A DNA stretch of 64,000 bases from Clostridia bacterium (lineage in GTDB: Bacteria; Bacillota; Clostridia; Oscillospirales; CAG-382). The position numbers and the translations under genes were made by a program. Below, piece after piece: positions 1 to 64,000 of this stretch. Within the stretch, counting starts at the first letter, position 1; each line of letters opens with the position of its first letter. Below the pieces are notes generated by a model. The model saw only the letters and a list, made by a program, of their open reading frames with translations, was not told where the DNA came from and did no database searches. The stretch is from positions 55,506-119,505 of the forward strand of contig JAFXEB010000003.1 in NCBI GenBank assembly GCA_017521025.1, in the 5' to 3' direction.

Positions 1-272
1 CAGTTATCGCAACGGGTAGAAGTGACTTCCCCAACCAGATCAACAACGTTCTCGCATTCCCCGGTATCTTCCGTGGTGCTTTCGATGTGAGAGCCTCCGA
101 TATAAACGAGGAGATGAAGCTTGCTGCTGCTGAGGCTATCGCAAGCCTTGTCAGCGATGAGGAGCTTAACCCCGAGTACATTATGCCCGCCGCTTTCGAT
201 GAGAGAGTAGGTAAGTCCGTTGCAGAGGCTGTTGCAAATGCAGCACGTGCTACCGGCGTTGCAAGAATCTAA
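1..272 (+). CDS. NAD(P)-dependent malic enzyme, C-terminal fragment (5' end outside window)
   Basis: Frame 3 reads [31 protein letters not shown]... continuous with the 61-aa ORF. This is the conserved C-terminal part of bacterial malic enzymes. Confidence 0.8.
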
Positions 273-275
273 GCT

Positions 276-1550
276 ATGGCAAGCTTTAGTTTACCTTATT
301 TTAAAGAGCATTTAGAGCTTAATGTCCCCGATGAGAGGCTGGCAGGCGTGCTTGTCAGCCGCTCCGAGGACTATGCTCCCGCAGCAGGACAGACTGCGTT
401 GGTAGAGCAGGCGTTGGCTAACCCTATTGCCTCCTCCCGCCTTTCCGAGCTTGCTGTTGGGAAAAAGCATATAGTTATCATCTCCAGTGACCACACCCGT
501 CCCGTGCCCAGCGCAGTGACTATGCCCGTCCTGCTTAAGGAGATTCGCAGTACCAATGCAGACTGCCGTATCACTATTCTTGTAGCAACGGGTATGCACC
601 GTCCCACCACCCATGACGAGCTGGTGGCAAAGTACGGCGCAGACATCGTGGCAAACGAGGAGATAGTTGTGCACGACGCATATAAGGACGAGGATATGGC
701 GTTTAAGGGCATCCTACCTTCAGGCGGTGAGCTTTGGATAAACAAGCTCGCTGACGAGGCTGACCTGCTTATATCCGAGGGCTTTATAGAGCCACATTTC
801 TTTGCAGGCTTCTCGGGCGGTAGAAAGTCAGTTCTCCCCGGCATCGCCTCTAAGAAAACGGTGCTTTGGAACCATAATGCGCTGTTCCTTGCAAATAAGC
901 ATGCCCGTGCAGGCAGTCTTGACGAGAACCCTGTGCACAAGGATATGCTCTTTGCCGCACAGAGCGCAGGACTTAAGTTCATTCTCAATGTTGTCATCAA
1001 TAGCGAGAAAGAGGTTATTGCCGCTTTTGCAGGCGACCTGTGCGAGGCCCACGCCAAGGGCTGTGATTTCGTCAAGTCCTTAGCGCAGGTGGATGCGGTA
1101 CCTGCTGATATTGTTGTTACCACCAACGGTGGTTACCCTCTTGATCAGAACATATATCAGACCGTAAAGGGTATGACCGCAGGTGAGGCTTGTGTAAAAG
1201 AGGGCGGCGTTGTTATTATCGCATCCTCTTGTATGGACGGTCACGGCGGCGAGTTCTTCTATAAGCTGTTGGCTGATAAGCCATCTGCTAAGGCGGCTTA
1301 TGACAGTATCAACGGCGTGCATCCCTCTGAGACCGAGTTTGACCAGTGGGAGGCGCAGATACTTGCCCGTATCCTTTGCAAGTGTACCGTTATCATCGTC
1401 AGCAAGCATTGCGACCCTGATATGATAAAGGCAATGCACATCGGTCACGCCTTCACGTTGGAGGAGGCTATGACTAAGGCTGAGGCGATAGTTGGCGCAG
1501 ACAGTAAGATAACCGTTATCCCCGACGGTATCGCAGTTATTGTAAAGTAA
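276..1550 (+). CDS. LarA-like nickel-dependent lactate racemase family protein (DUF2088 N-terminal domain)
   Basis: 424 aa. The IISSDHTRPVP motif and overall length and architecture are typical of the LarA family. Confidence 0.7.
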   Translation: MASFSLPYFKEHLELNVPDERLAGVLVSRSEDYAPAAGQTALVEQALANPIASSRLSELAVGKKHIVIISSDHTRPVPSAVTMPVLLKEIRSTNADCRITILVATGMHRPTTHDELVAKYGADIVANEEIVVHDAYKDEDMAFKGILPSGGELWINKLADEADLLISEGFIEPHFFAGFSGGRKSVLPGIASKKTVLWNHNALFLANKHARAGSLDENPVHKDMLFAAQSAGLKFILNVVINSEKEVIAAFAGDLCEAHAKGCDFVKSLAQVDAVPADIVVTTNGGYPLDQNIYQTVKGMTAGEACVKEGGVVIIASSCMDGHGGEFFYKLLADKPSAKAAYDSINGVHPSETEFDQWEAQILARILCKCTVIIVSKHCDPDMIKAMHIGHAFTLEEAMTKAEAIVGADSKITVIPDGIAVIVK

Positions 1551-1556
1551 TATGCC

Positions 1557-1593
1557 AATGCCCACGGGTACGTTAGCACCCGTGGGCATTTTC
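1557..1593 (+). terminator. Rho-independent terminator after the larA-like gene
   Basis: AATGCCCACGGGT (1557-1569) pairs with ACCCGTGGGCATT (1578-1590), followed by a T-run. Confidence 0.6.
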
Positions 1594-1615
1594 ATCCAAG
1601 TGAAAGGGAAAAGAT

Positions 1616-2281
1616 ATGATAAAAAAGCTGATTATAATTTTTCTGTGCCTGATGCTTGTAGGCGTGGCTGCTGTATTCGGCATCAACGCCCGTGTAAAAA
1701 GCGTGGGCAGGTCAAGGCTTATCAGTCCCGAAAAAGCCGCAAGCCTTGACAGCGTTGACTGTATTCTTGTTCTCGGTTGTAAGGTGAATGGCGACACTCC
1801 CAGCGATATGCTCCATGACAGACTGCTGTGCGGCGTGTCCCTCTACCAAAACGGTGCCGCCCCCAAACTGCTTATGAGCGGCGACCACGGTACCGTCAGC
1901 TATGATGAGGTAAACGCTATGAAACAGTTTGCCATAGACCGTGGCGTGCCCTCGGAGGACGTGTTCATGGATCACGCAGGCTTTTCTACCTATGAAAGCG
2001 TGTACAGAGCAAAGGAGATATTCGGTGCAAAAAGAATAATCATAGTAACTCAGGAGTATCATCTGTACCGTGCCCTTTACGTAGCCAAGCAGTTAGGACT
2101 TGATGCATATGGTGTTCATTCGGATTACAACGCTTACACCAAGCAAAGCTACCGTGAGGTAAGGGAAATACTTGCACGCAATAAGGATTTTTTTACCTCT
2201 CTGTTCAAGGTAAAGCCTACCTATCTCGGTGATGCCATCCCCGTAAGCGGCAACGGTGACGTAACCAACGATAAAACCTGA
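1616..2281 (+). CDS. SanA/YdcF family (DUF218) membrane-anchored protein
   Basis: N-terminal TM helix, then ILVLGCKVNGDTPSDML...LLMSGDHG...IIIVTQEYHLYRALYVA, characteristic of SanA/DUF218. Confidence 0.75.
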   Translation: MIKKLIIIFLCLMLVGVAAVFGINARVKSVGRSRLISPEKAASLDSVDCILVLGCKVNGDTPSDMLHDRLLCGVSLYQNGAAPKLLMSGDHGTVSYDEVNAMKQFAIDRGVPSEDVFMDHAGFSTYESVYRAKEIFGAKRIIIVTQEYHLYRALYVAKQLGLDAYGVHSDYNAYTKQSYREVREILARNKDFFTSLFKVKPTYLGDAIPVSGNGDVTNDKT

Positions 2282-2389
2282 AAATACAATCACGTCTTTG
2301 GGTAGCCTTTATCAAGAAAAATGTGCCGATAATTTGTCGTTTAAACAACAAATTACGATGCTCTTGAGCAAAAAGCACAAAAAATTATC

Positions 2390-2418
2390 TTGACAAGCTG
2401 AATGATTAGGGATATAAT
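2390..2418 (+). promoter_or_regulatory. Consensus sigma-70/SigA promoter for the dockerin gene
   Basis: TTGACA (2390-2395), 17-nt spacer, TATAAT (2413-2418). Confidence 0.55.
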
Positions 2419-2474
2419 TACAGTGATATGGTGCTTTTTTAAAAAGCTTGCTGTAGATTATTATCTATAAGGAG

Positions 2475-4406
2475 ATGTTTGGGTTGAAGAGAAGATTGTC
2501 GTTGCTTTTGTGCCTTTTGATGGTGCTCTCCCTTGTTTCCGGTGCTTACAGTACCTCTCTGTTTATGGTAGATGCCGCAAAGAAAGGGGACGTGGATGCT
2601 AACGGTGATATTACCGCTACGGACTACCTTTTGATGAAAGCCGATATTAAAAGGCAAAGAACATACACTGCCGACGAGCTTAAGGCTTGCGATATAAATA
2701 ATGACGGCGTTGTGACCACCGCAGACCTGATTTTGATAGGTAGCTGTGTAGCAGGCGGCGTTATCCTTGAGTGCGAGCACAGCTTTGGTGCTTGGGTAGC
2801 CACAGGGGATTACAACTGTGAGGGCTTTATGATAACCGAGCGTGCTTGCGACCTTTGCGGTGTTACCGAGACGTCTACGGATACCTCTGATTCCAAGCTC
2901 CGCTCTATAGATGGCAAAAACGTTATGTTTATCGGTAACTCCTTCGTTTACTACGGCTACTGCGTAAACAAGGGCAGCCAGACCAAAACCGATAAGGGCT
3001 ATTTCAAGCAGCTCTGTACCGCAAACGGCGACAGTGTTAACGTGTATGACTACGTTTGGGGCGGCAGAAACCTTGATTATATCTACTCGAACTATCTCGT
3101 TGACTGCACCTCCGACTTCCTCAGCACTATAGACTATGTATTCATCTCTGAGGCGGGCGAGAATAACTCGGGTCTCGTTTCCGACGTACAGAAGATAATC
3201 AATCTTTATCCCTCCTCAAAGACTAAGTTCTTCTACCTTTGCCATTCCTACACCTATCAGGCAGGGCACAGCAATATTAAGAACGCCTTTTCAACCCTCC
3301 AGAGCAAGGGGATAGAGGTAGTTAACTGGGGTCAGCTCGTATATAACGTATGGAAGGGCACCGAAACTGTTCCCGGCGGCGTTATGACCTATAATAAGGA
3401 CTCCTTTATAGTTAACAAAAATGATACCTATCACCAGAATATGCTTTCAGGTTATATCACTGCTCAGATGTGCTACTCCGCACTCACAGGCAAGAGTGCT
3501 GTAGGTCAGCCCTACGCATTCGTAACCGACTCTTCCATCAATTCCAACTATGATACGGCTGCGTATATTTCCAGCTACTATAATTCAGGCACCACCAATT
3601 TTGACGATATACTTGCCTCCGTTCCCGATATGCTCGGCTTCCAGGTGCTTATCGACAAATATCTCAAAAAGTATAACCACACTGTCTTCTCGGGCGGCAA
3701 GCATATCTGCACCGCTGATGAGAGCACGGCCTATGACTACTCTCTTGCTTCTGCAGGGCTTAGCGCAGGCATCTGTAGCTTCTGCGGCGAAACTATACTG
3801 TCCGAGGGCGGCGATAAGGGCACTAACCTTATGTATATAAGTCCCGAGACTATAGCTGCAGCAGGCTGTGCCACCGTTAAGGACTATATGCTTGCAGGTC
3901 ACGGCAATGTATTCTATCAGACCACCGTAGGCTGGGGCAGGTCGGGCTACTCCTCCATCAACGGTATGGCGGCGTCGTGCGACGGCGTCCGTTCAAGTAA
4001 TGGCCTTACCGACGGTACCGAGACCCATTGGAGGGTAAAGAGCCTTACGGGTGCGTTTAACGCCAACGGCGGCACTCCTGCCACTGGCGAGACCTCCTAT
4101 ATATCACTGATAGGCTATGATATGACAAACGCTGTTACAGCCAAGGGTGTCGGCATCTTCTTCAACAGAGTTAACCCGCCCAAGTCCTTCGACCTGCTCG
4201 GCGGCGTTACCGGTGCAGACGGTACCATCACGTGGACAGTTCTTGCATCCTTCGACTCAGCTTCTCAAAGCTATATGAAGTATGACGATACTACCGTAGC
4301 CTTCTTTGCAGATTTCGATGCCGCAACCTTCGATTGCGTTCAGCTTGGCCTCAAGTCTATTGATAAAGTAAACTTCTTTACGTCCGAGCTTGAGCTTTAC
4401 AAGTAA
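2475..4406 (+). CDS. Secreted protein with N-terminal type-I dockerin module; remainder unknown
   Basis: Signal peptide MFGLKRRLSLLLCLLMVLSLVSGAYS. Duplicated Ca-binding segments DVDANGDITATDYLLM and DINNDGVVTTADLILI (about 2586-2759). Confidence 0.7.
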   Translation: MFGLKRRLSLLLCLLMVLSLVSGAYSTSLFMVDAAKKGDVDANGDITATDYLLMKADIKRQRTYTADELKACDINNDGVVTTADLILIGSCVAGGVILECEHSFGAWVATGDYNCEGFMITERACDLCGVTETSTDTSDSKLRSIDGKNVMFIGNSFVYYGYCVNKGSQTKTDKGYFKQLCTANGDSVNVYDYVWGGRNLDYIYSNYLVDCTSDFLSTIDYVFISEAGENNSGLVSDVQKIINLYPSSKTKFFYLCHSYTYQAGHSNIKNAFSTLQSKGIEVVNWGQLVYNVWKGTETVPGGVMTYNKDSFIVNKNDTYHQNMLSGYITAQMCYSALTGKSAVGQPYAFVTDSSINSNYDTAAYISSYYNSGTTNFDDILASVPDMLGFQVLIDKYLKKYNHTVFSGGKHICTADESTAYDYSLASAGLSAGICSFCGETILSEGGDKGTNLMYISPETIAAAGCATVKDYMLAGHGNVFYQTTVGWGRSGYSSINGMAASCDGVRSSNGLTDGTETHWRVKSLTGAFNANGGTPATGETSYISLIGYDMTNAVTAKGVGIFFNRVNPPKSFDLLGGVTGADGTITWTVLASFDSASQSYMKYDDTTVAFFADFDAATFDCVQLGLKSIDKVNFFTSELELYK

Positions 4407-4424
4407 AGTAACAGAACAAATAAC

Positions 4425-4465
4425 ACAAAAAAGAATGCAGGCGTGATTGCCTGCATTCTTTTGTC
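4425..4465. terminator. Bidirectional terminator between convergent genes
   Basis: AAGAATGCAGGC / GCCTGCATTCTT hairpin flanked by an A-run and a T-run. Confidence 0.7.
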
Positions 4466-4496
4466 TAAGCTGTTAAAAACGTCTATTGCCTGCGCT

Positions 4497-6224
4497 TTAG
4501 AAAAGTGTCTTTGTAAAATCGCTAAGAGACTTGAGCTTTGCGTCCACGTCTGCCTCAGTCTCGCCCTTGGCAAGGATATAAACCTTGATCTTAGGCTCGG
4601 TGCCCGAAGGACGGATGATGTAGCTCGAACCGTCGGAAAGCTCATAGAACAGCATATCGGAGGAGGGGAGTCCTGTATCGCTAACGCTGCCGTCAGCAAG
4701 TGTGACCACCTTACCGCTCTTATAGTCACGGGCACGAACAACCTTGAAGCCGCCAATCTCAGAAAGGCCAACCTCACGTAGAGAAGCCATCTTCTCCTTC
4801 ATAGTCTTCATAGGGTCAATGCCTGAAACCACGTTGCTTATGCCGGCTTCCTTATAATAGCCGTACTTTTCATAAACCTCTGCCATTGCAGAGTACAGGG
4901 TCTGCCCCTGCTTTTTATAGTAAGCCGCCATCTCGGCAATAAGCAAAGAAGCCGCAACAGCATCCTTGTCTCTTGCATAGGTGCCGGGCAGGTAGCCGTA
5001 GCTCTCCTCATAACCAAAGAGGAACCCGTAGCTGCCGTCCTTTTCAAACTGCTTTATCTTTTCGCCTATATACTTAAAGCCCGTAAGCACATTCATCATC
5101 GTAACGCCGTTAGCGGTACAAACAGCCTCACCCAGCTCGCTGGAAACAACGCTCTTGATAATGCAGGGGTTGTCAGGCATAGTACCCTTTTCACGTCTGC
5201 CACGGATGATGTATTCAATAAGCAAAGCGCCGACCTGATTGCCGCTAAAGGGGACAAAGTTGCCTTCGGGGTCCTTTACTACTATACCCACACGGTCGCT
5301 GTCAGGGTCGGTTGCAAGAATAAGGTCACAATCAATGCCCTCCGCCTTAGCCATCTCCATGCCGTCAACAAAGCAAGCCTTGCTCTCGGGGTTGGGAGAC
5401 TTGACGGTGGGGAAGCGACCGTCAGGCACAGCCTGAGATGCAACCATCCTCAGATTAGTCACGCCTGAGCGCTTCAGCACCTCGGGAACCAATCTGTAAC
5501 CAGCGCCGTGAAGCGGCGTGTAGATAATGTTAAGGCTGTCGCCGTATTCCTCAAGTGCGTCAGGGCAGACACGGCAAGCCAATACAGACGCCATATAGGC
5601 CTCGTCCACTTCTTCACCAATAACGGTGATAAGCCCTTTTGCAACGCCCTCGTCAAAGGGCAGTCTCTTTACGTCCTCGAATATATCCAGCGCCGCTACA
5701 GTCTCAGATACTACAGCCGCATGGTCGGGGGGGAGCTGTGCGCCATCCTCCCAATATGCCTTGTAGCCGTTGTATTCCATAGCGTTGTGTGATGCGGTTA
5801 TATTGATACCTGCTATGCAGTTAAGATGCAGTATGGCAAAAGAAAGCTCAGGTGTAGGACGCAGACTCTCGAAATAGTAAACCTTGATACCGCTAGCCGC
5901 AAGCACCTCGGCAGAAACCTTGGCAAATTCTATAGAGTTAATGCGTGAATCGTAAGCAATGGCAACACCACGCTCAGCGCCGCCGTTGTCAAGAACGAGC
6001 TTTGCCAGACCTGCGGTATTGTGAGCAACGGTGTAAATATTCATTCTGCCCGTACCTGCGGTCATAATGCTCCTCAGACCCGCAGTGCCAAATTCAAGGG
6101 GCACACCGAACCTTGCCGTTATCTCCTCTGTGTTTCCGGCGATAGATCGAAGCTCTTCCTTAGTAGCCTCGTCAACAACAGGGGAGTTCAGCCATTTATT
6201 ATACATATCCATCATAAGAAACAA
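4497..6224 (-). CDS. pgcA: Alpha-phosphoglucomutase / phosphomannomutase family
   Basis: 575 aa. Phosphoserine loop TASHNAMEYNGYK and Mg loop ATDPDSDR. Length and layout match Firmicutes PgcA. Confidence 0.8.
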   Translation of the reverse strand: MFLMMDMYNKWLNSPVVDEATKEELRSIAGNTEEITARFGVPLEFGTAGLRSIMTAGTGRMNIYTVAHNTAGLAKLVLDNGGAERGVAIAYDSRINSIEFAKVSAEVLAASGIKVYYFESLRPTPELSFAILHLNCIAGINITASHNAMEYNGYKAYWEDGAQLPPDHAAVVSETVAALDIFEDVKRLPFDEGVAKGLITVIGEEVDEAYMASVLACRVCPDALEEYGDSLNIIYTPLHGAGYRLVPEVLKRSGVTNLRMVASQAVPDGRFPTVKSPNPESKACFVDGMEMAKAEGIDCDLILATDPDSDRVGIVVKDPEGNFVPFSGNQVGALLIEYIIRGRREKGTMPDNPCIIKSVVSSELGEAVCTANGVTMMNVLTGFKYIGEKIKQFEKDGSYGFLFGYEESYGYLPGTYARDKDAVAASLLIAEMAAYYKKQGQTLYSAMAEVYEKYGYYKEAGISNVVSGIDPMKTMKEKMASLREVGLSEIGGFKVVRARDYKSGKVVTLADGSVSDTGLPSSDMLFYELSDGSSYIIRPSGTEPKIKVYILAKGETEADVDAKLKSLSDFTKTLF

Positions 6225-6445
6225 ACCGATCCTTCCTTATTATATTACATACATTATACCACAAAGGCACGTAAAAGCAATACGAAAGCCAATATTTCTG
6301 CTAAAATTCACAAAAGATAATGAAAACAATGCCCAAAATTCGAGAAAACCACGTGATTTGTAGAAATAAATGCGAAAAAGGCCTATGTTCACAGAATGTT
6401 TACAATTAAAATCTACGTTTTATACAATTTTTTGGTCCAAACCTA

Positions 6446-6474
6446 TTGCAATTTGCCCAAAGATAGTGTAGAAT
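6446..6474 (+). promoter_or_regulatory. Candidate promoter of the S10 operon
   Basis: TTGCAA (6446-6451), 17-nt spacer, TAGAAT (6469-6474). It leaves a leader of about 185 nt before rpsJ. Confidence 0.45.
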
Positions 6475-6660
6475 AGTGAGGCTTGAGTGCGATGAAGCGG
6501 GAAGTTGCTGCCGCCATGCAGGTAATTTCCGTGGAGTATGTCCGTCAATCGGGCGATAGGGAAAGCGCTTTTTTAAGGGTGTTGTTTGAAACGCCCGAGA
6601 ACGTGTCAAGACCCTGCCACCAAGAAACAATTTACAATATTATTTTAGGAGGCACAAAAC

Positions 6661-6972
6661 ATGGCAAACAAGGAAAAGATCAGAATCCGTCTTAAGTCTT
6701 ATGACCACACCCTCATCGACAAGTGTGCAGAGAAGATAGTTGAGACCGCTAAGAGAAACGGCGCTTCCGTTTCCGGCCCCATTCCTCTCCCCACCGATAA
6801 GGAGATCGTGACTATCCTTCGTGCTGTTCACAAGTATAAGGACAGCCGTGAGCAGTTTGAGAGAAGAACTCACAAGCGTCTTATCGACATCATCAAGCCC
6901 TCTCAGAAGGCTGTTGAGGCTCTCATGAATATCGAGATGCCCGCAGGTGTTGACATAGAGATCAAGCTCTAA
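6661..6972 (+). CDS. rpsJ: 30S ribosomal protein S10
   Basis: [16 protein letters not shown]...; canonical S10 and first gene of the S10 operon. Confidence 0.97.
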
Positions 6973-7092
6973 GACTTAAGCAAGGCGCCTCAGGGCGCAC
7001 CAAATTTATGACAATTACGCCAATCGGCGTAAAATAACGGTCATGTTGCCGCCCACGGGGCGGTAACCAATAACCGTAAGGAGGAAAATTTA

Positions 7093-7722
7093 ATGAAAAA
7101 AGGCATCATCGGCAAAAAGATAGGCATGACGCAGATCTTTGATGAAAAGGGCAACGTAATACCCGTAACGGTAGTCGCTGCCGGACCGTGTGTGGTTGTA
7201 CAGAAGAAAACTGTAGCCAAGGACGGTTATGAAGCAGTTCAGCTTGGTTTCTCTGAAATAGAGGACAGAAAGCTGAGCAAACCCGCAAAGGGCCACTTTA
7301 AGAAGGCTGGCGTTCCTTTCAAGAGATATCTGAAGGAATTCAGACTTGAGGATTGCAGCGCACTCAATGTTGGTGACGTAGTTAAGGCTGACACCTTCGA
7401 GGTTGGCGAGAGAGTTGACGTTACCGGCATGACCAAGGGTCGTGGTTTTTCCGGCGTCATCAAGAGATGGGGCTGCCACAGACTCAGAATGTCCCACGGT
7501 ACAGGTCCTGTACACCGTCAGGTAGGTTCCATGGGCGCAAACAGTGATCCTTCCAGGGTTATGAAGAACAAGAAGATGGCAGGTCAGTACGGTAACGAAA
7601 AGGTTACCACCCTTAATCTTGACGTTGTTAAGATCGATAAGGAAAACAACCTGTTGGCAATCAAGGGTGCCGTTCCCGGTTCCCGTGGCGGTATAGTTTA
7701 TATCCGCAATACAGTAAAATAA
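7093..7722 (+). CDS. rplC: 50S ribosomal protein L3
   Basis: [28 protein letters not shown]...; operon position. Confidence 0.97.
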
Positions 7723-7734
7723 GGAGGAAAAGAC

Positions 7735-8358
7735 ATGCCTAACATTAACGTTCTTAATATGCAAGGCGGCAACTGCGGTACTATGGAGCTTTCCGAGACC
7801 GTATTTGGTGCAGAGGTCAATGTCCCCGTGCTCCACTCTGTAGTAAGAGCATACCTCCTCAATCAGAGACAGGGCACACAGTCCACATTGACAAGAAGTG
7901 AAGTTTCCGGCGGCGGTAGAAAGCCTTGGAGACAGAAGGGCACCGGCAGAGCAAGACAGGGTAGCACCCGTTCTCCTCAGTGGACCCACGGCGGTATCGC
8001 ACTTGGTCCTAAGCCCAGACTTTACAAGATAAGCATAAACAAAAAGGTTAAGAAGATCGCTATCAGAAGCGCACTTTCCGCAAAGGTTTCCGCAGGTGAA
8101 CTGATTGTCATCGACAATATCGCACTTGACGAGTACAAGACCAAGAAGGTTTGTGAGTTCCTTAAAGCGGTTGACGCAGAGGGTAAGGCTCTTATCGTTA
8201 CCCCCACCGCAGATGCAAAGGTTTACCGTTCTGCGGGTAATATCCCCGGCGTAAAGGCAAGCCCCGTAAACGCAATCAACGTTTACGATATACTTAACTG
8301 TGACAAGCTCGTCATAGCTAAGGACGCCGTTGCCAGGTTAGAGGAGGTTTATGCCTAA
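7735..8358 (+). CDS. rplD: 50S ribosomal protein L4
   Basis: ...GGGRKPWRQKGTGRARQGS... motif; operon position. Confidence 0.96.
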   Translation: MPNINVLNMQGGNCGTMELSETVFGAEVNVPVLHSVVRAYLLNQRQGTQSTLTRSEVSGGGRKPWRQKGTGRARQGSTRSPQWTHGGIALGPKPRLYKISINKKVKKIAIRSALSAKVSAGELIVIDNIALDEYKTKKVCEFLKAVDAEGKALIVTPTADAKVYRSAGNIPGVKASPVNAINVYDILNCDKLVIAKDAVARLEEVYA

Positions 8359-8651
8359 TGAAAACTTGCTACGACATCATAATAAAGCCCGTTATTACTG
8401 AGGCTTCCACGGCTGATATGCAGGACAAGAAGTACACCTTCAAGGTTGCTGTTGACGCCAACAAGAAAGAGATAAAGGCTGCTGTTGAAGAGATCTTCGG
8501 CGTTACCGTTGAAAAGGTTACCACCATCAACGTTAAGGCTAAGGCTAAGAGACTTGGCTACCACTACGGTAAGACCGCAGCTTGGAAAAAGGCTTTTGTA
8601 AAGCTTACCGCTGATTCAAAGACCATAGAGTTCTTTGACAGCTTGATGTAA
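8358..8651 (+). CDS. rplW: 50S ribosomal protein L23
   Basis: YDIIIKPVITEAS...KYTFKV; operon position. Confidence 0.95.
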   Translation: MKTCYDIIIKPVITEASTADMQDKKYTFKVAVDANKKEIKAAVEEIFGVTVEKVTTINVKAKAKRLGYHYGKTAAWKKAFVKLTADSKTIEFFDSLM

Positions 8652-8670
8652 TCGAAAGGAGTTATAAAGA

Positions 8671-9501
8671 ATGGCTACAAAGACATATAAACCTACAACT
8701 CCCTCGAGAAGACACATGTCTACCCCTTCTTTTGAGGAGATCACCAAGAAGACTCCCGAGAAGAGCCTTGTTACCGTCCTTAAGAAGCATGCAGGCCGTA
8801 ACAACACCGGTAGAATCACCGTTCGTCATCAGGGCGGCGGCAATAAGAAGAAGTACAGAATTATCGACTTCAAGCGTCAGAGTGATCTGGCTAACACCGT
8901 TACCGCAATCGAGTACGATCCTAACCGCACGGCTTACATCGCACTCCTGTCTGACACCAACGGCAAGAAGAGCTACATCATAGCTCCTAACGGCGTTAAG
9001 GTTGGCGACGTTCTTTACAGCGGCGCCGGCGCAGACATCAAGCCCGGTAACACTCTTCCTATATCCTCCATCCCCGTTGGTACCTTCATCCATAACATCG
9101 AGCTTTATCCCGGCAGAGGCGCTCAGCTTGTAAGGAGTGCCGGTAGCGCAGCTCAGCTTATGGCTAAGGAAAACGGTATGGCACAGGTAAGACTTCCCTC
9201 CGGCGAGGTTAGATTCGTTCGCTTGAACTGTGTTGCAACTATCGGTCAGGTAGGCAACCTTGAGCACGAAAACGTTAAGCTCGGTAAGGCTGGTAAGACC
9301 CGTCATCTCGGCATCAGACCTACCGTAAGAGGCTCTGTTATGAACCCCTGCGATCACCCCCACGGCGGTGGTGAAGGCCGTTCTCCCATTGGTAGACCTT
9401 CTCCCGTTACTCCTTGGGGTAAGCCCACTCTTGGTTATAAGACCAGGAAGAAGAAGGCTCGCACCAATAAGTTCATAGTCAAGCGCAGAAATGACAGATA
9501 A
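8671..9501 (+). CDS. rplB: 50S ribosomal protein L2
   Basis: [14 protein letters not shown]...[14 protein letters not shown]. Confidence 0.97.
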
Positions 9502-9513
9502 GGAGGAACGATT

Positions 9514-9795
9514 ATGAGCAGAAGTCTTAAAAAGGGCCCGTTTGTAGAAGCTAAGCTCTACAGCCGTGTTTGTGACATGAATCAGAAGGGCGAAAAGCGT
9601 GTTTTAAAGACATGGTCCCGTTCTTCTACAATATTCCCCGAGTTTGTCGGCCACACTATCGCAGTGTATAACGGCAAGACCCATGTTCCTGTATACGTAG
9701 TAGAGGACATGGTAGGCCACAAGCTGGGTGAGTTTGCACCCACCCGTACCTTCAGAGGTCACGCTGGTTCTAAGACCTCTAATAACGGCAAATAA
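9514..9795 (+). CDS. rpsS: 30S ribosomal protein S19
   Basis: [11 protein letters not shown]...[16 protein letters not shown]. Confidence 0.97.
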
Positions 9796-9812
9796 GGGAA
9801 GGAGATACGAAA

Positions 9813-10163
9813 ATGGAACAAAGAGTAGCAAAAGCATATCTCAGACAGTTGCGTATGTCTCCCCGTAAGGTGCAGATAGTACTTGACCTGATAAGAAATA
9901 AAGACGCAGCCAAGGCAATGGCAATTCTCAAGACTACCAATAAGATCGCTTGCGAGCCTATCGGCAAACTTCTTAAGTCTGCTATAGCAAACGCAGAGAA
10001 CAACCACGGTATGGACGTTGAGAAACTTTACGTAGCACAGTGTTTTGTAACCCCCGGTATGCTCAAGGGTATGAAGAGAGTAATGCCCAGAGCAAGGGGC
10101 GGTGCAGCAAGAATAATCAAGCGCACCTCTCACATCACTATCGTGCTTAAGGAAAAAGAGTAG
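9813..10163 (+). CDS. rplV: 50S ribosomal protein L22
   Basis: [23 protein letters not shown]...; operon position. Confidence 0.95.
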
Positions 10164-10176
10164 GAGGCAGCAGAGT

Positions 10177-10842
10177 ATGGGACAGAAAGTAAATCCTCAC
10201 GGTCTTCGTGTAGGTGTTATTAAAGACTGGGACTCCCGTTGGTTCGTAAAGGACGAGGAGCTTGGCGATACTATCGTTGCCGATTATAAGCTCAGAACCT
10301 GGCTTAAGGAAAAGATTAAGCAGGCAGGCGTTCCCAAGATCGAGATCGAGCGTTCCGGCAGCAGACTTCGTGTTATCATCTACTGTGCAAAGCCCGGTAT
10401 CATCATCGGTAAGGGCGGCGCAGAGCTTGAGAAGCTCAAGGCTGAGATAAAGAACTTCACCGGCAACACTCAGGTTGCTATCAGCGTTATTGAGGTTAAG
10501 ATGGTTGACACCAACGCACAGCTCGTTGCAGAAAACATCGCAACCCAGCTTGAGAAGAGAATATCCTTCCGCCGTGCTATGAAGCAGAGCATAGGCAAAG
10601 CTATGAAGGCAGGCGCTAAGGGTATCAAGATAATGGTTAGCGGCCGTCTTGGCGGTGCTGAGATCGCAAGAAGCGAGCAGTACCATGAGGGCACCATCCC
10701 TCTTCAGACTTTGAGAGCGGACATCGACTATGGCTTCTATGAAGCAAACACCACCTTCGGTAAGATCGGCGTTAAGACTTGGATCTACAAGGGTGAGGTT
10801 CTTCCTGAAGTTAAGCGTGCACCCTCGGAAGGAGGCAAATAA
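10177..10842 (+). CDS. rpsC: 30S ribosomal protein S3
   Basis: [23 protein letters not shown]... Confidence 0.97.
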
Positions 10843-10843
10843 T

Positions 10844-11263
10844 ATGTTAATGCCTAAGAGAGTTAAATTCAGAAGAGTTCAGAGGGGCAGACTTACCGGT
10901 AAGGCTATGAGAGGTAATAAGATCTCCAATGGCGAATACGGTCTTATTGCAACTGAACCCGCTTGGATCACCAGCAACCAGATAGAGGCTGCCCGTGTAG
11001 CTATGACTCGTTACATCAAAAGAGGCGGTCGTGTTTGGATAAAGATATTCCCTGACAAGCCCATCACCGAGAAGCCTGCTGAAACCCGAATGGGTTCCGG
11101 TAAGGGCTCTCCCGAGTACTGGGTAGCAGTAGTTAAGCCCGGTAGAGTGCTGTTCGAGATGGACGGTGTTTCTCCCGAGATCGCACGTGAAGCTATGCGT
11201 CTTGCATCCCACAAACTTCCTATTAAGTGTAAGTTTGCTTGCAAGAAAGACCTTGAAGCGTAA
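10844..11263 (+). CDS. rplP: 50S ribosomal protein L16
   Basis: True start is the ATG at 10844 ([16 protein letters not shown]...), right after the rpsC stop and a GGAGG site. The ORF-track start at 10730 lies inside rpsC. Confidence 0.95.
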
Positions 11264-11278
11264 GGAGGATAAACAAAC

Positions 11279-11479
11279 ATGAAAGCAAATGAACTCAGAG
11301 AAATGTCTGCCTCCGAGCTTGAGAAGGAGCTGCGCGAGCAGAAGGAAGCTTATTTCAAGCTTCGTTTCCAGCATTCCATTAACCAGCTCGAAAACCCCAT
11401 GAAGATAGTAGAGACCAAAAAGACTATTGCTCGTATCATGACCATCCTTCGTGAGAAGGAACTGGCTGACAGAGCTTAA
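11279..11479 (+). CDS. rpmC: 50S ribosomal protein L29
   Basis: MKANELREMSASELEKELREQKEAYFKLRFQ... Confidence 0.95.
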   Translation: MKANELREMSASELEKELREQKEAYFKLRFQHSINQLENPMKIVETKKTIARIMTILREKELADRA

Positions 11480-11496
11480 TCGGGAGGTTATGAGTT

Positions 11497-11751
11497 ATGG
11501 AAAGAACACTTAGAAAAACCAGAGTAGGCAAAGTAGTATCCGATAAGATGGATAAGACTGTTGTTATATCTATAGTTGACAACGTAAAGCATCCGCTTTA
11601 CAACAAGATCGTTAAGCGTACCGTTAGATTCAAGGCACACGATGAAAACAATGAATGTGGCATCGGCGACACCGTAGAGATTATGGAGACTCGCCCTCTG
11701 TCCAAGGACAAGTATTTCAGAGTTGTCAGAATCATCGAGAAGGCCAAGTAA
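11497..11751 (+). CDS. rpsQ: 30S ribosomal protein S17
   Basis: [19 protein letters not shown]...[13 protein letters not shown]. Confidence 0.95.
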
Positions 11752-11778
11752 GCCGCACATTGAAAGGAGGACACATAT

Positions 11779-12147
11779 ATGGTACAGCAACAATCATATC
11801 TGAAGGTTGCCGATAATACCGGCGCCAAGGAAATAATGTGCATCCGAGTTCTGGGCGGCACAGGCAGACGCTATGCCGGTGTTGGCGACGTTATCGTAGC
11901 TTCCGTTAAGAAGGCAGCTCCCGGTGGCGTAGTTAAGAAGGGCGAAGTTGTCAGAGCCGTAGTGGTCAGAACAGTTAAGGGTGTACGCCGTGCAGACGGT
12001 TCCTACGTAAAATTCGACGACAATGCTGCCGTTATAATTAAAGAAGACAAGAACCCCAAGGGTACTCGTATTTTTGGGCCCGTTGCAAGAGAGCTTCGTG
12101 AAAAGGATTATATGAAGATACTCTCCTTGGCACCGGAAGTTGTTTAA
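11779..12147 (+). CDS. rplN: 50S ribosomal protein L14
   Basis: [27 protein letters not shown]... Confidence 0.97.
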
Positions 12148-12162
12148 GGAGGTAGCGTTAAA

Positions 12163-12492
12163 ATGAGTAAGATGCATATCAAGAAGGACGATAGAGTTAT
12201 CGTAATCTCCGGTAAGTATGCTAATATGAAAGAGCCCTCTATAGGTAAGGTAATTGCCGTTTCCCCTAAGGAAGGCAAGGTTATCGTTGAAGGCGTTCAT
12301 ATGGTATCCAAGCATGTTAAGCCCAGAAGACAGGGTGAGGCAGGCGGTATCATCAAGACCGAAGGCGCAATCTACGCTTGTAAGGTTATGCTTTACTGTG
12401 ACAAGTGCAAGGCTGGTCGCAGAGTACGTCACCAGATTAACGAAAACGGCGAGCGTGTTCGTGTTTGCGTTAAGTGCGGCGAGAACTTATAA
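12163..12492 (+). CDS. rplX: 50S ribosomal protein L24 (with C-terminal CxxC...CxxC pair)
   Basis: KOW motif KKDDRVIVISGKY; operon position. The C-terminal part reads YCDKC-x19-CVKCGENL. Confidence 0.93.
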   Translation: MSKMHIKKDDRVIVISGKYANMKEPSIGKVIAVSPKEGKVIVEGVHMVSKHVKPRRQGEAGGIIKTEGAIYACKVMLYCDKCKAGRRVRHQINENGERVRVCVKCGENL

Positions 12493-12512
12493 TTAAGAAG
12501 GAGGAAACTTAA

Positions 12513-13052
12513 ATGTCAAGACTTTGTGATTTTTATAAAAGCGACGTCGCTCCTGCTTTAATGAATAAGTTCAACTACTCCTCTCCCATGCAGATTCCCA
12601 AGCTTGCTAAGGTAGTAGTAAACGTTGGCGACGGCGAATGCAAGGATAACCCCAAGATTCTTGAAGCTATCCTTTCCGATCTTCAGACAATTACCGGTCA
12701 GAAGGCAGTTGCCACTACCGCTAAGAAGTCTGTTGCAAACTTCAAGCTTCGTGCTGGTGTTAAGATCGGCGCAAAGGTTACTCTTCGTGGCGAAATGATG
12801 TACGAGTTTGTTGATAAGTTCTTCAACCTCGCACTTCCCCGTGTAAGAGACTTTAAGGGTATCAACCCCAACAGCTTTGACGGCAGAGGTAACTACTCCT
12901 GCGGCGTTAAAGAACAGCTTATATTCCCTGAGATCGAGTACGACAAGATCGACAAGATCAGAGGTATGGATATAATCATCGTAACTACGGCTAACACCGA
13001 CGAAGAGGCCAGAGAGCTCCTGACTCTCCTCGGCGCTCCGTTTGCAAAGTAA
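12513..13052 (+). CDS. rplE: 50S ribosomal protein L5
   Basis: ...[14 protein letters not shown]...[15 protein letters not shown]... Confidence 0.96.
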
Positions 13053-13067
13053 GGAGGGTAAAAAGTA

Positions 13068-13253
13068 ATGGCAAAGACAGCAATGAAATTAAAGCAGCAG
13101 AGAGAGCCTAAGTTTTCTACCCGCTCTTACAACAGATGTAAGATCTGTGGCCGTCCCCACGCATATCTCCGTAAGTACGGTATCTGCCGTATTTGCTTCC
13201 GCAATCTGGCTTACAGCGGTCAGATCCCCGGCGTTAAGAAAGCAAGCTGGTAA
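13068..13253 (+). CDS. rpsN: 30S ribosomal protein S14, type Z (zinc-binding)
   Basis: 61 aa; [22 protein letters not shown] Cys4 motif. Confidence 0.95.
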
Positions 13254-13276
13254 AATAAGGTAGGAGGTAATATTAA

Positions 13277-13675
13277 ATGCAAATCACAGACGTTGTGGCA
13301 GATATGCTCACAAGAATCAGAAACGCTAACAGCGAAAGACACGAAACCGTTGATATTCCTGCCTCTAACCTGAAGAAGGCTATAGCTCAGATACTTCTTG
13401 ACGAGGGCTTTATTAAGGATTACAAGGTGACCGACGATAACAAGCAGGGCACCATCACGGTTACTCTTAAGTACGGCGAAGGCAAGACTCGCATCATTGA
13501 GGGTCTTCGCAGGGTTTCTAAGCCCGGTCTTAAGATCTACGCAGCTTGCAAGGATATCCCCAAGGTCAGAAACGGTCTCGGCATTGCCATCCTTTCTACC
13601 AGCAAGGGTATTATGACTGACAAGCAGGCAAGAAAAGAAAACATCGGCGGCGAAGTTCTCGCCTTCGTATGGTAA
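13277..13675 (+). CDS. rpsH: 30S ribosomal protein S8
   Basis: [13 protein letters not shown]...GGEVLAFVW. Confidence 0.96.
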
Positions 13676-13688
13676 GGAGGATAATGAT

Positions 13689-14228
13689 ATGTCTAGAATA
13701 GGTAAGAAGCCCATTATCGTTCCTGCTGATGTTACCGTTAGCTTCGAGGAAGGTAACGTAATGAATGTTAAGGGCCCCAAGGGTGAGCTTTCTCAGAAGT
13801 TCCCCGCAGCTATGGCCCTCAAGCTTGACGCAGGCGTTCTCACCGTAGAGCGTCCTTCCGACAGCAAAGAGCACAAGGCACTTCACGGTCTCAGCCGTTC
13901 TCTCGCTTCCAATATGGTAGTTGGTTGTCACGAGGGCTTCAAGAAGGTTCTTGAGATCAACGGCGTAGGCTATAAGGCAGCTATGGAGGGCGGCAAGCTC
14001 GTCCTCAATGTTGGCTATTCACATCCCGTGGACTTCGAGGTACCCGCCGGTATTACTATCGAGGTTCCCAACCCCAACCAGATTATCGTATCCGGCGCTG
14101 ACAAGCAGGTTGTTGGTCAGCTCGCATCCGAAATCAGGGGCAAGCGCCCGCCTGAACCCTATCTCGGCAAGGGTATTAAGTACTCTGATGAGAAGATTAG
14201 GCGTAAGGCCGGTAAAGCCGGTAAGTAA
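13689..14228 (+). CDS. rplF: 50S ribosomal protein L6
   Basis: MSRIGKKPIIVPADVTV... Confidence 0.96.
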   Translation: MSRIGKKPIIVPADVTVSFEEGNVMNVKGPKGELSQKFPAAMALKLDAGVLTVERPSDSKEHKALHGLSRSLASNMVVGCHEGFKKVLEINGVGYKAAMEGGKLVLNVGYSHPVDFEVPAGITIEVPNPNQIIVSGADKQVVGQLASEIRGKRPPEPYLGKGIKYSDEKIRRKAGKAGK

Positions 14229-14246
14229 GAAAGGAGTGAATAGATA

Positions 14247-14606
14247 ATGATATCCCATCCCGACAAGAATAAAAAGCGTCTCCGCAGACATAAGAGAGTC
14301 AGAGGGAAGATATCCGGTACCGCATCCGTTCCTCGTTTGTGTGTATACCGCTCCCTCAGCAACATCAGTGCTCAGATCATCGACGATGACGCAGGCAGGA
14401 CCCTTGTAGCAGCCGCTTCCAACGAGAAGGGCTTTACCGCTAACGGCGGTAACAAGGAAGGTGCTAAGGAAGTCGGACTCCTTATAGGCAAAAGAGCTCT
14501 TGAAAAGGGCATCGAGAACGTAGTTTTCGACAGAGGCGGCTATCTGTATCACGGACGTATACAGGAGCTTGCTGATGGCGCTCGTGAAGCCGGCTTGAAG
14601 TTTTAA
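14247..14606 (+). CDS. rplR: 50S ribosomal protein L18
   Basis: ...[27 protein letters not shown]...[26 protein letters not shown]. Confidence 0.96.
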
Positions 14607-14621
14607 GGGAGGACAGTACGA

Positions 14622-15128
14622 ATGGCACAGAAAGTTGATTACACCCAGCTGGGTGAACTTAAGGAAACTCTTATTAACACCAAGAGCGTTTCCAAAACCG
14701 TAAAAGGCGGCCGTATCAGAAGATTCTCTGCACTCGTAGTTGTAGGCGACGGCAACGGTCACGTTGGCGTAGGCAGTGGCAAGAGCGCAGAAGTTCCGGA
14801 CGCTATCAGAAAGGCTATCGAGGCTGCAAAGCGTAATATGGTTAAGGTTTCCCTCCGTGGCACTTCAATACCTCACGAGATCATCGGCGAGTATTGTGCA
14901 GGCAGAGTACTTCTCAAGCCCGCAGCCCCCGGTACCGGTATCATAGCAGGCGGCACAATGCGTGCTGTTCTTGACGCAGCAGGTATCAGAGATATCCGTG
15001 CTAAATCGCTCCGTTCCAACAATCCTTGCAACGTTTCTAAGGCTACCTTCGAAGCGCTCAAGGCTTTGACCACCGTTGACGAGGTTGCTCTCAAGCGTGG
15101 TAAGAGCGCCAGCGAAATAATGGGTTAA
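14622..15128 (+). CDS. rpsE: 30S ribosomal protein S5
   Basis: ...[27 protein letters not shown]... Confidence 0.96.
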
Positions 15129-15141
15129 GGGGGATAAAGCA

Positions 15142-15324
15142 ATGGCAAAGGTTAGAATTACTTTGAAAAAGAGTCTGATTGGCCGTAAGGAAAACCAGAT
15201 ACTCACTTGCAAGTCTCTCCAGTTGACGAAGATCGGCGACAGCAAGGTTGTTGAAAACAACGCAGCTATCGAAGGCAAGATCAACGTTATATCCCATCTC
15301 GTAAGCGTTGAAAACGCTGACTAA
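15142..15324 (+). CDS. rpmD: 50S ribosomal protein L30
   Basis: [19 protein letters not shown]...; operon position. Confidence 0.93.
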
Positions 15325-15344
15325 TTGTAAAAGGAGGAAAAGTT

Positions 15345-15785
15345 ATGAAGCTTCACGAGCTTTCTCCGGCACAGGGTTCCGCAAAGGCACGCTACAGAAA
15401 GGGCAGAGGTCCCGGTAGCGGCAACGGTAAAACTGCGGGCCGTGGCCATAAGGGTCAAAACGCTCGTTCCGGCGGCGGTGTACGTCCCGGTTTCGAGGGC
15501 GGTCAGCTTCCTATCTATAGAAGACTTCCTAAGAGAGGTTTTAACAACCATTTCGCTAAGGAATACGCTATAATCAACGTAGGCAGACTGAACGAGTTTG
15601 ACGAAGGCAGCGTTATTAACGTACAGACCCTGCTTGAGTGCGGTATGATTAACAAGGCTCTCGACGGTCTTAAGGTTCTCGGCAACGGCGAACTTACCAA
15701 GAAGCTCACCGTAGAGGCATCCGTCTTCTCCGCTACCGCAAAAGAAAAAATCGAAGCAGCAGGCGGGAAGGCGCAGGTGATATAA
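15345..15785 (+). CDS. rplO: 50S ribosomal protein L15
   Basis: [38 protein letters not shown]... Confidence 0.96.
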
Positions 15786-17057
15786 ATGTTTCAAACACTG
15801 AAAAATGCTTGGCACATTTCTGACACCAGACGTAAGATAATATTCACGATATTTATAGTTCTGCTGTACCGCATAGGCTGTGCGATTCCCGTACCCTATG
15901 TAGACAGCGCAAAATGGGCTGAGACCTTCAGCGGTGCAGGCGACACCATTTTCGGTTACCTGAACATTCTGTCCGGCTCCAGCTTTTCTCAGGGTACTAT
16001 GTTTGCTCTGTCCATCACCCCTTACATTACTGCTTCTATAGTAATGCAGCTGCTCACTATAGCGATCCCTCCTCTCGAGAGACTTGCAAAGCAGCCGGAT
16101 GGTCAGAAGAAGATCACCGAGATCACCAGATACGTAACTGTAATTCTTGCGATAATCACCGCATTCGGTTATTACCTCACAATGAAGAACAGTAATGCTC
16201 TTGAAAACAACTCTGTTTTCGCAGGCTTCGTTGTCGTTTCAGCATACGTTGCAGGTGCTTCCATCATTATGTGGCTCGGCGAGAAGATCAATGACGGCGG
16301 TATCGGCAACGGTATCTCTATCATCCTGTTCTTCAACATCATATCCCGTGGCGGTGCTCTCCTGAACACTGCTATCACCATTTTCGGCACCAACCTCGGT
16401 TGGCTTTGGGTTCTTATCGGTGCAGTTATAATGCTCGCTATAATCACTTTCGTTGTTTGGATGACCAACGCTGAAAGAAGACTTCCTGTTCAGTATGCAA
16501 AGCGTACTGTTGGCAGAAAGATGTATGGCGGTATGAACACTCATCTCCCCATTAAGCTGAACATGAGCGGCGTTATGCCCATCATTTTTGCACAGTCCAT
16601 CGTATCTCTGCCTGCAACACTGGCACTGATCTTTGGTTGGGACACCTCCAAGGGCGTTCTTAGCTGGTTCTCTATGACCGGCCCTGTTGGTATCGCTCTT
16701 AACTTCCTTCTTATAATCGGTTTTGCATACTTCTATCTCACCATAAGCTTTAACTCTGTAGAAGTTGCTAACAACCTCAAGAAGAACGGTGGTACCATCC
16801 TCGGTTACCGTCCCGGTGCTCCTACGGCAGCATACATCCAGAAGGTTCTTAACAGAATTACCCTTATCGGTGCTCTGTTCCTCGGCGTTCTGGCAGTATT
16901 TCCTCAGCTCATCGCCCTTCTGTTCCCCTCTACGAACCTGGGCTATCTGGTATTCGGCGGCTCCTCCCTTATCATTATCGTAGGCGTTGTTCTCGAAACC
17001 ATCAAAGAGCTTGAGAGCGAAGTGACTATGCGTCACTATAAGGGTTTCCTTGAATAA
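15786..17057 (+). CDS. secY: Preprotein translocase subunit SecY
   Basis: 423-aa polytopic protein with FALSITPYITASIVMQLL and LPIKLNMSGVMPIIFAQS motifs; follows rplO. Confidence 0.96.
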   Translation: MFQTLKNAWHISDTRRKIIFTIFIVLLYRIGCAIPVPYVDSAKWAETFSGAGDTIFGYLNILSGSSFSQGTMFALSITPYITASIVMQLLTIAIPPLERLAKQPDGQKKITEITRYVTVILAIITAFGYYLTMKNSNALENNSVFAGFVVVSAYVAGASIIMWLGEKINDGGIGNGISIILFFNIISRGGALLNTAITIFGTNLGWLWVLIGAVIMLAIITFVVWMTNAERRLPVQYAKRTVGRKMYGGMNTHLPIKLNMSGVMPIIFAQSIVSLPATLALIFGWDTSKGVLSWFSMTGPVGIALNFLLIIGFAYFYLTISFNSVEVANNLKKNGGTILGYRPGAPTAAYIQKVLNRITLIGALFLGVLAVFPQLIALLFPSTNLGYLVFGGSSLIIIVGVVLETIKELESEVTMRHYKGFLE

Positions 17058-17069
17058 GAGGCAATAGAT

Positions 17070-17702
17070 ATGAATATAATTCTGTTTGGCCCTCCCGGTG
17101 CGGGTAAAGGCACCCAGGCTGATATTATCAGCAGAGATTTAAGCATCCCCACCATATCCACAGGTGCTATCATCCGTGGTGCGGTTAAGGAAGGTACCCC
17201 TATGGGTCTTTCCGCTAAGAAATATATGGACGCAGGCGCGCTTGTTCCTGATGAAGTTGTAATCGGCATCATCAAGGAGCGCCTCGCTAAGGACGACTGC
17301 AAGGGCGGCTTCATACTTGACGGTTTCCCTCGCACCGTTCCTCAGGCAGAGGCTCTTGACGCTATGGGCGTTAAGATAGACGTTGTCCTCTCCCTCGAAG
17401 TTTCTGACGAAGCAATCGTTGACAGAATGGGCGGCAGACGTGTATGTAAAGTATGCGGCGCAACCTTCCATACCATCTACAATCCTTCCGCCAAGGGCGA
17501 GAAGTGCGATGTATGTGATGCAGACCTCCTCATTCGTGACGACGATAAGCCCGAGGTTGTATTGAACCGTTTGGCTACTTATCATAAAGAGACCGAACCC
17601 TTGAAGGACTACTACGGCAATAAGGGCATCCTTAAAGCAGTAGACGGTTGCGGCAAGGTAGAAGAGATAACGGCTCTTATGAAAGCAGCACTCGGCATAT
17701 AA
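17070..17702 (+). CDS. adk: Adenylate kinase (Cys4 zinc lid)
   Basis: P-loop GPPGAGKGTQ; lid CKVCGATFH...CDVCDADL. Confidence 0.96.
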   Translation: MNIILFGPPGAGKGTQADIISRDLSIPTISTGAIIRGAVKEGTPMGLSAKKYMDAGALVPDEVVIGIIKERLAKDDCKGGFILDGFPRTVPQAEALDAMGVKIDVVLSLEVSDEAIVDRMGGRRVCKVCGATFHTIYNPSAKGEKCDVCDADLLIRDDDKPEVVLNRLATYHKETEPLKDYYGNKGILKAVDGCGKVEEITALMKAALGI

Positions 17703-18448
17703 TGATTATACTTAAGAACAAAGCCGAACTCATGCTTATGCGTGATTCAGGTAAGATCGCAGCGTTAGCCAGAGCGACGGGCGGTGAGATGGCAAAGGCA
17801 GGTGTTACCACCGCCGCCATCGACGCTAAGATAAGACAGGTAATACGGTCTCACGGCGCTACCCCCTCGTTCCTTGGCTACGGCGGTTTTCCCGGCTCGG
17901 CTTGTATAAGCGTTAATGATGAAGTTATCCACGGCATCCCGTCTGACAGAGTGTTGAAGGACGGCGACATCGTAAAAATTGACGTTGGCGCATTCTATAA
18001 AGGCTTTCACAGTGACTGTGCCGCTACCTTTGCGGTAGGTCAGGTAAGTGAGGAGGCGCTGAAGCTCATCGCCGTAACGGAGGAGAGCTTCAGGCAGGGG
18101 ATGGCAAAGGCTGTTCCCGATGCCAGACTGGGCGATATTTCCGCCGCAGTACAGGCTTATGTAGAAGCTAACGGCTTTTCCGTAGTAAGGGAATATGTGG
18201 GGCACGGTGTTGGCAGAGAGCTGCACGAGGATCCCAGCCTTCCTAACTTCGGTACTCCCGGCAGGGGCGTGCGGCTGCGCTCGGGTATGACCTTGGCTAT
18301 AGAGCCGATGGTGAACGTGGGCGTTTACGATGTAAGGGTGCTGTCCGATGATTGGACAGTGGTGACCGCAGACGGTAAGCTGTCTGCTCACTACGAAAAC
18401 ACCGTTGCGATAACAGATAACGGCCCCGTGATTCTGACTGCGCTTTAA
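17702..18448 (+). CDS. map: Type I methionine aminopeptidase
   Basis: The start MIILKNKAELMLMR at 17702 overlaps the adk stop by 1 nt. Metal ligands sit in DIVKIDVGA...HGVGRELHE... Confidence 0.93.
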   Translation: MIILKNKAELMLMRDSGKIAALARATGGEMAKAGVTTAAIDAKIRQVIRSHGATPSFLGYGGFPGSACISVNDEVIHGIPSDRVLKDGDIVKIDVGAFYKGFHSDCAATFAVGQVSEEALKLIAVTEESFRQGMAKAVPDARLGDISAAVQAYVEANGFSVVREYVGHGVGRELHEDPSLPNFGTPGRGVRLRSGMTLAIEPMVNVGVYDVRVLSDDWTVVTADGKLSAHYENTVAITDNGPVILTAL

Positions 18449-18464
18449 GCAAAGGCGGTAGGTT

Positions 18465-18719
18465 ATGGATTACGTGGGATGCCCCGTAGTGTCATTGGCG
18501 GGGCGAGATAAGGGGTTCTACTTTTGTGTGATTGGTGCTGACGGTGAGCATTTGCTCCTTGCTGACGGCAGACACAGGAGGATAGATAACCCTAAACGCA
18601 AAAAGCTTAAGCATTTATTGTTTATTGATGCAGCCGCATATAGCGGCCCGTTGACCAATAAGGCTGTTTGGGCGTATCTTAGAGATATCCGAAACAGCAA
18701 CGGTCAGGTTTCGACTTAA
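18465..18719 (+). CDS. Small KOW-domain protein commonly found between map and infA in Clostridia
   Basis: 84 aa, VVSLAGRDKGFYFCVIG (KOW-like); conserved synteny position. Confidence 0.6.
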   Translation: MDYVGCPVVSLAGRDKGFYFCVIGADGEHLLLADGRHRRIDNPKRKKLKHLLFIDAAAYSGPLTNKAVWAYLRDIRNSNGQVST

Positions 18720-18737
18720 CTAACGGAGGGATTCATT

Positions 18738-18956
18738 CTGGCTAAAGACGATGTTATTGAATTCGAAGGCGTAGTGACGGAGGTTCTCCCCAACACTATG
18801 TTCAAAGTAAAGCTTTCCAACGGTCACATCATTACCGCTCATATATCCGGTAAAATGCGTATGCATTATATCAAGATACTTCAGGGCGACGCAGTAACCG
18901 TAGAGGTTTCTGTCTATGACTTGACCCAAGGAAGGATAACATTCAGGCATAAATAA
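18738..18956 (+). CDS. infA: Translation initiation factor IF-1 (non-AUG start)
   Basis: The frame reads (L)[47 protein letters not shown]... The full IF-1 N-terminus requires a start at CTG 18738 (or ATT 18735), 7 nt after GGAGGG. The track ORF at 18774 is truncated. Confidence 0.85.
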
Positions 18957-18974
18957 GCCTATGGAGGTAATGTA

Positions 18975-19088
18975 ATGAAAGTAAGGCCTTCTGTAAAAAA
19001 GATTTGCGAGAAGTGCAAAATCATCAAGAGAAAAGGCAAAATAATGGTTATTTGCGAAAACCCCAAGCATAAGCAAAAACAAGGTTAA
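18975..19088 (+). CDS. rpmJ: 50S ribosomal protein L36 (zinc form)
   Basis: Not in the ORF track because it is under 60 aa. [37 protein letters not shown], preceded by GGAGG. Confidence 0.95.
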
Positions 19089-19102
19089 AGAGAGGTGTAA
19101 TA

Positions 19103-19471
19103 ATGGCTCGTATATCCGGTGTTGATCTTCCCAACGCAAAACGTGTAGAAATCGGCCTCACCTATATTTACGGTATCGGCAGAGCACGTTCTAACGAGAT
19201 TCTGAATATAACCGGTATAAATCCTGACACCCGCGTTAAGGATTTGACTGAGGACGATGTTGCCAAGCTCCGTGAAGTTATCGAAAGAGACTACATGGTA
19301 GAAGGTGACCTTAGAAGAGAAGTTGCTCTTAACATTAAGAGAATGGTTGAAATCGACTGTTACCGTGGCAGACGTCATAAGAGAAGTCTCCCTGTTAGAG
19401 GTCAGAGAACCAAGACCAATGCAAGAACTCGCAAGGGTCCCGCAAAGACCATTGCAAACAAGAAGAAGTAA
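19103..19471 (+). CDS. rpsM: 30S ribosomal protein S13
   Basis: [26 protein letters not shown]... Confidence 0.97.
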
Positions 19472-19489
19472 TAGGAGGGAAATGAGAAT

Positions 19490-19885
19490 ATGGCAAAGGC
19501 TAAAAAAGTTGTCACTAAGAAGCGTCGTGAGCGCAAGAATATAGAACGCGGTGCAGCTCACATTCATTGCAGCTTTAACAACACTATAGTAACCATTTCC
19601 GATACCAACGGTAATGCTATAAGCTGGGCATCCGCAGGCGAGCTCGGTTACAGAGGTTCCCGTAAGTCCACTCCTTTTGCAGCGCAGATGGCATCTGAGA
19701 CAGCAGCTAAGGCAGCTATGGAGCATGGTCTTAAGACTGTTGAGGTTTACGTTAAGGGTCCCGGTCAGGGCAGAGAAGCAGCAATCCGTGCTCTCCAGGT
19801 AGCCGGTTTGGACGTTGTATCCATCAAGGATGTAACCCCCATTCCTCACAACGGTTGCCGTCCGCCCAAGAGAAGACGCGTATAG
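19490..19885 (+). CDS. rpsK: 30S ribosomal protein S11
   Basis: ...[30 protein letters not shown]... Confidence 0.97.
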
Positions 19886-19911
19886 TCTTATATTATAGGA
19901 GGATTTATTAA

Positions 19912-20544
19912 ATGGCAAGATATACAGGTCCTGCATGCAGACTTTGCCGTAGAGAGAACACCAAGCTGTTCCTCAAGGGCGACAAGTGCACATCCGACAA
20001 GTGCCCTCTGGTTAGAAGAGCAAAGGCTCCCGGTCAGCACGGTGCAAATGCCGGCAGAAAGAGAGTAAAAGAATACGGTCTCCAGCTTCGTGAGAAGCAG
20101 AAGGCAAGAAGGTACTACGGTATTTTAGAGAAGCAGTTTAACAATTATTTTGTGAAGGCTGATAAGAAGCCCGGTCAGACCGGCGAAAACCTTCTCACTA
20201 TGATTGAGAGCAGACTTGACAACGTTGTATACCGTATGGGTATGGCAGACAGCCGTCGTCAGGCTCGTCAGCTCGTTCGCCACGGCCACTTCCAGATCAA
20301 CGGCAAGAAGGCTAACATTCCTTCCATCCTCGTAAAGAAGGGTGACGTTGTATCCGTAAAGGAAAGCAGCCGCAAGAGCGCACTCATTAAAATGCTTATC
20401 GAAAATATCTCCGGAAGGTCAGTACCCGCATGGATAGAGCTTGATGCTGAGAACGCAGTAGCTACTATCGTTGCACTGCCCACCAGAGAAGACATTGATT
20501 TCCCGTTCGAGGAGCATCTGATAGTAGAGTTGTACTCCAAGTAA
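19912..20544 (+). CDS. rpsD: 30S ribosomal protein S4
   Basis: [26 protein letters not shown]... Confidence 0.97.
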
Positions 20545-20604
20545 TAGCTAGCACAGCGTTAAACGCAATTTTAACGGCTGTCCATTTCAACAGGAGGTAA
20601 ACAG

Positions 20605-21555
20605 ATGATTGAGATAGAGAGACCGAACATAGTTACAGCTGACCTTAGTGAGGACGGCAAACACGGCACTTTTGTCATTGAACCCCTTGAACGCGGTTAC
20701 GGTACAACCCTTGGCAATTCACTTAGACGCGTACTTTTAAGCTCCTTGCCCGGCGTTGCAGCAACCAGCATCAAAATTGACGGTGCGCTGCATGAGATCT
20801 CTACGATCCCCGGCGTAAAAGAAGATATAACCGAGATCGTTATGAACGTAAAGGGTATAGTTGCAAAGCTTCACTGCGACGGTCCTAAGACCGTTGTGGT
20901 TGAGGGTAGCGGCTACGCTCAGATTACCGCAGGCGATATTCAGGTTGACAGTGATATAGAGATTCTTAATAAGGAACATCCTATCGCAACCGTTGAAGAA
21001 GGCAATGAGTTCTATATGGAGATCACCTTCGAAAAGGGCAGAGGCTATGTTTCCGCAGATAAGAACAAGCAGAACGGTCAGCCCGTTCTTGGCGTGATAT
21101 ATACTGACTCTATCTATACGCCCGTTTATAGTGCAAACTATACGGTAGAGAATACCCGTGTTGCAAGCGTTACTGACCTTGACAAGCTTACGCTCACCGT
21201 AAGCACCAACGGCATAATCAGCGCTAAAGAGGCTGTTTCCTTCGCAGCAAAGTTCCTTTGCGAGCATCTTAATCTGTTCGTAGAGCTTTCTGACGAGGCA
21301 AAGAACGCTCCCGTTATGGTCGACAGAGAAGAGACCAAGATGGATAAGGTTCTTGAGATGACTATTGAAGAGCTTGATATGTCTGTAAGAAGCTTCAACT
21401 GCCTTAAGAGAGCAGGCATCGACACCGTTGCCGACCTCACCAACAAGACAGAAGAGGATATGATAAAGGTTCGTAACCTTGGTAAAAAGTCGCTTGAAGA
21501 AGTGATTCAAAAACTTCAGTCCCTTGGGCTTTCTCTTAAGAAGACCGAAGACTGA
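20605..21555 (+). CDS. rpoA: DNA-directed RNA polymerase subunit alpha
   Basis: ...[28 protein letters not shown]...; C-terminal [16 protein letters not shown] helix-hairpin-helix. Confidence 0.97.
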
Positions 21556-21588
21556 TCCCACACATTCTGATAAAGGAGGCAAAAAACA

Positions 21589-21981
21589 ATGCCCGGAACA
21601 AGAAAACTCGGCAGAAAAACCGATCACAGAATGGCTATGCTCAAGGGTATGGTGACATTTCTGCTTGAAAACGGTAAGATAGAAACTACTCTCACAAGGG
21701 CAAAGGAAGTTAGCGCACTTGCTGAGAAAATGATAACCCTCGGTAAGGTTAACAACCTTGCTAATAAGAGACGTGCACTGGCCTTCATCAAGAAGGAAGC
21801 AGTTGTATACAAGCTCTTCAACGAGATCTCTCCCGCATATGCTGACCGTAACGGCGGCTATACCAGAGTTCTCAAGCTCGGTCCCCGTCGTGGTGACGGC
21901 GCTGAAATGGCTATAATCGCACTTGTAGACGTAGCTAAGATCTACAATAAGGAAGAAGCCAAGGCAGAAGAGAAGAAGTAA
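21589..21981 (+). CDS. rplQ: 50S ribosomal protein L17
   Basis: [18 protein letters not shown]...[15 protein letters not shown]. Confidence 0.96.
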
Positions 21982-22002
21982 TATATAGCTAATATTACAC
22001 AA

Positions 22003-22037
22003 GCCGCAGGGGAATCTCCCCTGCGGCATCTTTGTTT
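22003..22037 (+). terminator. Rho-independent terminator of the alpha operon
   Basis: GCCGCAGGGGA / TCCCCTGCGGC hairpin followed by CATCTTTGTTT. Confidence 0.8.
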
Positions 22038-22197
22038 AACAGCTTTTGTTATTAAAAAAGTAAAAATAACAATATCGGTAAAACATAAAAGTTTTCGGTA
22101 ATATTTCAGTATTCTTTAATAATAATGCAGTAGTATTGTGTATACTAAAACGGTAAAACAATGCAGGGCTGAATCAGCTTTGCGATAGGAGTATATT

Positions 22198-24075
22198 ATG
22201 CTGAAGAAACTATTAAAGCCTCTTGTATCCTTTGCGGTTACGGCACTCCTTGTGATGAACATAGCCTCCTGCGGTAAGCCGCTGCCTCCCTCGCAAAGCA
22301 CAGAGGACGGCAGTCGGACTGACTATAGCTCCACCCCCGAGTCACTAACGGGAGTTGAGGGAGATAGTGAAGTCACCTCGGAACCTGTTGAATCAGGCGC
22401 CGACGCTGATGTAAGCGTAGACTTTACAGCTACCGACACCGATATGTTTACTGACCGTGATTACAGAACGGAGTATGACAGCACCCCTGCTGTAGACATA
22501 ACACTGGGCGGCACCTCCATTACCGCAAACTCTGCTAATGTCAGCGTTGAAGGCGCCGTAGCTACGATAAAAGACGATGGCACCTACGTTTTAAGGGGTA
22601 CGCTAACGAATGGTATGATAATAGTTGATGCAGGCGAAAGTGCAAAGCCCCAGCTTGTCCTCGACGGTGCAAGTATCACCAGCAGTACGGGTGCGCCTAT
22701 CTATATAAAAAGCGCAAATAAGGTGTTTATCACTCTTGCGGAGGGTAGTAACAATACTCTTTCCAATGGCGGTAGCTTTACCCAAACAGACGAAAATAAT
22801 GTTGACGGCGTCATATATTCAAAAACCGACCTTACAATCAACGGACAAGGTGCGCTTACCCTTTCTTCTCCTGCGGGCCACGGCGTTGCATGCAAGGACG
22901 ATTTGGCTATCACGGGGGGCACCTATAACATTACCACCGCTTCACATGGCATAGATGCTAATGACAGCGTGCGTATCTGCGGCGGCGTGTTTGAAGCCGA
23001 TTGCGGTAAGGACGGCATCCACGTAGAAAACAGCGAGGATGCTACCGAGGGTTACGTATACATCTCCGGTGGCGGCTTTAAGATCAAGGCTCAGGGTGAC
23101 GGAATCAGCGGCGCAGTTTACGTGCAGATAAAGGACGGCACCTTCGATATTAATGCAGGTGGCGGCAGTGGCAACGCAAGTGCAGGCGGCTATGGCGGCT
23201 ATATGGGCAGCTATGGTGGCAATACAGATAGTGACAGCACAAGCACAAAGGGAATCAAAGCGACAGGTGCGATGCTCATAAGCGGAGGCAGCTTTAAGAT
23301 AAACTCTGCCGACGATGCGCTTCACGTTAACGGCAACCTCACAGTAGAGAACGGCGAATTTGAAATATCCACAGGTGATGACGGCGCACACGCTGACGAG
23401 ACCCTTATTGTAAGTGGCGGCAAGATATCCATCACCAAAAGCTACGAGGGTCTTGAGGCGCTCCACGTTCAGGTGGCAGGCGGCGAGATTAGCCTTATTG
23501 CAAGTGATGACGGCATCAACGCCGCAGGCGGTGTAGACAACAGCGGCACCGGCGGCGCTTTTGGTAATGATTATTTCGGCGGTGGTAGACCCGGCGGCAG
23601 ACCCGGTGGCGGCGGCAAGCCCGGCGGCGGTGGTATGTCCTCCGGTAACGGCAGTATAGTCATAAGCGGCGGCAGTCTGTACGTTCAGGCATCGGGTGAC
23701 GGCATAGACGCAAACGGTACATTGGAGATAAAGGGTGGCTATACGGTTGTCTGCGGTCCCACAAGGGGCGATACCGCAACCCTCGACTATGACAGAAGCG
23801 CAACCATAAGCGGCGGCACCTTTATCGGCACGGGCGCATCGGGTGGCATGGCGCAAAGCTTCAGCGCCTCCCCTCAGGGTGTCATAAGTGTAAGCCTCGG
23901 CAACCAAAGTGCAGGGACAAAGCTTTCTGTCTCCGATCCGAGCGGTAAAGAGCTCATAAACCATTGTCCCGAGCTCGATTATGCGTTGCTCATTTTCAGC
24001 TCACCTGAGGTAGTGAGTGGCACCTCCTATACAATAAACGTAGGCTCCTCAAACGGAACAGCTCAAGCGAGATAA
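22198..24075 (+). CDS. Lipoprotein with parallel beta-helix carbohydrate-binding domain (Cthe_2159-like)
   Basis: Lipobox VMNIASC. About 10 repeats of the pattern (I/V)xGGxFxIxxxxDGIxxN, for example ITGGTYNITTASHGIDAN and ISGGSLYVQASGDGIDAN. Also a Gly/Pro linker. Confidence 0.6.
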   Translation: MLKKLLKPLVSFAVTALLVMNIASCGKPLPPSQSTEDGSRTDYSSTPESLTGVEGDSEVTSEPVESGADADVSVDFTATDTDMFTDRDYRTEYDSTPAVDITLGGTSITANSANVSVEGAVATIKDDGTYVLRGTLTNGMIIVDAGESAKPQLVLDGASITSSTGAPIYIKSANKVFITLAEGSNNTLSNGGSFTQTDENNVDGVIYSKTDLTINGQGALTLSSPAGHGVACKDDLAITGGTYNITTASHGIDANDSVRICGGVFEADCGKDGIHVENSEDATEGYVYISGGGFKIKAQGDGISGAVYVQIKDGTFDINAGGGSGNASAGGYGGYMGSYGGNTDSDSTSTKGIKATGAMLISGGSFKINSADDALHVNGNLTVENGEFEISTGDDGAHADETLIVSGGKISITKSYEGLEALHVQVAGGEISLIASDDGINAAGGVDNSGTGGAFGNDYFGGGRPGGRPGGGGKPGGGGMSSGNGSIVISGGSLYVQASGDGIDANGTLEIKGGYTVVCGPTRGDTATLDYDRSATISGGTFIGTGASGGMAQSFSASPQGVISVSLGNQSAGTKLSVSDPSGKELINHCPELDYALLIFSSPEVVSGTSYTINVGSSNGTAQAR

Positions 24076-24076
24076 C

Positions 24077-24116
24077 AAAAAAGCCTTTCACACAAAACCG
24101 TGTGAAAGGCTTTTTA
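24077..24116. terminator. Bidirectional terminator between convergent genes
   Basis: AGCCTTTCACAC / GTGTGAAAGGCT hairpin flanked by A5 and T5. Confidence 0.8.
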
Positions 24117-24126
24117 TATAACAGCT

Positions 24127-24834
24127 CTACAATATGTCGCAAATATCTGTAAGATTCTTCACCGTGTAGTCCGGGCAAAGCCCCTTGGTGTCGCCTTTGC
24201 CGCTTCTGTCATAAAAAATGCATGGAATCCCATAACCGCAAGCACCCTTGATATCAGAGCTAAGAGAGTCGCCAACCATCATAACCTCGTCCTTTTCGAG
24301 AGGGTCTGCCCCCTCTGTAGCACGTGCGGCGTTGATCTCTCTCATGCAGTGATCAAAGAAACCGGCAGAAGGCTTCTGCGTGCCAATCCCTTCAGATATG
24401 AAAAGGTGCTTGAAATAACCCAGCATACCGCTTATCTTAAGTCTGTTTATCTGCTGTCCCACAGGGCCGTTGCTGGCGACACAAAGAGTATATCGCCCCT
24501 TCAGATGCTCAAGGAGCTCAAAAGCACCATCAACAGGTATTGCACAGTCATACAGCCTGTCCTTGAAATACTTTTCAAACACCTCACCGTCAAAATCCAC
24601 TCCCATAAGGGCAAAAATGCGATTGAAACGTGTTTTTAGCAATTCTCCATACGTGAGCTCGCCCAGCTCAAGCTCGTGCCATATCCTGCGATTTTCGGTC
24701 TTGAATATCTCCATCCTGCCTTCGTCAAAATAGCCCAAGCCAAAACGCTCAAAGCCCTCTTTGAGCGAGGTGCTTATATATGCATCAAAATCAAGCAGTG
24801 TGTTGTCAATATCCAGCAAAACTACTTTTATCAT
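24127..24834 (-). CDS. HAD-superfamily hydrolase (subfamily IA-like)
   Basis: Motif I LLDIDNTLL, motif II VASNG, motif IV MVGDSLSSDI. Confidence 0.8.
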   Translation of the reverse strand: MIKVVLLDIDNTLLDFDAYISTSLKEGFERFGLGYFDEGRMEIFKTENRRIWHELELGELTYGELLKTRFNRIFALMGVDFDGEVFEKYFKDRLYDCAIPVDGAFELLEHLKGRYTLCVASNGPVGQQINRLKISGMLGYFKHLFISEGIGTQKPSAGFFDHCMREINAARATEGADPLEKDEVMMVGDSLSSDIKGACGYGIPCIFYDRSGKGDTKGLCPDYTVKNLTDICDIL

Positions 24835-24849
24835 ACGTTCCTCTGCTCC

Positions 24850-25503
24850 TCAGTCTTTCCATACAAATCGGTAGTTTATAGCCTCACCGCCGTCCACAAG
24901 TATGCTTTGACCTGTGCAGAAGCCGTTTATCACAGTCAAAAAATACGCCCATTCGGCAATCTCCTCTGTGCTTGCCCATCGTTTAAGAGGCGTCTCCTCC
25001 ATTATCTGTGCCCAAAGCTCGGGGTCATTGATGACGCAGGCGTTCAGAGGAGTAATCACTCCCCCGGGGTCAAGGCTGTTGCAGGTGGCACCGTAGGCGG
25101 CTACCCGTAGGGCAACGTTCTTGGTATAGGCAAGCACACCGCCCTTGCTTGCACAGTATTCTGGGAACTCAGCCCCCGTATGCGCACTTGCCGAGCCGAT
25201 GTGCAGTATGCTCTTGATGTTCTCCTGCACCCCGTACTTCTCCGTAATATGTATCAGTGCCTTAAGGTTTATATCTATATCGTCCTCATTCTGGGTGCCT
25301 GCGTTGTTAATAAGCACCTCCACGCCTTCAAGCGAGGGTAGGGAAGCATAGTCCCTTATATCCTGAGTATAGTGAGTGTACTCAGGGTGACAAATGGCCG
25401 CCGCCTGCCTGTCTATGCCGATAACGTTGTGCCCCTTTTTTAAAAACAGCTCTGCTATGGCCTTGCCTATGCCCTGTGAAGTACCCGTGATAAGTATCCT
25501 CAT
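24850..25503 (-). CDS. Short-chain dehydrogenase/reductase (SDR) family oxidoreductase
   Basis: ITGTSQGIGKAIA cofactor loop; NNAG; catalytic YCASK. Confidence 0.85.
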   Translation of the reverse strand: MRILITGTSQGIGKAIAELFLKKGHNVIGIDRQAAAICHPEYTHYTQDIRDYASLPSLEGVEVLINNAGTQNEDDIDINLKALIHITEKYGVQENIKSILHIGSASAHTGAEFPEYCASKGGVLAYTKNVALRVAAYGATCNSLDPGGVITPLNACVINDPELWAQIMEETPLKRWASTEEIAEWAYFLTVINGFCTGQSILVDGGEAINYRFVWKD

Positions 25504-26249
25504 CTGTCGCCCTCTCCTTTAACAAACTCAAGATATTCCTTGCCTACCGAATTTGCTTTCCATCTCGTAACTATGCGGTAGCCTATGGGTGAGAAAAGTA
25601 CCTCCATAATAAGCTCAGCTACGGCACCCGTCAGCGCACACATTGCGCACTGTAGCACCGTCCAATGGAACCCGTCCCAGAATATAGGCGCAAAGAACAC
25701 AAAAACGATAACAGAGAAAATAAAATTGTCCAAAAACTGACCTATAAAGGTAGAAACATAGGTGCGCATGGCGTATGCAAGCTTACCATCGGGGTTCTTC
25801 TTAAAGCCACGTCCTATGATAAAGTTCAGCATATTGTTGATGACTGCGGATGCCAGAAAGGCTACGGTACTGCCAAGCAGTATAAACCACGTACCGCCGA
25901 AAATACCGTTAAAAGCGCCATAGTCACCGGCATTTGAGGGGATAATGCTTGCAACAAAGAAAATAAGACAGGTAAGCACATTTATAGACGCCGCAAGTAT
26001 GGATATCCTGTTGGACGCCCCGGGGCCAAAATGCTTGGTGATAATGTCCATACACATAAAGGAAAGCCACGAAATAAGTATGCCGCCGTCAAGCGCTATC
26101 CAGTCAAGCTGAAGCAGTGTCTTGTTAGCAAGCAGGTTCATACACACAACGCTCACCACAAACAGCGATACAACTGCTGCAGGAATGCTCCTCAGCAGTA
26201 TACTGCTCTGCCTGTATTCATTTATAAACCACTTTTTAAGCCTAACCAT
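25500..26249 (-). CDS. VUT/YhhQ family (DUF165) transporter, queuosine-precursor transporter-like
   Basis: Polytopic protein with a ...YVSTFIGQFLDNFIFSVIVF... signature. The start chosen is ATG 26249 (MVRLKK...), 6 nt after GGAG. The ORF-track start at 26324 would overlap the promoter and terminator. Confidence 0.65.
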   Translation of the reverse strand: MVRLKKWFINEYRQSSILLRSIPAAVVSLFVVSVVCMNLLANKTLLQLDWIALDGGILISWLSFMCMDIITKHFGPGASNRISILAASINVLTCLIFFVASIIPSNAGDYGAFNGIFGGTWFILLGSTVAFLASAVINNMLNFIIGRGFKKNPDGKLAYAMRTYVSTFIGQFLDNFIFSVIVFVFFAPIFWDGFHWTVLQCAMCALTGAVAELIMEVLFSPIGYRIVTRWKANSVGKEYLEFVKGEGDR

Positions 26250-26277
26250 AACGTGCTCCGAAAAATATAGATAAGCA

Positions 26278-26306
26278 ATTATACCACAAACATTTCCCTT
26301 TGGCAA
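26278..26306 (-). promoter_or_regulatory. Promoter of the VUT transporter gene
   Basis: Minus strand: TTGCCA, 17-nt spacer, TGGTATAAT (extended -10). Confidence 0.55.
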
Positions 26307-26312
26307 GCGGGA

Positions 26313-26347
26313 CAAAAAAATCACCTATGCTATTTTAACATAGGTGA
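26313..26347 (-). terminator. Strong rho-independent terminator directly downstream of the orphan lysS tail (ancestral lysS terminator)
   Basis: Minus strand: TCACCTATG-loop-CATAGGTGA followed by T7. Confidence 0.8.
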
Positions 26348-26359
26348 TTTCGTTTTGCT

Positions 26360-26389
26360 TTTACTTATCCAGCGTCTTCATCGTGGGGA
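26360..26389. repeat. Left 30-bp direct repeat (attL-like); orphan copy of the lysS 3' end
   Basis: TTTACTTATCCAGCGTCTTCATCGTGGGGA is 29/30 identical to 50908-50937. Its reverse complement encodes ...PTMKTLDK*. Confidence 0.85.
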
Positions 26390-26727
26390 TTATCTTATGA
26401 AATGCACTAAAACTTGACATAGACATTGCATTTTGCATATATCCCTCTCAAAGGCACAAGATATTGTATTGTTCTATTTCTCGGTTTGCATTTGGCAACC
26501 CCGGTGTGTTGTGGCACAACACAATGAAAATTGGTAAAATTTTTGGTACGGTTGTTCATCAGGTTAGTTTGATTTTTCCTTGCAGACAACCAAACGCCTG
26601 TTGCTTCTTTTGGGTTGTCAAATCGGTATATACATCCAAAGTTGTAGAAATGTCAGCGTGTCCCATAATACTTCTTCACAACCATAAAGAAAAAAGCCTA
26701 GTTATACTAGACTTTTTCGACAGACTG

Positions 26728-26753
26728 AGCTGGGACTCCGAAGAGTCCCAGCT
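26728..26753 (-). terminator. Hairpin after the last island gene (possible terminator or RNA stabiliser; no U-tract)
   Basis: AGCTGGGACTC-(UUCG loop on minus strand)-GAGTCCCAGCT, 8 nt after the kinase stop codon. Confidence 0.35.
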
Positions 26754-26761
26754 TTCTGAAC

Positions 26762-29700
26762 TTATTTCTCGCGATATCTTACATAGTGTTGAACATTAGA
26801 AATCTCACCGCCATTAGTAACCTGCGTAGTCGATTCATTTCCTGCTGTCACCTTTTGGTATTGGTAGATCCTTTGGTAATCGGTGTATGTGCTTGTGTAG
26901 TAATCGAACCTGTACCACCTATACGAACCTTGCGATGATGCGTATGATGTTCTGTCGGTCACCTTGTACACACCCATACCTGACGTCGCAGATCCTACAC
27001 CGGAAGTGCCTTGATATACATAGTTTGTGGTAGAGGTAAATGCACCAAAGTACTTATAATTGTATCCTGTATGCTTGTTCTCAAGGCCTTTATAAGCGCA
27101 AATTATGCGATTACCAGCATTAGCACCACCACAATCATACATCCAGTGCCAATATACGTATCCCGCCCAAGAATTTGAAACCTCTCGTTTTGTAGTTCCG
27201 TTATCATAAGCTGTATATGGAGATTTACTAAAAGACTGATAAATGCTATTGGATGTATCAAACCCGTTGTGAAATGTTGCATAATTGGTCGATCCGCTTC
27301 CTGTCTGATTCCAATAACTACCAATTGGTGTCCATCCACTCAAAGAGGAGCTTGTTGATTCTGTTGTTTGGGTTCTGGTATATGTCCATTTGTTTTCTTC
27401 AACTTTGGCACTTGAAGGCACATTAGAGGCCAAAACCCAATCTGATAACGGATTCAAAGTCCATTGTGCATAAATTGTAGTGTTTCCTGCTCCCATGGTT
27501 GTCGAGGAAGTAACCTTACTACCACCACTTGCCGCAGTATACCATCCACTAAAGGTGTAGTAATCTCTTGTAGGTGTCGGCAATGACCCATATGTGCTTC
27601 CATAATTAACATTATTAGAAGAAGTCGCTACACTGCCGCCATTCGCATTATAAGAAAGTGTATAGGAATTTATGGTCCACTGTGCAAATAATGTTTGTGC
27701 AGATGTAATTGACACAGAGGTAGATGAAGTAATCTTTGTTCCTCCATTTGTTGACGTATACCATCCATTGAATGTGTATCCAGTTCTTGTGGGAGTGGGT
27801 AGAGTTCCATAGGTAGAGCCAAATGTTACAGTTGTACTTGATGTTGACACGCTACCTCCGTTAGCGTTGAAGGAGACCGTACTCTTAATAATGCTCCACT
27901 GCGCATACAATGTCTGGGCAGATGTGATTGACACCTTCGTCGACGAAGTCACTTTAGTTCCGCCACTCGCTGCAGTGTACCAACCGTTAAAGGTGTATCC
28001 GCTTCTTGTAGGAGTTGGCATAGAACCATAGGTAGCATCGTATGTTACATTTGCACTTGAGGTAGATACACTACCTCCGTTAGCATTGAAAGCAACAGCA
28101 TAACTGTTTGCCTTCCACTGTGCATAAAGTGTTTGGTTGGCGGCAGTGGAGTATGTGGAATCCCCAGAAATCTTTGTTCCACCACTTGCCGCAGTATACC
28201 ATCCATTGAAGGTATATCCTGTTCTACTTACGGTACCGAGAGCACCATATTTAGAACCAAACTGCACATTCTTACTTGAGGGTGCTGACCTGCCACCATT
28301 CGAGTTAAACGATACGGAGTATGTATTTGCTTTCCATATAGCGTAAATAGTATGATTAGATGGCGTTGTAATAGAAGTATTTGCTGTTACCTCCACACCT
28401 TCAGATTTTGCAGAATACCAACCCACAAAGGTATATCCTGTTCTCGTGGGAGTAGGCAGAGTTCCATATGCATCCGACAAATAAGTGGATTTACTGCTAG
28501 GATTTACTGTGCCACCGTTCGCATCGTATGTTACAGTAATTGGTTGCTTGCCCTTACTTACGTAAATAACAATGATGGAATCAGGCAGTTGAGCTGTACC
28601 TGCGCCAGGGGATTGGCTAATAACACTACCTGCAGGAACAGTAGAATCATAATTCTCAAGAACCGTGACCTTAAAGCCCTGCTCCTTTAATATTTCCTCT
28701 GCCTCGGCTTGGGACTTTCCAATCACATCAGCTACATCAATAGTTTCACGTCCACTGGATACAACAATTGTGATTTGATCACCACGTTTTACGCTGTCGC
28801 CAGCAGCAACACTTTGACTAAGAACATGACCTTCTGCTACGGCATCAGTCTTCTTGTATTCTACCACCACAACAAGCCCTTTGGTGTTTAGAGTGTTTTC
28901 GGCATTTTCCTTGCTCTGTCCAACAACATTAGGCATATCAAACGCAGCAGGGCCAATCGAGATTGTCAACGTGATCTTGGTACCTTCATCTAGCTTAGTT
29001 CCAGCTTCTACACTCTGCGCAATAACTGAACCATACGCAACATTATCATCATGTTTTTCAATAATGTCCGGTTCTGCTAATCCAGCTTGCAGAAGTTTTG
29101 AAATAGCATCATCTTTCGTATCCCAAATCAAATAGGGAACAACAGAAATACCATTTTCGGGAGACGCCACACCCTTACCGCTACTAATCATAAGCAAAAC
29201 AGTTCCGTTAATATCCATGTAAGAACCACCGACTGGAGTTTGCAAAATGATTTTACCCGCAGGAATATATTCGGATTCAATAGACCCGTCTGTAGAAGCG
29301 AGCAATTTTCCTTCCGAAATTAGTTGCAAGGCTTCATCTTTATACAATCCCTCAACATCCGGAACTGTTACGATATTTTCAGGTATTACAATTTCTTCCG
29401 TAAAATTTGAAAATTTAATAACGCCTGTCAACAGCAATGTGCTAAAAATCAAAATTACAGATAGGAAGGAAGGCGCAAGAATTTTTAACCACAATGGCCA
29501 AGAATATATATCTATCTTTTTAATCTTTCCATATATTCTCTTTACAGGAGGATCTGCATTAAGATCTTTAATAAATGTAGCGATGTCAGGTGTTCTATCC
29601 TCAATCCGAACATTCATTGCGTTAAGAATTGCATTTTCACGATTGGGGGAAATTTTCTTGTTTATCTTATGAGGCTCCTCCAGAATATCTTTGTTTTGGT

Positions 29701-30526
29701 TCTCACACTTTGTGCGACGTTCCATCGCATCTGGAGGTGTCTTACCGGTTATCATCTTGTATAAAGTAGATGCAATGGCATACACATCCGTATGCGGTCC
29801 CTGATCTCCTCTGCTTCGATACTGTTCCTCTGGAGAGTAACCCGGCTTGATAATAACAGTCAAGCTTCTACTATGAGATGTTGTAGCATATCTTGACGCG
29901 CCAAAGTCAATAAGCTTTACTTCGCCAGATTTTGTAAGGAATATGTTGTCCGGTGCAATATCTCTATGAAGCAATCCCTCGTCGTGAACAGCTTGAAGCG
30001 ATTCCATCACGGGCATCAGCATTGCTACAGCTACATCTTCAGGGATTGTCTTTTCTCTTCTCAGATACTCTGTCAGTGTTTCGCCATCGAGAAATTCCAT
30101 TATGATGTATGCAGTATCATTTTCTTCAAAGCTATCAAAGATCTTTACGATACCCTGCTCATTTTGAAACTTTGCCAGATGCTTCGCTTCCTCAACGAAC
30201 TTCCTAAGCCCGTCATGAAACTGTTCATTCTTCTCGCCGTTAAAAACGGTTACCTGAGATTGTCCGGGCATTCTTGTGGAGAATTCACCAGGCAAATACT
30301 CTTTAATAGCCACCTTTTGCTCAAGCTTGCCGTCCCAACCTAGATAGGTAACACCAAAGCCTCCGTAACCAAGAACCTTGCCAACGATATATCTATCATA
30401 CAGCAATGTACCCGGTTCAATATGGATTGCTTCCTCAGCATGAGTTCCTACGACATATCCACAATGCGGACATATCTCAAATTCATCGCCGAAGAGTTCC
30501 ATACATCCCAAACATCTTTTACTCAC
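26762..30526 (-). CDS. Ser/Thr protein kinase: N-terminal zinc ribbon, Hanks kinase, TM, 4 PASTA, 5 Listeria-Bacteroides (Flg_new) repeats, unknown C-terminal domain
   Basis: CLGCMELFGDEFEICPHCG; GYGGFGVTY...VAIK...HRDIAPDN...DFGAS...PGYSPEE. TM at aa 342-370. PASTA-like units at aa ~386-660. Five ~72-aa repeats at aa 663-1025. Y/W/T-rich tail at aa 1026-1254. Confidence 0.9.
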   Translation of the reverse strand: MSKRCLGCMELFGDEFEICPHCGYVVGTHAEEAIHIEPGTLLYDRYIVGKVLGYGGFGVTYLGWDGKLEQKVAIKEYLPGEFSTRMPGQSQVTVFNGEKNEQFHDGLRKFVEEAKHLAKFQNEQGIVKIFDSFEENDTAYIIMEFLDGETLTEYLRREKTIPEDVAVAMLMPVMESLQAVHDEGLLHRDIAPDNIFLTKSGEVKLIDFGASRYATTSHSRSLTVIIKPGYSPEEQYRSRGDQGPHTDVYAIASTLYKMITGKTPPDAMERRTKCENQNKDILEEPHKINKKISPNRENAILNAMNVRIEDRTPDIATFIKDLNADPPVKRIYGKIKKIDIYSWPLWLKILAPSFLSVILIFSTLLLTGVIKFSNFTEEIVIPENIVTVPDVEGLYKDEALQLISEGKLLASTDGSIESEYIPAGKIILQTPVGGSYMDINGTVLLMISSGKGVASPENGISVVPYLIWDTKDDAISKLLQAGLAEPDIIEKHDDNVAYGSVIAQSVEAGTKLDEGTKITLTISIGPAAFDMPNVVGQSKENAENTLNTKGLVVVVEYKKTDAVAEGHVLSQSVAAGDSVKRGDQITIVVSSGRETIDVADVIGKSQAEAEEILKEQGFKVTVLENYDSTVPAGSVISQSPGAGTAQLPDSIIVIYVSKGKQPITVTYDANGGTVNPSSKSTYLSDAYGTLPTPTRTGYTFVGWYSAKSEGVEVTANTSITTPSNHTIYAIWKANTYSVSFNSNGGRSAPSSKNVQFGSKYGALGTVSRTGYTFNGWYTAASGGTKISGDSTYSTAANQTLYAQWKANSYAVAFNANGGSVSTSSANVTYDATYGSMPTPTRSGYTFNGWYTAASGGTKVTSSTKVSITSAQTLYAQWSIIKSTVSFNANGGSVSTSSTTVTFGSTYGTLPTPTRTGYTFNGWYTSTNGGTKITSSTSVSITSAQTLFAQWTINSYTLSYNANGGSVATSSNNVNYGSTYGSLPTPTRDYYTFSGWYTAASGGSKVTSSTTMGAGNTTIYAQWTLNPLSDWVLASNVPSSAKVEENKWTYTRTQTTESTSSSLSGWTPIGSYWNQTGSGSTNYATFHNGFDTSNSIYQSFSKSPYTAYDNGTTKREVSNSWAGYVYWHWMYDCGGANAGNRIICAYKGLENKHTGYNYKYFGAFTSTTNYVYQGTSGVGSATSGMGVYKVTDRTSYASSQGSYRWYRFDYYTSTYTDYQRIYQYQKVTAGNESTTQVTNGGEISNVQHYVRYREK
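27452..28540 (-). repeat. Five tandem ~216-222-nt coding repeats (Flg_new / Listeria-Bacteroides repeat domains)
   Basis: The consensus xYxVxFNANGGSVSTSSxxVTYGSTYGxLPTPTRTGYTFNGWYTAASGGTKVTSSTxVxxxxxQTLYAQW recurs five times. Confidence 0.85.
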
Positions 30527-32502
30527 TTTTTCTCGACCTTCCCTTCAAACACGAACTTCTGGTGAATATCAGATATTGCAGCAAGATACTTTGACTGTAT
30601 TTTAGATTCAAAGCAAATTGCATTTACAGGAATCTGTCCATCATTACATTCGCCGATCATCAGATAGCTTTGGTACACATTACCAAGCATCCAAGAAAGC
30701 AACCTTTCTGCCGCTTCGATTTCGGCCTGGTTGCCATCGCCTATGCTCCACTCATATATGTATCTGCAATAAATTTCATCACTGTCGTAATACACATATG
30801 TCTTTTCATAATTTGTTAGAGTTGTCCTGATTTCGTTCAAAACCATCGTGGACGACAACATCACAGGACTTGTATTTTCGCTATTATTAAGGAACTCTTC
30901 CTTTTCGCAGAATCCTTCCAAGATAAAGTTTGCCTGTAGCAAACCAAGGTATCTGTCGTCATATGCAATATTTGTAGCGTCGAAATCATCAATGTTTCCA
31001 AAGTATTTATCCGAGTAGTCAATACAGCTGGCACCACTGGTTACAACATAAGCAATTGGCACTTCAATAGCAAGAGGCATTTGCTTTTTGTTGCTGTAAA
31101 AGTCGTTGTACTGACTTAGGAACATTGCGTTATTGAATTGATCAGAAGACAGCACATTATCAAGATCTGTTGCCTGCTCAATAATATCCGCAGGCAATCC
31201 AGAACTCTCAAATAATGTCGGCAGCTTCCCTTGCTTTTCCGCTTCTCTAATGCGGTTTTCATATTCCGATTCAGGTATTGCAATTACTTCTACCGTTACT
31301 CCTTCATATTTTTGCTCGAAGTCGGCCTTGATGGCAAGCATGGCATCTTCTTCGGAAGAACCGTCAGCTACAGAAAACCATACAACGATATCTGCCGGGT
31401 CAAGGAATTGCTCCTCCTGTTTATTGAGGTATGTATCGTATGCAAAGAAGGAGCCAATCAGCAGCACCAAGCAAGCAACTGCAATTCCAACAAACCTCTT
31501 TAGACTTCTCCGCTTCTTTTCTTTGGCAAGTGGAATAATCTTTCGCTCACCATTAATAGCACTCAAGAATTCCTGCACAGTTTTAAAGCGCATATGCTTC
31601 TCGATTGCCATAGCCTTCATAATCGCATTGCTAAGATTCTCCGAGACTAGCGGATTGAGTAGATGCGGAGGAACAACTTCGTCATTAATTTTACGATTAG
31701 TGGACTCATCGGGTTTCACACCGGTTAGCATCACATACAATGAAGCACCCAGAGCATAAATATCAGTCCACGGCCCGATATTCTTACTATTGTCATACTG
31801 CTCGGTGGGAGAATATCCAGGCTTAAGAATGATATCGATCACATCGTCGGTGCTGTCTGCTAATTTAGCAGCACCAAGATCCATCAGCTTAATCTTAATT
31901 TCTTTTCCGGAGCAAATATAAATATTATCCGGTGCGACATCTCTATGGACAATATTTTGTTCGTGCAAAGACTTAAGTGCATTTCCGACCTCGTTAGCAA
32001 TCATCAATGCAAAGTCAATATCAATTCTGTCTCCCGATTGATTAAGGTAATCGTTCAACGCAACACCACGAAGCAATTCCATAACGATATATGCTGTGTT
32101 GTTCTCTTCAAAGAATTCAAAAACATTGGGAATGCTTCTATGGGAACCGAATTTTGCCATATTTCTTGCCTCTGCAAGAAATCTTTCCTTCCGGTATTCG
32201 AATTCCTCCATTGACTTCTTTGTAATAATGAGGTTCTTCAATCCCTCTGCTCTTGTGACAAGGCGACTTACAAAGAATTCCTTCACAGCAACAATTGTCT
32301 CGAGTTTCAAATCCCACGCACTATAAACAATACCAAAGCCACCAGATCCAACAGCTTGTCCCAAAATATATCTGTTAGCCAGTATCGTGCCGGGCACAAG
32401 GTGGATTGGTTCCTTTGGCTTAGTTATCTCAACACTGCCGCAATGTGGGCAAACCTGAAATGCATCCTCATATTCCTTAAAGCAGGCATAACATCTCTTC
32501 AT
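30523..32502 (-). CDS. Ser/Thr protein kinase: N-terminal zinc ribbon, Hanks kinase (DLG variant), TM, SBP-like ectodomain
   Basis: CYACFKEYEDAFQVCPHCG; GSGGFGIVY...VAVK...HRDVAPDN...MDLGAAK...PGYSPTEQ. TM FVGIAVACLVLLIGSFFAY. The ectodomain VVWFSVADGS...FEQKYEGVTVEVIAIPESEYENRI...KLPTLFES resembles family-1 solute-binding proteins. It overlaps the downstream kinase gene by 4 nt. Confidence 0.85.
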   Translation of the reverse strand: MKRCYACFKEYEDAFQVCPHCGSVEITKPKEPIHLVPGTILANRYILGQAVGSGGFGIVYSAWDLKLETIVAVKEFFVSRLVTRAEGLKNLIITKKSMEEFEYRKERFLAEARNMAKFGSHRSIPNVFEFFEENNTAYIVMELLRGVALNDYLNQSGDRIDIDFALMIANEVGNALKSLHEQNIVHRDVAPDNIYICSGKEIKIKLMDLGAAKLADSTDDVIDIILKPGYSPTEQYDNSKNIGPWTDIYALGASLYVMLTGVKPDESTNRKINDEVVPPHLLNPLVSENLSNAIMKAMAIEKHMRFKTVQEFLSAINGERKIIPLAKEKKRRSLKRFVGIAVACLVLLIGSFFAYDTYLNKQEEQFLDPADIVVWFSVADGSSEEDAMLAIKADFEQKYEGVTVEVIAIPESEYENRIREAEKQGKLPTLFESSGLPADIIEQATDLDNVLSSDQFNNAMFLSQYNDFYSNKKQMPLAIEVPIAYVVTSGASCIDYSDKYFGNIDDFDATNIAYDDRYLGLLQANFILEGFCEKEEFLNNSENTSPVMLSSTMVLNEIRTTLTNYEKTYVYYDSDEIYCRYIYEWSIGDGNQAEIEAAERLLSWMLGNVYQSYLMIGECNDGQIPVNAICFESKIQSKYLAAISDIHQKFVFEGKVEKK

Positions 32503-32508
32503 GAGCCT

Positions 32509-33471
32509 TTACTCTCCTTTTGGCATAAACTCTTCCCAAGAGAATCCTTCTCCGCATAGAGGCATAAACATAAACTTACTATCACCCAACTCAATAACAT
32601 CTCTTGTAGCAAGTTGCTTCGACTCCGTGATGTAATCCTCGTTCAAGTATGTAAGACCGCTACTATCACCAGGTTGCAAGAAGAAGTTCCTCTTCTTGGG
32701 CTCGTACACAATCAATGCATGCTTAATTCTTGAAATGCTATTATCGTCCGTAATCACAATTCTATTTTCTTCGCTTCTGCCTATAGAATTTTTTCCTGCG
32801 AAAATGCTGAAGCACTCACCAAAATGACAGCCACCAATGCAGACAAGCCAACCTACAACGGGTTCTGCAAAACGCTTAGGTTGATTTTGAGCAGGCGTAG
32901 AACCTGTAGCAGAACTAAAATAGCTCATTGTCTTTCCTTCGTTGCTTGCAGAAGCATTCTTTACCGCCTCCTTCAGCGAGGACGGCGCTTCATTCTGCTT
33001 GGGTTCTTCCTTCGGAGTCTCATTTGCCTTTACCGGTTCTTCAACAACTATCGGCGCATCACTTGCAGGCACAACATTTTCAGATTGCTTTGTTTGAGCC
33101 GCCACATTTTCCACAACATTACTTGCTTTCGATTCGCCGTTATTGTCAGAGTGAGAAGATGTCTGCCAAAAATCCAATGTAGGATTCTTCTTAAGAGGAG
33201 GAGTAGATTGGTTCTCCGGAACCTTCCGTTCCATTACATCAGTAGGCGTACTTCCATTGCCAAATTCAGATTGCGGAACTCTTGATGGAGTTTTGATTAT
33301 AGGCTGAACATCAGCATCTTTCTCCTTGCGGCCTCTTCCCCAAAAGCCCTTCTTTTCTTCTTTGACCGGTGCCGCATTTTCAGCAACCATAGCGGTCTCG
33401 CCACAATGCGGACAGGTGCTATAGGAATCTCCATCAAAGAAATGGCCGTTTTTACATCTAATTACATTCAT
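32509..33471 (-). CDS. Zinc-ribbon / disordered linker / C-terminal FHA-domain protein
   Basis: RCKNGHFFDGDSYSTCPHCG; low-complexity P/E/K/N-rich middle. The FHA-like C-terminus reads ...NSIGRSEENRIVITDDNSISRIKHALIVYEPKKRNFFLQPGDSSGLTYLN... Confidence 0.75.
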   Translation of the reverse strand: MNVIRCKNGHFFDGDSYSTCPHCGETAMVAENAAPVKEEKKGFWGRGRKEKDADVQPIIKTPSRVPQSEFGNGSTPTDVMERKVPENQSTPPLKKNPTLDFWQTSSHSDNNGESKASNVVENVAAQTKQSENVVPASDAPIVVEEPVKANETPKEEPKQNEAPSSLKEAVKNASASNEGKTMSYFSSATGSTPAQNQPKRFAEPVVGWLVCIGGCHFGECFSIFAGKNSIGRSEENRIVITDDNSISRIKHALIVYEPKKRNFFLQPGDSSGLTYLNEDYITESKQLATRDVIELGDSKFMFMPLCGEGFSWEEFMPKGE

Positions 33472-33485
33472 TATTTACCCCTCCG

Positions 33486-34283
33486 TCACTTAATCTTTAT
33501 AAGAGCAACAGTCATATTGTCTCTCGACTCATTACTGTTTTTCGCATTCTTTTTCGCCTTCATTTCAAGGGCTTGAATTGCTTCGCCGATATTGCTGAAA
33601 TTATCGACAATACGAGCAATTTCAGAATCGGAAACCACCTTGTATAAGCCATCCGACATTATGATTATTTTATCATCCTTCATAAGCTCAAAAGGATTTT
33701 CCGAATAATCAATCAACGCAAGATTTCCTATCCCAAGGAAACTGATCAGTGCCTCTCCACGAATATCTTCTTGCTTAAAATCTGACTCACCTATAAGTCC
33801 GGCATTCAATTTCTCAACAAGAACGGTGTGATAATTATGATCTTGAGTAAGCTGAACCATTTCTCCATCTCTTATCAAGTAGGCTCTGCTATCACCAACC
33901 GAACACCACATCAGTTTTTTCCGATTTATCAGAATAGCCACTAATGTGCTTCCCGCTTTTAACAGACCACCCTGCTGATTCTTTAGTTGAGCGATTGATG
34001 AGTCAGTCTTCTTTGCAACATCCACCATAAAATCCGTCTGATTGGAAATCACAAAGTTTTCTGCATATCGCGACAGGAAAGTCTGCACCGCCAACTCACT
34101 GGCGAGCTTTCCGCCTTCGTGACCACCCATTCCATCACAGACAACCACCAGGCCCTCGTCCTGCTTCAGAATATAGCCAAAGCTATCCTGTTGATCCTCG
34201 CGATCACCAATAACTGACAGCGCAGCCATCTGGAAGGCAGAGTTTTCATCTTTCACCAATTGTTGGTCGCTATGATATAGCAT
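33486..34283 (-). CDS. PP2C (PPM) family Ser/Thr phosphatase
   Basis: GDREDQQDSFG...VVCDGMGGHEGGKLAS...IIMSDGLY...DNMTVALI. Confidence 0.88.
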   Translation of the reverse strand: MLYHSDQQLVKDENSAFQMAALSVIGDREDQQDSFGYILKQDEGLVVVCDGMGGHEGGKLASELAVQTFLSRYAENFVISNQTDFMVDVAKKTDSSIAQLKNQQGGLLKAGSTLVAILINRKKLMWCSVGDSRAYLIRDGEMVQLTQDHNYHTVLVEKLNAGLIGESDFKQEDIRGEALISFLGIGNLALIDYSENPFELMKDDKIIIMSDGLYKVVSDSEIARIVDNFSNIGEAIQALEMKAKKNAKNSNESRDNMTVALIKIK

Positions 34284-34294
34284 TTAGATCCCTC

Positions 34295-35029
34295 CTATTC
34301 ATTCCAAACAGCTATCGCTGAATAATTGTCCATATTTTTTCCTTCGCCGTTTGTTTGGACAATCCTGATCATATTAGTCAGCCATTCTTCAACAGAACTC
34401 GCTTTCTTCAATTGTGCACACATTTCCTTCTCATCAATCAGTTCCCAAAATCCATCGGAGCACAAGAGGAACGCTTGACACTTCTTTAGAGGAATTGGAG
34501 CCATAAGTTCATACCTTGGCTCATCCCATTCAACCCCCATTACGCGCAACAGCGTGTTGCGATCAGGGTGGTACCTAATTTGCGCTTCCTTGATTTCTCT
34601 TGAGAGAACTAACATCTGCGGAATACTGTGATCCAACGTTCTTGTTTTAACCTTGTTTTTATAAAACACATAGCCCCTTGAATCACCGATATGCCCGATA
34701 TATGCGTTTCGGTCATCTGTAACCACAGCTACACCGGTGGTTTTCATTTTTCTTTTTGCATTACGAACTTTCTGCTCAGCCATTAGGATATCCTGAGACG
34801 CAGTAAATGCCTGGCCAATAAAATTAACAGCATCATCTGTTTTGTTGAATTGATCCTCAAACACCGCAACAACCAATGATGAGGCAACATCACCCATGCC
34901 GTGACCTCCCAATCCATCACAGAGAATATAACAGGTGTTTTCGCCGTTTTTGAAAACACCCACGGAGTCCTCGTTGATTTGACGACCACCTACATTTGTA
35001 AAAATTGCATGTTTGAAATTACCACTCAT
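34295..35029 (-). CDS. PP2C (PPM) family Ser/Thr phosphatase (second paralogue)
   Basis: GGRQINEDSVG...ILCDGLGGHGMGDVAS...LLCSDGFWE...DNYSAIAV. Confidence 0.88.
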   Translation of the reverse strand: MSGNFKHAIFTNVGGRQINEDSVGVFKNGENTCYILCDGLGGHGMGDVASSLVVAVFEDQFNKTDDAVNFIGQAFTASQDILMAEQKVRNAKRKMKTTGVAVVTDDRNAYIGHIGDSRGYVFYKNKVKTRTLDHSIPQMLVLSREIKEAQIRYHPDRNTLLRVMGVEWDEPRYELMAPIPLKKCQAFLLCSDGFWELIDEKEMCAQLKKASSVEEWLTNMIRIVQTNGEGKNMDNYSAIAVWNE

Positions 35030-35059
35030 ATTTTATCTCCTACAAACCTAACGCGGTCT

Positions 35060-35368
35060 TTATTTACACAATGTATTCGCTCTATTGATTGCTCTGGCTT
35101 GCGCCTCTTTGTAGAGCTTAGATGCCTCACGAATCGAACCCGAATAACTTTTAAGTGTTGTCTTCATCTTGTCAGTAGTAGATCCGGAAGAATTAATCTC
35201 ATCCCATTCCTTCTTGACCTGTTGATAGTCGTCGCCTTTCCATGTGCTTCCCACAGATAGCATAGCCGAATCAATGGAAGTCATACCTTTGTCAAGCTGT
35301 GCAACATAGTTATCAACCTGATCAGCTGCCGCCAGCATCTTTTGATGATTCACTTTGATATACGCCAT
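35060..35368 (-). CDS. WXG100-like small helical protein (candidate toxin partner)
   Basis: Start at ATG 35368 after AGAGGTG: MAYIKVNHQKMLAAADQVDNYV...SVGSTWKGDDYQQV... It has a central W-K-G motif and is about 102 aa. Confidence 0.7.
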   Translation of the reverse strand: MAYIKVNHQKMLAAADQVDNYVAQLDKGMTSIDSAMLSVGSTWKGDDYQQVKKEWDEINSSGSTTDKMKTTLKSYSGSIREASKLYKEAQARAINRANTLCK

Positions 35369-35381
35369 ATAGACACCTCTT

Positions 35382-35687
35382 TCACTTAAAGGCAGCAGCC
35401 GCCGAGGAAACATTTTTTTCCGTAACCTCGTACCCTTCATCAACTTGTTTGCGTATGAATGTAACCAAATCATTTACAACTGAGAACCGTGCATCCGCGA
35501 AACTACGCTTTATGTATTCATACTTATTGGCACAAGAGTTTGATGCCTCGCCTACCCAATTCTGCTGTAATGTGCGAATAGCGGAGTCAATATCAGACAA
35601 GTCATCCCTGATCTTCTTATTTGCAGTATCAATCTGATCGGCAGTATTGGAAACAACTGCTGTATTAATTAAGATAGCCAATCCCAA
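35382..35687 (-). CDS. WXG100-like small helical protein (start uncertain, probably TTG)
   Basis: ...IDTANKKIRDDLSDIDSAIRTLQQNWVGEASNSCANKY... contains W-V-G. The upstream part of the 181-aa track ORF is an alternative frame of the neighbouring gene. A GGGAGG site precedes TTG 35687. Confidence 0.6.
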   Translation of the reverse strand: MGLAILINTAVVSNTADQIDTANKKIRDDLSDIDSAIRTLQQNWVGEASNSCANKYEYIKRSFADARFSVVNDLVTFIRKQVDEGYEVTEKNVSSAAAAFK

Positions 35688-36141
35688 AACGCCTCCCACG
35701 CATTCTTTGATTTTTCTTGTTTGAATCACTCGATTTCTTATTTGAACTACTATTTTTGCTTTGTGACTGAGCTTTAGCCTTTGCTTCCGCCTCCGCCTTG
35801 GCCTTTGCCTCTGCCTCCGTTTTAGCTCTGGCTTCCGCTTCTGCTCGAGCCTTTGCTTCTGCTTGGGCTCTTGCTTGAGCCTCAGCTCTTGCCTGTGCCT
35901 CGTCCTCTGCGCGTTTTCTCGCAGCAAACTCCTCTGTAACTGCAGACAAATCCATGTTGTTGAGTTTCTGCTTTACAGATTCATACTGTTTCGCCGCAGC
36001 AATTACGCTATTTGCACACTTCTCATTGCCAATACCCTCAAAATCACTGCTTATACCACCGGCAATACTATAGAGCTCATCGATAATGCCCTGCAGCTCA
36101 TTTTTAATTAAGTACAGTTCGTACTGTGCATTTGCATCCAT
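35665..36141 (-). CDS. Helical protein with Ala/Glu/Lys/Arg coiled-coil repeat and basic tail
   Basis: 158 aa. Helical N-terminus MDANAQYELYLIKNELQGIIDELY..., then RAEAQARAQAEAKARAEAEARAKTEAEAKAKAEAEAKAKAQ. Confidence 0.6.
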   Translation of the reverse strand: MDANAQYELYLIKNELQGIIDELYSIAGGISSDFEGIGNEKCANSVIAAAKQYESVKQKLNNMDLSAVTEEFAARKRAEDEAQARAEAQARAQAEAKARAEAEARAKTEAEAKAKAEAEAKAKAQSQSKNSSSNKKSSDSNKKNQRMRGRRFGIGYLN

Positions 36142-36152
36142 ACGATTTCCTC

Positions 36153-37790
36153 CTAAAATTGTTCGACCACGTTGCGCTCCGTGTGATCAAAGTCATTAGC
36201 TGTTTCCTCTAAATATTTAGCGCAGTTTGAAATACGCCCACTTGATCCTGTAAGCAAATCTGCTTGTAATAAATTAAACAAATCACGCAAACCTACTTTT
36301 AGGTATAGTGAATCCATTTTGCGATCAAGGGCGCAGAGTCTTCGATTTACTTTAACAAGCCGATCCGCATATCCTCTCAATGCCGCCGTGTTGGCACGAA
36401 TGTATGGATGCATTGTTACATATGCATTGGCGATGAACCCATCAAATGCACCTATAACTTTAGCATCTCCGCATCCTTTAGATGCATCAATGTTTTTTAC
36501 ATTACTATCAATTTTTCTCCAAAAGGAGTCAATATCCAATCCATCAATTTCTATTTTGGATAATATGAAAGTAATAATCTTGTCATCGTCATTATCTGTT
36601 AATTGTCCCTTTGTAAAGTCAATTAAGCCCGATAGTCCAACGATGCTAAAATCACCAACTTTTAATGTAAACAAATCATCAAGATTGCTCAATCCAATTG
36701 TAGTAAGAAGTTTATCTACATCTTCCGCAGATAGATTTTGCACATCCATATATTTAACTAGGTACGCTATTATCAAAGCAAGAGTATCAGTGTCCGCAAG
36801 ACAATCATTGATCATTTCTTGGACCTCCAATTTCTCTCCAGAAAATACCTTTGCGATCAACGGGCACAGATATCCTGTGATTTTCTTTTTTTCTTCGTCA
36901 CTTGCATTGTTGACAACAAATGTCGTAAACTCGTGTAACATTTTTATAGATTCGTCCTCGTCAGTTTCAATGATAGTGGGATTCCCTTTATCATCAACAA
37001 CAATATTACCATTTTCATCGGTCATAAAGAACGAATTTGGACTATGGTGTTCACCGGTATTCGCAATTCCAAATCCTTGACAATACACTTGTTTCGAGCC
37101 AGGTATAGGAAAAAGCAATGCGTGAACATAGTCGGTTGACACGGAATAGGCAGTAATTGTATCTGCTTTATTTATGATTTTCGGTCCATACTTATCTATA
37201 AACTCTTGTGAAACACCTTGTCCATCATATGCAACGCATCTCGTCACTTTGTCAGAGGTAACGGCCACATACATGGCTTTATTCGCCCCTTTTGAATGTC
37301 CTGTAACGGTTATGTTGTCATACGGGAGACTTTTGATATACTCTCGCGCTTCTAATTGACAAGGGGTGTCTGCAACATTTAGACCTTCAATATTGTCACC
37401 CCATTCACCTTTTGTAGTACCACGAAAAGCGACAATTGCTTCGTTTGAATTATTATCCTCGGAAAAGCAAAGAGCAAGCGTTGTTCCCTCGGAATCTTTC
37501 ATAGTGTCGGTCAATACAAGATCTTTCATTTCACTTGACTTCAAATAGCGAATGATCCCAGCCCACTCTTTTGCACTAACATATTCAATAGAAGTATCTC
37601 CTTTTGATTCAAGGGTGGCAAGGGCCTTTTCATCAAAACAATTGAGGATTTTGGAAATTGTCATATTTTTTTGTCCTGCATTAATACTGGTAAAACCACT
37701 TATACCAGCTTCAGATGCAACGCTTGAGTTGAGATAGGTTAATTGCTCAATCATTCCCAAATGATTATCTGTTAGAACCACGAATGTCAC
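36153..37790 (-). CDS. Mbeg1-like/DUF2974 alpha/beta-hydrolase (lipase) with long C-terminal helical domain; candidate T7SS toxin
   Basis: There is no signal peptide. VAFRGTTKGEWGDNIEG... and the nucleophile elbow ITVTGHSKGANKAMYVA lie in the N-terminal half. The C-terminal ~250 aa look helical. It is flanked by WXG-like genes and a lipoprotein gene. Confidence 0.7.
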   Translation of the reverse strand: MTFVVLTDNHLGMIEQLTYLNSSVASEAGISGFTSINAGQKNMTISKILNCFDEKALATLESKGDTSIEYVSAKEWAGIIRYLKSSEMKDLVLTDTMKDSEGTTLALCFSEDNNSNEAIVAFRGTTKGEWGDNIEGLNVADTPCQLEAREYIKSLPYDNITVTGHSKGANKAMYVAVTSDKVTRCVAYDGQGVSQEFIDKYGPKIINKADTITAYSVSTDYVHALLFPIPGSKQVYCQGFGIANTGEHHSPNSFFMTDENGNIVVDDKGNPTIIETDEDESIKMLHEFTTFVVNNASDEEKKKITGYLCPLIAKVFSGEKLEVQEMINDCLADTDTLALIIAYLVKYMDVQNLSAEDVDKLLTTIGLSNLDDLFTLKVGDFSIVGLSGLIDFTKGQLTDNDDDKIITFILSKIEIDGLDIDSFWRKIDSNVKNIDASKGCGDAKVIGAFDGFIANAYVTMHPYIRANTAALRGYADRLVKVNRRLCALDRKMDSLYLKVGLRDLFNLLQADLLTGSSGRISNCAKYLEETANDFDHTERNVVEQF

Positions 37791-37811
37791 CTCCGATCAA
37801 ACACAAGCTGT

Positions 37812-38573
37812 TTATTTATTAATATAAACAAGCTCCCTTGCATAGTAAAATTTATCTGACAAAAAATCTTCAAATGTGCTTTTTTCAACTTGGTCGACCA
37901 GGCAGTCTTTTAGGCGTATAAATTGAACGGATGAATAGAGCGAATGATCCGAAAGGAATCTCTTGCTCATATTGATAAAATTTTGGAATTCGGCATCCGA
38001 ACATGCTATTCCATCTACTAATATCCAGATTGCCGCCTCTGTTGCTCCATCAAACGCATTTTCCAATTTGGGAATTGCAGCGAGGGTGGTTTTCGTTATC
38101 GTCGCGAATACTTTTATTTCTGCTGTGGGCAGGAACTGCTTCATTGCGTTACACACATAATTTTCATAATCTTTTACCACTGCAACCGCAATATAATCAT
38201 CGATGTATCCATCTTGTGTTTTGGTAACAGAAAAAGTATGGTTGTTGTCATCAATAGTACACATTGTCACATGCTCTGCATCAGACCAACTCTTTGCTGT
38301 ATAACTAATATACTTCACAGTAATACCATACTTGTTTTCCGCGTGTACCAGCATTTCTTCGATGGTTATTATAACTCTTTTCTGGGTAGAAGTTAACTCA
38401 GCGTATCCCGTTGGCAATCCACGTGCAATGAGTATTTCTTTTTGTCTCTCGTTGAGCAGGACATCACTCTGATTTACGTTTTGATTATTTATATTGTTCA
38501 TCGTACAACCACACACCCCAATCATAAGTAATCCCAGAATTATAAAAATGAATACCAATCTTCTTGTATTCAT
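37812..38573 (-). CDS. Lipoprotein of unknown function (candidate immunity to the adjacent lipase)
   Basis: MNTRRLVFIFIILGLLMIGVCGC signal/lipobox. It lies immediately upstream of the lipase gene in the same operon. Confidence 0.55.
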   Translation of the reverse strand: MNTRRLVFIFIILGLLMIGVCGCTMNNINNQNVNQSDVLLNERQKEILIARGLPTGYAELTSTQKRVIITIEEMLVHAENKYGITVKYISYTAKSWSDAEHVTMCTIDDNNHTFSVTKTQDGYIDDYIAVAVVKDYENYVCNAMKQFLPTAEIKVFATITKTTLAAIPKLENAFDGATEAAIWILVDGIACSDAEFQNFINMSKRFLSDHSLYSSVQFIRLKDCLVDQVEKSTFEDFLSDKFYYARELVYINK

Positions 38574-38620
38574 TCACAGCTCTCCTTGACACAAGTCAAA
38601 AGCCGTTTTATCGTTCTTCG

Positions 38621-38914
38621 CTACTGAAACAAATCGTAGAGATTACATCTTAAATCTTCTTCTGGCTCATTGCAATTGTTTCTTATAGTCACCAATTCAT
38701 GCCTAATTTCCTCTATCCTATCACAAAATAATGTCAATTCATCTACAGGCGCTGAAGAAATTCTATCTTTTATAGAGAAGCCAGATAAGACCTGATCCAT
38801 TTCCAATTCCAAGCAATGAATTTTCTCCATTAAAATTTCGGCATCTCTTTTAACGGACTCCACATGAGTGATAAGGTTATCATAGTCCCTTAATGTGGGT
38901 ACAATTTTCGCCAT
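38621..38914 (-). CDS. Small helical hypothetical protein
   Basis: Start ATG 38914 after AGGAAGGGA (MAKIVPTLRDYDNLITHVESVKRDAEIL...). About 97 aa, with no recognisable motif. Confidence 0.45.
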   Translation of the reverse strand: MAKIVPTLRDYDNLITHVESVKRDAEILMEKIHCLELEMDQVLSGFSIKDRISSAPVDELTLFCDRIEEIRHELVTIRNNCNEPEEDLRCNLYDLFQ

Positions 38915-38927
38915 GATTCGTCCCTTC

Positions 38928-39818
38928 CTATTCCCAAAATCTTCTTTTATTTCTTTCTGTACTAAATACATATTCTGCAGACGGTGGAAAACAGCTAAAT
39001 GCTATCTCAAATGCCTCTATATTAGGACAATACGAACCAGTTCTCTTCACTGCAAACACAACTTCTTTAAATGCATTTAGGTAGCGTTTTTCTGACAACA
39101 CATCAGAAAAGACCTCGGCCACAGTAATCGGTGGATTGTGAAAAGCTCCACAGCCAAATGCTCCTAAAACAATTGCCTCTACATCGTTCTCGATAGCGAC
39201 TTCAAAAATATTTCTTACTCTGCCGCCAAGAATTTCGCGTAATTGTTTTTCAGGATAAGTTGAATGCACTGCCAAAATCGGAGCGGCACAAGTCAACACA
39301 TCTATTGAATACCGGTCTTCTATATACTCCTGTGAGCTTTTCGAAGGGAAAACATTAGGATCATATTTACGATCCTCTCTAATAACTGTAACTCCCTTAG
39401 TATAGATTGTCCTGTCTGATGCAGGAAAGCACTCACCATATCGCCGATTCAACATTGATTTATGTGCATCATAGTAAGCACTCGCTTGTTTAGATATTAA
39501 ACATGGATATAAATTGCTCGCTCTACATAAATACTCCTCTTGCGCATTGGCTCCGCGCAGCACGCCTCCACCAGGTTCAACAGGATTTGCAAAATTAAGT
39601 ACGCAAGTTTTATGTCCTTCTTTAACTAATCGCCGTGCAGCGATCAATGTCAAGTTCTCTTCGAAGTGAATGTTTGATGCATATTCAGGTTTCTTACAGG
39701 ACATAAACCCTTCACCATAGACCGCTGTTGAATTAATCGCTTCTGACGTTTTACTATTAAGCGTGTAATTGTGCTCAATTACATACAAAGTGTCCTTGAT
39801 GATATCTATATTTGTCAT
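38928..39818 (-). CDS. TIGR02452/bacterial-type PARG-like macrodomain protein (ADP-ribose glycohydrolase family)
   Basis: VLNFANPVEPGGGVLRGANAQEEYLCRASNLY carries the PARG signature GGG-x7-QEE. VLGAFGCGAFHNPP is also present. The start is ATG 39818, 6 nt after GGAGGTG. Confidence 0.75.
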   Translation of the reverse strand: MTNIDIIKDTLYVIEHNYTLNSKTSEAINSTAVYGEGFMSCKKPEYASNIHFEENLTLIAARRLVKEGHKTCVLNFANPVEPGGGVLRGANAQEEYLCRASNLYPCLISKQASAYYDAHKSMLNRRYGECFPASDRTIYTKGVTVIREDRKYDPNVFPSKSSQEYIEDRYSIDVLTCAAPILAVHSTYPEKQLREILGGRVRNIFEVAIENDVEAIVLGAFGCGAFHNPPITVAEVFSDVLSEKRYLNAFKEVVFAVKRTGSYCPNIEAFEIAFSCFPPSAEYVFSTERNKRRFWE

Positions 39819-39848
39819 AACATTCACCTCCCACACCCTACCTCAATC

Positions 39849-40106
39849 TTACCGGGGCGTTCCACACTTTGGGCAAACAACATGGGCAGCATCGAACTGT
39901 GTAGCACAATTTCTGCAAATAGCTGTTCCGCGGTTTGCTCCAGCGTATGCATTGCCCTTAGAGTATGAACCGTAGGATACATCATTAGAATGAGAACCCC
40001 CGCGAGACATCTTCTTTAGGATGATACACTGTAAAACGATGACAACAGCAAGAAGAACTGCTAAAATTCCAATCAACACATAACTTATAACAAATTCAAT
40101 ATACAT
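39849..40106 (-). CDS. Small membrane-anchored zinc-ribbon protein
   Basis: N-terminal TM helix FVISYVLIGILAVLLAVVIVLQCIIL; C-terminal CRNCATQFDAAHVVCPKCG. Confidence 0.55.
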   Translation of the reverse strand: MYIEFVISYVLIGILAVLLAVVIVLQCIILKKMSRGGSHSNDVSYGSYSKGNAYAGANRGTAICRNCATQFDAAHVVCPKCGTPR

Positions 40107-40121
40107 ATTTCTATTACCCCT

Positions 40122-41261
40122 TTAGTCTATGTGAAACTTAAATTCTTCGTTAGCAAACCTAATTATAGATCCATCATTCAACAGTTCTTTTACTCCTGGC
40201 TGAGTTCTTCTTCCGTTAAGGTATGTACCATTCGTAGAGCCCAAGTCTACCACATAGAATTTTCCTTGATCCTTGATAATATCAGCATGTTTCCTGCTCA
40301 CATTATTGTTGAAGATGCGATAATCCGTGACCCCTTCCATCTTTCCAACTCGAAAAGGAAATTTATTTATGATAATCTTACCTTCTCTTGAACAGTCTTC
40401 AAGCCAAACACTTTGAGCCATTCGCTGCGAGCCTCTAAAAACTGTCACTACACCATTCTCATCTTTATTTACGGATATATCGCTGCGCTTCTGCCTTTCT
40501 GCATCAGTCTCTGACTTCTTTACTGTTTCCGGCCAAAACTCCGAATCGATTGTCGGTGTGTTTTTGGGGGCAGTATTTGTTGATCGAGATAATAATCGCT
40601 TGCCACAGAACGGGCAGATTTCCTCTGACGTGTTTACTTTAGAACCACAGGCAGGGCACAACCCGCTGCGATTGGTGTCACCTTTCTGTTGAAGAAGGGC
40701 TTCTGCCACTTTATCGCAATATGATTCTAACATTCCTACCGTATAGGCTGTAACGCTATTTAAATCCTGCACTAACATTTGAACATATCCAATGTCTTCC
40801 CCTGCTTCGAAGTTGCATTGTGCGACCGCCTCGAGAAGAAAAGACTTCAGATTCCCTGTGCTTTCAAAAGGTTGTAAGGGAACATACATCATATACACAC
40901 GCCAAGTAGAAGGATCTATGTATACAGCTTGTGCTGTCCACATTAAAAGATCTTTGCTGAAACGGTTTTTTTCTATCCCTTTGAGAATCAGAGCGATGTG
41001 TCTCAAAAGGACTACAAACAGGCGGCGATTCATTCCTTGAAGGTGCAAGAACTCAGATAACGGAATCAGTCCCTCTGTATTGTATGTTAAGTTGGTCTTA
41101 AATCCAGACGTATCAACATCAAAAAGAAGCAATCCTTCAACGGTGCCCTCAGAGATGGCATTAACCTCACGCTGATTTAGTTGTTGCCCTTTTTTTCCTT
41201 TGACCTCTCTTATCAATTTCCTCTTTCGCACATCTATCACCTCTAATCCATAATTGGACAT
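40122..41261 (-). CDS. Three-part protein: unknown N-terminal domain, zinc ribbon, C-terminal FHA domain
   Basis: CPACGSKVNTSEEICPFCG in the middle. FHA: FRVGKMEGVTDYRIFNNNVSRKHADIIKDQGKFYVVDLGSTNGTYLNG. Confidence 0.8.
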   Translation of the reverse strand: MSNYGLEVIDVRKRKLIREVKGKKGQQLNQREVNAISEGTVEGLLLFDVDTSGFKTNLTYNTEGLIPLSEFLHLQGMNRRLFVVLLRHIALILKGIEKNRFSKDLLMWTAQAVYIDPSTWRVYMMYVPLQPFESTGNLKSFLLEAVAQCNFEAGEDIGYVQMLVQDLNSVTAYTVGMLESYCDKVAEALLQQKGDTNRSGLCPACGSKVNTSEEICPFCGKRLLSRSTNTAPKNTPTIDSEFWPETVKKSETDAERQKRSDISVNKDENGVVTVFRGSQRMAQSVWLEDCSREGKIIINKFPFRVGKMEGVTDYRIFNNNVSRKHADIIKDQGKFYVVDLGSTNGTYLNGRRTQPGVKELLNDGSIIRFANEEFKFHID

Positions 41262-41320
41262 CAGCCTTTTTCCCTGTTAATTCTTATTCCGTTGCCTTGA
41301 CCTTTTCGATGAACTTATCA

Positions 41321-41919
41321 TCATATTTTTTTTAAAAGTTCCTTTTGGATTGTATTAACTTTCTTTCGCTTTACAGAGGTCAAAGAAACTTCCATCATAT
41401 CACTATGTGCCGTAATATCATAATGCAGTATTAAAGGAACGATCACAGCGATGTTCTCAGAAGATGTTGTATATACCTCATAACTGTCTTGATAATCCTT
41501 AACTAACATCGCTTTCTCTGCGATCGCAATCAGTTTGTCTCCTCTGTATATACATAGGTATAATCCCTTGTTGCCAAAGCCAACCTCGTATAAATAGTAT
41601 TCATTCGAACCAATTTTGAGAAAACGATATGTATAGGATTGCAGGAAACCTTTTTCGTTTTATTGCTTCCTGCTATACTTCCTAATAGTTCATCTTGTGA
41701 ATACAGTCTAAACTTCATTCTATCGATTAACGACGCACCATTGGTAGTGTCTGTCGGATTGTAATAAAGGCGATGTTTGTCTCCATTGAAATAATCCATT
41801 GTTATGTGCAGACACCCTTTTTCAAAGGGGGCAATTGCAGTACACAGCGTATTTTCACCCTTTGTAGCCATCCAAACCATATTAAAGCCTGTGCGTAGCT
41901 GTTCGATTTTAAAAATCAT
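41321..41919 (-). pseudogene. Single gene split by a -1 frame change at a GAAAAAG run (pseudogene, sequencing error or slippery site)
   Basis: The 129-aa ORF and the 62-aa ORF belong together. The frame of the latter is open upstream to ...NEKGFLQSYTYRFLKIGSNEYYLYEVGFGNKGLYLCIYRGDKLIAIAEKAMLVKDY..., and it opens exactly at the A5 run (T5 at 41651-41655 on the plus strand). Confidence 0.6.
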
Positions 41920-41933
41920 CTCAACATTTCTTT

Positions 41934-44372
41934 CTACTCACCAACATACACGGCACAATTCGCATAATATTTCCCGTCTTTTGAGACCACTTTAATGCTT
42001 GCTGATCCGGGACCATTAGCCACAACCTTGCCGTCACTAACGGATATAATACTTCCGTCGGAACTCGACCAGGTAAAATCATCTGCATCATAACCTTCAG
42101 GATACTCTATGCTTACCACAGCATTCTCACCGATAGATAGGTAGATGTAGTAGGAAGATATCACCATGTTTGTAGTACCGTTACTTTCATTGCCAGCGTT
42201 GTTTTCTTCCTGTTGTTCTTCTTCATTTATAGGAATTTCCAGACGCTCCTGCCACAACACAACCTCTTTTTCGGGAAGTATTTCAAACTCCACTGCTGCA
42301 CCAGGTGCATTACTACCTTCGGGTCCAACAATCGTCCATGTATATTTAAGGTTCAACTTGTTAGCCAGCGTATTCTTATCTGTCCCAATTTTAAGTTTTA
42401 CTATCGGAACATATCCATTAATTCCATACGAATGGGATGTTTTTCGTTCGATAATAAATGCATCATCCGTTTCCACCCATTCTGTATAGTATTCAAGCCC
42501 ATGTCTAGCCTTAACATTAACTGCTGCAGAAATATCTACGTTTATAAAAGGAATTGTACAAAATGAAAGTTGAGCACTTAGGTTCGGTCCTGCCTCAAAT
42601 TCAAGCTCTGCCTCCGCACCAGCCGAAGAATCTCGAGTGCAAGTTTTCTTTGTTTTTCCTGATTTATATTCTGCCTTTGTGTTGTTTGTAATAGAGGCTT
42701 TCACGGAAATCTCACCATTCAATTCCGCATAAAGACTCACTTCCAATGTTAGTGTGCCTACTCCTCCCAAGGAAATCGGAATAGAACATATCGTAAGTTC
42801 TTCCTCCAGTTTGCCCTTTACAGAAAGTGACACCGACGCACCATAATTCGTCTCAACTGTGAAACTCTCGATGCCCGTAGGAATTCCAGTATCGGCACCT
42901 AAAATCTTCGCTGTTTTGATCTTATATGTTGGTATAACGTACAGGTCTGTTATAGAAACAGAACCAACTATCTCATAACCTCCGCTAAACTTGTTTGTAA
43001 TATTTGGAATATTTTCCTCTCCCGACTGGCTTGTTACATATGGCTTGTTCTTGTCCGGAACAAAATTTTCATCACTCTTCTGCACCCCATACAAAGCGTC
43101 GCGTAACTCATCAGCTGTAATAACGCCCTTTTTATATGCCTCTATCGCCTCATCATTGCTGTAAGGATCAGACCCAAAAAGACTTTTATCTGGAAATACA
43201 CTTTTCTTTGAAAACCATTCGCCAAGTTCTGGACTAGCACCAGTCTCTGTCAGCAACTGTTCGATAGCCAAGGATTGGCTGCCCCATTGTGGGCTAAGGC
43301 TTACGGTTCCTTTGGTAAAATTAAATGAGGCAGTAAAAGACAATGCCTGATCCTTACTTGTTCCGATACCCAAAGGGATCACTGCATAGTCGGATTTATA
43401 ATTACCTGCTAAATTCTGCAAAGAATAGTTATTGTTCGAACTGGGCGAGTAAGAAAGACTAACTACACTAGGACCACTATTTGAGTTGTAGGAGACAGGA
43501 GACACGCCTCCACCTGTATGGGTAATTGTTACACCACTCGCAGGAACAATATCCTCAAACTCAGGAATTGCAACACCGGAATACTCTATTTCATCAAAAA
43601 CCTCATGGAATTCAGGTGTGCAGGTTTCGATGGTATATGTTCCATCGCCGTTAACCAATACACTTACCACTTTAATTGCAACACCATCTGGGTTTTCCGT
43701 GGTCCCCGGTGCAATTAAAACATCATCAATATTTGGTGTTAGATTGGATACAACATATTTGTTTTCACCATTGCTAACAATGTTGGATGTTTGTCGTTGA
43801 TCAGAAACTTCCTCATTAACCACTACCTTGTCTATGGGAGTTACTTCTTGTGTTAAATATAGGAACTTCGCTGATGATAATATGGATTGGCATTCTTCCT
43901 CGGTTACATATCGATCATAATCTAGGCCAGCAGGCACTATGTTGTTGGCAATTGCATAGGCCAAAGCCTTGTCTTCCTTTGTTTCGCCCTCATAGGTTGC
44001 AACATTAGAGCCAACAGCATAAACAGCGGTAATGGCGACATATTTCAGAGATACCAACTCATCTGGGTTGAATGTCTCTTCAGTAACAGGAAATACTTCC
44101 CACTCCACACACGATTGAACATATGTAAAGGCTTGATTAGATGCCTGAATATCTGTGAAATATGGTTCGGAACTGAGGCATTCATCCATGCCAAAACAAA
44201 TGGCCAACTTCTCCGCCCATTCTATTTTGGTGATATAATTTCCGTTGTCGACATTGTCAGTCCCATTGCCGTTAGACTCTCCATTATCAAATGAAAAATG
44301 TGGTAATGAGCAAGAAGATAATGTAGAAACCAACAATATAACAGCAAGAATTAAAGAAAGTAGCCGCTTCAT
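41934..44372 (-). CDS. Large lipoprotein with C-terminal Big_2 (Ig-like) domain, unknown function
   Basis: MKRLLSLILAVILLVSTLSSC lipobox. C-terminus: VVSIEYPEGYDADDFTWSSSDGSIISVSDGKVVANGPGSASIKVVSKDGKYYANCAVYV. Confidence 0.65.
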   Translation of the reverse strand: MKRLLSLILAVILLVSTLSSCSLPHFSFDNGESNGNGTDNVDNGNYITKIEWAEKLAICFGMDECLSSEPYFTDIQASNQAFTYVQSCVEWEVFPVTEETFNPDELVSLKYVAITAVYAVGSNVATYEGETKEDKALAYAIANNIVPAGLDYDRYVTEEECQSILSSAKFLYLTQEVTPIDKVVVNEEVSDQRQTSNIVSNGENKYVVSNLTPNIDDVLIAPGTTENPDGVAIKVVSVLVNGDGTYTIETCTPEFHEVFDEIEYSGVAIPEFEDIVPASGVTITHTGGGVSPVSYNSNSGPSVVSLSYSPSSNNNYSLQNLAGNYKSDYAVIPLGIGTSKDQALSFTASFNFTKGTVSLSPQWGSQSLAIEQLLTETGASPELGEWFSKKSVFPDKSLFGSDPYSNDEAIEAYKKGVITADELRDALYGVQKSDENFVPDKNKPYVTSQSGEENIPNITNKFSGGYEIVGSVSITDLYVIPTYKIKTAKILGADTGIPTGIESFTVETNYGASVSLSVKGKLEEELTICSIPISLGGVGTLTLEVSLYAELNGEISVKASITNNTKAEYKSGKTKKTCTRDSSAGAEAELEFEAGPNLSAQLSFCTIPFINVDISAAVNVKARHGLEYYTEWVETDDAFIIERKTSHSYGINGYVPIVKLKIGTDKNTLANKLNLKYTWTIVGPEGSNAPGAAVEFEILPEKEVVLWQERLEIPINEEEQQEENNAGNESNGTTNMVISSYYIYLSIGENAVVSIEYPEGYDADDFTWSSSDGSIISVSDGKVVANGPGSASIKVVSKDGKYYANCAVYVGE

Positions 44373-44439
44373 AGCATATCCTCCTCGATAAGCAGGTTAT
44401 ATATCAGGGATGAATCCATCCCATTAATTTCAAATTTAG

Positions 44440-44469
44440 GCAGGTGGGTGTGGGATCACACCCACCCGC
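44440..44469 (-). terminator. GC-rich hairpin after the WXG100 pair (attenuator or partial terminator)
   Basis: Minus strand: GCGGGTGGGTGTG-loop-CACACCCACCTGC. It pairs perfectly only on the minus-strand RNA, through a G-U pair. The following U-tract is weak (CTAAATTTG). Confidence 0.5.
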
Positions 44470-44482
44470 AGTGTATTTTGCA

Positions 44483-44782
44483 TTACTTAAATGCCTGTGC
44501 GTTGGTCTGAATTGCGCCTTCAGTGGATTCGTAGCTCTGTGCGGTGTTCACGAGGAACTTTGCGTAGGATTCAACAACATTCTTGTATTCCTCAAAGCGA
44601 GGCTTCATTGCATTCATAGCAGCTCTGATATCGGATGCTGCGTCACTCTTCCAAGTGGCTCCCAGGTCATTCATGCTCTTATTGATGTCAGCAAGCTTGC
44701 TGTCCAAAGTGGAGTTGATGTTGCGAACCTTCTCTGCGGTGTCAAGCAACACTTGGGTTGAAATCTGAATAGTATCTGCCAT
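44483..44782 (-). CDS. WXG100 family protein (motif variant W-K-S)
   Basis: 99 aa, MADTIQISTQVLLDTAEKV...LGATWKSDAASD...; size and helical-hairpin layout match EsxA-like proteins. Confidence 0.75.
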   Translation of the reverse strand: MADTIQISTQVLLDTAEKVRNINSTLDSKLADINKSMNDLGATWKSDAASDIRAAMNAMKPRFEEYKNVVESYAKFLVNTAQSYESTEGAIQTNAQAFK

Positions 44783-44796
44783 TATCTTCTTCCTCC

Positions 44797-45099
44797 TTAG
44801 TTGACCAGTTTGCGAGCCTCGGACACAACTGTATCCTGAGTGTCGCGATACGCTTTTGCGCTCTTTCTGAGAAAATCAGCATAGTTGAGCATCAAGGTAT
44901 GCATCTTTGCAAAGTCATCCTTGAAGCCATCAATCTGATTCACAAACGCCACATTGTCTTTTCCGCTCCATGTAGAGGCCATCGCATTTGTCTCAGAATA
45001 GAGCTGATCATACTGCGTCTTGTAATCGGCTGCCAAACTCTCAATTCTGCCTGCGGTGGACTCCAACTGTTCCGGGTTAACCTGAATTGTTCTTGTCAT
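44797..45099 (-). CDS. WXG100 family protein (EsxA/EsxB-like)
   Basis: 100 aa, MTRTIQVNPEQLESTAGRIES...MASTWSGKDNVAF (W-S-G). Confidence 0.85.
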   Translation of the reverse strand: MTRTIQVNPEQLESTAGRIESLAADYKTQYDQLYSETNAMASTWSGKDNVAFVNQIDGFKDDFAKMHTLMLNYADFLRKSAKAYRDTQDTVVSEARKLVN

Positions 45100-45183
45100 T
45101 TTTTAATGACCTCCTTATAATTTTATCAACATTAGCTCACGGAAGACGAGCTAATATATGAACATATAACAATCTGCCTATTC

Positions 45184-45435
45184 TTAGATAAGCATAAGTT
45201 TTGTACCGTTTCCAATCTCCAGTTCAAAAACGGTACCGTTAATATCGAGTATCTCTCCGGTTGTCTTGCGTGCGAGCACCGTATCTCGGGACGGTATGAA
45301 CTGTCCTTCTGATAGTTCAGATATCGCACGCTTTATCAGTTCCGTAACCTCAAATATTTGTGACTGGGTCGGGATGAAAATATCGTAGGACCTGTTGAGA
45401 ATTGGAATGTAAACATTTACAAGCACCTTGTTCAT
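45184..45435 (-). CDS. YukD/EsaB-like ubiquitin-fold T7SS protein
   Basis: 83 aa, VNVYIPILNRSYDIFIPTQSQIFEVTELI...GTKLMLI. It overlaps the essC stop by 4 nt. Confidence 0.7.
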   Translation of the reverse strand: MNKVLVNVYIPILNRSYDIFIPTQSQIFEVTELIKRAISELSEGQFIPSRDTVLARKTTGEILDINGTVFELEIGNGTKLMLI

Positions 45436-48400
45436 TCTAAATCAGCCCCTTTCTTTTCAGCCGAAAGCAGTTTTGCAAGAATCGGACGATTCCGGTAGAT
45501 GTAATAGCCAAAGTGTTTGCCAACATCTTCATACATTTCGCTTGTGATCTTGTTAATCTTAAATGCGAACTGATCTGCGACACCTTCACCTACCCAAATG
45601 CCATCTGCACCAATGATGTGCTGTTTATACCACTGATCGTATTCATACTTCTTTATCTGAGAAGCCGAATCGCAAAGCACAAAATGGATCTTATATATCG
45701 GATCTGCCTTGACCAGTAATGTCGCCAACTTATCCTTTGCATCATCGCTCAGTTGTTCGAAGAGTCGCTTTACGCCAAAAATGACATAGCAACGCTCATC
45801 GAACTGTTCCAGTACAGAAGCATCTAAATTTGCATCCTTGTACAGATTGTTTCGAAGTACCATTTCATTGAACATCTCCAAAACAATATCAGCAAAGTTT
45901 AACTTAGTCACAAATTTCTCACACTTGTCAAGTTCTTTCTCTGTATCCACTACCGTAACATGGCATCCTCTTGCAATAATAGGAACCAGTTCCTCCACAA
46001 AGTCGACCATTTCATGTGCGTCTTGAGAAAGCACAGGAAGAACGACTTTCTTTTCAAGGTTAAAGGTGATGATTTCAAGAGAATTCTTTGCCACGCCCAC
46101 CGGAATCGATGCCAAACCATTAATTTTTTGCTCAACGAACTCCGAGTCAACGATCTGCGGAAGAATCGGAATGGGCTTAGCCGTTACAGTTGTTTTAGCC
46201 TTGATACCTTCACAGAACTGACGAATGAAATTCTGTACATCCTGTTCCTCAGTACAATAGGCTGTCTGGAATTCATAAACTCGATCCAGTGCAACAAGGC
46301 CACGCCCTTTATGCTTCGAAGGAATTACGCCATCGTTCTTACCAACTATCGTTACATAGTCCGTTGCATCATTTAACTGCATAGTAAGCAACATTTTAAA
46401 ATTCTGCTGAACTCTGTAACGAACAGCATTTGAGTGCGTAGCTGTAACAACAAAGTAAATACCATATTTAACTCCGTCTCGTGTTAGAAGCGCAAACTCC
46501 TCCTGATAATCTTCCATTTGCTCCGCAAATCCGGAGAAGTTGTTCAAAACCACGACAATATTCGGCACAGTTTTTCCGCTGTTCTTGCAGTAGTTGGTAT
46601 AATCACCGCCATAAGAAGAAAACAAACTGCGTCTCGCTTCCATCTCCTTCAGCAACATTTTCAGCAAGTTGACGCATTTCTCATCATCAGATGCGGTTAC
46701 AACCCCACCAACATGTGGTGCAGAAGAAAACGCCTTTAGCGTCTCGGAGCCATAATCCATTAAATATAGATTTACTTCGACCGGTGTGTGATTTTTAATT
46801 AACGAATAACAGAGTGTGGTCGCAAATGTTGTCTTGCCGTTTCCTGTTGCACCAAAGACAAGGCAGTTACCCTCTGCGGAAAGTGGTATTGTAAGAACGT
46901 CTTGTTTTTGATTGAACGGGTCGTCATACTCACCCACAACTGGATTAAGCACCGTACCGTACGATCTCTTCGCATATTTTTCTTCCAACTGATCCACATA
47001 AACGTGGGAGGGAATCGGTTCCAACCACAACGTTCTCGCAGTAACACCTTCGTCAACTGCCAAATCCGAGAGGTACTTTACAACAGAAACAATTTGTTTA
47101 ATCTTGCTTCCGCTTGTTGCTTTTGGGTTTGGTTTAACACTAATGATCGGTCGCCCAAGCGAATCAACAACTTGTATGCTTGCATCAATAGGCTTCTCGA
47201 CAACATCACTCGGTTGATATTCCGCTCCACACCACGCAGACTGTCCCATCGCAAAAAGCTCGTTAAATCCAACTTGCAAGTAGAATCTACCCGTTTGAGA
47301 AAGTTCTGCGGCATCTGGACACTTTATCATATCCTGCGAATCGGACTTTTCCTGAACCTTCAAGCAGACTCTGAAACGGCTGTTACTCCAAATTTGGTCA
47401 TCAACAACGCCACTCGGTTTCTGCGTAGCAAGAATCAAATGAACACCTAGGCTACGACCAATTCTTGCCGCACTGATCAACTGTTCCATGAACTCAGGCT
47501 GTTGTGTCTTCAATTCTGCAAACTCATCCGAGATGATGAATAGATGTGGCATCGGATCGCTTACAATTTTTTCTCGATAAAGTTGTTGATACTTATAGAT
47601 ATCCATTGTTCCTTCATTAGATATCCTCCGTGCCTCGTTAAACACTGCCTGTCTTCTTCTAAGTTCACTTTGAATGGACACCAATGAACGAGTAATTGCT
47701 GCACCATCAAGATTCGTAATCGTTCCCGCTAGGTGCGGCAACTTAATTCCCTTGTCTGAATTTTCAAAAGCACCCGTCAAGCCGCCACCTTTATAGTCAA
47801 TCAGAATAAAGGATACTTCGTCAGGATGATAATTTACCGCCAAGGATAAAATATATGTAATAATGAATTCCGATTTGCCGGAACCGGTCATGCCAGCAAC
47901 CAATCCATGAGGGCCGTGATACTTTTCGTGCAGATCAAGCATAAAACTATCGCCATCCGCTCCGATGCCTATAGGGGTCTGCAGTGTCTTGGTTGGATTA
48001 TTCTCTTTCCATCTGGCGAGAGAGTTGAGATGCTCAACCTTACCAACATTGAACATTTCCAAGAATGTCATCATGTTGGGCAAAACAAAACTTTTCTCTG
48101 CAACATCAAGTTCAATGTTTGCGAGTTTTGTTGACATATTTTCAAAGACCATCTTGTTTGCAACATCTGCAGCAAAGGAAACTTGTTTTCCAGACGTATC
48201 ATCCTTGTCAAAGAGCTTAGAATTCGTTCCGTTAGCGTGTATGATAGTTCTTGTTTCTTTTGGGAAATCACTAAATTTGTCACCGGTGATGATTGCGGTA
48301 AAGCCGAGGTTATCTTCACTCAAAATTTGTTTTAAAGCCGTGCATTTTTTTCTTAATGTGTCACTAGTAATGATACAAACATAATACGGCGAAAACTCTT

Positions 48401-50006
48401 CATCGCGGTGTTGAGACAGGTTTTTCCTTGTTCCCACCTCTTTTTCAAGAATATTCGAAATTTCTTTTACATCATCGAGAGTGTGTGCATGATATCTTAT
48501 TGTTCTGCTGTTATTCCACGCATGAGGCAAATATTTAGTAAATCCCCAAGTCGCATCGTCTTCATCTCCTGTGATCATAACGAGTTTGACTTCGTCATAT
48601 CCATGCAAAGCAACCATTTGCAAAATGAGCGACATGATCATATTGTCACGGCATTCCTTGTCTCCATAAACGCCGATTGCCACATTCTCTGTAAGAGAAA
48701 TACTAATAGGCACATTCTTAAGTTGCTTCGGCTCTTCCGCAAGTGCCAACATCGCATTTTGTAAGGAGTCATCGTCCATTGTGAACTTCTTGTCTTGGTA
48801 CTTTACATCGAGATTCATATTGACCGTGCCCGTACCTAGGCGTAGTCTTAAGAAATCGCTCTGCCCAATTGAACGTTCCCATAAGTTTGGCTTTGTCCGA
48901 ATAACTCTTTCCAGGCACTCCTCTTGAGATATGAATGTCTCTTTGAGAATTCCCGCCTGTTGTTTTGCAATATCCTTAATTTGATCGCCTATTTCGTTCA
49001 GATAGGCAAAGTATTTCTTCTGTCGTTTCTTTTCGTGCTTAATTTTCTCTTTTTTCTCATGCTTCTTAGTGAGAATCGGCCAGAGCACAGTTCCTAAAAG
49101 CATACTGACGGACATAACCAATGTAGGCAGGGCCTGTGTAATTTTTCCGCCGTTAGCAATCACGTTGGACACAGAAAGAATACCCGTACTAACTGAGGTC
49201 ATTGCCATAGTCAGTGAAGGCCCTAGCATCAAGGCCAGCGGCACAGTATCAATTTTCTGTGTCTGTGGGGGAGGATCGATATGTATCTCCTCTCGCTTTA
49301 CCTCTCGATGAAAACGGGGAGATCTAAAGAAAAACTTTTTTTCCGGAAGCTCAGCCACCTCTTCCGATGGCTGAACTGCCTGCTGTTCATATCTTGAAAG
49401 CCCCTCGGCTCTGATTTTTAGTTGCATATCAGGATTATTAATTGCGAAATAGGAATCACCTATCACAATTTTTAATCCCATAATGTAGATGAAATCGCCA
49501 GGATTCAGCTTTTGAGTTTGAATGCGGAATCCGTTTACATATGTACCGTTTCTACTTCCTAGATCAGTAATCGACCAATTTTCACCATCGTATATCAATT
49601 TTGCATGATAGGTTGAAGCAAATCCATTCGAATAGCAAAAGTTATTATCTTCAGCTCGTCCAATCGTGAAAACAGCGCCCTCATGAACCACAATCTTTGA
49701 CAATGTCTGTCTCGTTTCATCAATCGGTTCAGTAAAAAGGATAACCCTCTCATCGCTATTTTCAATTCTGATATTCAAGAAACTATTTATTGATAGTTCC
49801 GCCTTCTCTATGTGGGTGTTCTTTTCACCTAAAATAGCAACCTTCTTGTTAGACTTTGCGCACCACTTGCCATCATCCGCTTCAATGCTAACCAGTTGAC
49901 GTAGTGTTCCCTTTGCATCGAAGTCGTTCAGCCAATATTGTCCTTTCACTTTATCCGGCAATGTTAAGCTAAACATCTGCTCTGCCTTTATAAGATTAAC
50001 TATCAT
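45432..50006 (-). CDS. essC: EssC/YukB-type T7SS FtsK/SpoIIIE ATPase (N-terminal FHA domains, 2 TM, three P-loop domains)
   Basis: 1524 aa. FHA: FTIGRAEDNNFCYSNGFASTYHAKLIYDGENWSITDLGSRNGTYVNG. TM helices near aa 255-310. Walker A sites GMTGSGKSEF and GATGNGKTTF, plus a third degenerate domain. Confidence 0.9.
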   Translation of the reverse strand: MIVNLIKAEQMFSLTLPDKVKGQYWLNDFDAKGTLRQLVSIEADDGKWCAKSNKKVAILGEKNTHIEKAELSINSFLNIRIENSDERVILFTEPIDETRQTLSKIVVHEGAVFTIGRAEDNNFCYSNGFASTYHAKLIYDGENWSITDLGSRNGTYVNGFRIQTQKLNPGDFIYIMGLKIVIGDSYFAINNPDMQLKIRAEGLSRYEQQAVQPSEEVAELPEKKFFFRSPRFHREVKREEIHIDPPPQTQKIDTVPLALMLGPSLTMAMTSVSTGILSVSNVIANGGKITQALPTLVMSVSMLLGTVLWPILTKKHEKKEKIKHEKKRQKKYFAYLNEIGDQIKDIAKQQAGILKETFISQEECLERVIRTKPNLWERSIGQSDFLRLRLGTGTVNMNLDVKYQDKKFTMDDDSLQNAMLALAEEPKQLKNVPISISLTENVAIGVYGDKECRDNMIMSLILQMVALHGYDEVKLVMITGDEDDATWGFTKYLPHAWNNSRTIRYHAHTLDDVKEISNILEKEVGTRKNLSQHRDEEFSPYYVCIITSDTLRKKCTALKQILSEDNLGFTAIITGDKFSDFPKETRTIIHANGTNSKLFDKDDTSGKQVSFAADVANKMVFENMSTKLANIELDVAEKSFVLPNMMTFLEMFNVGKVEHLNSLARWKENNPTKTLQTPIGIGADGDSFMLDLHEKYHGPHGLVAGMTGSGKSEFIITYILSLAVNYHPDEVSFILIDYKGGGLTGAFENSDKGIKLPHLAGTITNLDGAAITRSLVSIQSELRRRQAVFNEARRISNEGTMDIYKYQQLYREKIVSDPMPHLFIISDEFAELKTQQPEFMEQLISAARIGRSLGVHLILATQKPSGVVDDQIWSNSRFRVCLKVQEKSDSQDMIKCPDAAELSQTGRFYLQVGFNELFAMGQSAWCGAEYQPSDVVEKPIDASIQVVDSLGRPIISVKPNPKATSGSKIKQIVSVVKYLSDLAVDEGVTARTLWLEPIPSHVYVDQLEEKYAKRSYGTVLNPVVGEYDDPFNQKQDVLTIPLSAEGNCLVFGATGNGKTTFATTLCYSLIKNHTPVEVNLYLMDYGSETLKAFSSAPHVGGVVTASDDEKCVNLLKMLLKEMEARRSLFSSYGGDYTNYCKNSGKTVPNIVVVLNNFSGFAEQMEDYQEEFALLTRDGVKYGIYFVVTATHSNAVRYRVQQNFKMLLTMQLNDATDYVTIVGKNDGVIPSKHKGRGLVALDRVYEFQTAYCTEEQDVQNFIRQFCEGIKAKTTVTAKPIPILPQIVDSEFVEQKINGLASIPVGVAKNSLEIITFNLEKKVVLPVLSQDAHEMVDFVEELVPIIARGCHVTVVDTEKELDKCEKFVTKLNFADIVLEMFNEMVLRNNLYKDANLDASVLEQFDERCYVIFGVKRLFEQLSDDAKDKLATLLVKADPIYKIHFVLCDSASQIKKYEYDQWYKQHIIGADGIWVGEGVADQFAFKINKITSEMYEDVGKHFGYYIYRNRPILAKLLSAEKKGADLE

Positions 50007-50322
50007 CTCTATCCTCCCCAGTATTCATTTGGCGTTCCAGCAAAAGAATTTGCTCCACAACGTTCGGATACTTCTTGACGAATTTCTTATTTCCTTTATC
50101 AAAATCATTATTACATTTAAAAAAGAACACTACAGCCAGAAACAAAGTCCATGTCATCGGCTGTAATTGCCGTTCAATCAACGATATCATTTGCCTACTA
50201 ACACCAACCTTGTTTGCAAGCTCCGTCTGTGAAACCCCCATCTCTTTTCTAAGATGCGGTAATGCCTGGGAAAGTATTGAAATCATTCGCTGCTGTTCCT
50301 CGCTGATTTTATATTCTGCCAT
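49996..50322 (-). CDS. XRE-family HTH regulator with C-terminal TM segment
   Basis: LRKEMGVSQTELANKVGVSRQMISLIERQ (HTH_3), followed by the hydrophobic segment WTLFLAVVFFF. It is the first gene of the island operon. Confidence 0.75.
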   Translation of the reverse strand: MAEYKISEEQQRMISILSQALPHLRKEMGVSQTELANKVGVSRQMISLIERQLQPMTWTLFLAVVFFFKCNNDFDKGNKKFVKKYPNVVEQILLLERQMNTGEDRDDS

Positions 50323-50411
50323 AAAATCAATTCACACCCTTCACATGCATATCCTTTTTGATATATCCACCTACATAAAGAAGCATCTATATACTTCCTA
50401 TGTTATTTCCC

Positions 50412-50441
50412 ATTATAGACCTTTGACTAACTGTTTGTCAA
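50412..50441 (-). promoter_or_regulatory. Near-consensus promoter for the island operon
   Basis: Minus strand: TTGACA (50441-50436), 18-nt spacer, TATAAT (50417-50412), about 90 nt upstream of the XRE start. Confidence 0.55.
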
Positions 50442-50454
50442 TATATTTGTAAAA

Positions 50455-50477
50455 TTTTGCAAAACTATTTTGCAAAA
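50455..50477. promoter_or_regulatory. Two copies of the palindrome TTTTGCAAAA just upstream of the -35 (operator candidate)
   Basis: TTTTGCAAAA at 50455-50464 and 50468-50477, 13 bp centre to centre. Confidence 0.4.
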
Positions 50478-50825
50478 ACACTATTCTAGTCGAATAGCAG
50501 AATGCACTTAACGCCTATATATATTCGAAAATAACGGATTGCGTAATTAGGCGCCTCTTGTTATTACACAAATATAGAGTTCAGCAGTCCGTCGCTCTAC
50601 CGACTGAACTAAAAAGGAATGTATGAATATTGTAGAGATTTCAAACGCTTTCGCCCTCCCAACAATTTACACTATTTGTGCTGTGCGTCTCTATAGCCGA
50701 CTGTTAACAGTCAAATGCTTCAACAAATTTTTGCTATGTATGAAGAAAGCGCCGTGCGGATTGCACGGCGCTTAATCTTTTAATCTATCATAGTGACTTT
50801 TCTCTGCAAATCTCCCCGGAAAATT

Positions 50826-50853
50826 GGCGTAGTAGTTGGCGTAGTGGCGTAGT
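50826..50853. repeat. Three direct GGCGTAGT repeats next to the right island boundary
   Basis: GGCGTAGT at 50826, 50838 and 50846, followed by the partially complementary GGCTACTAAACTACC. Confidence 0.5.
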
Positions 50854-50907
50854 TTTTCAGGCTACTAAACTACCAAAAAACCGCATAACTACTGGGTTTT
50901 TCTGAAA

Positions 50908-50937
50908 TTTACTTGTCCAGCGTCTTCATCGTGGGGA
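50908..50937. repeat. Right 30-bp direct repeat (attR-like) = functional 3' end of lysS
   Basis: TTTACTTGTCCAGCGTCTTCATCGTGGGGA is 29/30 identical to 26360-26389. Confidence 0.85.
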
Positions 50938-52411
50938 AGAGGAGAACATCTCTTATAGCGGGGCTGTCGGTGAGGAGCATACACATTCTGTCTATGCCGA
51001 AGCCGATACCGCCCGTGGGGGGCATACCAAGCTCAAGTGCGTTAAGGAAGTCCTCGTCGGTGCGGTTAGCCTCCTCGTCGCCCTTGGCAAGCTGCTCCTC
51101 CTGTGCCGCAAAGCGCTCTCTCTGGTCGATGGGGTCATTCAATTCAGAATATGCGTTTGCCATCTCCCAGCCGTTCATAAAGAACTCAAACCTCTCAACG
51201 TAGTCGGGGTTGTCGGGCTTTTTCTTGGTAAGGGGAGAAATTTCAACGGGGTGATCCATTACAAAGGTGGGCTGCAGCAGATGCTCCTCAACGTATTCCT
51301 CAAAGAACAGGTTGAGGATATCGCCCTTGGAATGTCTCTCCTCAAACTCAACGTGGTGCTCCTTGGCAATAGCTCTTGCCTCGTCAAGCGTCTTTACGGT
51401 AGAGAAATCCACGCCTGCATACTTCTTTACGGCGTCAACCATGGTGATACGCTCAAAGGGCTTGCCAAGATCCATCTCGATGCCGTTATATGTGATGGTA
51501 GTAGTGCCCAGTACCTTCTGTGCAACGTAGCGATACAGGTTCTCGGTCAGGTCCATCATGCCGTGATAGTCAGTATATGCCTGATAAAGCTCCATAAGAG
51601 TAAACTCGGGGTTGTGTCTTGTATCAAGACCCTCGTTACGGAATACTCTGCCTATCTCATAAACCTTTTCAAAGCCGCCAACGATCAGTCTCTTCAAATA
51701 AAGCTCAAGAGAAATACGTAGCTTCAGATCCTCGTCAAGAGCATTAAAATGGGTTTCAAAGGGTCTCGCTGCAGCGCCGCCTGCGTTGGACACCAGCATA
51801 GGCGTCTCAACCTCCATAAAGCCCTGATCGTCAAGATATCTGCGTATAGCGCTGATGATGGCGGAACGCTTGGCAAAGGTGTCCTTAACCTCGGGGTTTA
51901 CGATGAGGTCAACGTAGCGCTGACGGTAACGGGTGTCAACGTTAGTCAGACCGTGCCACTTCTCGGGCAGGGGATTGAGCGACTTGGAAAGCAGTGTAAG
52001 CTCCTTAACGTGTACGCTTATCTCGCCACGTCTGGTGCGGAACACAAAGCCCTTAACACCTACGATGTCGCCTATATCCCAGGTCTTGAACTCGGCAAAC
52101 TTCTCCTCGCCGACATCGTCCATCTTAACGTAAAGCTGTATCCTGCCGCTGCCGTCAAGCAGGTCTATAAAGTTAGCCTTACCCATATCACGCCAGCTCA
52201 TGATTCTGCCGGCAATGGCAACGTCCTTATTCTCCAGCTCTTCAAACTTTTCTTTTATCTCGGCCGCACTGCTGTCACGGTCAAAGCGCACGATGGTAAA
52301 GGGATTCTTGCCCTCAGCCTTCATTGCGCTGAGCTTTTCACGGCGCAGACGCTTCTGCTCGTTAAGCCCCTCCTCGGGGTTTACATTCTCTAAAACCTGA
52401 TTCTCGTCCAT
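50909..52411 (-). CDS. lysS: Lysine--tRNA ligase (class II)
   Basis: 500 aa. ...FMEVETPML..., [20 protein letters not shown] and [14 protein letters not shown] motifs. Confidence 0.96.
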
Positions 52412-52436
52412 TGCTTAATTACTCCTCAAAAAACTC

Positions 52437-52904
52437 TTATCTGGAAATACCGATAACCTGTACGGTAATATTGCCACGGGGAGTTTCAATAACCTTCTCC
52501 TCGCCAAGCTTCATACCCAAAAGCCCCTTGCCGATAGGGGATTCATCAGAGATCTTGCCCTCGAAGGGGTCGCATTCGGTAGAGCCAACGATGGTATACT
52601 CGGCCTCGATGCCGTTGTTAAGCACCTTGACCTTACTGCCAAAGCTTACAATGTCGGTCTTTATGTTCTTGTCGTCGATAATAACAACGTTCTTTATGCT
52701 TTCCTCAAGCTCCACAATACGGCTCTCGACCTCGGCCTGCTCGTGCTTAGCCTCGTCATATTCGCTGTTCTCGGAAAGGTCGCCGTACTCTCTTGCCTTC
52801 TTGATAGCAGCCTTTACCTCTTCACGCTTTACTGTCTTGAGGTACTCAAGCTCAGCCTGCATCTTCTCAAAGCCTTCCTGGGATACAAATACCTGTTTTG
52901 CCAT
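52437..52904 (-). CDS. greA: Transcription elongation factor GreA
   Basis: ...KKAREYGDLSENSEYDEAKHEQA...; 155 aa. Confidence 0.95.
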   Translation of the reverse strand: MAKQVFVSQEGFEKMQAELEYLKTVKREEVKAAIKKAREYGDLSENSEYDEAKHEQAEVESRIVELEESIKNVVIIDDKNIKTDIVSFGSKVKVLNNGIEAEYTIVGSTECDPFEGKISDESPIGKGLLGMKLGEEKVIETPRGNITVQVIGISR

Positions 52905-52970
52905 AGTTTAAAAAACCTCGTTTTCGTATTTGCGGGACAAAGCTGTAAAACTGAACACCAAAGGTCTCGC

Positions 52971-54308
52971 TTAGTCTTGGGTGTCCATCGCCTTCAGTGC
53001 GTCTATTGCCGCCTGAAGCTGGGTGTCTTCTTCCTCAGATACCATATAATATATCTTATCCTCGGGCAGCGATACCTCAACGTCGGGCTTTACGCCAACG
53101 CCATTGTAGTTCTCGCTGAACGGGGGAGAATACATAGAAGTAGTAAGCTTTAAGGTGTCGCCGTTATCCAGCGGATAAAGGGTCTGCATAACACCCTTGC
53201 CATAGGTGGTCTCGCCCACAAGCGTGGCAAGCTTGTAGTCCTTCAAAGCAGCCGCAAACAGCTCTGCCGCAGATGCGGTGTTGCCGTTGATGATTACTGC
53301 CATAGGGGCCTCAACAATGGCGCCTGCCTTGGAGTTGTCAGACCTTTCCGTGCCGTCCGCCAATGTCCAGCGCACTATCGGACCCTCGGGCAAAAGCATA
53401 TCGAGGATCTTTACTATAGTGCTGAGATACCCGCCCGAGTCCTCACGCACGTCAAAAATATACTTTTCGGCACCCATAGATTGCAAAGCCTTAACCGCTT
53501 CCTCGAAAGCCTTTGCGGTGTCAGAGGCGAGGCTGTCTATGCGGATATAGCCAATGCTTTGTTCGCTCTCAAGCAGTCTGTACTCAATAGAGCTGACAAC
53601 AAAGCTGCCTCTTACAACATCTATATCCAAAGACTCACCGCCACGCTTTACGGTAAGCTTAACGGTGGTGCCCTCAGTGCCGCCTACTCTGTCAACGGAT
53701 TCCTTATAATTCTCGTAGGTGACCGCAACGCCGTCAACGGCGGTAATAATGTCGCCCTTCTGTATGCCCGCCTTGTCGGCAGGTGCGCCGTCAAAGATAT
53801 AATAAACTATCATACCCTCGCTCTCTGCGGTCATATAGATGCGAACACCAATGCCCACCTTCTTGCCGTAGTCGCCGTCAATAAAGCTGTCGGACTGCAC
53901 CTTGGTCATATATTGAGAGTAGGGGTCACCAAGAGAAGCAACGTACATCTCAAGGGCGTTCTGCATCATTTCCTCAGGCTCTATCTTGCCGATATAGTTC
54001 TCGGAAATAAGCTCATATATCTCTAAAAAACGCTCATAATCGGCGGCAAGGTCATAGGAGGCTTCATCCTCGCCGCTTACCTCGCTCTCCACGTCGCTGC
54101 TATCCGAGGTGTCCCCGTAAATATCATCCAGACTGTCATGCACGGGTCCGCAGGAGGTAAAGGAAAACAGCACCGTGCCTGCAACAAACACAAGCACCAG
54201 CAGTGCGGCAAGCAAGGGGCGCATACCGCCAATCAGCCTTTTAAGCTCCTTTTCCGTTTCCTGAGTTTCAAAATCGTTTTCGTGTGTCGCCATTAATAAA
54301 CCTCGCAA
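52971..54308 (-). CDS. S41 family C-terminal processing peptidase with PDZ domain
   Basis: N-terminal TM helix; PDZ GDIITAVDG; catalytic GNTASAAELFA and TYGKG. The start is uncertain, with an alternative ATG at 54293. Confidence 0.88.
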   Translation of the reverse strand: MRGLLMATHENDFETQETEKELKRLIGGMRPLLAALLVLVFVAGTVLFSFTSCGPVHDSLDDIYGDTSDSSDVESEVSGEDEASYDLAADYERFLEIYELISENYIGKIEPEEMMQNALEMYVASLGDPYSQYMTKVQSDSFIDGDYGKKVGIGVRIYMTAESEGMIVYYIFDGAPADKAGIQKGDIITAVDGVAVTYENYKESVDRVGGTEGTTVKLTVKRGGESLDIDVVRGSFVVSSIEYRLLESEQSIGYIRIDSLASDTAKAFEEAVKALQSMGAEKYIFDVREDSGGYLSTIVKILDMLLPEGPIVRWTLADGTERSDNSKAGAIVEAPMAVIINGNTASAAELFAAALKDYKLATLVGETTYGKGVMQTLYPLDNGDTLKLTTSMYSPPFSENYNGVGVKPDVEVSLPEDKIYYMVSEEEDTQLQAAIDALKAMDTQD

Positions 54309-54311
54309 AAA

Positions 54312-55544
54312 TTAACCCGTGTAGTAATAACCTTGTGTGTAGTAGGTAGGCAAATAGTCCTCGGGGTCAACGTAAACACCGTTCTTGGTCACTGCAAAAT
54401 GCAGATGATAACCGCTGGACTGACCCGTAGTGCCCACTCTTGCAATAACTTGGTCCTTCAACACCTTGTCACCTGCGTTAACAAGCAGAGAATCGCAGTG
54501 GGCGTATATGGTAACTATGCCGCCGCCGTGGCTGACAAATACCACGTTGCCGAAAGCACCTCTGTAGCCCGAATAGGTGACCGTGCCGGCATCGACCGCC
54601 CTGATAGCGGTGCCTCTGGCACAGGCGAAGTCCATGCCGTTGTGATGCTCGTACTGAACAAAGGGACCGTCAAGCCTTATGCCAAAGCGGGAGGTTATCT
54701 TGTAGCTTGAATAACCAACCAAGGGGAAGCTGAACTTGCCGTCATAGGTAGCCTCAAGCTTGTCCTTGATCTGCTGTTCAAGCTCTGCTATGAGCTTTCT
54801 CAGCTCTTCCTCCTCGGCCTCCATAGCTTCCTTCTCTTTTTCCGTGTACTCAAGCTGGTCACGGCTTTCGCCAAGCTTTTCGTCAAGCTCCTTGTCCTTG
54901 GCTAATAGATCAGCCTTGGTCTTTTCAAGCTCGGCCTGATAGTCTACAAGCGCCTTGTTGGCTTCCTCATAATCGCTCTGCTTCTTGGAGATAGCGTCAA
55001 TAGTGGCGTTTATCTCACCTATAAGCTTGTCACTGCTGCCGAGTATGCTCTCCATACACTCCACGTAGGACAGATACTCAGAATAGCTTTCTGACTTCAA
55101 GAACACCTCAAGCTTTGAATCGTTGCCGTGCTTGAACATATACACAAGTACCGTGCTGAAATCGTCAAGCTGCTTTTCAAGCTCTTCTATCTTGCGCAAT
55201 CTTTCTTCAGCAGTTGCGGTTATAATAGCTTCATACTGAGAAACTATACCGTTTATGGCATCCACCTCAGAGGAGAGCAGGGTATACTCCTTTTCCAGCA
55301 TAAGCTTTTGCTCATACATGGTCTGCATATCGAGATTGGTCTGCTCTTTCTGCTCCTCTAAGTTTTCTTTATTGTTTTTGATGCCGTTCAGCTTCTCCTT
55401 AAGGGCATTAAGCTTCTGTTGATCCTCGGTGATAGAGGTAGTGCTGCCTGCGGCGCCAATGGTCAAGGACGCCTCAAGCCACTTGCCGCCTACGCCAAGG
55501 CACAGCACCAAGCACAGCATTAATAAAGATAATCTTTTTAGCAT
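54312..55544 (-). CDS. M23 family metallopeptidase with N-terminal coiled coil (EnvC/PcsB-like, FtsEX-associated)
   Basis: Signal peptide and long coiled coil. HNGMDFA...GNVVFVSHGGGIVTIYAHC...GYHLHFAV. Confidence 0.88.
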   Translation of the reverse strand: MLKRLSLLMLCLVLCLGVGGKWLEASLTIGAAGSTTSITEDQQKLNALKEKLNGIKNNKENLEEQKEQTNLDMQTMYEQKLMLEKEYTLLSSEVDAINGIVSQYEAIITATAEERLRKIEELEKQLDDFSTVLVYMFKHGNDSKLEVFLKSESYSEYLSYVECMESILGSSDKLIGEINATIDAISKKQSDYEEANKALVDYQAELEKTKADLLAKDKELDEKLGESRDQLEYTEKEKEAMEAEEEELRKLIAELEQQIKDKLEATYDGKFSFPLVGYSSYKITSRFGIRLDGPFVQYEHHNGMDFACARGTAIRAVDAGTVTYSGYRGAFGNVVFVSHGGGIVTIYAHCDSLLVNAGDKVLKDQVIARVGTTGQSSGYHLHFAVTKNGVYVDPEDYLPTYYTQGYYYTG

Positions 55545-55574
55545 AGCAAAACTCCTGAATAGGGAAAAAGGGTC

Positions 55575-56492
55575 TTAAACGTTCAAATGCTTCTTAACGG
55601 ATACCGCACTGGCTACCACGCCCGCAAACAGCCCCACTGCAAGGAATGCAAGGGGGATAAGGGGCAGGTATTCCGTAACGGGCACCATATTGATAGCGTC
55701 ATAGCTTGACAGAATGTCAGCAACAACAAAGCTGTACAGATAATACTGTATGCCCAGAGAGATTATTGCAGATACAAGACCGATAATGATACCCTCAACT
55801 ATAAAGGGAGTCACTACAAAAGGACTCTTGGCGCCGATATAGCGCATTACCATAATATCCTTTCTGCGTGCAAACACAGTAAGCTTTACGGTGTTCATTA
55901 TTATGAGTATCGCAATAACAAGCAATATAGCCATAAGCCAAATGCCCACCATAGTAACGGTAGAGCTTATATCGTTTACCGACTCATACATATCAATGTT
56001 GGATTCTATCTCGTCCCCACCGAATATCACCTCAAGGTTGCGCATCAGCGGATGCACCTCGTCTATATCCCTGAACTTTATGCGGAAGGTCTCGGGCAGG
56101 GGATTATTGGTCTCGTCATACCCGCTAAGTACCTGAGCAAGCTCGTCGCTCTGCGCCGCCATCTCTGCCAGCGACTCTGCCTTGGTGATGTGAACAAAGC
56201 TGACTATATTGCTGTCCTCGCTCTCGGCAAGCTCTGTCAATGCCTGCTTTTTCTGCAAAAGCTGCTCGTCATCCGTAGCGGCGTGGACGTAACAGTTTAT
56301 GGTCTGTATATCCTCGGTCTGCTCCTCTATGAAATTGTCAAGGTTGTCAATAATGGCATAAAAAGAGCCAAGCACCAGCATACAGCAAATAAGCACAAGT
56401 ATCGCCGCAGTGGTCATGGCGCCGTTTCGCCAAAAGCTAACAAAGCCCTGACCTATAAGATAAGGCAGGTTTCTAAGCTTCATGCACGCCAC
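55575..56492 (-). CDS. ftsX: Cell-division ABC transporter permease FtsX
   Basis: (MAC)MKLRNLPYLIGQGFVSFWRNG...; four TM helices; downstream of and overlapping ftsE. Alternative start at 56483. Confidence 0.9.
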   Translation of the reverse strand: MACMKLRNLPYLIGQGFVSFWRNGAMTTAAILVLICCMLVLGSFYAIIDNLDNFIEEQTEDIQTINCYVHAATDDEQLLQKKQALTELAESEDSNIVSFVHITKAESLAEMAAQSDELAQVLSGYDETNNPLPETFRIKFRDIDEVHPLMRNLEVIFGGDEIESNIDMYESVNDISSTVTMVGIWLMAILLVIAILIIMNTVKLTVFARRKDIMVMRYIGAKSPFVVTPFIVEGIIIGLVSAIISLGIQYYLYSFVVADILSSYDAINMVPVTEYLPLIPLAFLAVGLFAGVVASAVSVKKHLNV

Positions 56493-57159
56493 CTCCGATC
56501 TTGTCGCTGACTATCGAGCCCTCTCGAAGGGTGATGGTGCGCTTCTTGTATTGGTTGACAAGCTCGTGGTCGTGGGTTACAACTATAACGGTCTTGCCAA
56601 GCTTGTTTATGCCCACAAGCAGTTCCATAAGCTCACGGCTCATTTTTGGGTCCACGTTGCCCGTAGGCTCGTCTGCAATAACTATCTTCGGGTTGTTGGC
56701 TATGGCACGGGCAAAAGCCACCCTCTGCTGCTCGCCACCGGATATCTCCCCGGGAAAACGGTCTGCCTTGTCGGTAAGCCCCATAAGCGTAAGAAAATAA
56801 GGCACACGCTTTTTGATGACCGAGTTCTTCTCGCCCACAACACGCATGGCAAACGCCACGTTTTCATATACGGTCATATTGGGAAACAGGCGAAAATCCT
56901 GAAAAACAACGCCCATTGTGCGCCTGAGGTAGGGCACCTTCCGCCTCGGCAGCTTGTCAAGCCTGAAATCGCCCACGGTAATCCTGCCGTCCGTCGCCTT
57001 CTCCTCACGCATCAAAAGCTTTGTCAGCGTGGTCTTGCCTGCACCCGAATCGCCAATAATAAATACAAACTCGCCGTCTTCTATCCTGAGATTGATGCCG
57101 TTCAGTGCAGGGGCGTCTGCGGCATCGTAAACCATCGTTACGTCTTTGAATTCTATCAT
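56473..57159 (-). CDS. ftsE: Cell-division ATP-binding protein FtsE
   Basis: MIEFKDVTMVY...GDSGAGKTTL...ISGGEQQRVAFARAI...IADEPTGNVD. Confidence 0.95.
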   Translation of the reverse strand: MIEFKDVTMVYDAADAPALNGINLRIEDGEFVFIIGDSGAGKTTLTKLLMREEKATDGRITVGDFRLDKLPRRKVPYLRRTMGVVFQDFRLFPNMTVYENVAFAMRVVGEKNSVIKKRVPYFLTLMGLTDKADRFPGEISGGEQQRVAFARAIANNPKIVIADEPTGNVDPKMSRELMELLVGINKLGKTVIVVTHDHELVNQYKKRTITLREGSIVSDKIGGGVHEA

Positions 57160-57208
57160 CTGTTGTTTTACCCCTCTGAAAAAAGCCCGACCGCCCTAAC
57201 AAAAGGCA

Positions 57209-58297
57209 TTAATAATTCTGAGGTCTGGACTGTACGTACTTCTGTACCATAAGCGCAACCTTAAAGGTGATTGCGTGCTCAAACTCACGCAGGTCAAGCC
57301 CCGTAAGCTTCTTTATCTTTTCAAGTCTGTAAACCAGAGTGTTTCTGTGTACAAACAGCCTCCTTGAGGTCTCAGACACGTTAAGGTTGTTCTCAAAGAA
57401 TGCCTGAATGGTAACCAGCGTCTCTCTGTCAAGAGCGTCGAGAGAGCCACGCTTGAACACCTCCTGCAAAAACATTTCGCAAAGAGTGGTGGGGAGCTGG
57501 TATACAAGTCTGCCTATACCGAGGTTTTCGTAATTTGCTATCTTTTTGTCGGGGTCGAATATACTGCCGACATTTATCGCTATCTGCGCATCCTTATATG
57601 AGCGAGCAAGGTCCTTGATGTTGGACACAACGGTACCTATGCCTACAACGGCACTCATCAAAAACTCGCTTTGTGCGGTGTCTACTATAGTCTTTGCAAT
57701 AGTATCCACCGACTCACTCTTTCTGTAAGAGGAAGGATTCTTAAGCTCCTTTACAAGCACTACGTTGCTTTCGCCGACGCTGATAACGTAGTCTCTGTTC
57801 TTGTCGGGGAACATGCTCTGGATAACGTCAAAGGGGATAGCCTCGCCCTTGTTGGTGAAATGGATAAGGAAAACAACACGGTTAACCTCGCCGTCAAAGC
57901 GAAGCTCCTTACTCTTTATGTAGATATCACCGGGCAGAATATTGTCAAGGATAATGTTTTTGATAAAGCTTGTTTTATCGTACTTTTCGTCATAAAGTAT
58001 CTTTATGTTGGACAAAGATACGGATAAAAGGGAAGCGGTGCTGAGTGCGGTAGGATCGGTGCCCTCGACAAAAGCAATATATTCTATGTGTGCGTGTGAG
58101 CCAATGGGCTTATAAGTGTATCCCTCATAGGTAACGCTGTCAAAGGAATACGATATCTCCTCAATTACAGAGCGTCTGGACTCACCTATCCTTGTAAGCT
58201 GACTGCAGGCGATAACAGTGCCACGGTCGTCGATAACGCCAATGGTCCTGTCAATAGAGTCCTTCATTTGGTGAATGATACTTTGAAATAGCTTCAT
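57209..58297 (-). CDS. CdaR/PucR-family transcriptional regulator
   Basis: The start MKLFQSIIHQMKDSIDRTIGVIDDRGTVIACS is a diacid-recognition-type N-terminus. The C-terminal HTH reads ETSRRLFVHRNTLVYRLEKIKKLTG. Confidence 0.75.
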   Translation of the reverse strand: MKLFQSIIHQMKDSIDRTIGVIDDRGTVIACSQLTRIGESRRSVIEEISYSFDSVTYEGYTYKPIGSHAHIEYIAFVEGTDPTALSTASLLSVSLSNIKILYDEKYDKTSFIKNIILDNILPGDIYIKSKELRFDGEVNRVVFLIHFTNKGEAIPFDVIQSMFPDKNRDYVISVGESNVVLVKELKNPSSYRKSESVDTIAKTIVDTAQSEFLMSAVVGIGTVVSNIKDLARSYKDAQIAINVGSIFDPDKKIANYENLGIGRLVYQLPTTLCEMFLQEVFKRGSLDALDRETLVTIQAFFENNLNVSETSRRLFVHRNTLVYRLEKIKKLTGLDLREFEHAITFKVALMVQKYVQSRPQNY

Positions 58298-58537
58298 AAA
58301 GCAAAGTCCCCCGTTAAACGTCATTATCATTTTGCACATTAAGCAAACAATATCCGATATTGATTATAATCGCTTTGTACAAAAAATGCAATAGTTTTTG
58401 AATAATTTTAACAAAAAGTTCGGCAACTTTTTGTGAACTTTTTATTAAAACGGGTCTCTCAGCCTATAAATGCCGAAAAAATGCACATTTTGCGAGCGAA
58501 AAAGGGGTGCAACAGAGCTTTTTGTTGAAAAAATCTA

Positions 58538-58566
58538 TTGACAATTATATGTGCATTTGCTACAAT
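58538..58566 (+). promoter_or_regulatory. Perfect-consensus promoter upstream of the DUF1292 gene
   Basis: TTGACA (58538-58543), 17-nt spacer, TACAAT (58561-58566). Confidence 0.6.
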
Positions 58567-58605
58567 GATTGCAAAGAAACAGCAATATACCGAAGGGAGG
58601 GTGCG

Positions 58606-58977
58606 GTGCATTTTTCATACCGCACGCAGACTGATATGGCAGATAAAAATGTAGAGAAAATGGCTGACGGCGTTGAGGAGACCATCGAAGAGCTTGAGGG
58701 CGAGACCTGTTTCCTTATTGATGAGGAGGGCAATGAAAAGCCTTTTGAAATAGCGGGCAGACTGGAGATAAACGGTGTTGAGTATCTGGCGTTTATGCCC
58801 CTTGACAGTGATGACTGCGAGTACATCATTCTCAAGAAAGAGCGTGACGAGGATGGGGAAGACGTTTATGCTACCATAGATGATGATGACGAGTTTGAGA
58901 CTGTTGCAGAGGCGTTTGAGGACGAGATATTTGCAGAGTTCAATCTTGATGACCTCGTAGGTGACGACGAGGAGTAG
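58606..58977 (+). CDS. DUF1292-family acidic small protein
   Basis: ...CFLIDEEGNEKPFEIAGRLEINGVEYLAFMPLDSDDCEYIILKKERDEDGEDVYATIDDDDEFETVAEAFEDE... The start is either GTG 58606 (5 nt after GGGAGG) or ATG 58636. The track start at 58507 lies upstream of the promoter. Confidence 0.7.
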   Translation: MHFSYRTQTDMADKNVEKMADGVEETIEELEGETCFLIDEEGNEKPFEIAGRLEINGVEYLAFMPLDSDDCEYIILKKERDEDGEDVYATIDDDDEFETVAEAFEDEIFAEFNLDDLVGDDEE

Positions 58978-58980
58978 TTT

Positions 58981-59240
58981 TGCGGTACAGAGGCTTTGCG
59001 GCCTCTGAAATGCCCTTGGGGCATCCTGCTTGGTGCGTGTTGTACCCGTGTAAAAACCCACATTTACGAAGCGGAGACCGGACTTCCCTTTATGGGAATG
59101 CAGACCTCCCGACAGTGCGCTGCTTTTGTCACCGTACCGGTCGGATGTTGGGAGCACAAAGTATTGGGAGAGGTCACCACCCTTGCCGGAGAGCAGGGTT
59201 TCGTTCATGGGCCACGGCCCGGCGGGAGTAAATAGAATAT
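58981..59240 (+). ncRNA. Unassigned GC-rich structured segment (candidate ncRNA or structured 3' UTR)
   Basis: About 260 nt with no credible ORF and several local helices: CAGAGGC/GCCTCTG at 58988-59007, ATGCC/GGCAT at 59010-59024, and GAGACCGGACTTCCC/GGGAATGCAGACCTC at 59074-59108. It ends at a strong terminator. Confidence 0.3.
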
Positions 59241-59270
59241 AAAAGGCAGGGGGCAACCCCTGCCTTTTAT
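59241..59270. terminator. Rho-independent terminator (A4-stem-T4, usable in both directions)
   Basis: AAAAGGCAGGGG-GCAA-CCCCTGCCTTTT. Confidence 0.8.
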
Positions 59271-59280
59271 GCTTAGCGCA

Positions 59281-59321
59281 CAAATCAAAACGAGCTGTAA
59301 AATCAGGGATTTTACAGCTCG
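59281..59321 (-). terminator. Terminator of pepF
   Basis: Minus strand: CGAGCTGTAAAATC-CCT-GATTTTACAGCTCG followed by TTTTGATTTG. Confidence 0.75.
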
Positions 59322-59329
59322 TCGTTATG

Positions 59330-61018
59330 TTATGCGTCTATGCTTTCAAGCACTGCCGTAACCTTCTCCGCAAGCAGAGACAGACCACCCTCCTTGAAGG
59401 GAGAGGGGATGCCTGCTTCCTCCAGCAGCTCGGGATAATAGGTCTCGCCGCCCTGACGTGAAAGTCTTATATAGCGTGCAAAAGCATCGTCATAGTCCTT
59501 CAGTGATTCAAGCAAAAAGCCCAGCGCCGCCGTCTGTGCGAGACAGTAGTCTATATAATAGAAGGGACTTTCAAAAATGTGCGCCTGATACTGCCAGCGC
59601 CTGCCTTCCTCGATAAAGGGGATACCGTCGGTAGTGATATAGGGTCTGAACTCGGACTCAAGCTTTTGCCATAGCTCATTTCTTTCTGCGGGGGTCATAT
59701 CGGGATTTTCGTATACGATATGCTGGAAATAGTCAACTATAGTGCCGTAGGGGATAAAGGAAAGAGCGTCAAGCAGGTGCATATACTTATATCTTTCCGC
59801 ATCCTTGCCGAAAAACTTGTCTATATATTTCCAGGCAAAGAATTCCATACTCATAGAATGGGTCTCGGCCGTTTCCATGCCGCCGCAGCCTATATCCAGC
59901 CCAAAGCGGTTGTCTGCCATAAGAAAAGCGTTAAGAGCATGACCTGCCTCGTGGGTCATAACGTCCACGTCACCTGCGGTTCCGTTGAAGTTCGCAAGTA
60001 TAAAGGGCTGCTTATAGTCAGGCAGATAGGTGCAGTAGCCGCCACCCCACTTGTTCTTTCTTGAGTCCACGTCGAAGGCGTCGTTTTCCAGCATCAGGTC
60101 GATAAATGCGCCCGTCTCCTCGCCCATTTCGTGATACATAGCCTTTGCCGCCGCAAAGATTTCCTCCTTACCACCCATGGGACAGGGGTCGCCGCCGGGC
60201 ATGATAACATCGTTATCGTAGAACATATATCTGTCGATACCAAGCTTCTTGGCGTTTTCCGTCCTGAGAGCGGAGACCACAGGTACAAGAGCCTCCTTTA
60301 CGTTTTTGCGGAACACCTCTATGTCACTGCGTCCATAGGATACACGGTTCATTCTGTAATAGCCAAGCTCCACAAAGTCCTTGTAGCCAAGCTTCCTTGC
60401 CATACGGGTGCGCACCTTCACAAGACGGTCATATATATCGTCTAACTGCTCTCTGTAGCCGTTCAGCGTGTTGCCCATCACCTCGTAAGCCTCTTTACGG
60501 GTAGCTCTGTCCTCAGCCTTGAAATAGCCTGCCAGTGCGGCACGGCTCATCTTTTCCCCACGGAACTCATATTCAATACCCGACATAAGCTTGGTATATT
60601 CGGTGCTTATCTTGTTTTCCTCTATCATATCCTCCAGTATCTCGGGACTTGCCGCCGCAGCACGCACCTCAAGGTAGCGGAACAGCACGGGCGACAAAGC
60701 AGTCTCAAGCTCTTTTCTGAAGGGGGACGCAAGCAGGGCGTTGCCAAATTCTACGTCAAGCAGATTAAGGGCGGGGGATATCTCGTCAATATAATCCTGC
60801 TCGGCTGTATAGTACTCGTCTGCGGTGTTGCAGGAGTAGCGGATATAAGCAAGACTCATCATGGTCTGTATCCTTGAGCTCTCCTTCAGATACTCCTCTC
60901 TCAGTGCAAGTATCTCCTTAGCGCTCCCTGCGTTCTTCGTGCCCTCAATGATTCTGCCGAGCCTTTCCTTGATAGGCTCAAGCTCCGGATGCTCATAGGG
61001 CATATCCTTGATTTTCAT
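59330..61018 (-). CDS. pepF: M3 family oligoendopeptidase F
   Basis: 562 aa; zinc site MTHEAGHALN; length and layout match PepF. Confidence 0.88.
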   Translation of the reverse strand: MKIKDMPYEHPELEPIKERLGRIIEGTKNAGSAKEILALREEYLKESSRIQTMMSLAYIRYSCNTADEYYTAEQDYIDEISPALNLLDVEFGNALLASPFRKELETALSPVLFRYLEVRAAAASPEILEDMIEENKISTEYTKLMSGIEYEFRGEKMSRAALAGYFKAEDRATRKEAYEVMGNTLNGYREQLDDIYDRLVKVRTRMARKLGYKDFVELGYYRMNRVSYGRSDIEVFRKNVKEALVPVVSALRTENAKKLGIDRYMFYDNDVIMPGGDPCPMGGKEEIFAAAKAMYHEMGEETGAFIDLMLENDAFDVDSRKNKWGGGYCTYLPDYKQPFILANFNGTAGDVDVMTHEAGHALNAFLMADNRFGLDIGCGGMETAETHSMSMEFFAWKYIDKFFGKDAERYKYMHLLDALSFIPYGTIVDYFQHIVYENPDMTPAERNELWQKLESEFRPYITTDGIPFIEEGRRWQYQAHIFESPFYYIDYCLAQTAALGFLLESLKDYDDAFARYIRLSRQGGETYYPELLEEAGIPSPFKEGGLSLLAEKVTAVLESIDA

Positions 61019-62400
61019 ATAGCCTGTCTCTCCTTTATTTCATATTTGAATCTTTTCATATTGTGTACGTAAACTATAGCCACAAATACTCCCGTAATAA
61101 GCCATATAGCAGGCTCTGCCACGCATATTCCCAAGAAGCCGAAATGGGGAACTAAAACCGCCGCCGCAAAGAACTTAAGAACAAGCTCTGCCGCCGCAGT
61201 AACTATAGGAACAAGCTTTTTGCCAAAGCCCTGAAGCACGCTCCTGAATATCAAAAGCACCATCAGTGCAAGGAAGAAGGGCGCGTTTATACGCATATAG
61301 TAAACAGCGTATTTTATTATCTCGGGGTTTTCCGTGTCGGTGATAAGCTGTACAAGAAAGCCGCCCATTGCGTATATTACCGCTATTCCCATAGCGCACC
61401 ATCCGCCGCCGATGAGCAGAGCGCTTCGAATCCCCTTGCTTATGCGCTCAAAGTTGCCGGCACCCCTGTTCTGGCTTACAAAGGTGGAAAGCGCCGTACC
61501 GAGAGTGGACATAGGCATCATAATAAGACCGTCGATCCTCCTTGCGGAGCTGTTTGCGGTAAGCACCTCGTTACCCCAGCCCGCCTCGCTAAGTGCGTTG
61601 TTTGCACGGCTCACCGCCGCACTGCCGAAGGAGACAAGGGAGGTGATAAGACCCATGGAAAAGCCCATGGCAAGAAGCTCTCTCAAAAGAGCACCGTCAA
61701 ACACAAAATCCTCAGAGCTGATATGAAGCTCAGGCACCTTGCGGTATATATAGACAAAGCACAAAGCCGCCGACAAAGCCTGAGCAATAATGGTTGCAGC
61801 GGCGGCACCGCCTACGCCCCAATCCAGCACCATAACGAACACGCAATCAAGTCCTATATTTACAATACTGCTGAAGATAAGAAAATACAGCGGCGTGCGG
61901 CTGTCACCCACCGAGCGAAGCACGGCGGCACACATATTGTAAGCGATGGTGGTGACCATACCGCAAAGTATAAAGGTCAGGTATACTCTCGCATCCCCGT
62001 AAAGGCTTGCGGGCACCTTCATGATCTCCATAAGCAGGTCGGTGAAAAACAGACCTATCGAAGTAAACAGACCTACCGCTGCAAAATTAACAACTATCAT
62101 ATGTGCAAGCGTGCGGCGAAGCATAGTGCCGTTCTTAGCTCCGTACATCCTTGCAACGGTAATGGCACAGCCATTGTTAAGGCCGTTTGCAATGCCGATA
62201 AGTATGCCATAGACAGAAGCGATGGAGTTCATTGCCGCAATAGCGTCATCCCCCAGCTCCATACCTATTATCTTGATGTCTGCAATATTGTAAAATTGCT
62301 GAAAAAGCTGTCCTATAAATATCGGCAAGGCAAAGGTAATAAGCACCTTTACGGGATTGCCAATAGTCATATCAAGCTTTTTTACTTCCGTTCTTGCCAT
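61015..62400 (-). CDS. MATE family efflux transporter
   Basis: 461 aa, 12 predicted TM helices. The N-terminus ...LITFALPIFIGQLFQQFYNIADIKIIG is typical of MATE. Confidence 0.88.
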   Translation of the reverse strand: MARTEVKKLDMTIGNPVKVLITFALPIFIGQLFQQFYNIADIKIIGMELGDDAIAAMNSIASVYGILIGIANGLNNGCAITVARMYGAKNGTMLRRTLAHMIVVNFAAVGLFTSIGLFFTDLLMEIMKVPASLYGDARVYLTFILCGMVTTIAYNMCAAVLRSVGDSRTPLYFLIFSSIVNIGLDCVFVMVLDWGVGGAAAATIIAQALSAALCFVYIYRKVPELHISSEDFVFDGALLRELLAMGFSMGLITSLVSFGSAAVSRANNALSEAGWGNEVLTANSSARRIDGLIMMPMSTLGTALSTFVSQNRGAGNFERISKGIRSALLIGGGWCAMGIAVIYAMGGFLVQLITDTENPEIIKYAVYYMRINAPFFLALMVLLIFRSVLQGFGKKLVPIVTAAAELVLKFFAAAVLVPHFGFLGICVAEPAIWLITGVFVAIVYVHNMKRFKYEIKERQAI

Positions 62401-62454
62401 AGTCTGCCTCTGAGAATCAAAATCTTACTCTCAAGTATAAACCTTTTCCTACCG

Positions 62455-63303
62455 TTAGTCAAGCAATAAAATTGCCGCCGCCCACATAAAAACCCCCTGA
62501 AAAAGCTTTGCCGCCACCAAGGGGGCAGGGTTTAGCTTACCTTTGGTCACCGCTAAAGCCTGACAAAGTATACTTAGTCCGGAAAAGCCTGTCAGTGCCG
62601 CCGCCTCGGAGATGCTACGGCAAAGCTCAAGTCCCGAGCACAGCTCAAGCACTCCACGCAAGGCATGGGGCAGCCCTGCTCCGATACTGCCGAAAAACAC
62701 AACGCAGGCACAGCACACCACCATCCCCGTGCCACAGCCGCCTATAATGGCAGAAAGCCCTTTTGTACTGCTTTTTCTATCCGAGAAAGCAAGTCCCACA
62801 GGCTTATCTCCTCCCTTCAGCATAAAGGGTCTGAACAACGCCGCAGTAGCCACAGCCGCCGCAAGGGCAATAGCCGCAAGTGCTACTCCCTCTCTGCCAT
62901 TGCCGATAATGCCGCCCACATAGCTTATGATAAACGATAGCGAGGGCACCGTAGAGAAGGTGCAAAGATATTCAGCCTGCCTTTTGCTGATACAGCCCTC
63001 CTCGTACAGTCCGTAGGTGGCCATAGGACCCATAGGCACCCCGCCCAAAAAGCCGAGAACAAATACGCCAAGCTCTATCCCGCAGAAGGGGATACGCCGG
63101 CAAAGGTCAAAAAAACTTCCGTCCGAGGTAATAAGTGCCCCAAGTACTGAAAAAACAAATAATGACGGCACCACCCTCTCCCCACACATTGAAAGATACC
63201 GTCTGCTTTCCTTTACCACCTCGCCGCCGTTAACAAGGCAGAGCACAAAAAGCACCGTTCCCAAAAGTGCGGTAAGCGACGGTGCGTATTTTCTTATCGT
63301 CAT
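62455..63303 (-). CDS. Polytopic membrane protein, YlbJ / nucleoside-recognition-domain-like (sporulation context)
   Basis: 282 aa and hydrophobic. ...VVPSLFVFSVLGALI... resembles the YlbJ family. It is divergent from yqfC-yqfD. Confidence 0.4.
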   Translation of the reverse strand: MTIRKYAPSLTALLGTVLFVLCLVNGGEVVKESRRYLSMCGERVVPSLFVFSVLGALITSDGSFFDLCRRIPFCGIELGVFVLGFLGGVPMGPMATYGLYEEGCISKRQAEYLCTFSTVPSLSFIISYVGGIIGNGREGVALAAIALAAAVATAALFRPFMLKGGDKPVGLAFSDRKSSTKGLSAIIGGCGTGMVVCCACVVFFGSIGAGLPHALRGVLELCSGLELCRSISEAAALTGFSGLSILCQALAVTKGKLNPAPLVAAKLFQGVFMWAAAILLLD

Positions 63304-63375
63304 AAAGCATCACCGTAAAATAATACGGCACAGAGCGCATTTTAAGAACAAGCGGCGCATACCCTTGAAAATGAG

Positions 63376-63621
63376 GTGGGCATATTGAAACGAAGTATAT
63401 TGAAAGACAACTTCCTAAGCTCCCCGACCTTCGAGCTACAGGGCAAAAGGCTTTTGCAGGCAGACGGGGTAATGACGCTGATCGAATACAGCCGTGACCG
63501 TGTGGTGCTTTTGTGTCGGGAGGGACGGATAAGCATAAGAGGCGAGGGGCTCAAGGTCTCTCTGCTGTCAAGGGAGAGGGCAGTGGTGTCGGGACTGATT
63601 ACAGGCTTTGATTTTATATGA
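63376..63621 (+). CDS. yqfC: YabP/YqfC family sporulation protein
   Basis: ...FELQGKRLLQADGVMTLIEYSRDRVVLLCREGRISIRGEGLKVSLLSRERAVVSGLITGFDF. The likely start is TTG 63385 after GAGGTGGG. Confidence 0.75.
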   Translation: MGILKRSILKDNFLSSPTFELQGKRLLQADGVMTLIEYSRDRVVLLCREGRISIRGEGLKVSLLSRERAVVSGLITGFDFI

Positions 63622-63633
63622 CGGGGGCGCATT

Positions 63634-64000
63634 ATGTACGGCATACTTAACTATATTGCAGGCTACGTCTCTATCGAGATAGAGGGCGAACACGCTCTCG
63701 CTACGGTAAACGCTCTCCACGCTGATGGATACCGTTTCCGAGCCCTGACGCCTACGGATAAGGGTTTTTCCCTCAGGCATTCCGTATTCGGCGCCGATAG
63801 CTTCATCGCCCGCCTTGATACTATGGGTATATCCTACAGTATCACGGGCAGGGGCGGCTTTTCCTTTTTTGTGGGCAGATACATAAAAAGAGCAGGGCTT
63901 TTTGTGGGTCTCCTCCTCGCCTTGGCTATAGTTTACGGCTCCACACGCCTTGTATGGGACGTAAGAGTGGAGTGCGGCGGCGAATTTGATGAAAAAGAGG
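63634..64000 (+). CDS. yqfD: Sporulation protein YqfD, N-terminal fragment (3' end outside window)
   Basis: MYGILNYIAGYVSIEIEGEHALATVNALHADGYRF... with a TM helix GLFVGLLLALAIVYG. It follows yqfC. Confidence 0.75.
   Translation, partial: MYGILNYIAGYVSIEIEGEHALATVNALHADGYRFRALTPTDKGFSLRHSVFGADSFIARLDTMGISYSITGRGGFSFFVGRYIKRAGLFVGLLLALAIVYGSTRLVWDVRVECGGEFDEKE

Follow-up and report, generated by a model that had tools for sequence, protein, structure and literature searches.

The window, a stretch of 64,000 nucleotides analyzed at its full length, carries on its minus strand the lysyl-tRNA synthetase gene lysS (50909-52411; PF00152, 5.9e-98) and a VUT-family transporter gene (25500-26249), the ancestral downstream neighbor of lysS, to which it is adjacent in two relatives (L183 and L094). 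Here, an island lies between the two genes, bounded by a 30-bp direct repeat whose copies (26360-26389 and 50908-50937) are 29/30 identical and lie on the same strand; the pattern TTTACTT[A/G]TCCAGCGTCTTCATCGTGGGGA occurs in exactly two copies, where chance would give none (100 shuffles). The only mismatch, A at 26367 and G at 50915, distinguishes GAT from GAC, both of them Asp codons. An earlier description of this DNA, made from the letters alone (the sequence-only reading), had reported the repeat, the common orientation of its copies and the synonymous nature of the mismatch, all of which hold; its account of the right copy as the stop codon plus the last nine codons of lysS is almost exact, as the Phe codon contributes only 2 nt, followed by P-T-M-K-T-L-D-K, the stop codon and 1 further nt. 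Between the repeats lie 22 open reading frames (about 21 in that reading), all on the minus strand, as it had stated. The GC content is 0.411 inside the island and 0.485 and 0.492 outside, the pooled GC3 is 0.385 inside and 0.587 outside, and within the island the tetranucleotide distance from the backbone rises 2-3-fold; the AT-richness noted earlier is thus part of a foreign composition.

All genes of the island described here are encoded on the minus strand. The first encodes an XRE-type HTH regulator (49996-50322), and an HTH gene occupies the same position in five related loci (L101, L130, L135, L153, and L163). Next to it is the core of a T7SSb locus (41321-50006), comprising EssC (45432-50006; TIGR03928 at 1051.7 bits against a cutoff of 778.4, with PF01580 and PF00498 also matching), a YukD-like protein (45184-45435; 23.3 bits, below the cutoff of 27, in a position that is kept in most related loci), two WXG100 proteins next to EssC (44797-45099 and 44483-44782; above the Pfam gathering cutoff), an 812-aa Big_2 protein, a 129-aa protein, and a 62-aa protein; the order of these core genes is conserved in most of 80 related loci. 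The region from 35060 to 41261 encodes probable substrates, effectors, or accessory proteins: a DUF6382-Zn-ribbon-FHA protein (40122-41261), a microbial PARG-like protein (38928-39836), an Mbeg1/phospholipase-like protein of 545 aa (36153-37790), two WXG100-like proteins near the PP2C genes (35060-35368 and 35382-35681; PF06013 on the called gene products), a Zn-ribbon protein, and proteins of 158, 253, and 116 aa. A signaling module (26762-35029) completes the cargo, with two PP2C phosphatases (33486-34283 and 34295-35029), an FHA protein (32509-33471), an STK with an SBP-like domain (30523-32502), and an STK with four PASTA and Flg_new repeats (26762-30526). The closest STK homologs are P0132 (88%), P0137 (85%), and P0133 (83%). 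HMMs for EssA, EssB, and EsaA do not match the 812-aa, 129-aa, 62-aa, or DUF6382 proteins, and sequence searches of the PDB returned nothing for these four or for the lipase-like protein. Judging from what is known of these families, the cargo would most likely serve a gut Clostridia bacterium in contact-dependent antagonism or in secretion coupled to envelope stress; phospho-signaling by Hanks kinases, PP2C phosphatases, and FHA proteins may be coupled to a T7SSb with WXG100 substrates, under the control of the XRE regulator.

The 22 genes include no intact integrase, relaxase, coupling protein, or VirB4 by Pfam and NCBIfam, and no remnants of conjugation or mobilization genes were found in the island. 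A full-length tyrosine recombinase adjoins HTH-EssC in six of the 80 related T7SS loci, and the two of these that were examined show ICE conjugation genes upstream; lysS is near none of the 80 within the recovered flank (up to 10 kb).

At its inner edge, the repeat falls on a 13-bp core, TTCCCCACGATGA in the sense of lysS (50926-50938, minus strand), 17 nt short of where the stop codon ends; the repeat starts 1 nt inside this core, core positions 2-13 being identical in both copies, and the 17 nt that follow run through TAA. The core matches the repeat published for vanD elements, TTCCC[g/a/c]AC[a/g]ATGA, for which TTCCCNACRATGA has been described as the lysS attB core (PMC8301612, PMC10765050); ICEs of Streptococcus also integrate in lysS (PMC4701971). 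The lysS-proximal copy (attL, 50908-50937, minus strand) comprises the end of the intact gene and 1 further nt; its part 3' of the core, with GAC at 50915, appears to have been supplied by the island. In the distal copy (attR, 26360-26389, minus strand; core at 26378-26389), which is an orphan lysS tail, the 3' part with GAT at 26367 and the stop codon is the native tail of the host. The target gene is thus kept whole, as a 500-aa ORF, through an element-side tail that differs solely by the synonymous GAC/GAT exchange. Downstream of the orphan tail now stands the native lysS terminator (26313-26347, minus strand), with a 10-bp stem and U7 (dG -22.1 kcal/mol, z -6.5); an equivalent hairpin also trails the lysS tail in L183 and L094. 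Past the terminator and ahead of the VUT gene, there is a promoter match, TTGCCA-17-TATAAT (26306-26278, minus strand). The sequence-only reading had taken the left copy, on the grounds of this hairpin, U7, and promoter, for the ancestral lysS tail, and the island for a horizontally acquired, att-type insertion at the lysS 3' end; both proposals are borne out, and the site can now be equated with the published core. An Rfam search of the whole window matched only the S10 leader, and nothing in the island flanks.

The same reading saw neither a recombinase gene nor any coding sequence in the 372-nt left and 586-nt right flanks. This is correct for intact genes and for the right flank, where the tblastn and HMM searches that it had proposed returned nothing, but not for the left flank, which contains the last 38 codons and the stop codon of a Tn916-type tyrosine integrase (Delta-int, 26559-26675, minus strand; RSIMGHADISTTLDVYTDLT...KIKLT*). 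The stub retains the LGH...Y box with the catalytic tyrosine and reads towards attR, ending 172 nt from the orphan att copy. On its own it aligns only weakly to PF00589 (profile positions 153-171 of 172, E 0.12), so that it is recognized through its homology to longer proteins. A large protein search with the 38-aa stub, padded with X, gave a single match, P0121, and an exhaustive HMMER search with P0121 yielded the decisive relatives: 351 significant matches, all of them aligned to protein C-termini. Among the long matches scanned (n = 10, 347-427 aa), PF00589 is present in 10/10 and PF02920 in 3 as well. With the 413-aa, full-length integrase P0260 (PF02920 and PF00589) of L182, the stub shares 69% over 35 aa, and in a tblastn search of the window with P0260, it is the sole integrase match (65% over 40 aa, E 3e-11); to the stubs P0246 and P0261, found in other contigs, it is 95% identical over 38 aa.

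Between Delta-int and the core extends an integrase-side arm (26390-26558, minus strand) with a TACCAR pair (26531-26548) whose position is kept in L181, L095, and L182; these may be arm-type binding sites. In L182, the same TACCA repeats come after P0260, and 155 nt past its stop codon stands TTCCCGACCATGAAG, which encodes FPTMKSINT*. L181 has the stub about 175 nt from the core, and this also holds for L095, in which two cores stand in tandem; the integrase family of the stub is thus associated with lysS-type cores in all three. Between the window and L181, identity is 97% in the stub and 83% in the arm and falls to about 40% on either side; the homology ends inside the core, beyond which each has the lysS tail of its own host. 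This layout of stub, arm, and core is the anatomy of an attR site.

The arm on the lysS side (50323-50907, minus strand) has a TTGACA-18-TATAAT promoter match (50412-50441), two copies of ATTTTGCAAAA (50454-50477), a GC-rich hairpin (50747-50773), and three copies of TGGCGTAGT (50824-50853); the latter were considered as counterparts of the integrase-side arm sites and ruled out, as they do not match. Neither six-frame Pfam searches nor tblastn with P0260 and eight integrases of T7SS-linked loci detected a recombinase remnant in this arm, and its DNA shows no similarity to L182, L181, or L095. Since it has no sequence or repeat motif in common with the arm of the integrase-bearing L182, the two ends of the island may derive from different elements.

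An unoccupied site, for which the sequence-only reading had suggested a search of related genomes, exists in L183, where the order is S41-greA-lysS-(170-aa gene)-VUT-SDR, with lysS and VUT about 0.7 kb apart, a single copy of the tail, and no island; L183 is a fairly distant relative (85% amino acid identity in VUT, about 75% nucleotide identity in lysS). L094 shares this backbone. In L005, the relative with the closest LysS (92%), the genes past lysS are unrelated, and a LysS scan of species-representative genomes shows greA-lysS to be conserved and the downstream genes to vary. Within the species, exact look-ups of the LysS, GreA, VUT, and SDR proteins returned island-bearing contigs or contigs ending before the junction, so that every contig spanning either junction carries the island; the one variant is a near-identical strain, L093, with a different left junction. 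Samples with this species include SRR12529306, SRR12529312, SRR31077510, and the runs behind ERZ28653715. No circular form, excision, or empty allele was seen in the same-species contigs that reach a junction. Excision would restore an attB in which the lysS body continues into ...TTCCCCACGATGAAGACGCTGGATAAGTAAAAGCAAAACGAAATCACC, and would create an attP in which 26390-26420 is linked via the core to 50907-50880. In viral contigs, the lysS-tail pattern has 0 matches, and a tyrosine-recombinase regex applied downstream of lysS in 80 species loci gave one candidate only (L064).

We consider the region to be, with good probability, a decayed, CIME-like integrative genomic island. A circular element, whose attP mimicked the last 30 nt of lysS, would have entered the chromosome through a Tn916-type tyrosine integrase that targets the lysS 3' end, the crossover falling within TCCCCACGATGAAG; attL would then carry the new, synonymous lysS tail brought by the element, and attR the native tail, which was pushed 24.5 kb away along with the terminator and the VUT gene behind it. 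The greater part of the integrase gene beside attR would have been lost later, leaving its last 38 codons right next to the terminators that follow the final cargo gene, and with the integrase reduced to this extent, the island would no longer be capable of self-excision. A duplicated tail could in principle also arise by homologous (Campbell-type) or illegitimate recombination of DNA carrying a lysS tail, and duplications of 63 bp in L053 and 72 bp in L094, each around a single gene and without an integrase or stub, were possibly formed in this way; these repeats reach 30-40 nt upstream of the core, however, whereas that of the window begins at the core itself, and the stub of a lysS-targeting integrase family beside attR, together with the break of homology to the independent element L181 inside the core, makes such an origin very improbable here. 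Only slightly less improbable is that the T7SS locus is ancestral at this site and was lost from the island-free L183 and L094: two lineages alone give no polarity of gain and loss, and all sampled same-species contigs across a junction are occupied, but the strongly foreign composition (GC3), the absence of lysS from the surroundings of related T7SS loci, and the insertion signature of orphan tail and integrase stub speak against it, and loss by excision would itself imply the same kind of integrative element. That the repeat is an assembly artefact can practically be dismissed, since independent assemblies, made with different assemblers from different samples, agree at 100% identity across both junctions (5 loci for the lysS-side flank, 8 for the VUT-side flank).

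A further reading concerns the present state of the island rather than its origin. As a true CIME, it might still be mobilizable in cis or in trans, with a lysS-specific integrase, encoded by an ICE or island elsewhere in the cell or in tandem, acting on two intact att sites to excise and co-transfer it, and with stub and arm retained for the putative binding sites that mobilization needs. The intact core on both sides and the 29/30 repeat are consistent with this, as are the recurrence of stub, arm, and core with different cargo in hosts with different lysS tails (the window, L181, P0246, and L095), and the tandem cores of L095, which accretion would be expected to produce; accretion-mobilization is documented for CIMEs (PMC5704250, PMC7563491) and circle formation for the vanD lysS islands (PMC8301612). 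Differences are also fewer in the stub (3/105, all synonymous) than in the arm (29/172; Fisher p = 3e-4). Synonymous-only change would, however, be no less expected had each integrase remained functional until recently, and the varying truncation points (38, ~57, 61, and ~68 codons) are explained equally well by independent decay; moreover, the lysS-side arm does not have the TACCAR pair that L182 has there, and the same-species contigs reveal neither an empty allele nor an alternative one carrying the island. We therefore view continued mobility as unlikely. Similarly doubtful is its extension to a class, by which the T7SS 'weapon cassettes' of gut Clostridia would travel as passengers without an integrase, retaining only the att core, the arm, and the 3' end of int, and would be transferred in trans or through accretion by the family of lysS-specific integrases that brings vanD into enterococci; the recurrent modules and the synonymous-only divergence of the stub would then reflect selection to stay mobilizable.

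Returning to the decayed island, the anomaly of an att duplication without a recombinase is removed by the location of the integrase remnant and the match of the site to a published attB. As the stub and the repeat on this core require no new insertion mechanism, the island can be classed as an ordinary mobile island that has decayed, at an insertion hotspot already known. A lysS attB and integrase system like that of enterococcal vanD elements is now documented in uncultured gut Clostridia, the presumed vanD reservoir, and a T7SSb locus can be the cargo of such an island, which bears on the spread of interbacterial-competition systems in the gut. The coupling of this T7SS to kinases, phosphatases, and FHA proteins could further make the long-standing question of sensing by the FHA domain of EssC testable.

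The locus shares with Firmicute T7SSb systems of the ess/yuk type the EssC protein with N-terminal FHA and FtsK-type ATPase domains, the YukD-like protein, and the WXG100 proteins; it differs in the two Hanks kinases, two PP2C phosphatases, and two further FHA proteins, and in having no match to the HMMs of EssA, EssB, or EsaA. In being a weapon module on an att-flanked, largely degraded element that is fixed in one lineage, the island resembles the T6SS Aux3 cluster of Vibrio cholerae (bioRxiv 10.1101/868539), which, however, encodes a T6SS, resides in a Gram-negative host, and has a P4-like integrase that is present and truncated only after the catalytic Tyr, with excision shown experimentally. 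With the streptococcal CIMEs (S. thermophilus, S. salivarius, S. agalactiae), it has in common that attL and attR are retained at the 3' end of a housekeeping gene, around cargo without a functional integrase, relaxase, coupling protein, or VirB4; this, and the lack of a functional excisionase, applies to all 22 ORFs and both flanks. Classical CIMEs are reported to be smaller (1.2-13 kb) and have mostly been detected in tandem with an ICE or IME, whereas this island has 24.5 kb and is alone within the window. As for descent from an ICE or IME, the stub shows decay of the recombination module and related T7SS loci adjoin ICE genes, but there is no relic of transfer genes, and the island, whose host is an uncultured Clostridia bacterium, could instead descend from an integrase-only island. 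The lysS ICEs of Streptococcus, with ICESt3-type conjugation modules, a tyrosine integrase, and 13-17-bp repeats at the lysS 3' end, are alike in the site; they are full ICEs, in contrast to the decayed island.

A further likeness is to the vanD islands and ICEs of Enterococcus (Tn6711-Tn6713, ICEVREfm_vanD), which are thought to originate in gut Clostridiales (PMC8301612, PMC10765050). These are 112-143 kb in size, have an intact integrase (GenBank MT951615-7), form circles, and in some cases carry conjugation genes, and they have a 13-bp repeat and vanD cargo; the island has 24.5 kb, a 30-bp repeat running through the stop codon, and T7SS cargo, and because only the 38 codons remain of an integrase of its own beside the att site, it is a decayed derivative rather than a functional member of the lysS-integrase elements. 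The likeness, which concerns site, core, repeat, composition, and host range, consists in the same target at the lysS 3' end, with 17 nt between the core and the gene's end, an imperfect repeat with one SNP, a composition unlike that of the host, and gut Clostridia in the host range.

The window contains the 30-mer TTTACTT[A/G]TCCAGCGTCTTCATCGTGGGGA exactly twice (26360-26389 and 50908-50937), both times on the same strand and against a chance expectation of no copies. Read in the lysS sense (TC-CCC-ACG-ATG-AAG-ACG-CTG-GA[C/T]-AAG-TAA-A), the right copy forms the 3' end of the intact lysS (500 aa) and the left copy an orphan lysS tail; the two differ only by a synonymous change in an Asp codon. 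The minus strand continues past the orphan copy with a terminator hairpin (10-bp stem and U7; dG -22.1 kcal/mol, z -6.5), a near-consensus promoter match and the VUT-family transporter gene, with its real start at 26249. The sequence-only reading had described this duplicated tail, its synonymous mismatch and the terminator and VUT promoter beyond it; exact search, codon reading, fold and promoter match bear it out. It had also named an assembly artefact as a possible source of the repeat; this is ruled out, because both junctions are 100% identical across independent metagenome assemblies.

Tyrosine integrases are known to target the lysS 3' end in Firmicutes (PMC4701971, PMC8301612, PMC10765050). 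Streptococcus ICEs integrated at this site have 13-17-bp repeats (PMC4701971); for enterococcal vanD ICEs and genomic islands the repeat is the 13-bp TTCCC[g/a/c]AC[a/g]ATGA, 17 bp short of the lysS 3' end, and these elements encode an integrase, circularise and apparently originate from gut Clostridiales (PMC8301612, PMC10765050). The window lysS carries TTCCCCACGATGA, then exactly 17 nt through the stop codon, and the 30-bp repeat starts 1 nt inside this core.

An island-free contig of the same species was not found among the contigs examined; relatives with the backbone were retrieved through VUT homologues. One of their contigs, L183 (VUT 85% identical), has FtsX-M23-S41-greA-lysS, an opposite-strand 170-aa gene and VUT-SDR, with one lysS tail and terminator hairpin and no island, which supplies in a relative the empty site that had been proposed for searching; L094, a contig from a related species, has the same backbone. 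These two, 97% identical through lysS, show an insertion polymorphism (L094 8236-9301, L183 5200-5420): in L094 a 72-bp lysS-tail duplication (98.6% identical) surrounds a lone 276-aa gene of unknown function, and L183 has one tail copy and no cassette. The L094 cassette has neither integrase nor stub, and its repeat reaches upstream past the att core by about 40 nt, an extent not obviously explained by plain site-specific recombination. In another species (L053, 11417-12674), a 63-bp lysS-tail duplication (98.4% identical) brackets, without a recombinase, one gene for a sugar-transfer-associated ATP-grasp protein (PF14397, 1.3e-46). In the window, as in L053 and L094, the two repeat copies differ at one position, which falls 3' of the TTCCCNACNATGA core. 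A further contig, L093 (1-760; GCA_045591545.1), from another strain, matches window 26343-26366 and leftwards (VUT 99.5% identical) and diverges within the orphan tail, of which it shares only AAGTAAAAGC...; the left junction is thus polymorphic within the species. Upstream, the DNA of L093 is unrelated and strongly AT-rich and contains two ORFs for small membrane proteins; neither stub nor core occurs up to the contig end.

In six-frame translation, the minus strand of the 372-nt left flank reads RSIMGHADISTTLDVYTDLTTQKKQQAFGCLQGKIKLT at 26562-26675, with stop codons after it. This 38-codon stub matches the last 19 positions of the Pfam profile PF00589 weakly (E 0.12); tblastn against plasmids returns 41 records, with 13 of 15 among the matches listed falling under integrase-annotated genes. 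An X-padded search leads to P0121, a 61-aa integrase C-terminal stub in another contig, and an exhaustive HMMER search with P0121 to 351 significant matches, all aligned at the target's extreme C-terminus; all ten long matches scanned (347-427 aa) contain PF00589, and three also PF02920, the arm-binding domain of Tn916. Over 35 aa the stub shares 69% identity with the C-terminal end of the 413-aa integrase P0260 (tblastn 65% over 40, E 3e-11), and over all 38 aa 95% with proteins P0246 and P0261. The earlier claim that no recombinase is present thus fails for the left flank; elsewhere in the window tblastn finds no other integrase part. The apparent absence is explained by the remnant together with the known attB. 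In P0246 (173 aa) and P0261 (contig L181, 2270-3229) the stub continues in frame from an unrelated N-terminus, an HsdS-like specificity-subunit fragment and a MutS_I-like domain respectively, and truncation points across stubs form a nested series of about 68, about 57 and 38 codons.

In contig L182, two TACCAATTTT repeats come after the full-length P0260 gene, and 155 nt past the gene's stop stands TTCCCGACCATGAAG..., encoding the lysS-like tail FPTMKSINT*. Contig L095 has a 61-codon stub, then TCCCGACAATGAAG about 175 nt on, and another core 1.25 kb upstream of that one, in tandem arrangement. The L095 cores, at 1763 and 3011, flank a YpsA-like gene and the stub; past the second core the frame runs on without a stop into tRNA-binding-domain-like sequence, so this organism's target gene may have a C-terminal extension. 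In L181, the P0261 fusion ORF passes from its MutS_I-like N-terminus through the integrase C-terminus and the arm to ...IIPTMKPLAEG. Identity between the window and L181 is 38.5% upstream of the stub (26676-26720), 97.1% in the stub (26562-26666), 83.1% in the arm (26390-26561), 13/14 nt in the core (26376-26389) and 40.5% in the host tail and downstream (26340-26375); element-derived homology thus stops inside TCCCCACNATGAAG, past which each carries its own host's lysS tail. Judged by this alignment, the island's left end has attR anatomy, and the break inside TCCCCACNATGAAG places the crossover on the published core. The repeat mismatch is then accounted for, since GAT, by the native terminator, is the host codon and GAC, at the intact lysS end, the island-borne one. 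A TACCAR pair about 150 nt upstream of the core, kept in 4/4 integrase-side arms, may represent arm-type binding sites.

The island is more AT-rich than its flanks, as first noticed by eye (GC 0.411 vs 0.485 and 0.492 outside; pooled GC3 0.385 vs 0.587), and by tetranucleotide distance it lies 2-3 times farther from the backbone than they do. An ordinary S10-Clostridia leader (RF03136, 47.3 bits; 6484-6556) ahead of the r-protein operon confirms the backbone as clostridial. Site, repeat, attR homology break and foreign composition agree on the att-flanked foreign island of the sequence-only reading; the stub, a relative's empty backbone and the lack of a functional mobility gene are likewise direct observations. 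A circular element with a lysS-mimicking attP would have been integrated by a Tn916-type lysS-specific integrase, truncated later at a breakpoint abutting the last cargo gene's terminators (26690-26753), and the island would now be immobile by itself. That it is still mobilisable in cis or in trans appears unlikely. The core persists in both att copies, stub-arm-core modules are found again beside other cargo and other host tails, and the stub is much more conserved than the arm (3/105 vs 29/172 differences, p = 3e-4), all three stub differences being synonymous (chance under neutrality about 0.01); however, recent independent decay fits the synonymous pattern equally well, truncation points are unequal between stub copies, the lysS-side arm has three TGGCGTAGT copies without the TACCAR pair found on that side in L182, and no empty or alternative allele is seen in the species.

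The integrated and decayed island contains 22 genes, all on the minus strand as first described, where about 21 had been counted; no match to an integrase, relaxase, coupling protein or VirB4 occurs among their products. EssC scores above the NCBI equivalog cutoff for firmicute T7SSb EssC (TIGR03928, 1051.7 vs 778.4 bits), and is joined in the T7SS core by a YukD-like protein, two adjoining WXG100 proteins and two more farther along; also associated with the T7SS are an 812-aa Big_2 protein and a DUF6382-Zn-ribbon-FHA protein. The first gene encodes an XRE-type HTH regulator; upstream of it (50412-50477) lies a perfect TTGACA-18-TATAAT promoter match, directly beside which two palindromic ATTTTGCAAAA copies, 13 nt apart, likely form an operator. 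Candidate effectors are a 545-aa Mbeg1/phospholipase-like protein and a microbial-type PARG-like protein. After the former come a 158-aa protein and two WXG100-like proteins of 99 and 102 aa (35060-37790), a layout hinting at a lipase toxin that the T7SS exports, with small helical partners; the PARG-like gene (38928-39836) lies nearby. For the lipase-like protein, no PDB sequence match was found. A signalling module comprises two PP2C phosphatases, one FHA protein and two Hanks-type Ser/Thr kinases, one with four PASTA domains and Listeria-Bacteroides repeats. Counting EssC, FHA-domain proteins number three (kinases, phosphatases and FHA proteins at 26762-35029, 40122-41261 and 45432-50006), and FHA379-like and PP2C genes recur alongside EssC-YukD-WXG100 in dozens of gut-metagenome loci (L101-L166). 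This gene content suggests that threonine phosphorylation may control T7SS activity, much as PpkA/PppA/Fha do for the T6SS.

Eighty related T7SS loci have EssC 34-67% identical, with gene order kept in most; lysS is near none of them (0/80, within the recovered flank), so the arrangement in the window is lineage-specific. Six of the 80 (L130, 1686-9511; L142, 2940-9227; L102, L135, L153, L163), among the closest EssC relatives (58-65% identical), have a different full-length tyrosine recombinase directly upstream of HTH-EssC, preceded in both loci examined, L130 and L142, by VirB4-like, VirD4-like, sortase and CHAP genes. T7SS modules of this kind thus have recurrent links to integrative and conjugative elements; by gene content, modules of the L130/L142 type adjoin or ride on ICE-like elements, with another integrase family and another target.

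Cis-mobilisable or decayed elements (CIMEs) keep att sites and have lost recombination and transfer genes (PMC5704250, PMC7563491). The island matches them in both respects, although its size exceeds the published range of classical CIMEs, 1.2-13 kb, and it may descend from an ICE or IME or, instead, from an integrase-only island. With the vanD elements it shares the core, TTCCCCACGATGA in the window, at the same 17-nt spacing from the lysS end; its interest lies in its T7SS cargo and in this connection with the lysS/vanD integrase system found in gut Clostridia.

Follow-up and report, generated by a model that had tools for sequence, protein, structure and literature searches.

A PASTA kinase with an adhesin-like stalk and an unclassified tip, encoded in a type VII secretion island of a Clostridia bacterium, is probably a surface sensor rather than a housekeeping kinase

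Introduction

T7SSb-type secretion systems kill neighbouring bacteria in a contact-dependent manner; to our knowledge, the signal that fires such a machine is not known. In the stretch of Clostridia DNA analysed here (64,000 nucleotides, hereafter the window), a gene for a membrane kinase with extracellular PASTA domains lies near genes of a type VII secretion system (T7SS), and the question is whether its product is an ordinary cell-wall kinase that happens to stand at this place or a part of the secretion machinery.

Variant T7SS loci are known to contain kinases, phosphatases and FHA proteins, with no account of what these proteins sense (PMC11217815). Among the products of T7SSe/j loci are membrane kinases, PPM phosphatases and DUF6382-FHA proteins, and the FHA domain of their EssC keeps the phosphothreonine-binding motif (PMC11217815). 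In type VI secretion (T6SS), PpkA is the membrane threonine kinase of the threonine-phosphorylation pathway PpkA-Fha-PppA (PMC3953482, PMC6082577). The core of the kinase described here resembles the kinase that activates type VI secretion; the protein therefore probably serves as a surface sensor for a bacterial weapon and not as a housekeeping cell-wall kinase.

Results

Architecture of the PASTA kinase

The gene lies on the minus strand, and the features read from it are the following.

26762-30526, minus strand: coding sequence of the PASTA kinase, 1254 aa, GTG start (ORF reading)
30458-30514, minus strand: N-terminal zinc ribbon, aa 5-23 (CLGC...CPHC; read off the sequence)
29534-30391, minus strand: Ser/Thr kinase domain, PpkA-like, aa 46-331 (Pfam Pkinase, 1.5e-37)
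29417-29500, minus strand: one predicted transmembrane helix, approximately aa 343-370 (from the hydrophobicity of the translation)
28547-29389, minus strand: four PASTA domains, aa 380-660 (Pfam PF03793)
27452-28540, minus strand: five Flg_new (Listeria-Bacteroides) repeats, aa 663-1025 (Pfam PF09479)
26765-27451, minus strand: C-terminal tip domain, 229 aa, aa 1026-1254 (no described family)
26690-26718, minus strand: terminator-like hairpin, 44 nt past the stop of the PASTA kinase (consensus scan only)

The protein has the general build of PASTA kinases, that is, a Hanks kinase, a membrane helix and tandem PASTA domains, and it is identical to MBR6593716.1 (NCBI), which is annotated as 'InlB B-repeat-containing protein [Clostridia bacterium]'. 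The kinase domain carries the motifs VAIK, HRDIAPDN, DFG and GYSPEEQ, a K/R-rich stretch directly precedes the predicted membrane helix, and outward from the membrane the ectodomain runs from the four PASTA domains through a stalk of five Flg_new repeats to a beta-rich tip.

Both repeat families had been named in a sequence-only reading of this DNA, and both are borne out by scores above the family cutoffs: PF03793 matches four stretches (3.1e-52, 174.8 bits vs. a cutoff of 23.2) and PF09479 matches five (6.1e-89, 292.6 bits vs. a cutoff of 27), with TIGR02543 (NCBIfam) finding the same repeat array in five stretches (4e-40). The same reading took the extension beyond the PASTA domains for a departure from the usual PASTA kinase; it is not a one-off, as many orthologs share the build. 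Literature searches on Flg_new or InlB B-repeats with kinases, and on T7SS with PpkA, returned no description of this architecture.

The GTG start of the gene and the TGA stop of the kinase gene upstream share bases (GTGA), which suggests translational coupling of the two tandem kinase genes. At the other end, the hairpin at 26690-26718 likely marks the end of the operon or of the island.

The kinase core

The core had previously been labelled as of the PknB/PrkC/Stk1 type, and this label has to be given up. Among PDB sequences, the best match is 5hnv, 'PpkA' by the depositors' name, with 151.6 bits (E 3.5e-43), compared with 92.8 bits for Stk1. The two kinases of the island behave alike in this respect, scoring 151.6 and 153.8 bits against 5hnv vs. 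60-96 bits against Stk1, PknB and StkP. The PASTA kinase and 5hnv also have in common that an insert follows the VAIK strand and that the catalytic loop has no lysine (HRDIAPDN here and HRDISLDN in the PpkA chain, HRDxKPxN being canonical). The NCBIfam model of PASTA kinases, NF033483, is the best NCBIfam match at 336.3 bits, below its cutoff of 450 bits. Judged from these sequence comparisons, the core is of another clade than PknB, PrkC, StkP and Stk1.

The loop motif HRD[IV][AS]PDN and the zinc ribbon (CxxC-x(8-20)-CxxC) are kept in nearly all T7SS-linked orthologs, two paralogs of the type with a solute-binding-protein-like (SBP-like) ectodomain being without an HRD match. Nearly all PASTA-type orthologs keep VAIK, HRD, DFG and the substrate-loop motif, with misses in a few (e.g., DFG in P0134 and P0091). 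We assume kinase activity despite the missing lysine because the PpkA chain is likewise without it. No primary paper came up in a literature search with the PDB codes 5HNV and 5X1Q.

The cassette and the secretion island

Upstream of the PASTA kinase, the following genes are found.

30523-32502, minus strand: paralogous kinase, 659 aa, with zinc ribbon, PpkA-like kinase domain, membrane helix and SBP-like ectodomain
32509-33471, minus strand: Zn-FHA gene (Pfam FHA, 9.1e-10)
33486-34283, minus strand: PP2C-type phosphatase
34295-35029, minus strand: PP2C-type phosphatase
40122-41261, minus strand: TseJ-like protein with DUF6382, zinc ribbon and FHA domain (component definition from PMC11217815)
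41934-44372, minus strand: lipoprotein-like surface protein, 812 aa, with Big_2 at its end
44483-44782, minus strand: WXG100 gene (2.3e-14)
44797-45099, minus strand: WXG100 gene (1.1e-16)
45184-45435, minus strand: YukD-like ubiquitin-fold gene (23.3 bits, below the 27-bit cutoff)
45432-50006, minus strand: EssC/TseC-type ATPase, 1524 aa, with N-terminal FHA domain (FtsK_SpoIIIE 3.7e-53, FHA 6.6e-16)

Five of the genes form a cassette in the order PP2C, PP2C, Zn-FHA, kinase with SBP-like ectodomain and, as the last gene, PASTA kinase. The GC content is 0.38-0.44 over 26-50 kb vs. 0.45-0.52 in the flanks, and this drop, together with the EssC-, WXG100- and TseJ-type neighbours, supports the earlier view of an island-borne gene adjacent to secretion functions. 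The secretion genes themselves (EssC, WXG100, YukD-like) are those of a T7SS; T6SS core genes are not at the locus. A scan of the 64-kb window for other PASTA-containing ORFs found none.

The component set of T7SSe is present: TseC with an N-terminal FHA domain, two WXG100 proteins, a ubiquitin-like protein (the YukD-like match below cutoff), kinase, PPM phosphatase and DUF6382-FHA protein. Further parts of T7SSe are the small membrane proteins TseH and TseK as well as TseI, a large, Ig-rich protein that is exported by Sec and has a membrane helix at its C-terminus (PMC11217815). Candidates for these parts are the 812-aa Big_2 protein, a possible counterpart of TseI in which no helix is obvious at the C-terminus, and a membrane and zinc-ribbon protein of 85 aa. 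The FHA sequence of EssC shows the GR...SxxH...NG motif, and that of the Zn-FHA protein deviates from the canonical SxxH/NG pattern.

Synteny of the cassette extends over loci of both Oscillospiraceae and Lachnospiraceae (L001, L003-L008 and L082-L084), and wherever the upstream flank of an ortholog locus is long enough, the upstream kinase adjoins the PASTA kinase. Within 10 kb of the cassette, the window (and L080) has T7SS markers, as do L001, L003, L005, L006, L008, L083 and L084; in terms of loci with enough flank, WXG100, DUF4176, TseJ or EssC stands beside the cassette in eight of nine. In L082, the five-gene cassette is flanked by SbcCD and glycosidase genes, with T7SS genes absent from the 10 kb around it, and the window and L001 differ in their downstream flanks.

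The Flg_new repeat array

The coordinates of the array in the sequence-only reading (27452-28540) match exactly, whereas the period of 216-222 nt given there is replaced by a uniform spacing of 219 nt in a repeat search. The unit borders are aa 663-735, 736-808, 809-881, 882-954 and 955-1025, so that four units have 73 aa (219 nt) and the last has 71 aa.

In DNA, the repeats are 56-73% similar to each other; the longest exact run common to two of them is 27 nt (repeats 2 and 5), and that of every other pair is at most 17 nt. With copies only 56-73% identical, TRF (which detects just 1.9 copies) and exact-seed repeat finding under-report the array. The low similarity and the short exact runs also make the repeats a poor substrate for frequent recombination, so that the earlier suggestion of a DNA similarity permitting expansion and contraction holds only in its outcome: gain and loss of unit length did occur. 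A comparison of repeat number, which had been proposed as a check, gave whole-unit changes among relatives, with exact indels of the 73-aa unit between close relatives and a range of 0-6 Flg_new repeats among 120 orthologs.

Divergence of the ectodomain among orthologs

The comparison of orthologs drew on relatives with 61-91% identity. Median identity decreases outward, from 0.86 in the kinase to 0.59 in the PASTA domains, 0.55 in the Flg_new repeats and 0.51 in the tip. Extracellular parts often diverge faster, which, taken alone, is no proof of selection on ligand specificity. P0187 (L080/L081), the sole other member of the 90% cluster, was set aside as a strain comparison: its DNA is 100% identical over 20.5 kb, which makes it the same strain and uninformative.

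Over aa 1-1025, the ortholog in L001 has 88% identity; beyond, it is unrelated, and the break in DNA homology lies at position 27459 of the window. Other orthologs bear Big_2, Big_3 or BspA-LRR tips instead. Among close relatives that differ in stalk length and tip, the kinase domain is 93-98% identical. Stalks of zero to six repeats and exchanged tips over a constant kinase suggest that the sensed ligand evolves fast.

The tip domain

The 229 residues of the tip are rich in S (30), T (29), Y (27), G (22) and W (8), with the motif KR...GYVYWHWMYD; the conserved residues (K, R, YWHW, R) are aromatic and basic. The AF2 model of the tip is all-beta (pLDDT 93.4, pTM 0.76), and by this model the domain folds confidently; its family is unannotated. 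The domain is present in at least 282 protein clusters (E<1e-30).

The statement of the sequence-only reading that this domain cannot be assigned holds for sequence and fold alike. Foldseek comparison of the AF2 model with PDB and BFVD gave no match (best E 0.2 in PDB and 0.08 in BFVD, TM ~0.1), the picornavirus-capsid and phage-fibre rows being noise (E at least 0.08, TM ~0.1). A profile of 28 tip domains had no match among PDB sequences, an NCBIfam scan had none either, and member-by-member Pfam scans with E up to 1 yielded no consistent hit.

Many secreted proteins carry the tip domain at one of their ends and have no visible LPXTG or terminal membrane anchor. None of 15 proteins with an N-terminal tip domain had an LPXTG anchor, which would have marked the tip as a distal head, so that argument falls away. 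Two tip-domain proteins end in dockerin-like repeats, and one is encoded within a wall-polysaccharide locus with genes for a polysaccharide pyruvyl transferase, an ABC exporter, glycosyltransferases and a LytR-CpsA-Psr ligase. The tip is now defined as an abundant, unannotated and, by its model, confidently folding domain of surface proteins of gut and rumen Clostridia.

Discussion

Comparison with known systems

Like PpkA, the protein is a single-pass membrane kinase with an extracytoplasmic sensor domain, encoded together with PP2C phosphatase and FHA proteins in a secretion-system locus; PpkA is also its nearest match of solved structure, with the same insert after VAIK and the same lysine-less catalytic loop. 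The differences are that the host here is monoderm and the system a T7SS, whereas PpkA belongs to the T6SS; that the ectodomain consists of PASTA domains, Flg_new repeats and a new tip, where PpkA has its own periplasmic domain; and that an N-terminal zinc ribbon, two tandem kinases and two phosphatases are found here.

The kinases TseD, TsjD, TsdD and TscD of T7SS variants c-j (Garrett, Higginson & Palmer 2024, PMC11217815) are likewise membrane Ser/Thr kinases with an intact active site in a T7SS cluster, and the clusters of the TseD type share the PPM phosphatases, DUF6382-FHA protein, paired WXG100 proteins, ubiquitin-like protein and FHA-bearing EssC. By description, their extracellular regions are helical or of the TPR type, in contrast to the PASTA domains, Flg_new repeats and unclassified tip seen here, and the present locus has two kinases in tandem; PASTA is not mentioned in that paper (PMC11217815).

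With PknB, PrkC, StkP, Stk1 and IreK, the protein shares the cytoplasmic Hanks-type kinase, one membrane helix and tandem extracellular PASTA domains, but it has approximately 590 additional extracellular residues and lies in a T7SS island, not in the conserved prpC-prkC neighbourhood. A passage of PMC11217815 cites a link of IreK to T7SS induction in Enterococcus faecalis. Fibrillar adhesins and InlB-type proteins have in common with it a tandem Flg_new (B-repeat) stalk, a variable repeat number and an exchangeable terminal module. In contrast to them, the membrane-helix anchor continues here into a kinase, so that binding would become a cytoplasmic signal and not adhesion alone.

Proposed mechanism

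By analogy with PpkA, we consider it rather likely that the protein is a single-pass receptor Ser/Thr kinase in the phospho-signalling module of a T7SSe-like island and that it controls the T7SS by threonine phosphorylation. The host would be a Clostridia bacterium of rumen or gut, the closest genome retrieved being an Oscillospiraceae MAG. If the PpkA-Fha-PppA scheme applies, the kinase would dimerise and phosphorylate itself once the ectodomain has bound a ligand. For the PASTA domains, peptidoglycan fragments are candidates for this ligand, and for the tip, a surface glycan or a surface protein. Phosphothreonines would be placed on a T7SS component or on the Zn-FHA linker, and the FHA domains of EssC, TseJ or Zn-FHA would read them, leading to T7SS assembly or firing and to toxin export. 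The two PP2C phosphatases would then reset the system.

Alternative explanations

The membrane helix with four PASTA domains, the PP2C genes nearby, the first place of NF033483 among NCBIfam matches and the lack of a second PASTA ORF in the 64-kb window would also fit a housekeeping kinase, an orthologue of PrkC/PknB/Stk1 in control of growth and division that happens to stand at the island edge. However, the NF033483 score (336 bits) does not reach the cutoff of 450, the core is far closer to PpkA than to Stk1, PknB or StkP and has no HRDxK lysine, a zinc ribbon and a tandem paralog are present, and the gene is within the low-GC island, where its syntenic partners are T7SS genes and not the rlmN-prpC-prkC-rsgA neighbourhood of PrkC. 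On the grounds of kinase clade, cutoff, motifs and synteny, we reject this explanation as very improbable. It is hardly tenable that the protein is in essence a surface adhesin with an inactive or irrelevant kinase domain, although its PGAP name derives from the repeats alone, Flg_new stalks with terminal binding domains are reportedly typical of fibrillar adhesins, and the catalytic loop has lost its lysine: no other part of the protein is as conserved as the kinase (93-98% in close relatives, median 0.86), its motifs are kept in nearly all PASTA-type orthologs, and the lysine loss is common to the crystallised PpkA chain.

The five-gene cassette might instead be a general signalling module, serving growth, sporulation or metabolism, with its proximity to the T7SS incidental. 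The cassette of L082 and the differing downstream flanks of the window and L001 speak for this, but the T7SS genes adjoining eight of nine loci, the FHA domains of the island EssC and TseJ, which need a kinase partner, and the pairing of kinases with PPM phosphatases in published T7SS variants (PMC11217815) make it improbable. It is possible, though we doubt it, that the kinase signals as proposed while the tip binds a polymer of the cell's own wall and monitors envelope integrity or wall thickness, not a neighbouring cell. IreK and TagQRST-PpkA are damage-sensing precedents, and PASTA domains are peptidoglycan-related sensors. A position at one end of secreted proteins without LPXTG or terminal membrane anchor is the one expected of a wall-binding domain, and the aromatic and basic conserved residues and the tip-domain protein within the wall-polysaccharide locus point in the same direction. 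Yet this genomic hint is a single locus, the dockerin-like ends of two tip-domain proteins already give attachment, and the BspA-LRR and Ig-like tip swaps among close relatives fit variable foreign ligands better than a constant self polymer.

A candidate contact sensor

As a contact sensor for the T7SS, the PASTA kinase is a plausible candidate. The furthest-reaching form of this proposal, which we regard as rather unlikely, would make the kinases the target-recognition receptors of a T7SS weapon: on a conserved PpkA-like chassis, a fast-evolving adhesin-like probe, its stalk variable in length and its tip exchangeable, would cross the wall, touch a specific structure on a neighbouring cell or substrate, and fire the T7SS by threonine phosphorylation. 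If true, monoderms would have their own counterpart of the T6SS PpkA pathway, the kinase would be the first contact sensor described for a T7SS, and the tip domain would gain a function.

The PASTA kinase orthologs offer a testable candidate sensor with a core homologous to PpkA, the trigger kinase of the T6SS. They join a peptidoglycan-type sensor, the PASTA domains, to an adhesin-type stalk and tip, and only the exposed end varies at the strain level. In automatic annotation, these kinases are concealed behind the name 'InlB B-repeat-containing protein'.

Domain Organization of the PASTA Kinase

The PASTA kinase gene (26762..30526, minus strand, 1254 aa, MBR6593716.1) starts with a GTG codon that overlaps the TGA stop codon of the preceding, paralogous kinase gene (GTGA), which suggests translational coupling of the two, and a terminator-like hairpin lies 3' of its own stop codon. 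In another assembly of the same strain (protein P0187, locus L080), an internal ATG at codon 9 is used as the start (window 30502–30526), giving 1246 aa; because the conserved zinc ribbon would then lack its first CxxC, the gene is better modeled with the GTG start and its GTGA overlap. The product contains the following elements.

30458–30514, minus: N-terminal zinc ribbon, CxxC...CxxC (translated sequence)
aa 46–331, minus: protein kinase domain (Pfam 1.5e-37)
~aa 343–370, minus: single hydrophobic helix preceded by a K/R-rich stretch (translated sequence)
minus: four PASTA domains (Pfam 3.1e-52)
28540..27452, minus: five Flg_new (Listeria–Bacteroides) repeats (Pfam 6.1e-89)

Because the only hydrophobic helix follows a K/R-rich stretch, we infer that the kinase is cytoplasmic and that aa 371–1254 are external. 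The architecture proposed in the sequence-only reading, a PASTA kinase continued by five Flg_new repeats and a Y/W/T/S-rich end, is real and far beyond chance, as judged from the Pfam scan, the unit borders (aa 663–735, 736–808, 809–881, 882–954, and 955–1025), and the composition of the last 229 residues (27 Y, 8 W, 30 S, 29 T), the tip domain, which has no Pfam match. The coordinates proposed for the repeat array hold, whereas the proposed period of 216–222 nt gives way to a uniform spacing of 219 nt. The NCBI pipeline names the protein merely "InlB B-repeat-containing protein".

The Kinase Core Is PpkA-Like

The label "PknB/PrkC/Stk1 type", also given in that reading, does not fit the catalytic core. 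Against all PDB sequences, the kinase region scores highest with 5hnv (151.6 bits, E 3.5e-43), a chain that its depositors called "PpkA", whereas the classical PASTA kinases Stk1, PknB, and StkP score 84–93 bits; for the upstream paralog, the SBP-type kinase, the values are 153.8 and 95.9 bits. The PASTA kinase and 5hnv share an insert after the VAIK strand, and the lysine usual in the catalytic loop is absent from both (HRDIAPDN in the former, HRDISLDN in PpkA). Nearly all of the T7SS-linked orthologs compared keep this loop type and the zinc ribbon; two SBP-type paralogs have no HRD match. With the NCBIfam equivalog model for PASTA kinases, the protein scores 336 bits, below the cutoff of 450. 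In type VI secretion, PpkA is the activating membrane threonine kinase and works with the phosphatase PppA and an FHA protein (PMC3953482, PMC6082577).

The Type VII Secretion Island

Between ~26 and 50 kb of the window the GC content is 0.38–0.44, compared with 0.45–0.52 outside, and every gene is on the minus strand; together they form a type VII secretion island with the following features.

45432–50006, minus: EssC with an N-terminal FHA domain
minus: YukD-like gene (23 bits, under its cutoff)
minus: two WXG100 genes
minus: XRE-type regulator
minus: Big_2 lipoprotein, 812 aa
minus: TseJ, a DUF6382 + zinc ribbon + FHA protein
40590–40660 region, minus: zinc ribbon between DUF6382 and FHA of TseJ
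minus: membrane plus zinc-ribbon protein, 85 aa
39849–39920 region, minus: C-terminal zinc ribbon of the 85-aa protein
38928–39836, minus: PARG-like protein (microbial-type PARG catalytic domain, 1.1e-34)
38621–38971, minus: small unassigned ORF beside the PARG-like gene, mid-island
36153–37790, minus: phospholipase-like protein, 545 aa, with an N-terminal Mbeg1/phospholipase-like domain and a helical C-terminus
37812–38573, 35665–36141, 35382–35927, 35060–35473, minus: ORFs accompanying the 545-aa protein, which is preceded by a lipoprotein of 253 aa and has WXG100-like partners
33400–33471 region, minus: N-terminal zinc ribbon of the FHA protein
30523–32502, minus: SBP-type kinase, 659 aa, with a weak solute-binding-protein-like ectodomain (SBP_bac_8, 5.4e-05, under cutoff)
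32440–32502 region, minus: N-terminal zinc ribbon of the SBP-type kinase

The island ends with two PP2C phosphatases, the zinc-ribbon-FHA protein, the 659-aa kinase, and finally the PASTA kinase. The earlier placement of the kinase on an island, next to secretion genes, is borne out by the drop in GC content and by the EssC, WXG100, and FHA genes. The flanks are housekeeping genes, lysyl-tRNA synthetase, CtpB, and FtsEX on one side and Vut_1, a short-chain dehydrogenase, a HAD hydrolase, and the alpha ribosomal operon on the other. An unrelated Cthe_2159 carbohydrate-binding (beta-helix) lipoprotein of 625 aa (22198–24075, plus strand, 2.8e-96) lies just outside.

The gene set matches the organization of "T7SSe" or the related "T7SSj" loci, in which membrane kinases, PPM phosphatases, and DUF6382-FHA proteins have been reported and the EssC FHA domain retains its phosphothreonine-binding motif (Garrett, Higginson and Palmer 2024, PMC11217815). 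The kinase ectodomains described there are helical or TPR, with PASTA never mentioned, in contrast to the PASTA, Flg_new, and tip ectodomain found here. The same paper mentions "reverse" lipase toxins with C-terminal targeting for T7SSe; the 545-aa protein, with small WXG100-like and Ala/Glu/Lys-repeat proteins encoded after it, looks like such a toxin with its partners and immunity protein. The PARG-like protein and its small neighbor may provide immunity against an ADP-ribosylating toxin. CxxC-type zinc ribbons occur in five island proteins, and a related locus, L083, has still more such proteins; they may serve as a common assembly or interaction module.

A Widespread Family with a Conserved Cassette

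Among 5885 kinase matches to aa 1–660 (E<=1e-20), the best 120 are clusters with 61–91% identity, most of which carry PF09479, so the architecture belongs to a widespread family and not to the single extended copy pictured earlier. The genome scan gave eight orthologous loci (kinase domain 68–97% identical; MAG labels Oscillospiraceae, Lachnospiraceae, Butyrivibrio, and Eubacteriales), and the order PP2C, PP2C, FHA protein, 660-aa kinase, PASTA kinase is kept wherever these include upstream sequence, as it is in three further loci found by exact-protein look-up. T7SS markers (EssC, WXG100, DUF4176, or DUF6382-FHA) lie within 10 kb of the cassette in the window and in L001, L003, L005, L006, L008, L083, and L084. 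In L082 (5605–13261), the five-gene cassette, with an FHA-like third gene, adjoins genes for SbcCD and glycosidases and lacks T7SS genes within 10 kb, so the cassette is separable from secretion genes. Two loci, L025 and L030, have ~700-aa ORFs with PASTA domains followed by Flg_new repeats and no kinase-domain match in local BLAST, which may be a kinase-less version of the ectodomain.

That the gene is an ordinary housekeeping PASTA kinase, in a window whose 64 kb hold no second PASTA ORF, is unlikely: its core falls in another kinase clade, its family score stays under the threshold, it carries a zinc ribbon, and both the island location and the synteny speak against this reading.

Repeat Number and Exchange of the Exposed End

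In L001, an Oscillospiraceae MAG and the closest genome fetched, the protein is 88% identical without gaps over aa 1–1025 and then continues with an unrelated domain of ~200 aa. DNA homology (~83%) ends at window position 27459, the repeat/tip border, and the downstream flank is unrelated too. The SBP-type kinase is 95.6% identical to its L001 counterpart, so the two sensor kinases evolve at different rates.

Among the best 120 orthologs, 30 have no Flg_new unit, and 29, 20, 28, 10, 3, and 1 have one to six, respectively; 50 carry the tip domain of the window. Other orthologs end in three Big_3 domains plus a BspA-type LRR, in a Big_2 domain, or in regions without assignment. The farther a part lies from the membrane, the lower its median identity to the window protein (kinase 0.86, PASTA 0.59, repeats 0.55, tip 0.51).

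Relatives with a 91–98% identical kinase lack whole units of the window protein, one (aa 810–882), two (aa 810–882 and 909–981), or three (aa 664–882). The suggested expansion and contraction of the array is thus supported on the evolutionary scale; frequent slippage is not, since the copies are too diverged (56–73% nucleotide identity, longest common exact run 27 nt; TRF detects just 1.9 copies). The most similar pair, units 3 and 4 (73%), fits a comparatively recent duplication.

Proposed Mechanism

The finding is real and broader than first thought: PpkA-like receptor kinases linked to T7SS genes form a widespread family that goes mis-annotated, with an ectodomain in which PASTA sensors are combined with an adhesin-type stalk and a tip that can be exchanged. 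At typical domain sizes, the four PASTA domains, the five B-repeats, and the tip could together span roughly 30–40 nm, and a Gram-positive wall is of comparable thickness, so it is plausible that the ectodomain extends to the cell surface.

Our model is based on the observed domain order, intact catalytic motifs, gene overlap with the paralogous kinase, and conserved linkage to two PP2Cs, three FHA-bearing proteins, and T7SS genes; its steps are drawn by analogy with PpkA-Fha-PppA in T6SS and from the proposal of PMC11217815. Binding of an external ligand would activate the kinase, the FHA domains of EssC, TseJ, and/or the Zn-FHA protein would read the resulting phosphothreonine marks and license T7SS assembly or firing, and the PP2Cs would undo the signal. 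Two kinds of input would enter through the two kinases: the SBP-like domain would bind a small ligand, and the PASTA-stalk-tip ectodomain both wall fragments and a surface ligand. Since it has already been proposed that kinases, phosphatases, and FHA proteins control variant T7SS loci (PMC11217815), the family is no new category; its value is as a pointer to what T7SS variants with kinase control may sense.

The Tip Domain

The AlphaFold2 model of the tip, built from an alignment of 35 homologs, consists almost entirely of long beta strands (mean pLDDT 93.4, pTM 0.76). Foldseek returned nothing credible in PDB or BFVD, and neither a profile search of PDB sequences nor the Pfam and NCBIfam scans gave a match; the domain that the sequence-only reading could not assign is thus a new one, confidently folded in prediction. 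Among 1.84 billion representative proteins, a profile search found it in at least 282 clusters (E<1e-30). In most of the best 139 representatives, it follows Flg_new repeats and forms the C-terminal end of a large secreted protein; in 15 it is N-terminal, immediately past the signal peptide. Kinases make up 19 of the representatives, and 11 of these kinases have PASTA domains. Some of the 19 (P0057, P0070, P0073, P0126, and P0131) are ordinary HRDIKPxN kinases with Flg_new repeats and without the zinc ribbon, so the Flg_new-tip probe has been joined to at least two kinase lineages.

The conserved tip residues are aromatic and basic (K-R, Y-W-H-W, R), which would suit a glycan-binding site. The tip could touch the surface of a neighboring cell, as the sequence-only reading suggested, and the swapping of tips among orthologs is in favor of this. 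It could also touch a wall polymer of the producer. In favor of this are the secreted proteins without an anchor, in which the domain lies at one end, and a single polysaccharide locus: in L085 (6001–7038), the tip-domain gene lies within a wall-polysaccharide biosynthesis locus with PS_pyruv_trans, an ABC exporter (ABC2_membrane/ABC_tran), Bac_transf, GT4 glycosyltransferases, and a LytR_cpsA_psr ligase, a hint that the tip binds a secondary cell-wall polymer. Dockerin-like repeats form the end of two proteins that carry the tip domain.

Follow-up and report, generated by a model that had tools for sequence, protein, structure and literature searches.

Five proteins encoded in one gene island of an uncultured Clostridia bacterium of gut type carry a small zinc-ribbon motif, and the question raised by this locus is whether a single shared module, and with it a single docking surface, lies behind the repetition. 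A zinc ribbon is built from two beta-hairpin knuckles that supply four metal ligands. The window, that is the whole stretch of 64 kb (64,000 nucleotides) that was analysed, was scanned for the motif, and five ribbons of about 19 residues were located, all on the minus strand and each within a real long open reading frame, as the first-pass annotation had claimed:

30458-30514, minus strand: N-terminal zinc ribbon of Kin1, CLGCMELFGDEFEICPHCG, residues 5-23 (motif scan)
32437-32493, minus strand: N-terminal zinc ribbon of Kin2, CYACFKEYEDAFQVCPHCG, residues 4-22 (motif scan; kept in 6 of 6 syntenic loci)
33400-33456, minus strand: N-terminal C-H-C-C ribbon of FHA2, CKNGHFFDGDSYSTCPHCG, residues 6-24 (motif scan)
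39861-39917, minus strand: C-terminal C4 ribbon of the TseK-like peptide, CRNCATQFDAAHVVCPKCG, residues 64-82 (kept in 6 of 6 syntenic loci)
40602-40658, minus strand: central C4 ribbon of the TseJ-like protein, CPACGSKVNTSEEICPFCG, residues 202-220 (motif scan)

The annotation had allowed a spacer of 10-13 residues; the spacing is a uniform C-x2-C-x10-C-P-x-C-G, 19 residues each time, and the CxxC first knuckle that it had read in the 320-aa protein, FHA2, is a C-x3-H knuckle whose His is invariant across its family. All five can be written as one 19-residue frame, C-x2/3-[CH]-x9/10-CPxCG. From composition only, the strict motif is expected 5.4e-4 times in the six frames of the 64 kb, and it occurred in none of 200 shuffles. 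When all six frames of the 64 kb were translated, the CPxCG pentapeptide was seen six times against 0.42 expected, with all six copies inside the five ribbon genes, and the ribbons are strongly enriched at this locus; for five randomly placed events in 64 kb all to land within a 10.8-kb span, P = 1.4e-4. The remaining CxxC...CxxC matches in uninterrupted frames of the window (12397-12477, 13137-13196 and 17445-17516, plus strand) are all devoid of the CPxCG knuckle. The five ribbons are inferred to bind metal.

The genes around the ribbons point to the machine that is served by them. The low-GC host island spans about 26.7-50.3 kb and holds the following genes:

45432-50006, minus strand: EssC with N-terminal FHA domain (NCBIfam T7_EssCb_Firm 1051.7 bits, cut-off 778.4)
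45184-45435, minus strand: YukD-like protein (Pfam YukD E = 1.1e-4, 23.3 bits, below the cut-off of 27; conserved position)
44797-45099 and 44483-44782, minus strand: two WXG100 genes (Pfam annotation)
41934-44372, minus strand: 812-aa lipoprotein with C-terminal Big_2 domain, between the WXG100 genes and TseJ
40122-41261, minus strand: TseJ-like protein, 379 aa (Pfam DUF6382 5.4e-11, FHA 4.8e-17; AF2 model)
39849-40106, minus strand: TseK-like peptide, 85 aa, directly downstream of the TseJ-like gene (TM scan)
33486-34283 and 34295-35029, minus strand: two PP2C (PPM) phosphatases (Pfam PP2C_2 and PP2C)
32509-33471, minus strand: FHA2, 320 aa (Pfam FHA 9.1e-10; region-wise conservation)
30523-32502, minus strand: Kin2, receptor Ser/Thr kinase, 659 aa (Pfam Pkinase 1.2e-32; TM scan)
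26762-30526, minus strand: Kin1, receptor Ser/Thr kinase, 1254 aa (Pfam, NCBIfam, TM scan)

The core secretion genes lie together at 44483-50006 on the minus strand, and beside EssC stands a threonine-phosphorylation module of two receptor kinases, two PP2C phosphatases, the TseJ-like and FHA2 adaptors and the TseK-like peptide, each member of which bears one ribbon of about 19 residues, the phosphatases excepted (no ribbon by motif scan or syntenic-locus comparison). T7SSe-type systems were defined in 2024, together with T7SSj, from genomics alone by Garrett, Higginson and Palmer, with FHA-EssC/TseC, the WXG100 proteins TseA1/TseA2, YukD-like TseB, kinase TseD, PPM phosphatase TseF, TseH, TseI, TseJ (N-terminal DUF6382, C-terminal FHA) and TseK (a small protein with one TM) as components (PMC11217815). 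Because the EssC model match together with YukD, two WXG100, DUF6382-FHA, Pkinase and PP2C genes matches this component list, the island is, on its gene content, a T7SSe-like type VII secretion locus, and the five ribbon proteins probably control a type VII secretion machine. The likeness extends to the FHA domain of EssC (residues 111-169), which reads IGRAED...STYHA...SRNGT and so has the full phosphothreonine-binding consensus (GR...SxxH...NG), and to the presence of both TseJ and TseK.

The island differs from the described T7SSe in having two kinases, two PP2Cs and an extra ribbon-FHA protein, and in kinase ectodomains of PASTA/Flg_new and solute-binding-like type as against the helical ectodomain described for TseD. 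It also contains no TseH-like one-TM protein, the TM scan having found no further small TM ORF in the island, nor a counterpart of TseI, a large Ig-like protein that has a signal peptide and a TM helix at its C-terminus; the 812-aa Big_2 lipoprotein, whose position between the WXG100 genes and TseJ is kept in all syntenic loci, has no C-terminal TM, and TseI-like proteins occur in the outgroup loci L004 and L091. The main text of the defining study contains no mention of zinc and describes TseK as unstructured in its cytoplasmic part, and a 'zinc ribbon domain-containing protein' stands among the TseK similarity-search hits of its supplement (PMC11217815). A conserved ribbon on every cytoplasmic signalling component bar the phosphatases, in three classes and different structural contexts, and forming the only cytoplasmic feature of the 85-aa TseK, refines this recently described system and does not overturn its current understanding.

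Conservation was followed through six syntenic loci (L084, L085, L086, L088, L090 and L092), with TseJ identities down to 30%. The ribbons of TseK, FHA2 and Kin2 are kept in all six and that of Kin1 wherever the contig reaches the gene. Identity across these loci is 48-95% in the four always-retained ribbons and 7-52% in the linkers beside them, so that the ribbons are real and under purifying selection beyond their metal ligands. The TseJ ribbon was lost in two of the six loci with the other four retained, and it is missing in 15 and present in 53 of 68 DUF6382-FHA homologues; by these comparisons it is dispensable in some lineages and was lost independently. Since the kinases of the outgroup T7SSe-like loci L004 (Ruminococcus sp.) and L091 have no ribbons, the ribbons are not required for T7SSe function in general.

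The two kinase ribbons stand directly before a catalytic domain. Kin1 comprises ribbon, kinase domain, one TM helix (about 343-361), four PASTA repeats and five Flg_new repeats, and Kin2 comprises ribbon, kinase domain, one TM helix (about 333-351) and a weak solute-binding-protein-like ectodomain (SBP_bac_8 5.4e-5, below the Pfam cut-off). The NCBIfam Stk1 model (NF033483) scores 336.3 for Kin1 and 157.5 for Kin2, short of its equivalog cut-off of 450, and because its position 2 aligns to residue 39 of Kin1 and residue 38 of Kin2, ribbon and linker are an add-on to an Stk1-type kinase; the annotation was right that an N-terminal ribbon is foreign to canonical PknB/Stk1 kinases. Among the 120 best homologues in the kinase class, 99 have a complete N-terminal ribbon and about 16 others begin inside it; C5, C8, C19, P20, C22 and G23 are invariant in 67 homologues, and conservation reaches 90% or more at H35, P38, G39, L42, R45 and Y46. 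A large Clostridial receptor-kinase family thus has a ribbon cap that is absent from the model PASTA kinases. In the AF2 model of Kin1 (pTM 0.88) residues 1-45 reach a pLDDT of 94-96, values that are in themselves no proof of packing on the kinase; the model suggests a rigid cap at the N-terminus, made up of the ribbon and its conserved 20-residue linker and apparently packed on the kinase domain.

The best structural matches of the Kin1 kinase domain are two PDB entries named PpkA, 5hnv (E 2.6e-23) and 5x1r (E 2.9e-23), PpkA being the T6SS-associated threonine kinase; PknG is absent among the 50 best. In architecture, PknG of Mycobacterium tuberculosis is comparable, in that a metal module with four Cys lies immediately N-terminal to its Hanks-type kinase core; this rubredoxin module adjoins the catalytic core and down-regulates catalysis, and PknG acts together with the FHA protein GarA (PMC8546545). 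PknG differs in being soluble and in its larger module with two CxxCG motifs (PknG_rubred, PF16919), a model that gave no match to Kin1 or Kin2 even at E <= 10; the first knuckle of the two kinase ribbons is CxGCM or CxACF and not CxxCG. By this comparison the kinase cap may act intramolecularly, as a structural or a regulatory element, in principle like the PknG module. The same ribbon is found on kinases adjoining a Tad pilus cluster, another T7SS variant and an FHA-ABC transporter; as judged from sequence it is spread through the large Clostridial kinase family and is not specific to T7SSe-like loci.

FHA2 consists of its ribbon, a basic-aromatic patch (KKGFWGRGRK), a low-complexity linker of about 180 residues and a divergent FHA domain. 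Its residues 4-24 (IRCKNGHFFDGDSYSTCPHCG) match at every position the motif [VI][KR]-C-x-N-G-H-[FY]-[YF]-D-x-[DE]-x-[YF]-x-x-C-P-x-C-G, a sharp consensus from 233 ribbon copies that usually starts from residue 6. The family comprises 462 clusters (phmmer with FHA2 residues 1-32, E <= 1e-3); 131 of 148 proteins have a ribbon that starts with residue 6, 59 of 132 members have an FHA domain, and CxNGH ribbons also come in tandem arrays of up to 12, so that by sequence the family is mostly fused to FHA or arranged in tandem. No Pfam or NCBIfam model matched it over its full length, and against Pfam the FHA2 ribbon yielded only partial, sub-threshold matches to either knuckle and none spanning the whole ribbon. 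A family so well defined and FHA-linked, with 462 clusters and no matching model, deserves to be flagged.

TseJ and TseK carry ribbons of a further kind. The TseJ-like protein runs from DUF6382 through the ribbon and a disordered linker to the FHA domain, and the AF2 model gives the ribbon a pLDDT of 61-76 and its flanking segments less than 50, picturing it as a low-confidence bead between disordered linkers. The TseK-like peptide has an N-terminal TM helix, a variable linker and the C-terminal ribbon, predicted to be cytoplasmic from the positive-inside rule; identities across the syntenic loci are 43-78% for the TM helix, 7-46% for the linker and 48-92% for the ribbon, which a fast-evolving linker hence separates from the membrane. 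Both ribbons match Zn_Ribbon_1 (PF13240), Zn_ribbon_3 (PF13248) and DZR (PF12773) in the canonical CPxCG...CPxCG form; the kinase ribbons match these families weakly, and the FHA2 ribbon matches none of the three. In isolation, the TseJ ribbon scored 25.0 for Zn_Ribbon_1 (cut-off 25), 26.8 for Zn_ribbon_3 (27) and 22.8 for DZR (27.3), and it alone reached the gathering score of a generic ribbon family (Zn_Ribbon_1); the best scores of the others were DZR_2 21.4 (TseK), DZR 17.5 (Kin1) and DZR 18.5 (Kin2). On sequence and model together, the TseJ and TseK ribbons are generic C4 ribbons on flexible tethers.

The ribbons hence fall into three classes, namely the kinase cap, the C-H-C-C ribbon of FHA2 and the tethered C4 ribbons of TseJ and TseK, and of the claim that one shared module sits on kinases, adaptors and anchor, the reality and enrichment of the ribbons stand and their sameness does not. 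When non-ligand positions were compared by BLOSUM score, only the pairs Kin1-Kin2 (44) and Kin1-FHA2 (23) beat all 62 background ribbons, and the TseK and TseJ ribbons were no nearer to other island ribbons than random ribbons are. Structural context differs too, the kinase ribbon with its linker being modelled as a rigid part of the kinase (pLDDT 94-96) and the TseJ ribbon as a bead in disorder (61-76). That all five are copies of one module, which build one complex by binding each other or a partner in common, could be argued from the 19-residue frame that all five share within one island, from the D-x-[FY]-x-x-CPHCG common to Kin1, Kin2 and FHA2, whose scores with one another exceed those of all background ribbons, and from a 178-aa protein of another T7SS locus, L094, in which a CxNxH ribbon is joined to two TseJ-like C4 ribbons, a sign that ribbon types can travel together. 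The proposal nonetheless looks improbable, for besides the background-level similarity of TseK and TseJ, the three classes differ in their partner domains, the model suggests burial of the kinase ribbon within an intramolecular cap, kinase-class ribbons are present also at loci where TseK and FHA2 are missing, and TseJ can lose its ribbon while the other four persist. An obligate five-way complex is disfavoured because of that loss (two of six loci, 15 of 68 homologues, with the others kept), and the comparisons of ribbon similarity, families and loci gave no evidence of one shared docking surface.

The best explanation overall, to which we assign a probability of roughly 0.45, is a T7SSe-like locus with three ribbon classes, under phosphorylation control with docking by the tethered ribbons. 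The PASTA/Flg_new and solute-binding-like ectodomains would serve the kinases as sensors of envelope cues, upon which the kinases would phosphorylate components of the machine at threonines; these phosphothreonine marks would be read by the FHA domains of EssC, TseJ and FHA2 and erased by the PP2Cs. The reading step is weakened for the adaptors because the FHA domain of FHA2 is devoid of the canonical SxxH and NG residues and that of TseJ has GK where GR is canonical (sequence reading). The tethered ribbons could provide a second, phosphorylation-independent contact, by which adaptors and membrane peptide would be pre-docked at the kinase/EssC complex in the manner of ArnA and ArnB. FHA2 and Kin2 are linked in nature by a read-through fusion of 983 aa (P0412), present on three contigs.

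It is this precedent, from Sulfolobus acidocaldarius, that makes docking by the tethered ribbons plausible. ArnA has the architecture of FHA2 (N-terminal ribbon, linker, FHA) and the CxxC-x10-CxxC ligand spacing of the island C4 ribbons. The RanBP2-type signature is W-x-C-x2-C-x3-N-x6-C-x2-C; the ArnA ribbon is called RanBP2-type, and the spacing fits, but the signature W and N are absent from all five island ribbons. The ArnA ribbon (C21, C24, C35, C38) alone suffices to bind unphosphorylated ArnB, the FHA domain binds phospho-ArnB, and the switch is under the control of kinase and phosphatase (PMC12852372, PMC6509490). The system differs in being archaeal and governing archaellum expression, its partner ArnB is a vWA protein of which the island has none, and no sequence similarity exists outside the FHA domain; the analogy is hence a functional one without implied homology, and the docking function is inferred from it. 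The T6SS pathway of PpkA, PppA and Fha1/TagH offers a likeness of another sort, with membrane kinase, PP2C and FHA adaptor controlling a secretion machine post-translationally, though in a Gram-negative contractile system and with a vWA ectodomain on PpkA. We know of no zinc ribbons reported on components of the T6SS pathway. The parallel in threonine phosphorylation was drawn in the T7SSe study itself (PMC11217815).

Other roles have to be weighed against docking. The ribbons may be passive structural staples that stabilise short, otherwise unstructured termini or a linker and have no partner, their conservation reflecting folding constraint alone. In keeping with this, only generic zinc-ribbon Pfam models were matched, mostly below gathering score, the conserved non-ligand positions are largely the aromatic/hydrophobic core positions typical of ribbons, and the TseJ ribbon is naturally deleted in some loci. 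We consider it a serious though unlikely reading, since TseK, a core T7SSe/T7SSj component (PMC11217815), is only a TM helix, a variable linker and a ribbon and would be left with no cytoplasmic function, surface residues are conserved too (FD in TseK, NG and D in FHA2, ME in Kin1), and CxNGH ribbons strung in tandem, as many as 12 in one array, are hard to explain by it.

Much less probable is a metal or redox sensor, in which Cys4/Cys3His sites release their zinc when oxidised or when zinc is scarce, so that kinase activity and adaptor binding are switched and secretion is coupled to oxidative or metal stress. The PknG rubredoxin module is reported to pass redox perturbations to kinase activity (PMC8546545), and in the island kinases, too, the ribbon immediately precedes the catalytic core; yet it showed no similarity to PknG_rubred of Pfam, the host, a Clostridia MAG, presumably belongs to an anaerobic lineage, and no pointer to redox or metal homeostasis was found among the locus genes. 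Binding of DNA or RNA, which would link signalling to gene expression, is the least credible of all. In sequence comparison with the PDB the TseJ ribbon had its best, though weak, matches in the RNA- and RNAP-associated ribbons of Nop10, Spt4 and RpoP (E 0.04-0.4), but these fall short of significance and mirror the generic fold, three of the five ribbon carriers are membrane proteins, and no DNA binding was found for the comparable ribbon-FHA protein ArnA (PMC12852372).

The docking reading may be carried further, though only as speculation, to a dedicated docking code for phosphorylation-controlled envelope machines in which CxNGH and tethered C4 ribbons act as multivalent protein-binding beads. 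Such beads would recruit FHA adaptors, TseK anchor and ribbon-capped kinases mutually, or to the ubiquitin-like YukD/TseB or EssC; the standalone tandem arrays, with up to 12 ribbons, would be clustering scaffolds, and Clostridia would employ this code again on T7SS variants, Tad pili and FHA-ABC transporters.

As the first-pass annotation had reported, five proteins of the island carry a zinc-ribbon motif; each copy lies inside a long minus-strand ORF.

Ribbon motifs of the island (window positions)
30458-30514, minus: CLGCMELFGDEFEICPHCG, residues 5-23 of the receptor Ser/Thr kinase Kin1 (1254 aa; gene 26762-30526)
32437-32493, minus: CYACFKEYEDAFQVCPHCG, residues 4-22 of the receptor Ser/Thr kinase Kin2 (659 aa; gene 30523-32502)
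33400-33456, minus: CKNGHFFDGDSYSTCPHCG, residues 6-24 of the FHA protein FHA2 (320 aa; gene 32509-33471)
39861-39917, minus: CRNCATQFDAAHVVCPKCG, residues 64-82 of the TseK-like TM peptide (85 aa; gene 39849-40106)
40602-40658, minus: CPACGSKVNTSEEICPFCG, residues 202-220 of the TseJ-like DUF6382-FHA protein (379 aa; gene 40122-41261)

All five share a frame of 19 residues with ten residues separating the inner ligands, the first knuckle of FHA2 being C-x3-H and not CxxC. In six-frame translation the strict motif is expected 5.4e-4 times from composition alone (0 in 200 shuffles), and CPxCG was seen six times in the window against 0.42 expected, all six within the five ribbon genes; five randomly placed events would all fall inside the 10.8-kb span of these ribbons with P = 1.4e-4. 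The set cannot be attributed to chance. Three further CxxC...CxxC motifs without CPxCG are located outside the island on the plus strand (12397-12477, 13137-13196 and 17445-17516) and look, from their sequence, like housekeeping zinc sites, i.e. a ribosomal protein operon and the adenylate kinase lid.

The first-pass annotation had described the same ribbon on all five proteins; instead, three classes can be distinguished, those of the kinases, of FHA2 and of TseJ/TseK. Similarity was scored by BLOSUM on the non-ligand positions against 62 background ribbons from 1.2 Mb of unrelated loci, and the Kin1-Kin2 (44) and Kin1-FHA2 (23) pairs exceeded the whole of this background, which is small and drawn from FHA-centred loci; the TseK and TseJ ribbons showed no excess over it. 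A joint profile of the five ribbons was set aside, its ~20 mostly Cys columns being judged below significance against 1.8e9 proteins.

With Kin1 residues 1-370 as query, 6298 proteins were retrieved at E <= 1e-10. A complete N-terminal ribbon was present in 99 of the best 120 of these (at least 51% identity), and ~16 more of the 120 begin at a Met inside CxGCME, which looks like the result of miscalled start codons. Six ribbon positions are invariant across 67 sequences (C5, C8, C19, P20, C22 and G23), and the linker that follows is likewise conserved (Y24, G27, T28, H35, P38, G39, L42, R45 and Y46). Residues 1-45 of Kin1 were modelled by AlphaFold2 with pLDDT 94-96 and pTM 0.88, which is read as a ribbon and linker that would cap the kinase domain rigidly. 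A conserved T28-x-x-E in this linker could be a putative FHA docking site. T28 is also a candidate pThr site, together with the S/T-rich linkers of FHA2 and TseK. The canonical Stk1/PknB model starts at residue 39, the kinases scoring below the model cut-off, and the nearest structures to the Kin1 kinase core were PDB 5hnv (E 2.6e-23) and 5x1r (E 2.9e-23), both named PpkA. PpkA is the T6SS threonine kinase. A PknG-like placement of the ribbon was considered and rejected, as PknG was outside the top 50 structural matches and no PknG_rubred match was obtained. Restriction of the kinase-class ribbon to this locus type does not hold: ribbon kinases also adjoin a Tad pilus cluster that includes genes for a TadZ-like ATPase, DUF6382-FHA and PP2C (locus L093, Clostridium sp. 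AM58-1XD), occur in another T7SS variant (L094) and lie beside an FHA-ABC transporter accompanied by genes for FHA and PP2C (L095).

The CxNGH C-H-C-C ribbon at the FHA2 N-terminus (33376-33471), shared with proteins P0244-P0391, forms, by its sequence, a sharply defined family. A word-index search with the 52-aa N-terminus gave 3 fragments only, and a full phmmer search was used instead, in which FHA2 residues 1-32 matched 462 of 1.84 billion cluster representatives at E <= 1e-3. The consensus of 233 copies is [VI][KR]CxNGH[FY][YF]DxDx[YF]xxCPxCG, with His conserved in 100%, Gly in 95% and Asn in 75%; none of the Pfam and NCBIfam models matched it along its whole length. Of 148 proteins, 131 have the ribbon start at residue 6; a protein has between 1 and 12 copies in tandem, the ribbon standing singly on FHA proteins or in standalone arrays of up to 12. 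Among 132 members scanned, the partner domains were FHA (59), kinase (3) and TIR (3), the array proteins having mostly no further recognised domain. In FHA2 itself the ribbon is followed by a conserved basic-aromatic patch, KKGFWGRGRK, that may add membrane affinity. The 983-aa protein P0412, a close relative of 30523-33471 found on 3 contigs, is an in-frame FHA2-Kin2 read-through fusion (...PKGEQLLMKRCFACF...); in the window, the two genes are in frame with a stop codon and six bases between them. As for phosphate binding, the FHA domain of EssC has the full GR...SxxH...NG set, TseJ has GK for GR and FHA2 has SRIKH without the NG Asn; therefore these adaptors may bind atypically.

The TseJ and TseK ribbons are of the generic CPxCG-type C4 kind, and isolated-ribbon sequence searches of the PDB gave nothing significant. 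The isolated TseJ ribbon barely reaches the Zn_Ribbon_1 cut-off and is predicted with pLDDT 61-76 between disordered segments, and the TseK ribbon, the sole feature of its cytoplasmic part, is tethered to the TM helix through a fast-evolving linker. In the model of the TseJ-like protein, DUF6382 (residues 20-190, pLDDT > 90) has a lobe rich in beta strands and, after it, helices; hhalign aligned it with a kinase profile at the hinge and alpha-E region at a probability of only 1.7%, and an EssB-like pseudokinase fold is possible.

Conservation was followed across six syntenic loci of identical gene order, taken from further metagenomes and MAGs: L084, L085, L086, L088, L090 and L092, in which TseJ identity to the window falls from 63% to 30%. 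All six have ribbons on TseK, FHA2 and Kin2, and the Kin1 ribbon occurs in all five whose contig extends to the gene, while that of TseJ is absent from L086 and L090; among full-length DUF6382-FHA homologues it occurs in 53 of 68 (46 of the best 47). The four always-retained ribbons show 48-95% identity, on par with folded domains, whereas the adjacent linkers fall to 7-52%; therefore, selection reaches beyond the metal ligands. The corresponding range for the TseJ ribbon is 0-69%. The kinases are ribbon-free in both T7SSe-like outgroups, L004 (Ruminococcus sp. 210702-SL.1.03) and L091, and in comparison with the six syntenic loci and a handful of others the multi-ribbon state is a trait of one clade of T7SSe-like systems. 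Scanning of genome contigs with a TseJ-alignment profile, with a generic FHA motif as pattern, returned unrelated FHA proteins in 79 of 80 loci, L004 alone being informative; a DUF6382-only alignment scan of metagenome contigs gave one incomplete locus, L096.

We favour, by analogy, a reading in which the kinase ribbons would act as an intramolecular cap and those of FHA2, TseJ and TseK as a phosphorylation-independent tether, because of precedents in ArnA, PknG and the T6SS pathway. ArnA of Sulfolobus is a direct precedent, from experiment, for ribbon-FHA adaptors: its N-terminal ribbon alone suffices to bind unphosphorylated ArnB, while its FHA domain binds phospho-ArnB (PMC12852372; PMC6509490), and the ribbon ligands C21, C24, C35 and C38 have the same spacing as the C4 ribbons of the island. 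The rubredoxin module of PknG restricts access to the substrate site (PMC8546545) and, as in the kinases here, directly precedes the kinase core. A secretion machine furnished with a kinase, PP2C and FHA module resembles the T6SS threonine phosphorylation pathway, a parallel made in PMC11217815. The ribbon-only cytoplasmic part of TseK, the KKGFWGRGRK patch, the P0412 fusion and T28-x-x-E hint at the same roles. A single docking surface common to all ribbons, as proposed in the first-pass annotation, is disfavoured by their distinct classes, by a kinase ribbon that appears buried within the modelled cap, by loss of the TseJ ribbon independently of the others and by the presence of ribbon kinases in loci free of TseK and FHA2. 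The ribbon set offers testable handles and shows no mechanism; anatomy and conservation were observed, and the remainder is inferred from established systems.

By gene content, the component set can be assigned to T7SSe, as defined by Garrett, Higginson and Palmer, 2024 (PMC11217815), and in part to T7SSj. No equivalents of TseH or TseI were found in the island and, in contrast to the defined T7SSe, its complement of kinase, phosphatase and FHA components is enlarged by duplication or extension.

Island genes in transcription order (all minus strand)
1, minus: HTH protein
2, minus: EssC, 1524 aa, with N-terminal FHA (NCBIfam EssC 1051.7 bits, above cut-off)
3, minus: YukD-like protein, then two WXG100 proteins
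4, minus: lipoprotein, 812 aa, Big_2 domain
5, 41321-41919, minus: small split gene
6, minus: TseJ-like protein (DUF6382-ribbon-FHA), then TseK-like TM-ribbon peptide
7, minus: PARG-like protein, then lipoprotein
8, minus: phospholipase-like protein, then three small helical or WXG100-like proteins
9, minus: two PP2C phosphatases
10, minus: FHA2 (ribbon-FHA)
11, minus: Kin2 (ribbon, kinase, TM, solute-binding-like ectodomain)
12, minus: Kin1 (ribbon, kinase, TM, four PASTA, five Flg_new repeats)

Ribbon folds are ordinary, T7SSe systems have already been described from genomics, and ribbon-FHA and metal-module-kinase architectures have precedents. The main text of PMC11217815 never mentions zinc; its supplement alone lists zinc-ribbon proteins, as TseK similarity-search matches, and displays a '...DAKFCSAC...' knuckle in its TseJ alignment. 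In the literature search no paper was found in which T7SS-associated kinases or FHA proteins bear zinc ribbons. Nor was a description found of ribbons placed systematically on every signalling component but the phosphatases in one T7SSe clade, of a ribbon capping the receptor kinases of a large Clostridial family, or of the CxNGH C-H-C-C family with its FHA connection.

Genes between TseK and the PP2C phosphatases
38621-39836, minus: 302-aa protein with a PARG catalytic domain of microbial type (Pfam 1.1e-34) and an overlapping 116-aa ORF, between TseK and the candidate lipase cassette
37812-38573, minus: lipoprotein preceding the lipase-like protein; possible immunity protein
36153-37790, minus: 545-aa protein with N-terminal Mbeg1/phospholipase-like domain and helical C-terminus, a 'reverse' domain order
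35665-36141, minus: 158-aa helical protein
35382-35681 and 35060-35368, minus: WXG100-like proteins

The stretch 35060-38573 may encode a lipase toxin cassette of the type VII system, akin in layout to S. aureus TslA and partners (PMC10730906) and kept in L084, L085, L086, L088 and L090. The PARG protein and 116-aa ORF are absent from these five loci, being seen in the window version only, and may represent variable cargo or an immunity-type gene.

The 129-aa and 62-aa ORFs of 41321-41919 correspond to one gene of ~211-214 aa in L090 and L096, which appears split or frameshifted in the window genome, L002 and L003. The island proteins are MBR6593716-735, from the MAG of an uncultured member of the Clostridia, and close relatives carry the label Oscillospiraceae or Ruminococcaceae; the TseK-like protein has no NCBI accession among neighbours numbered MBR65937xx and was probably left unannotated in the deposited MAG. 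The island (~26.7-50.3 kb) has a G+C of 0.38-0.44 against 0.46-0.52 in the flanks and is adjoined by lysS, and it may be horizontally mobile; a phage-type integrase gene is located immediately upstream of EssC in two syntenic loci (L084, 857-1696; L088, 621-1730).
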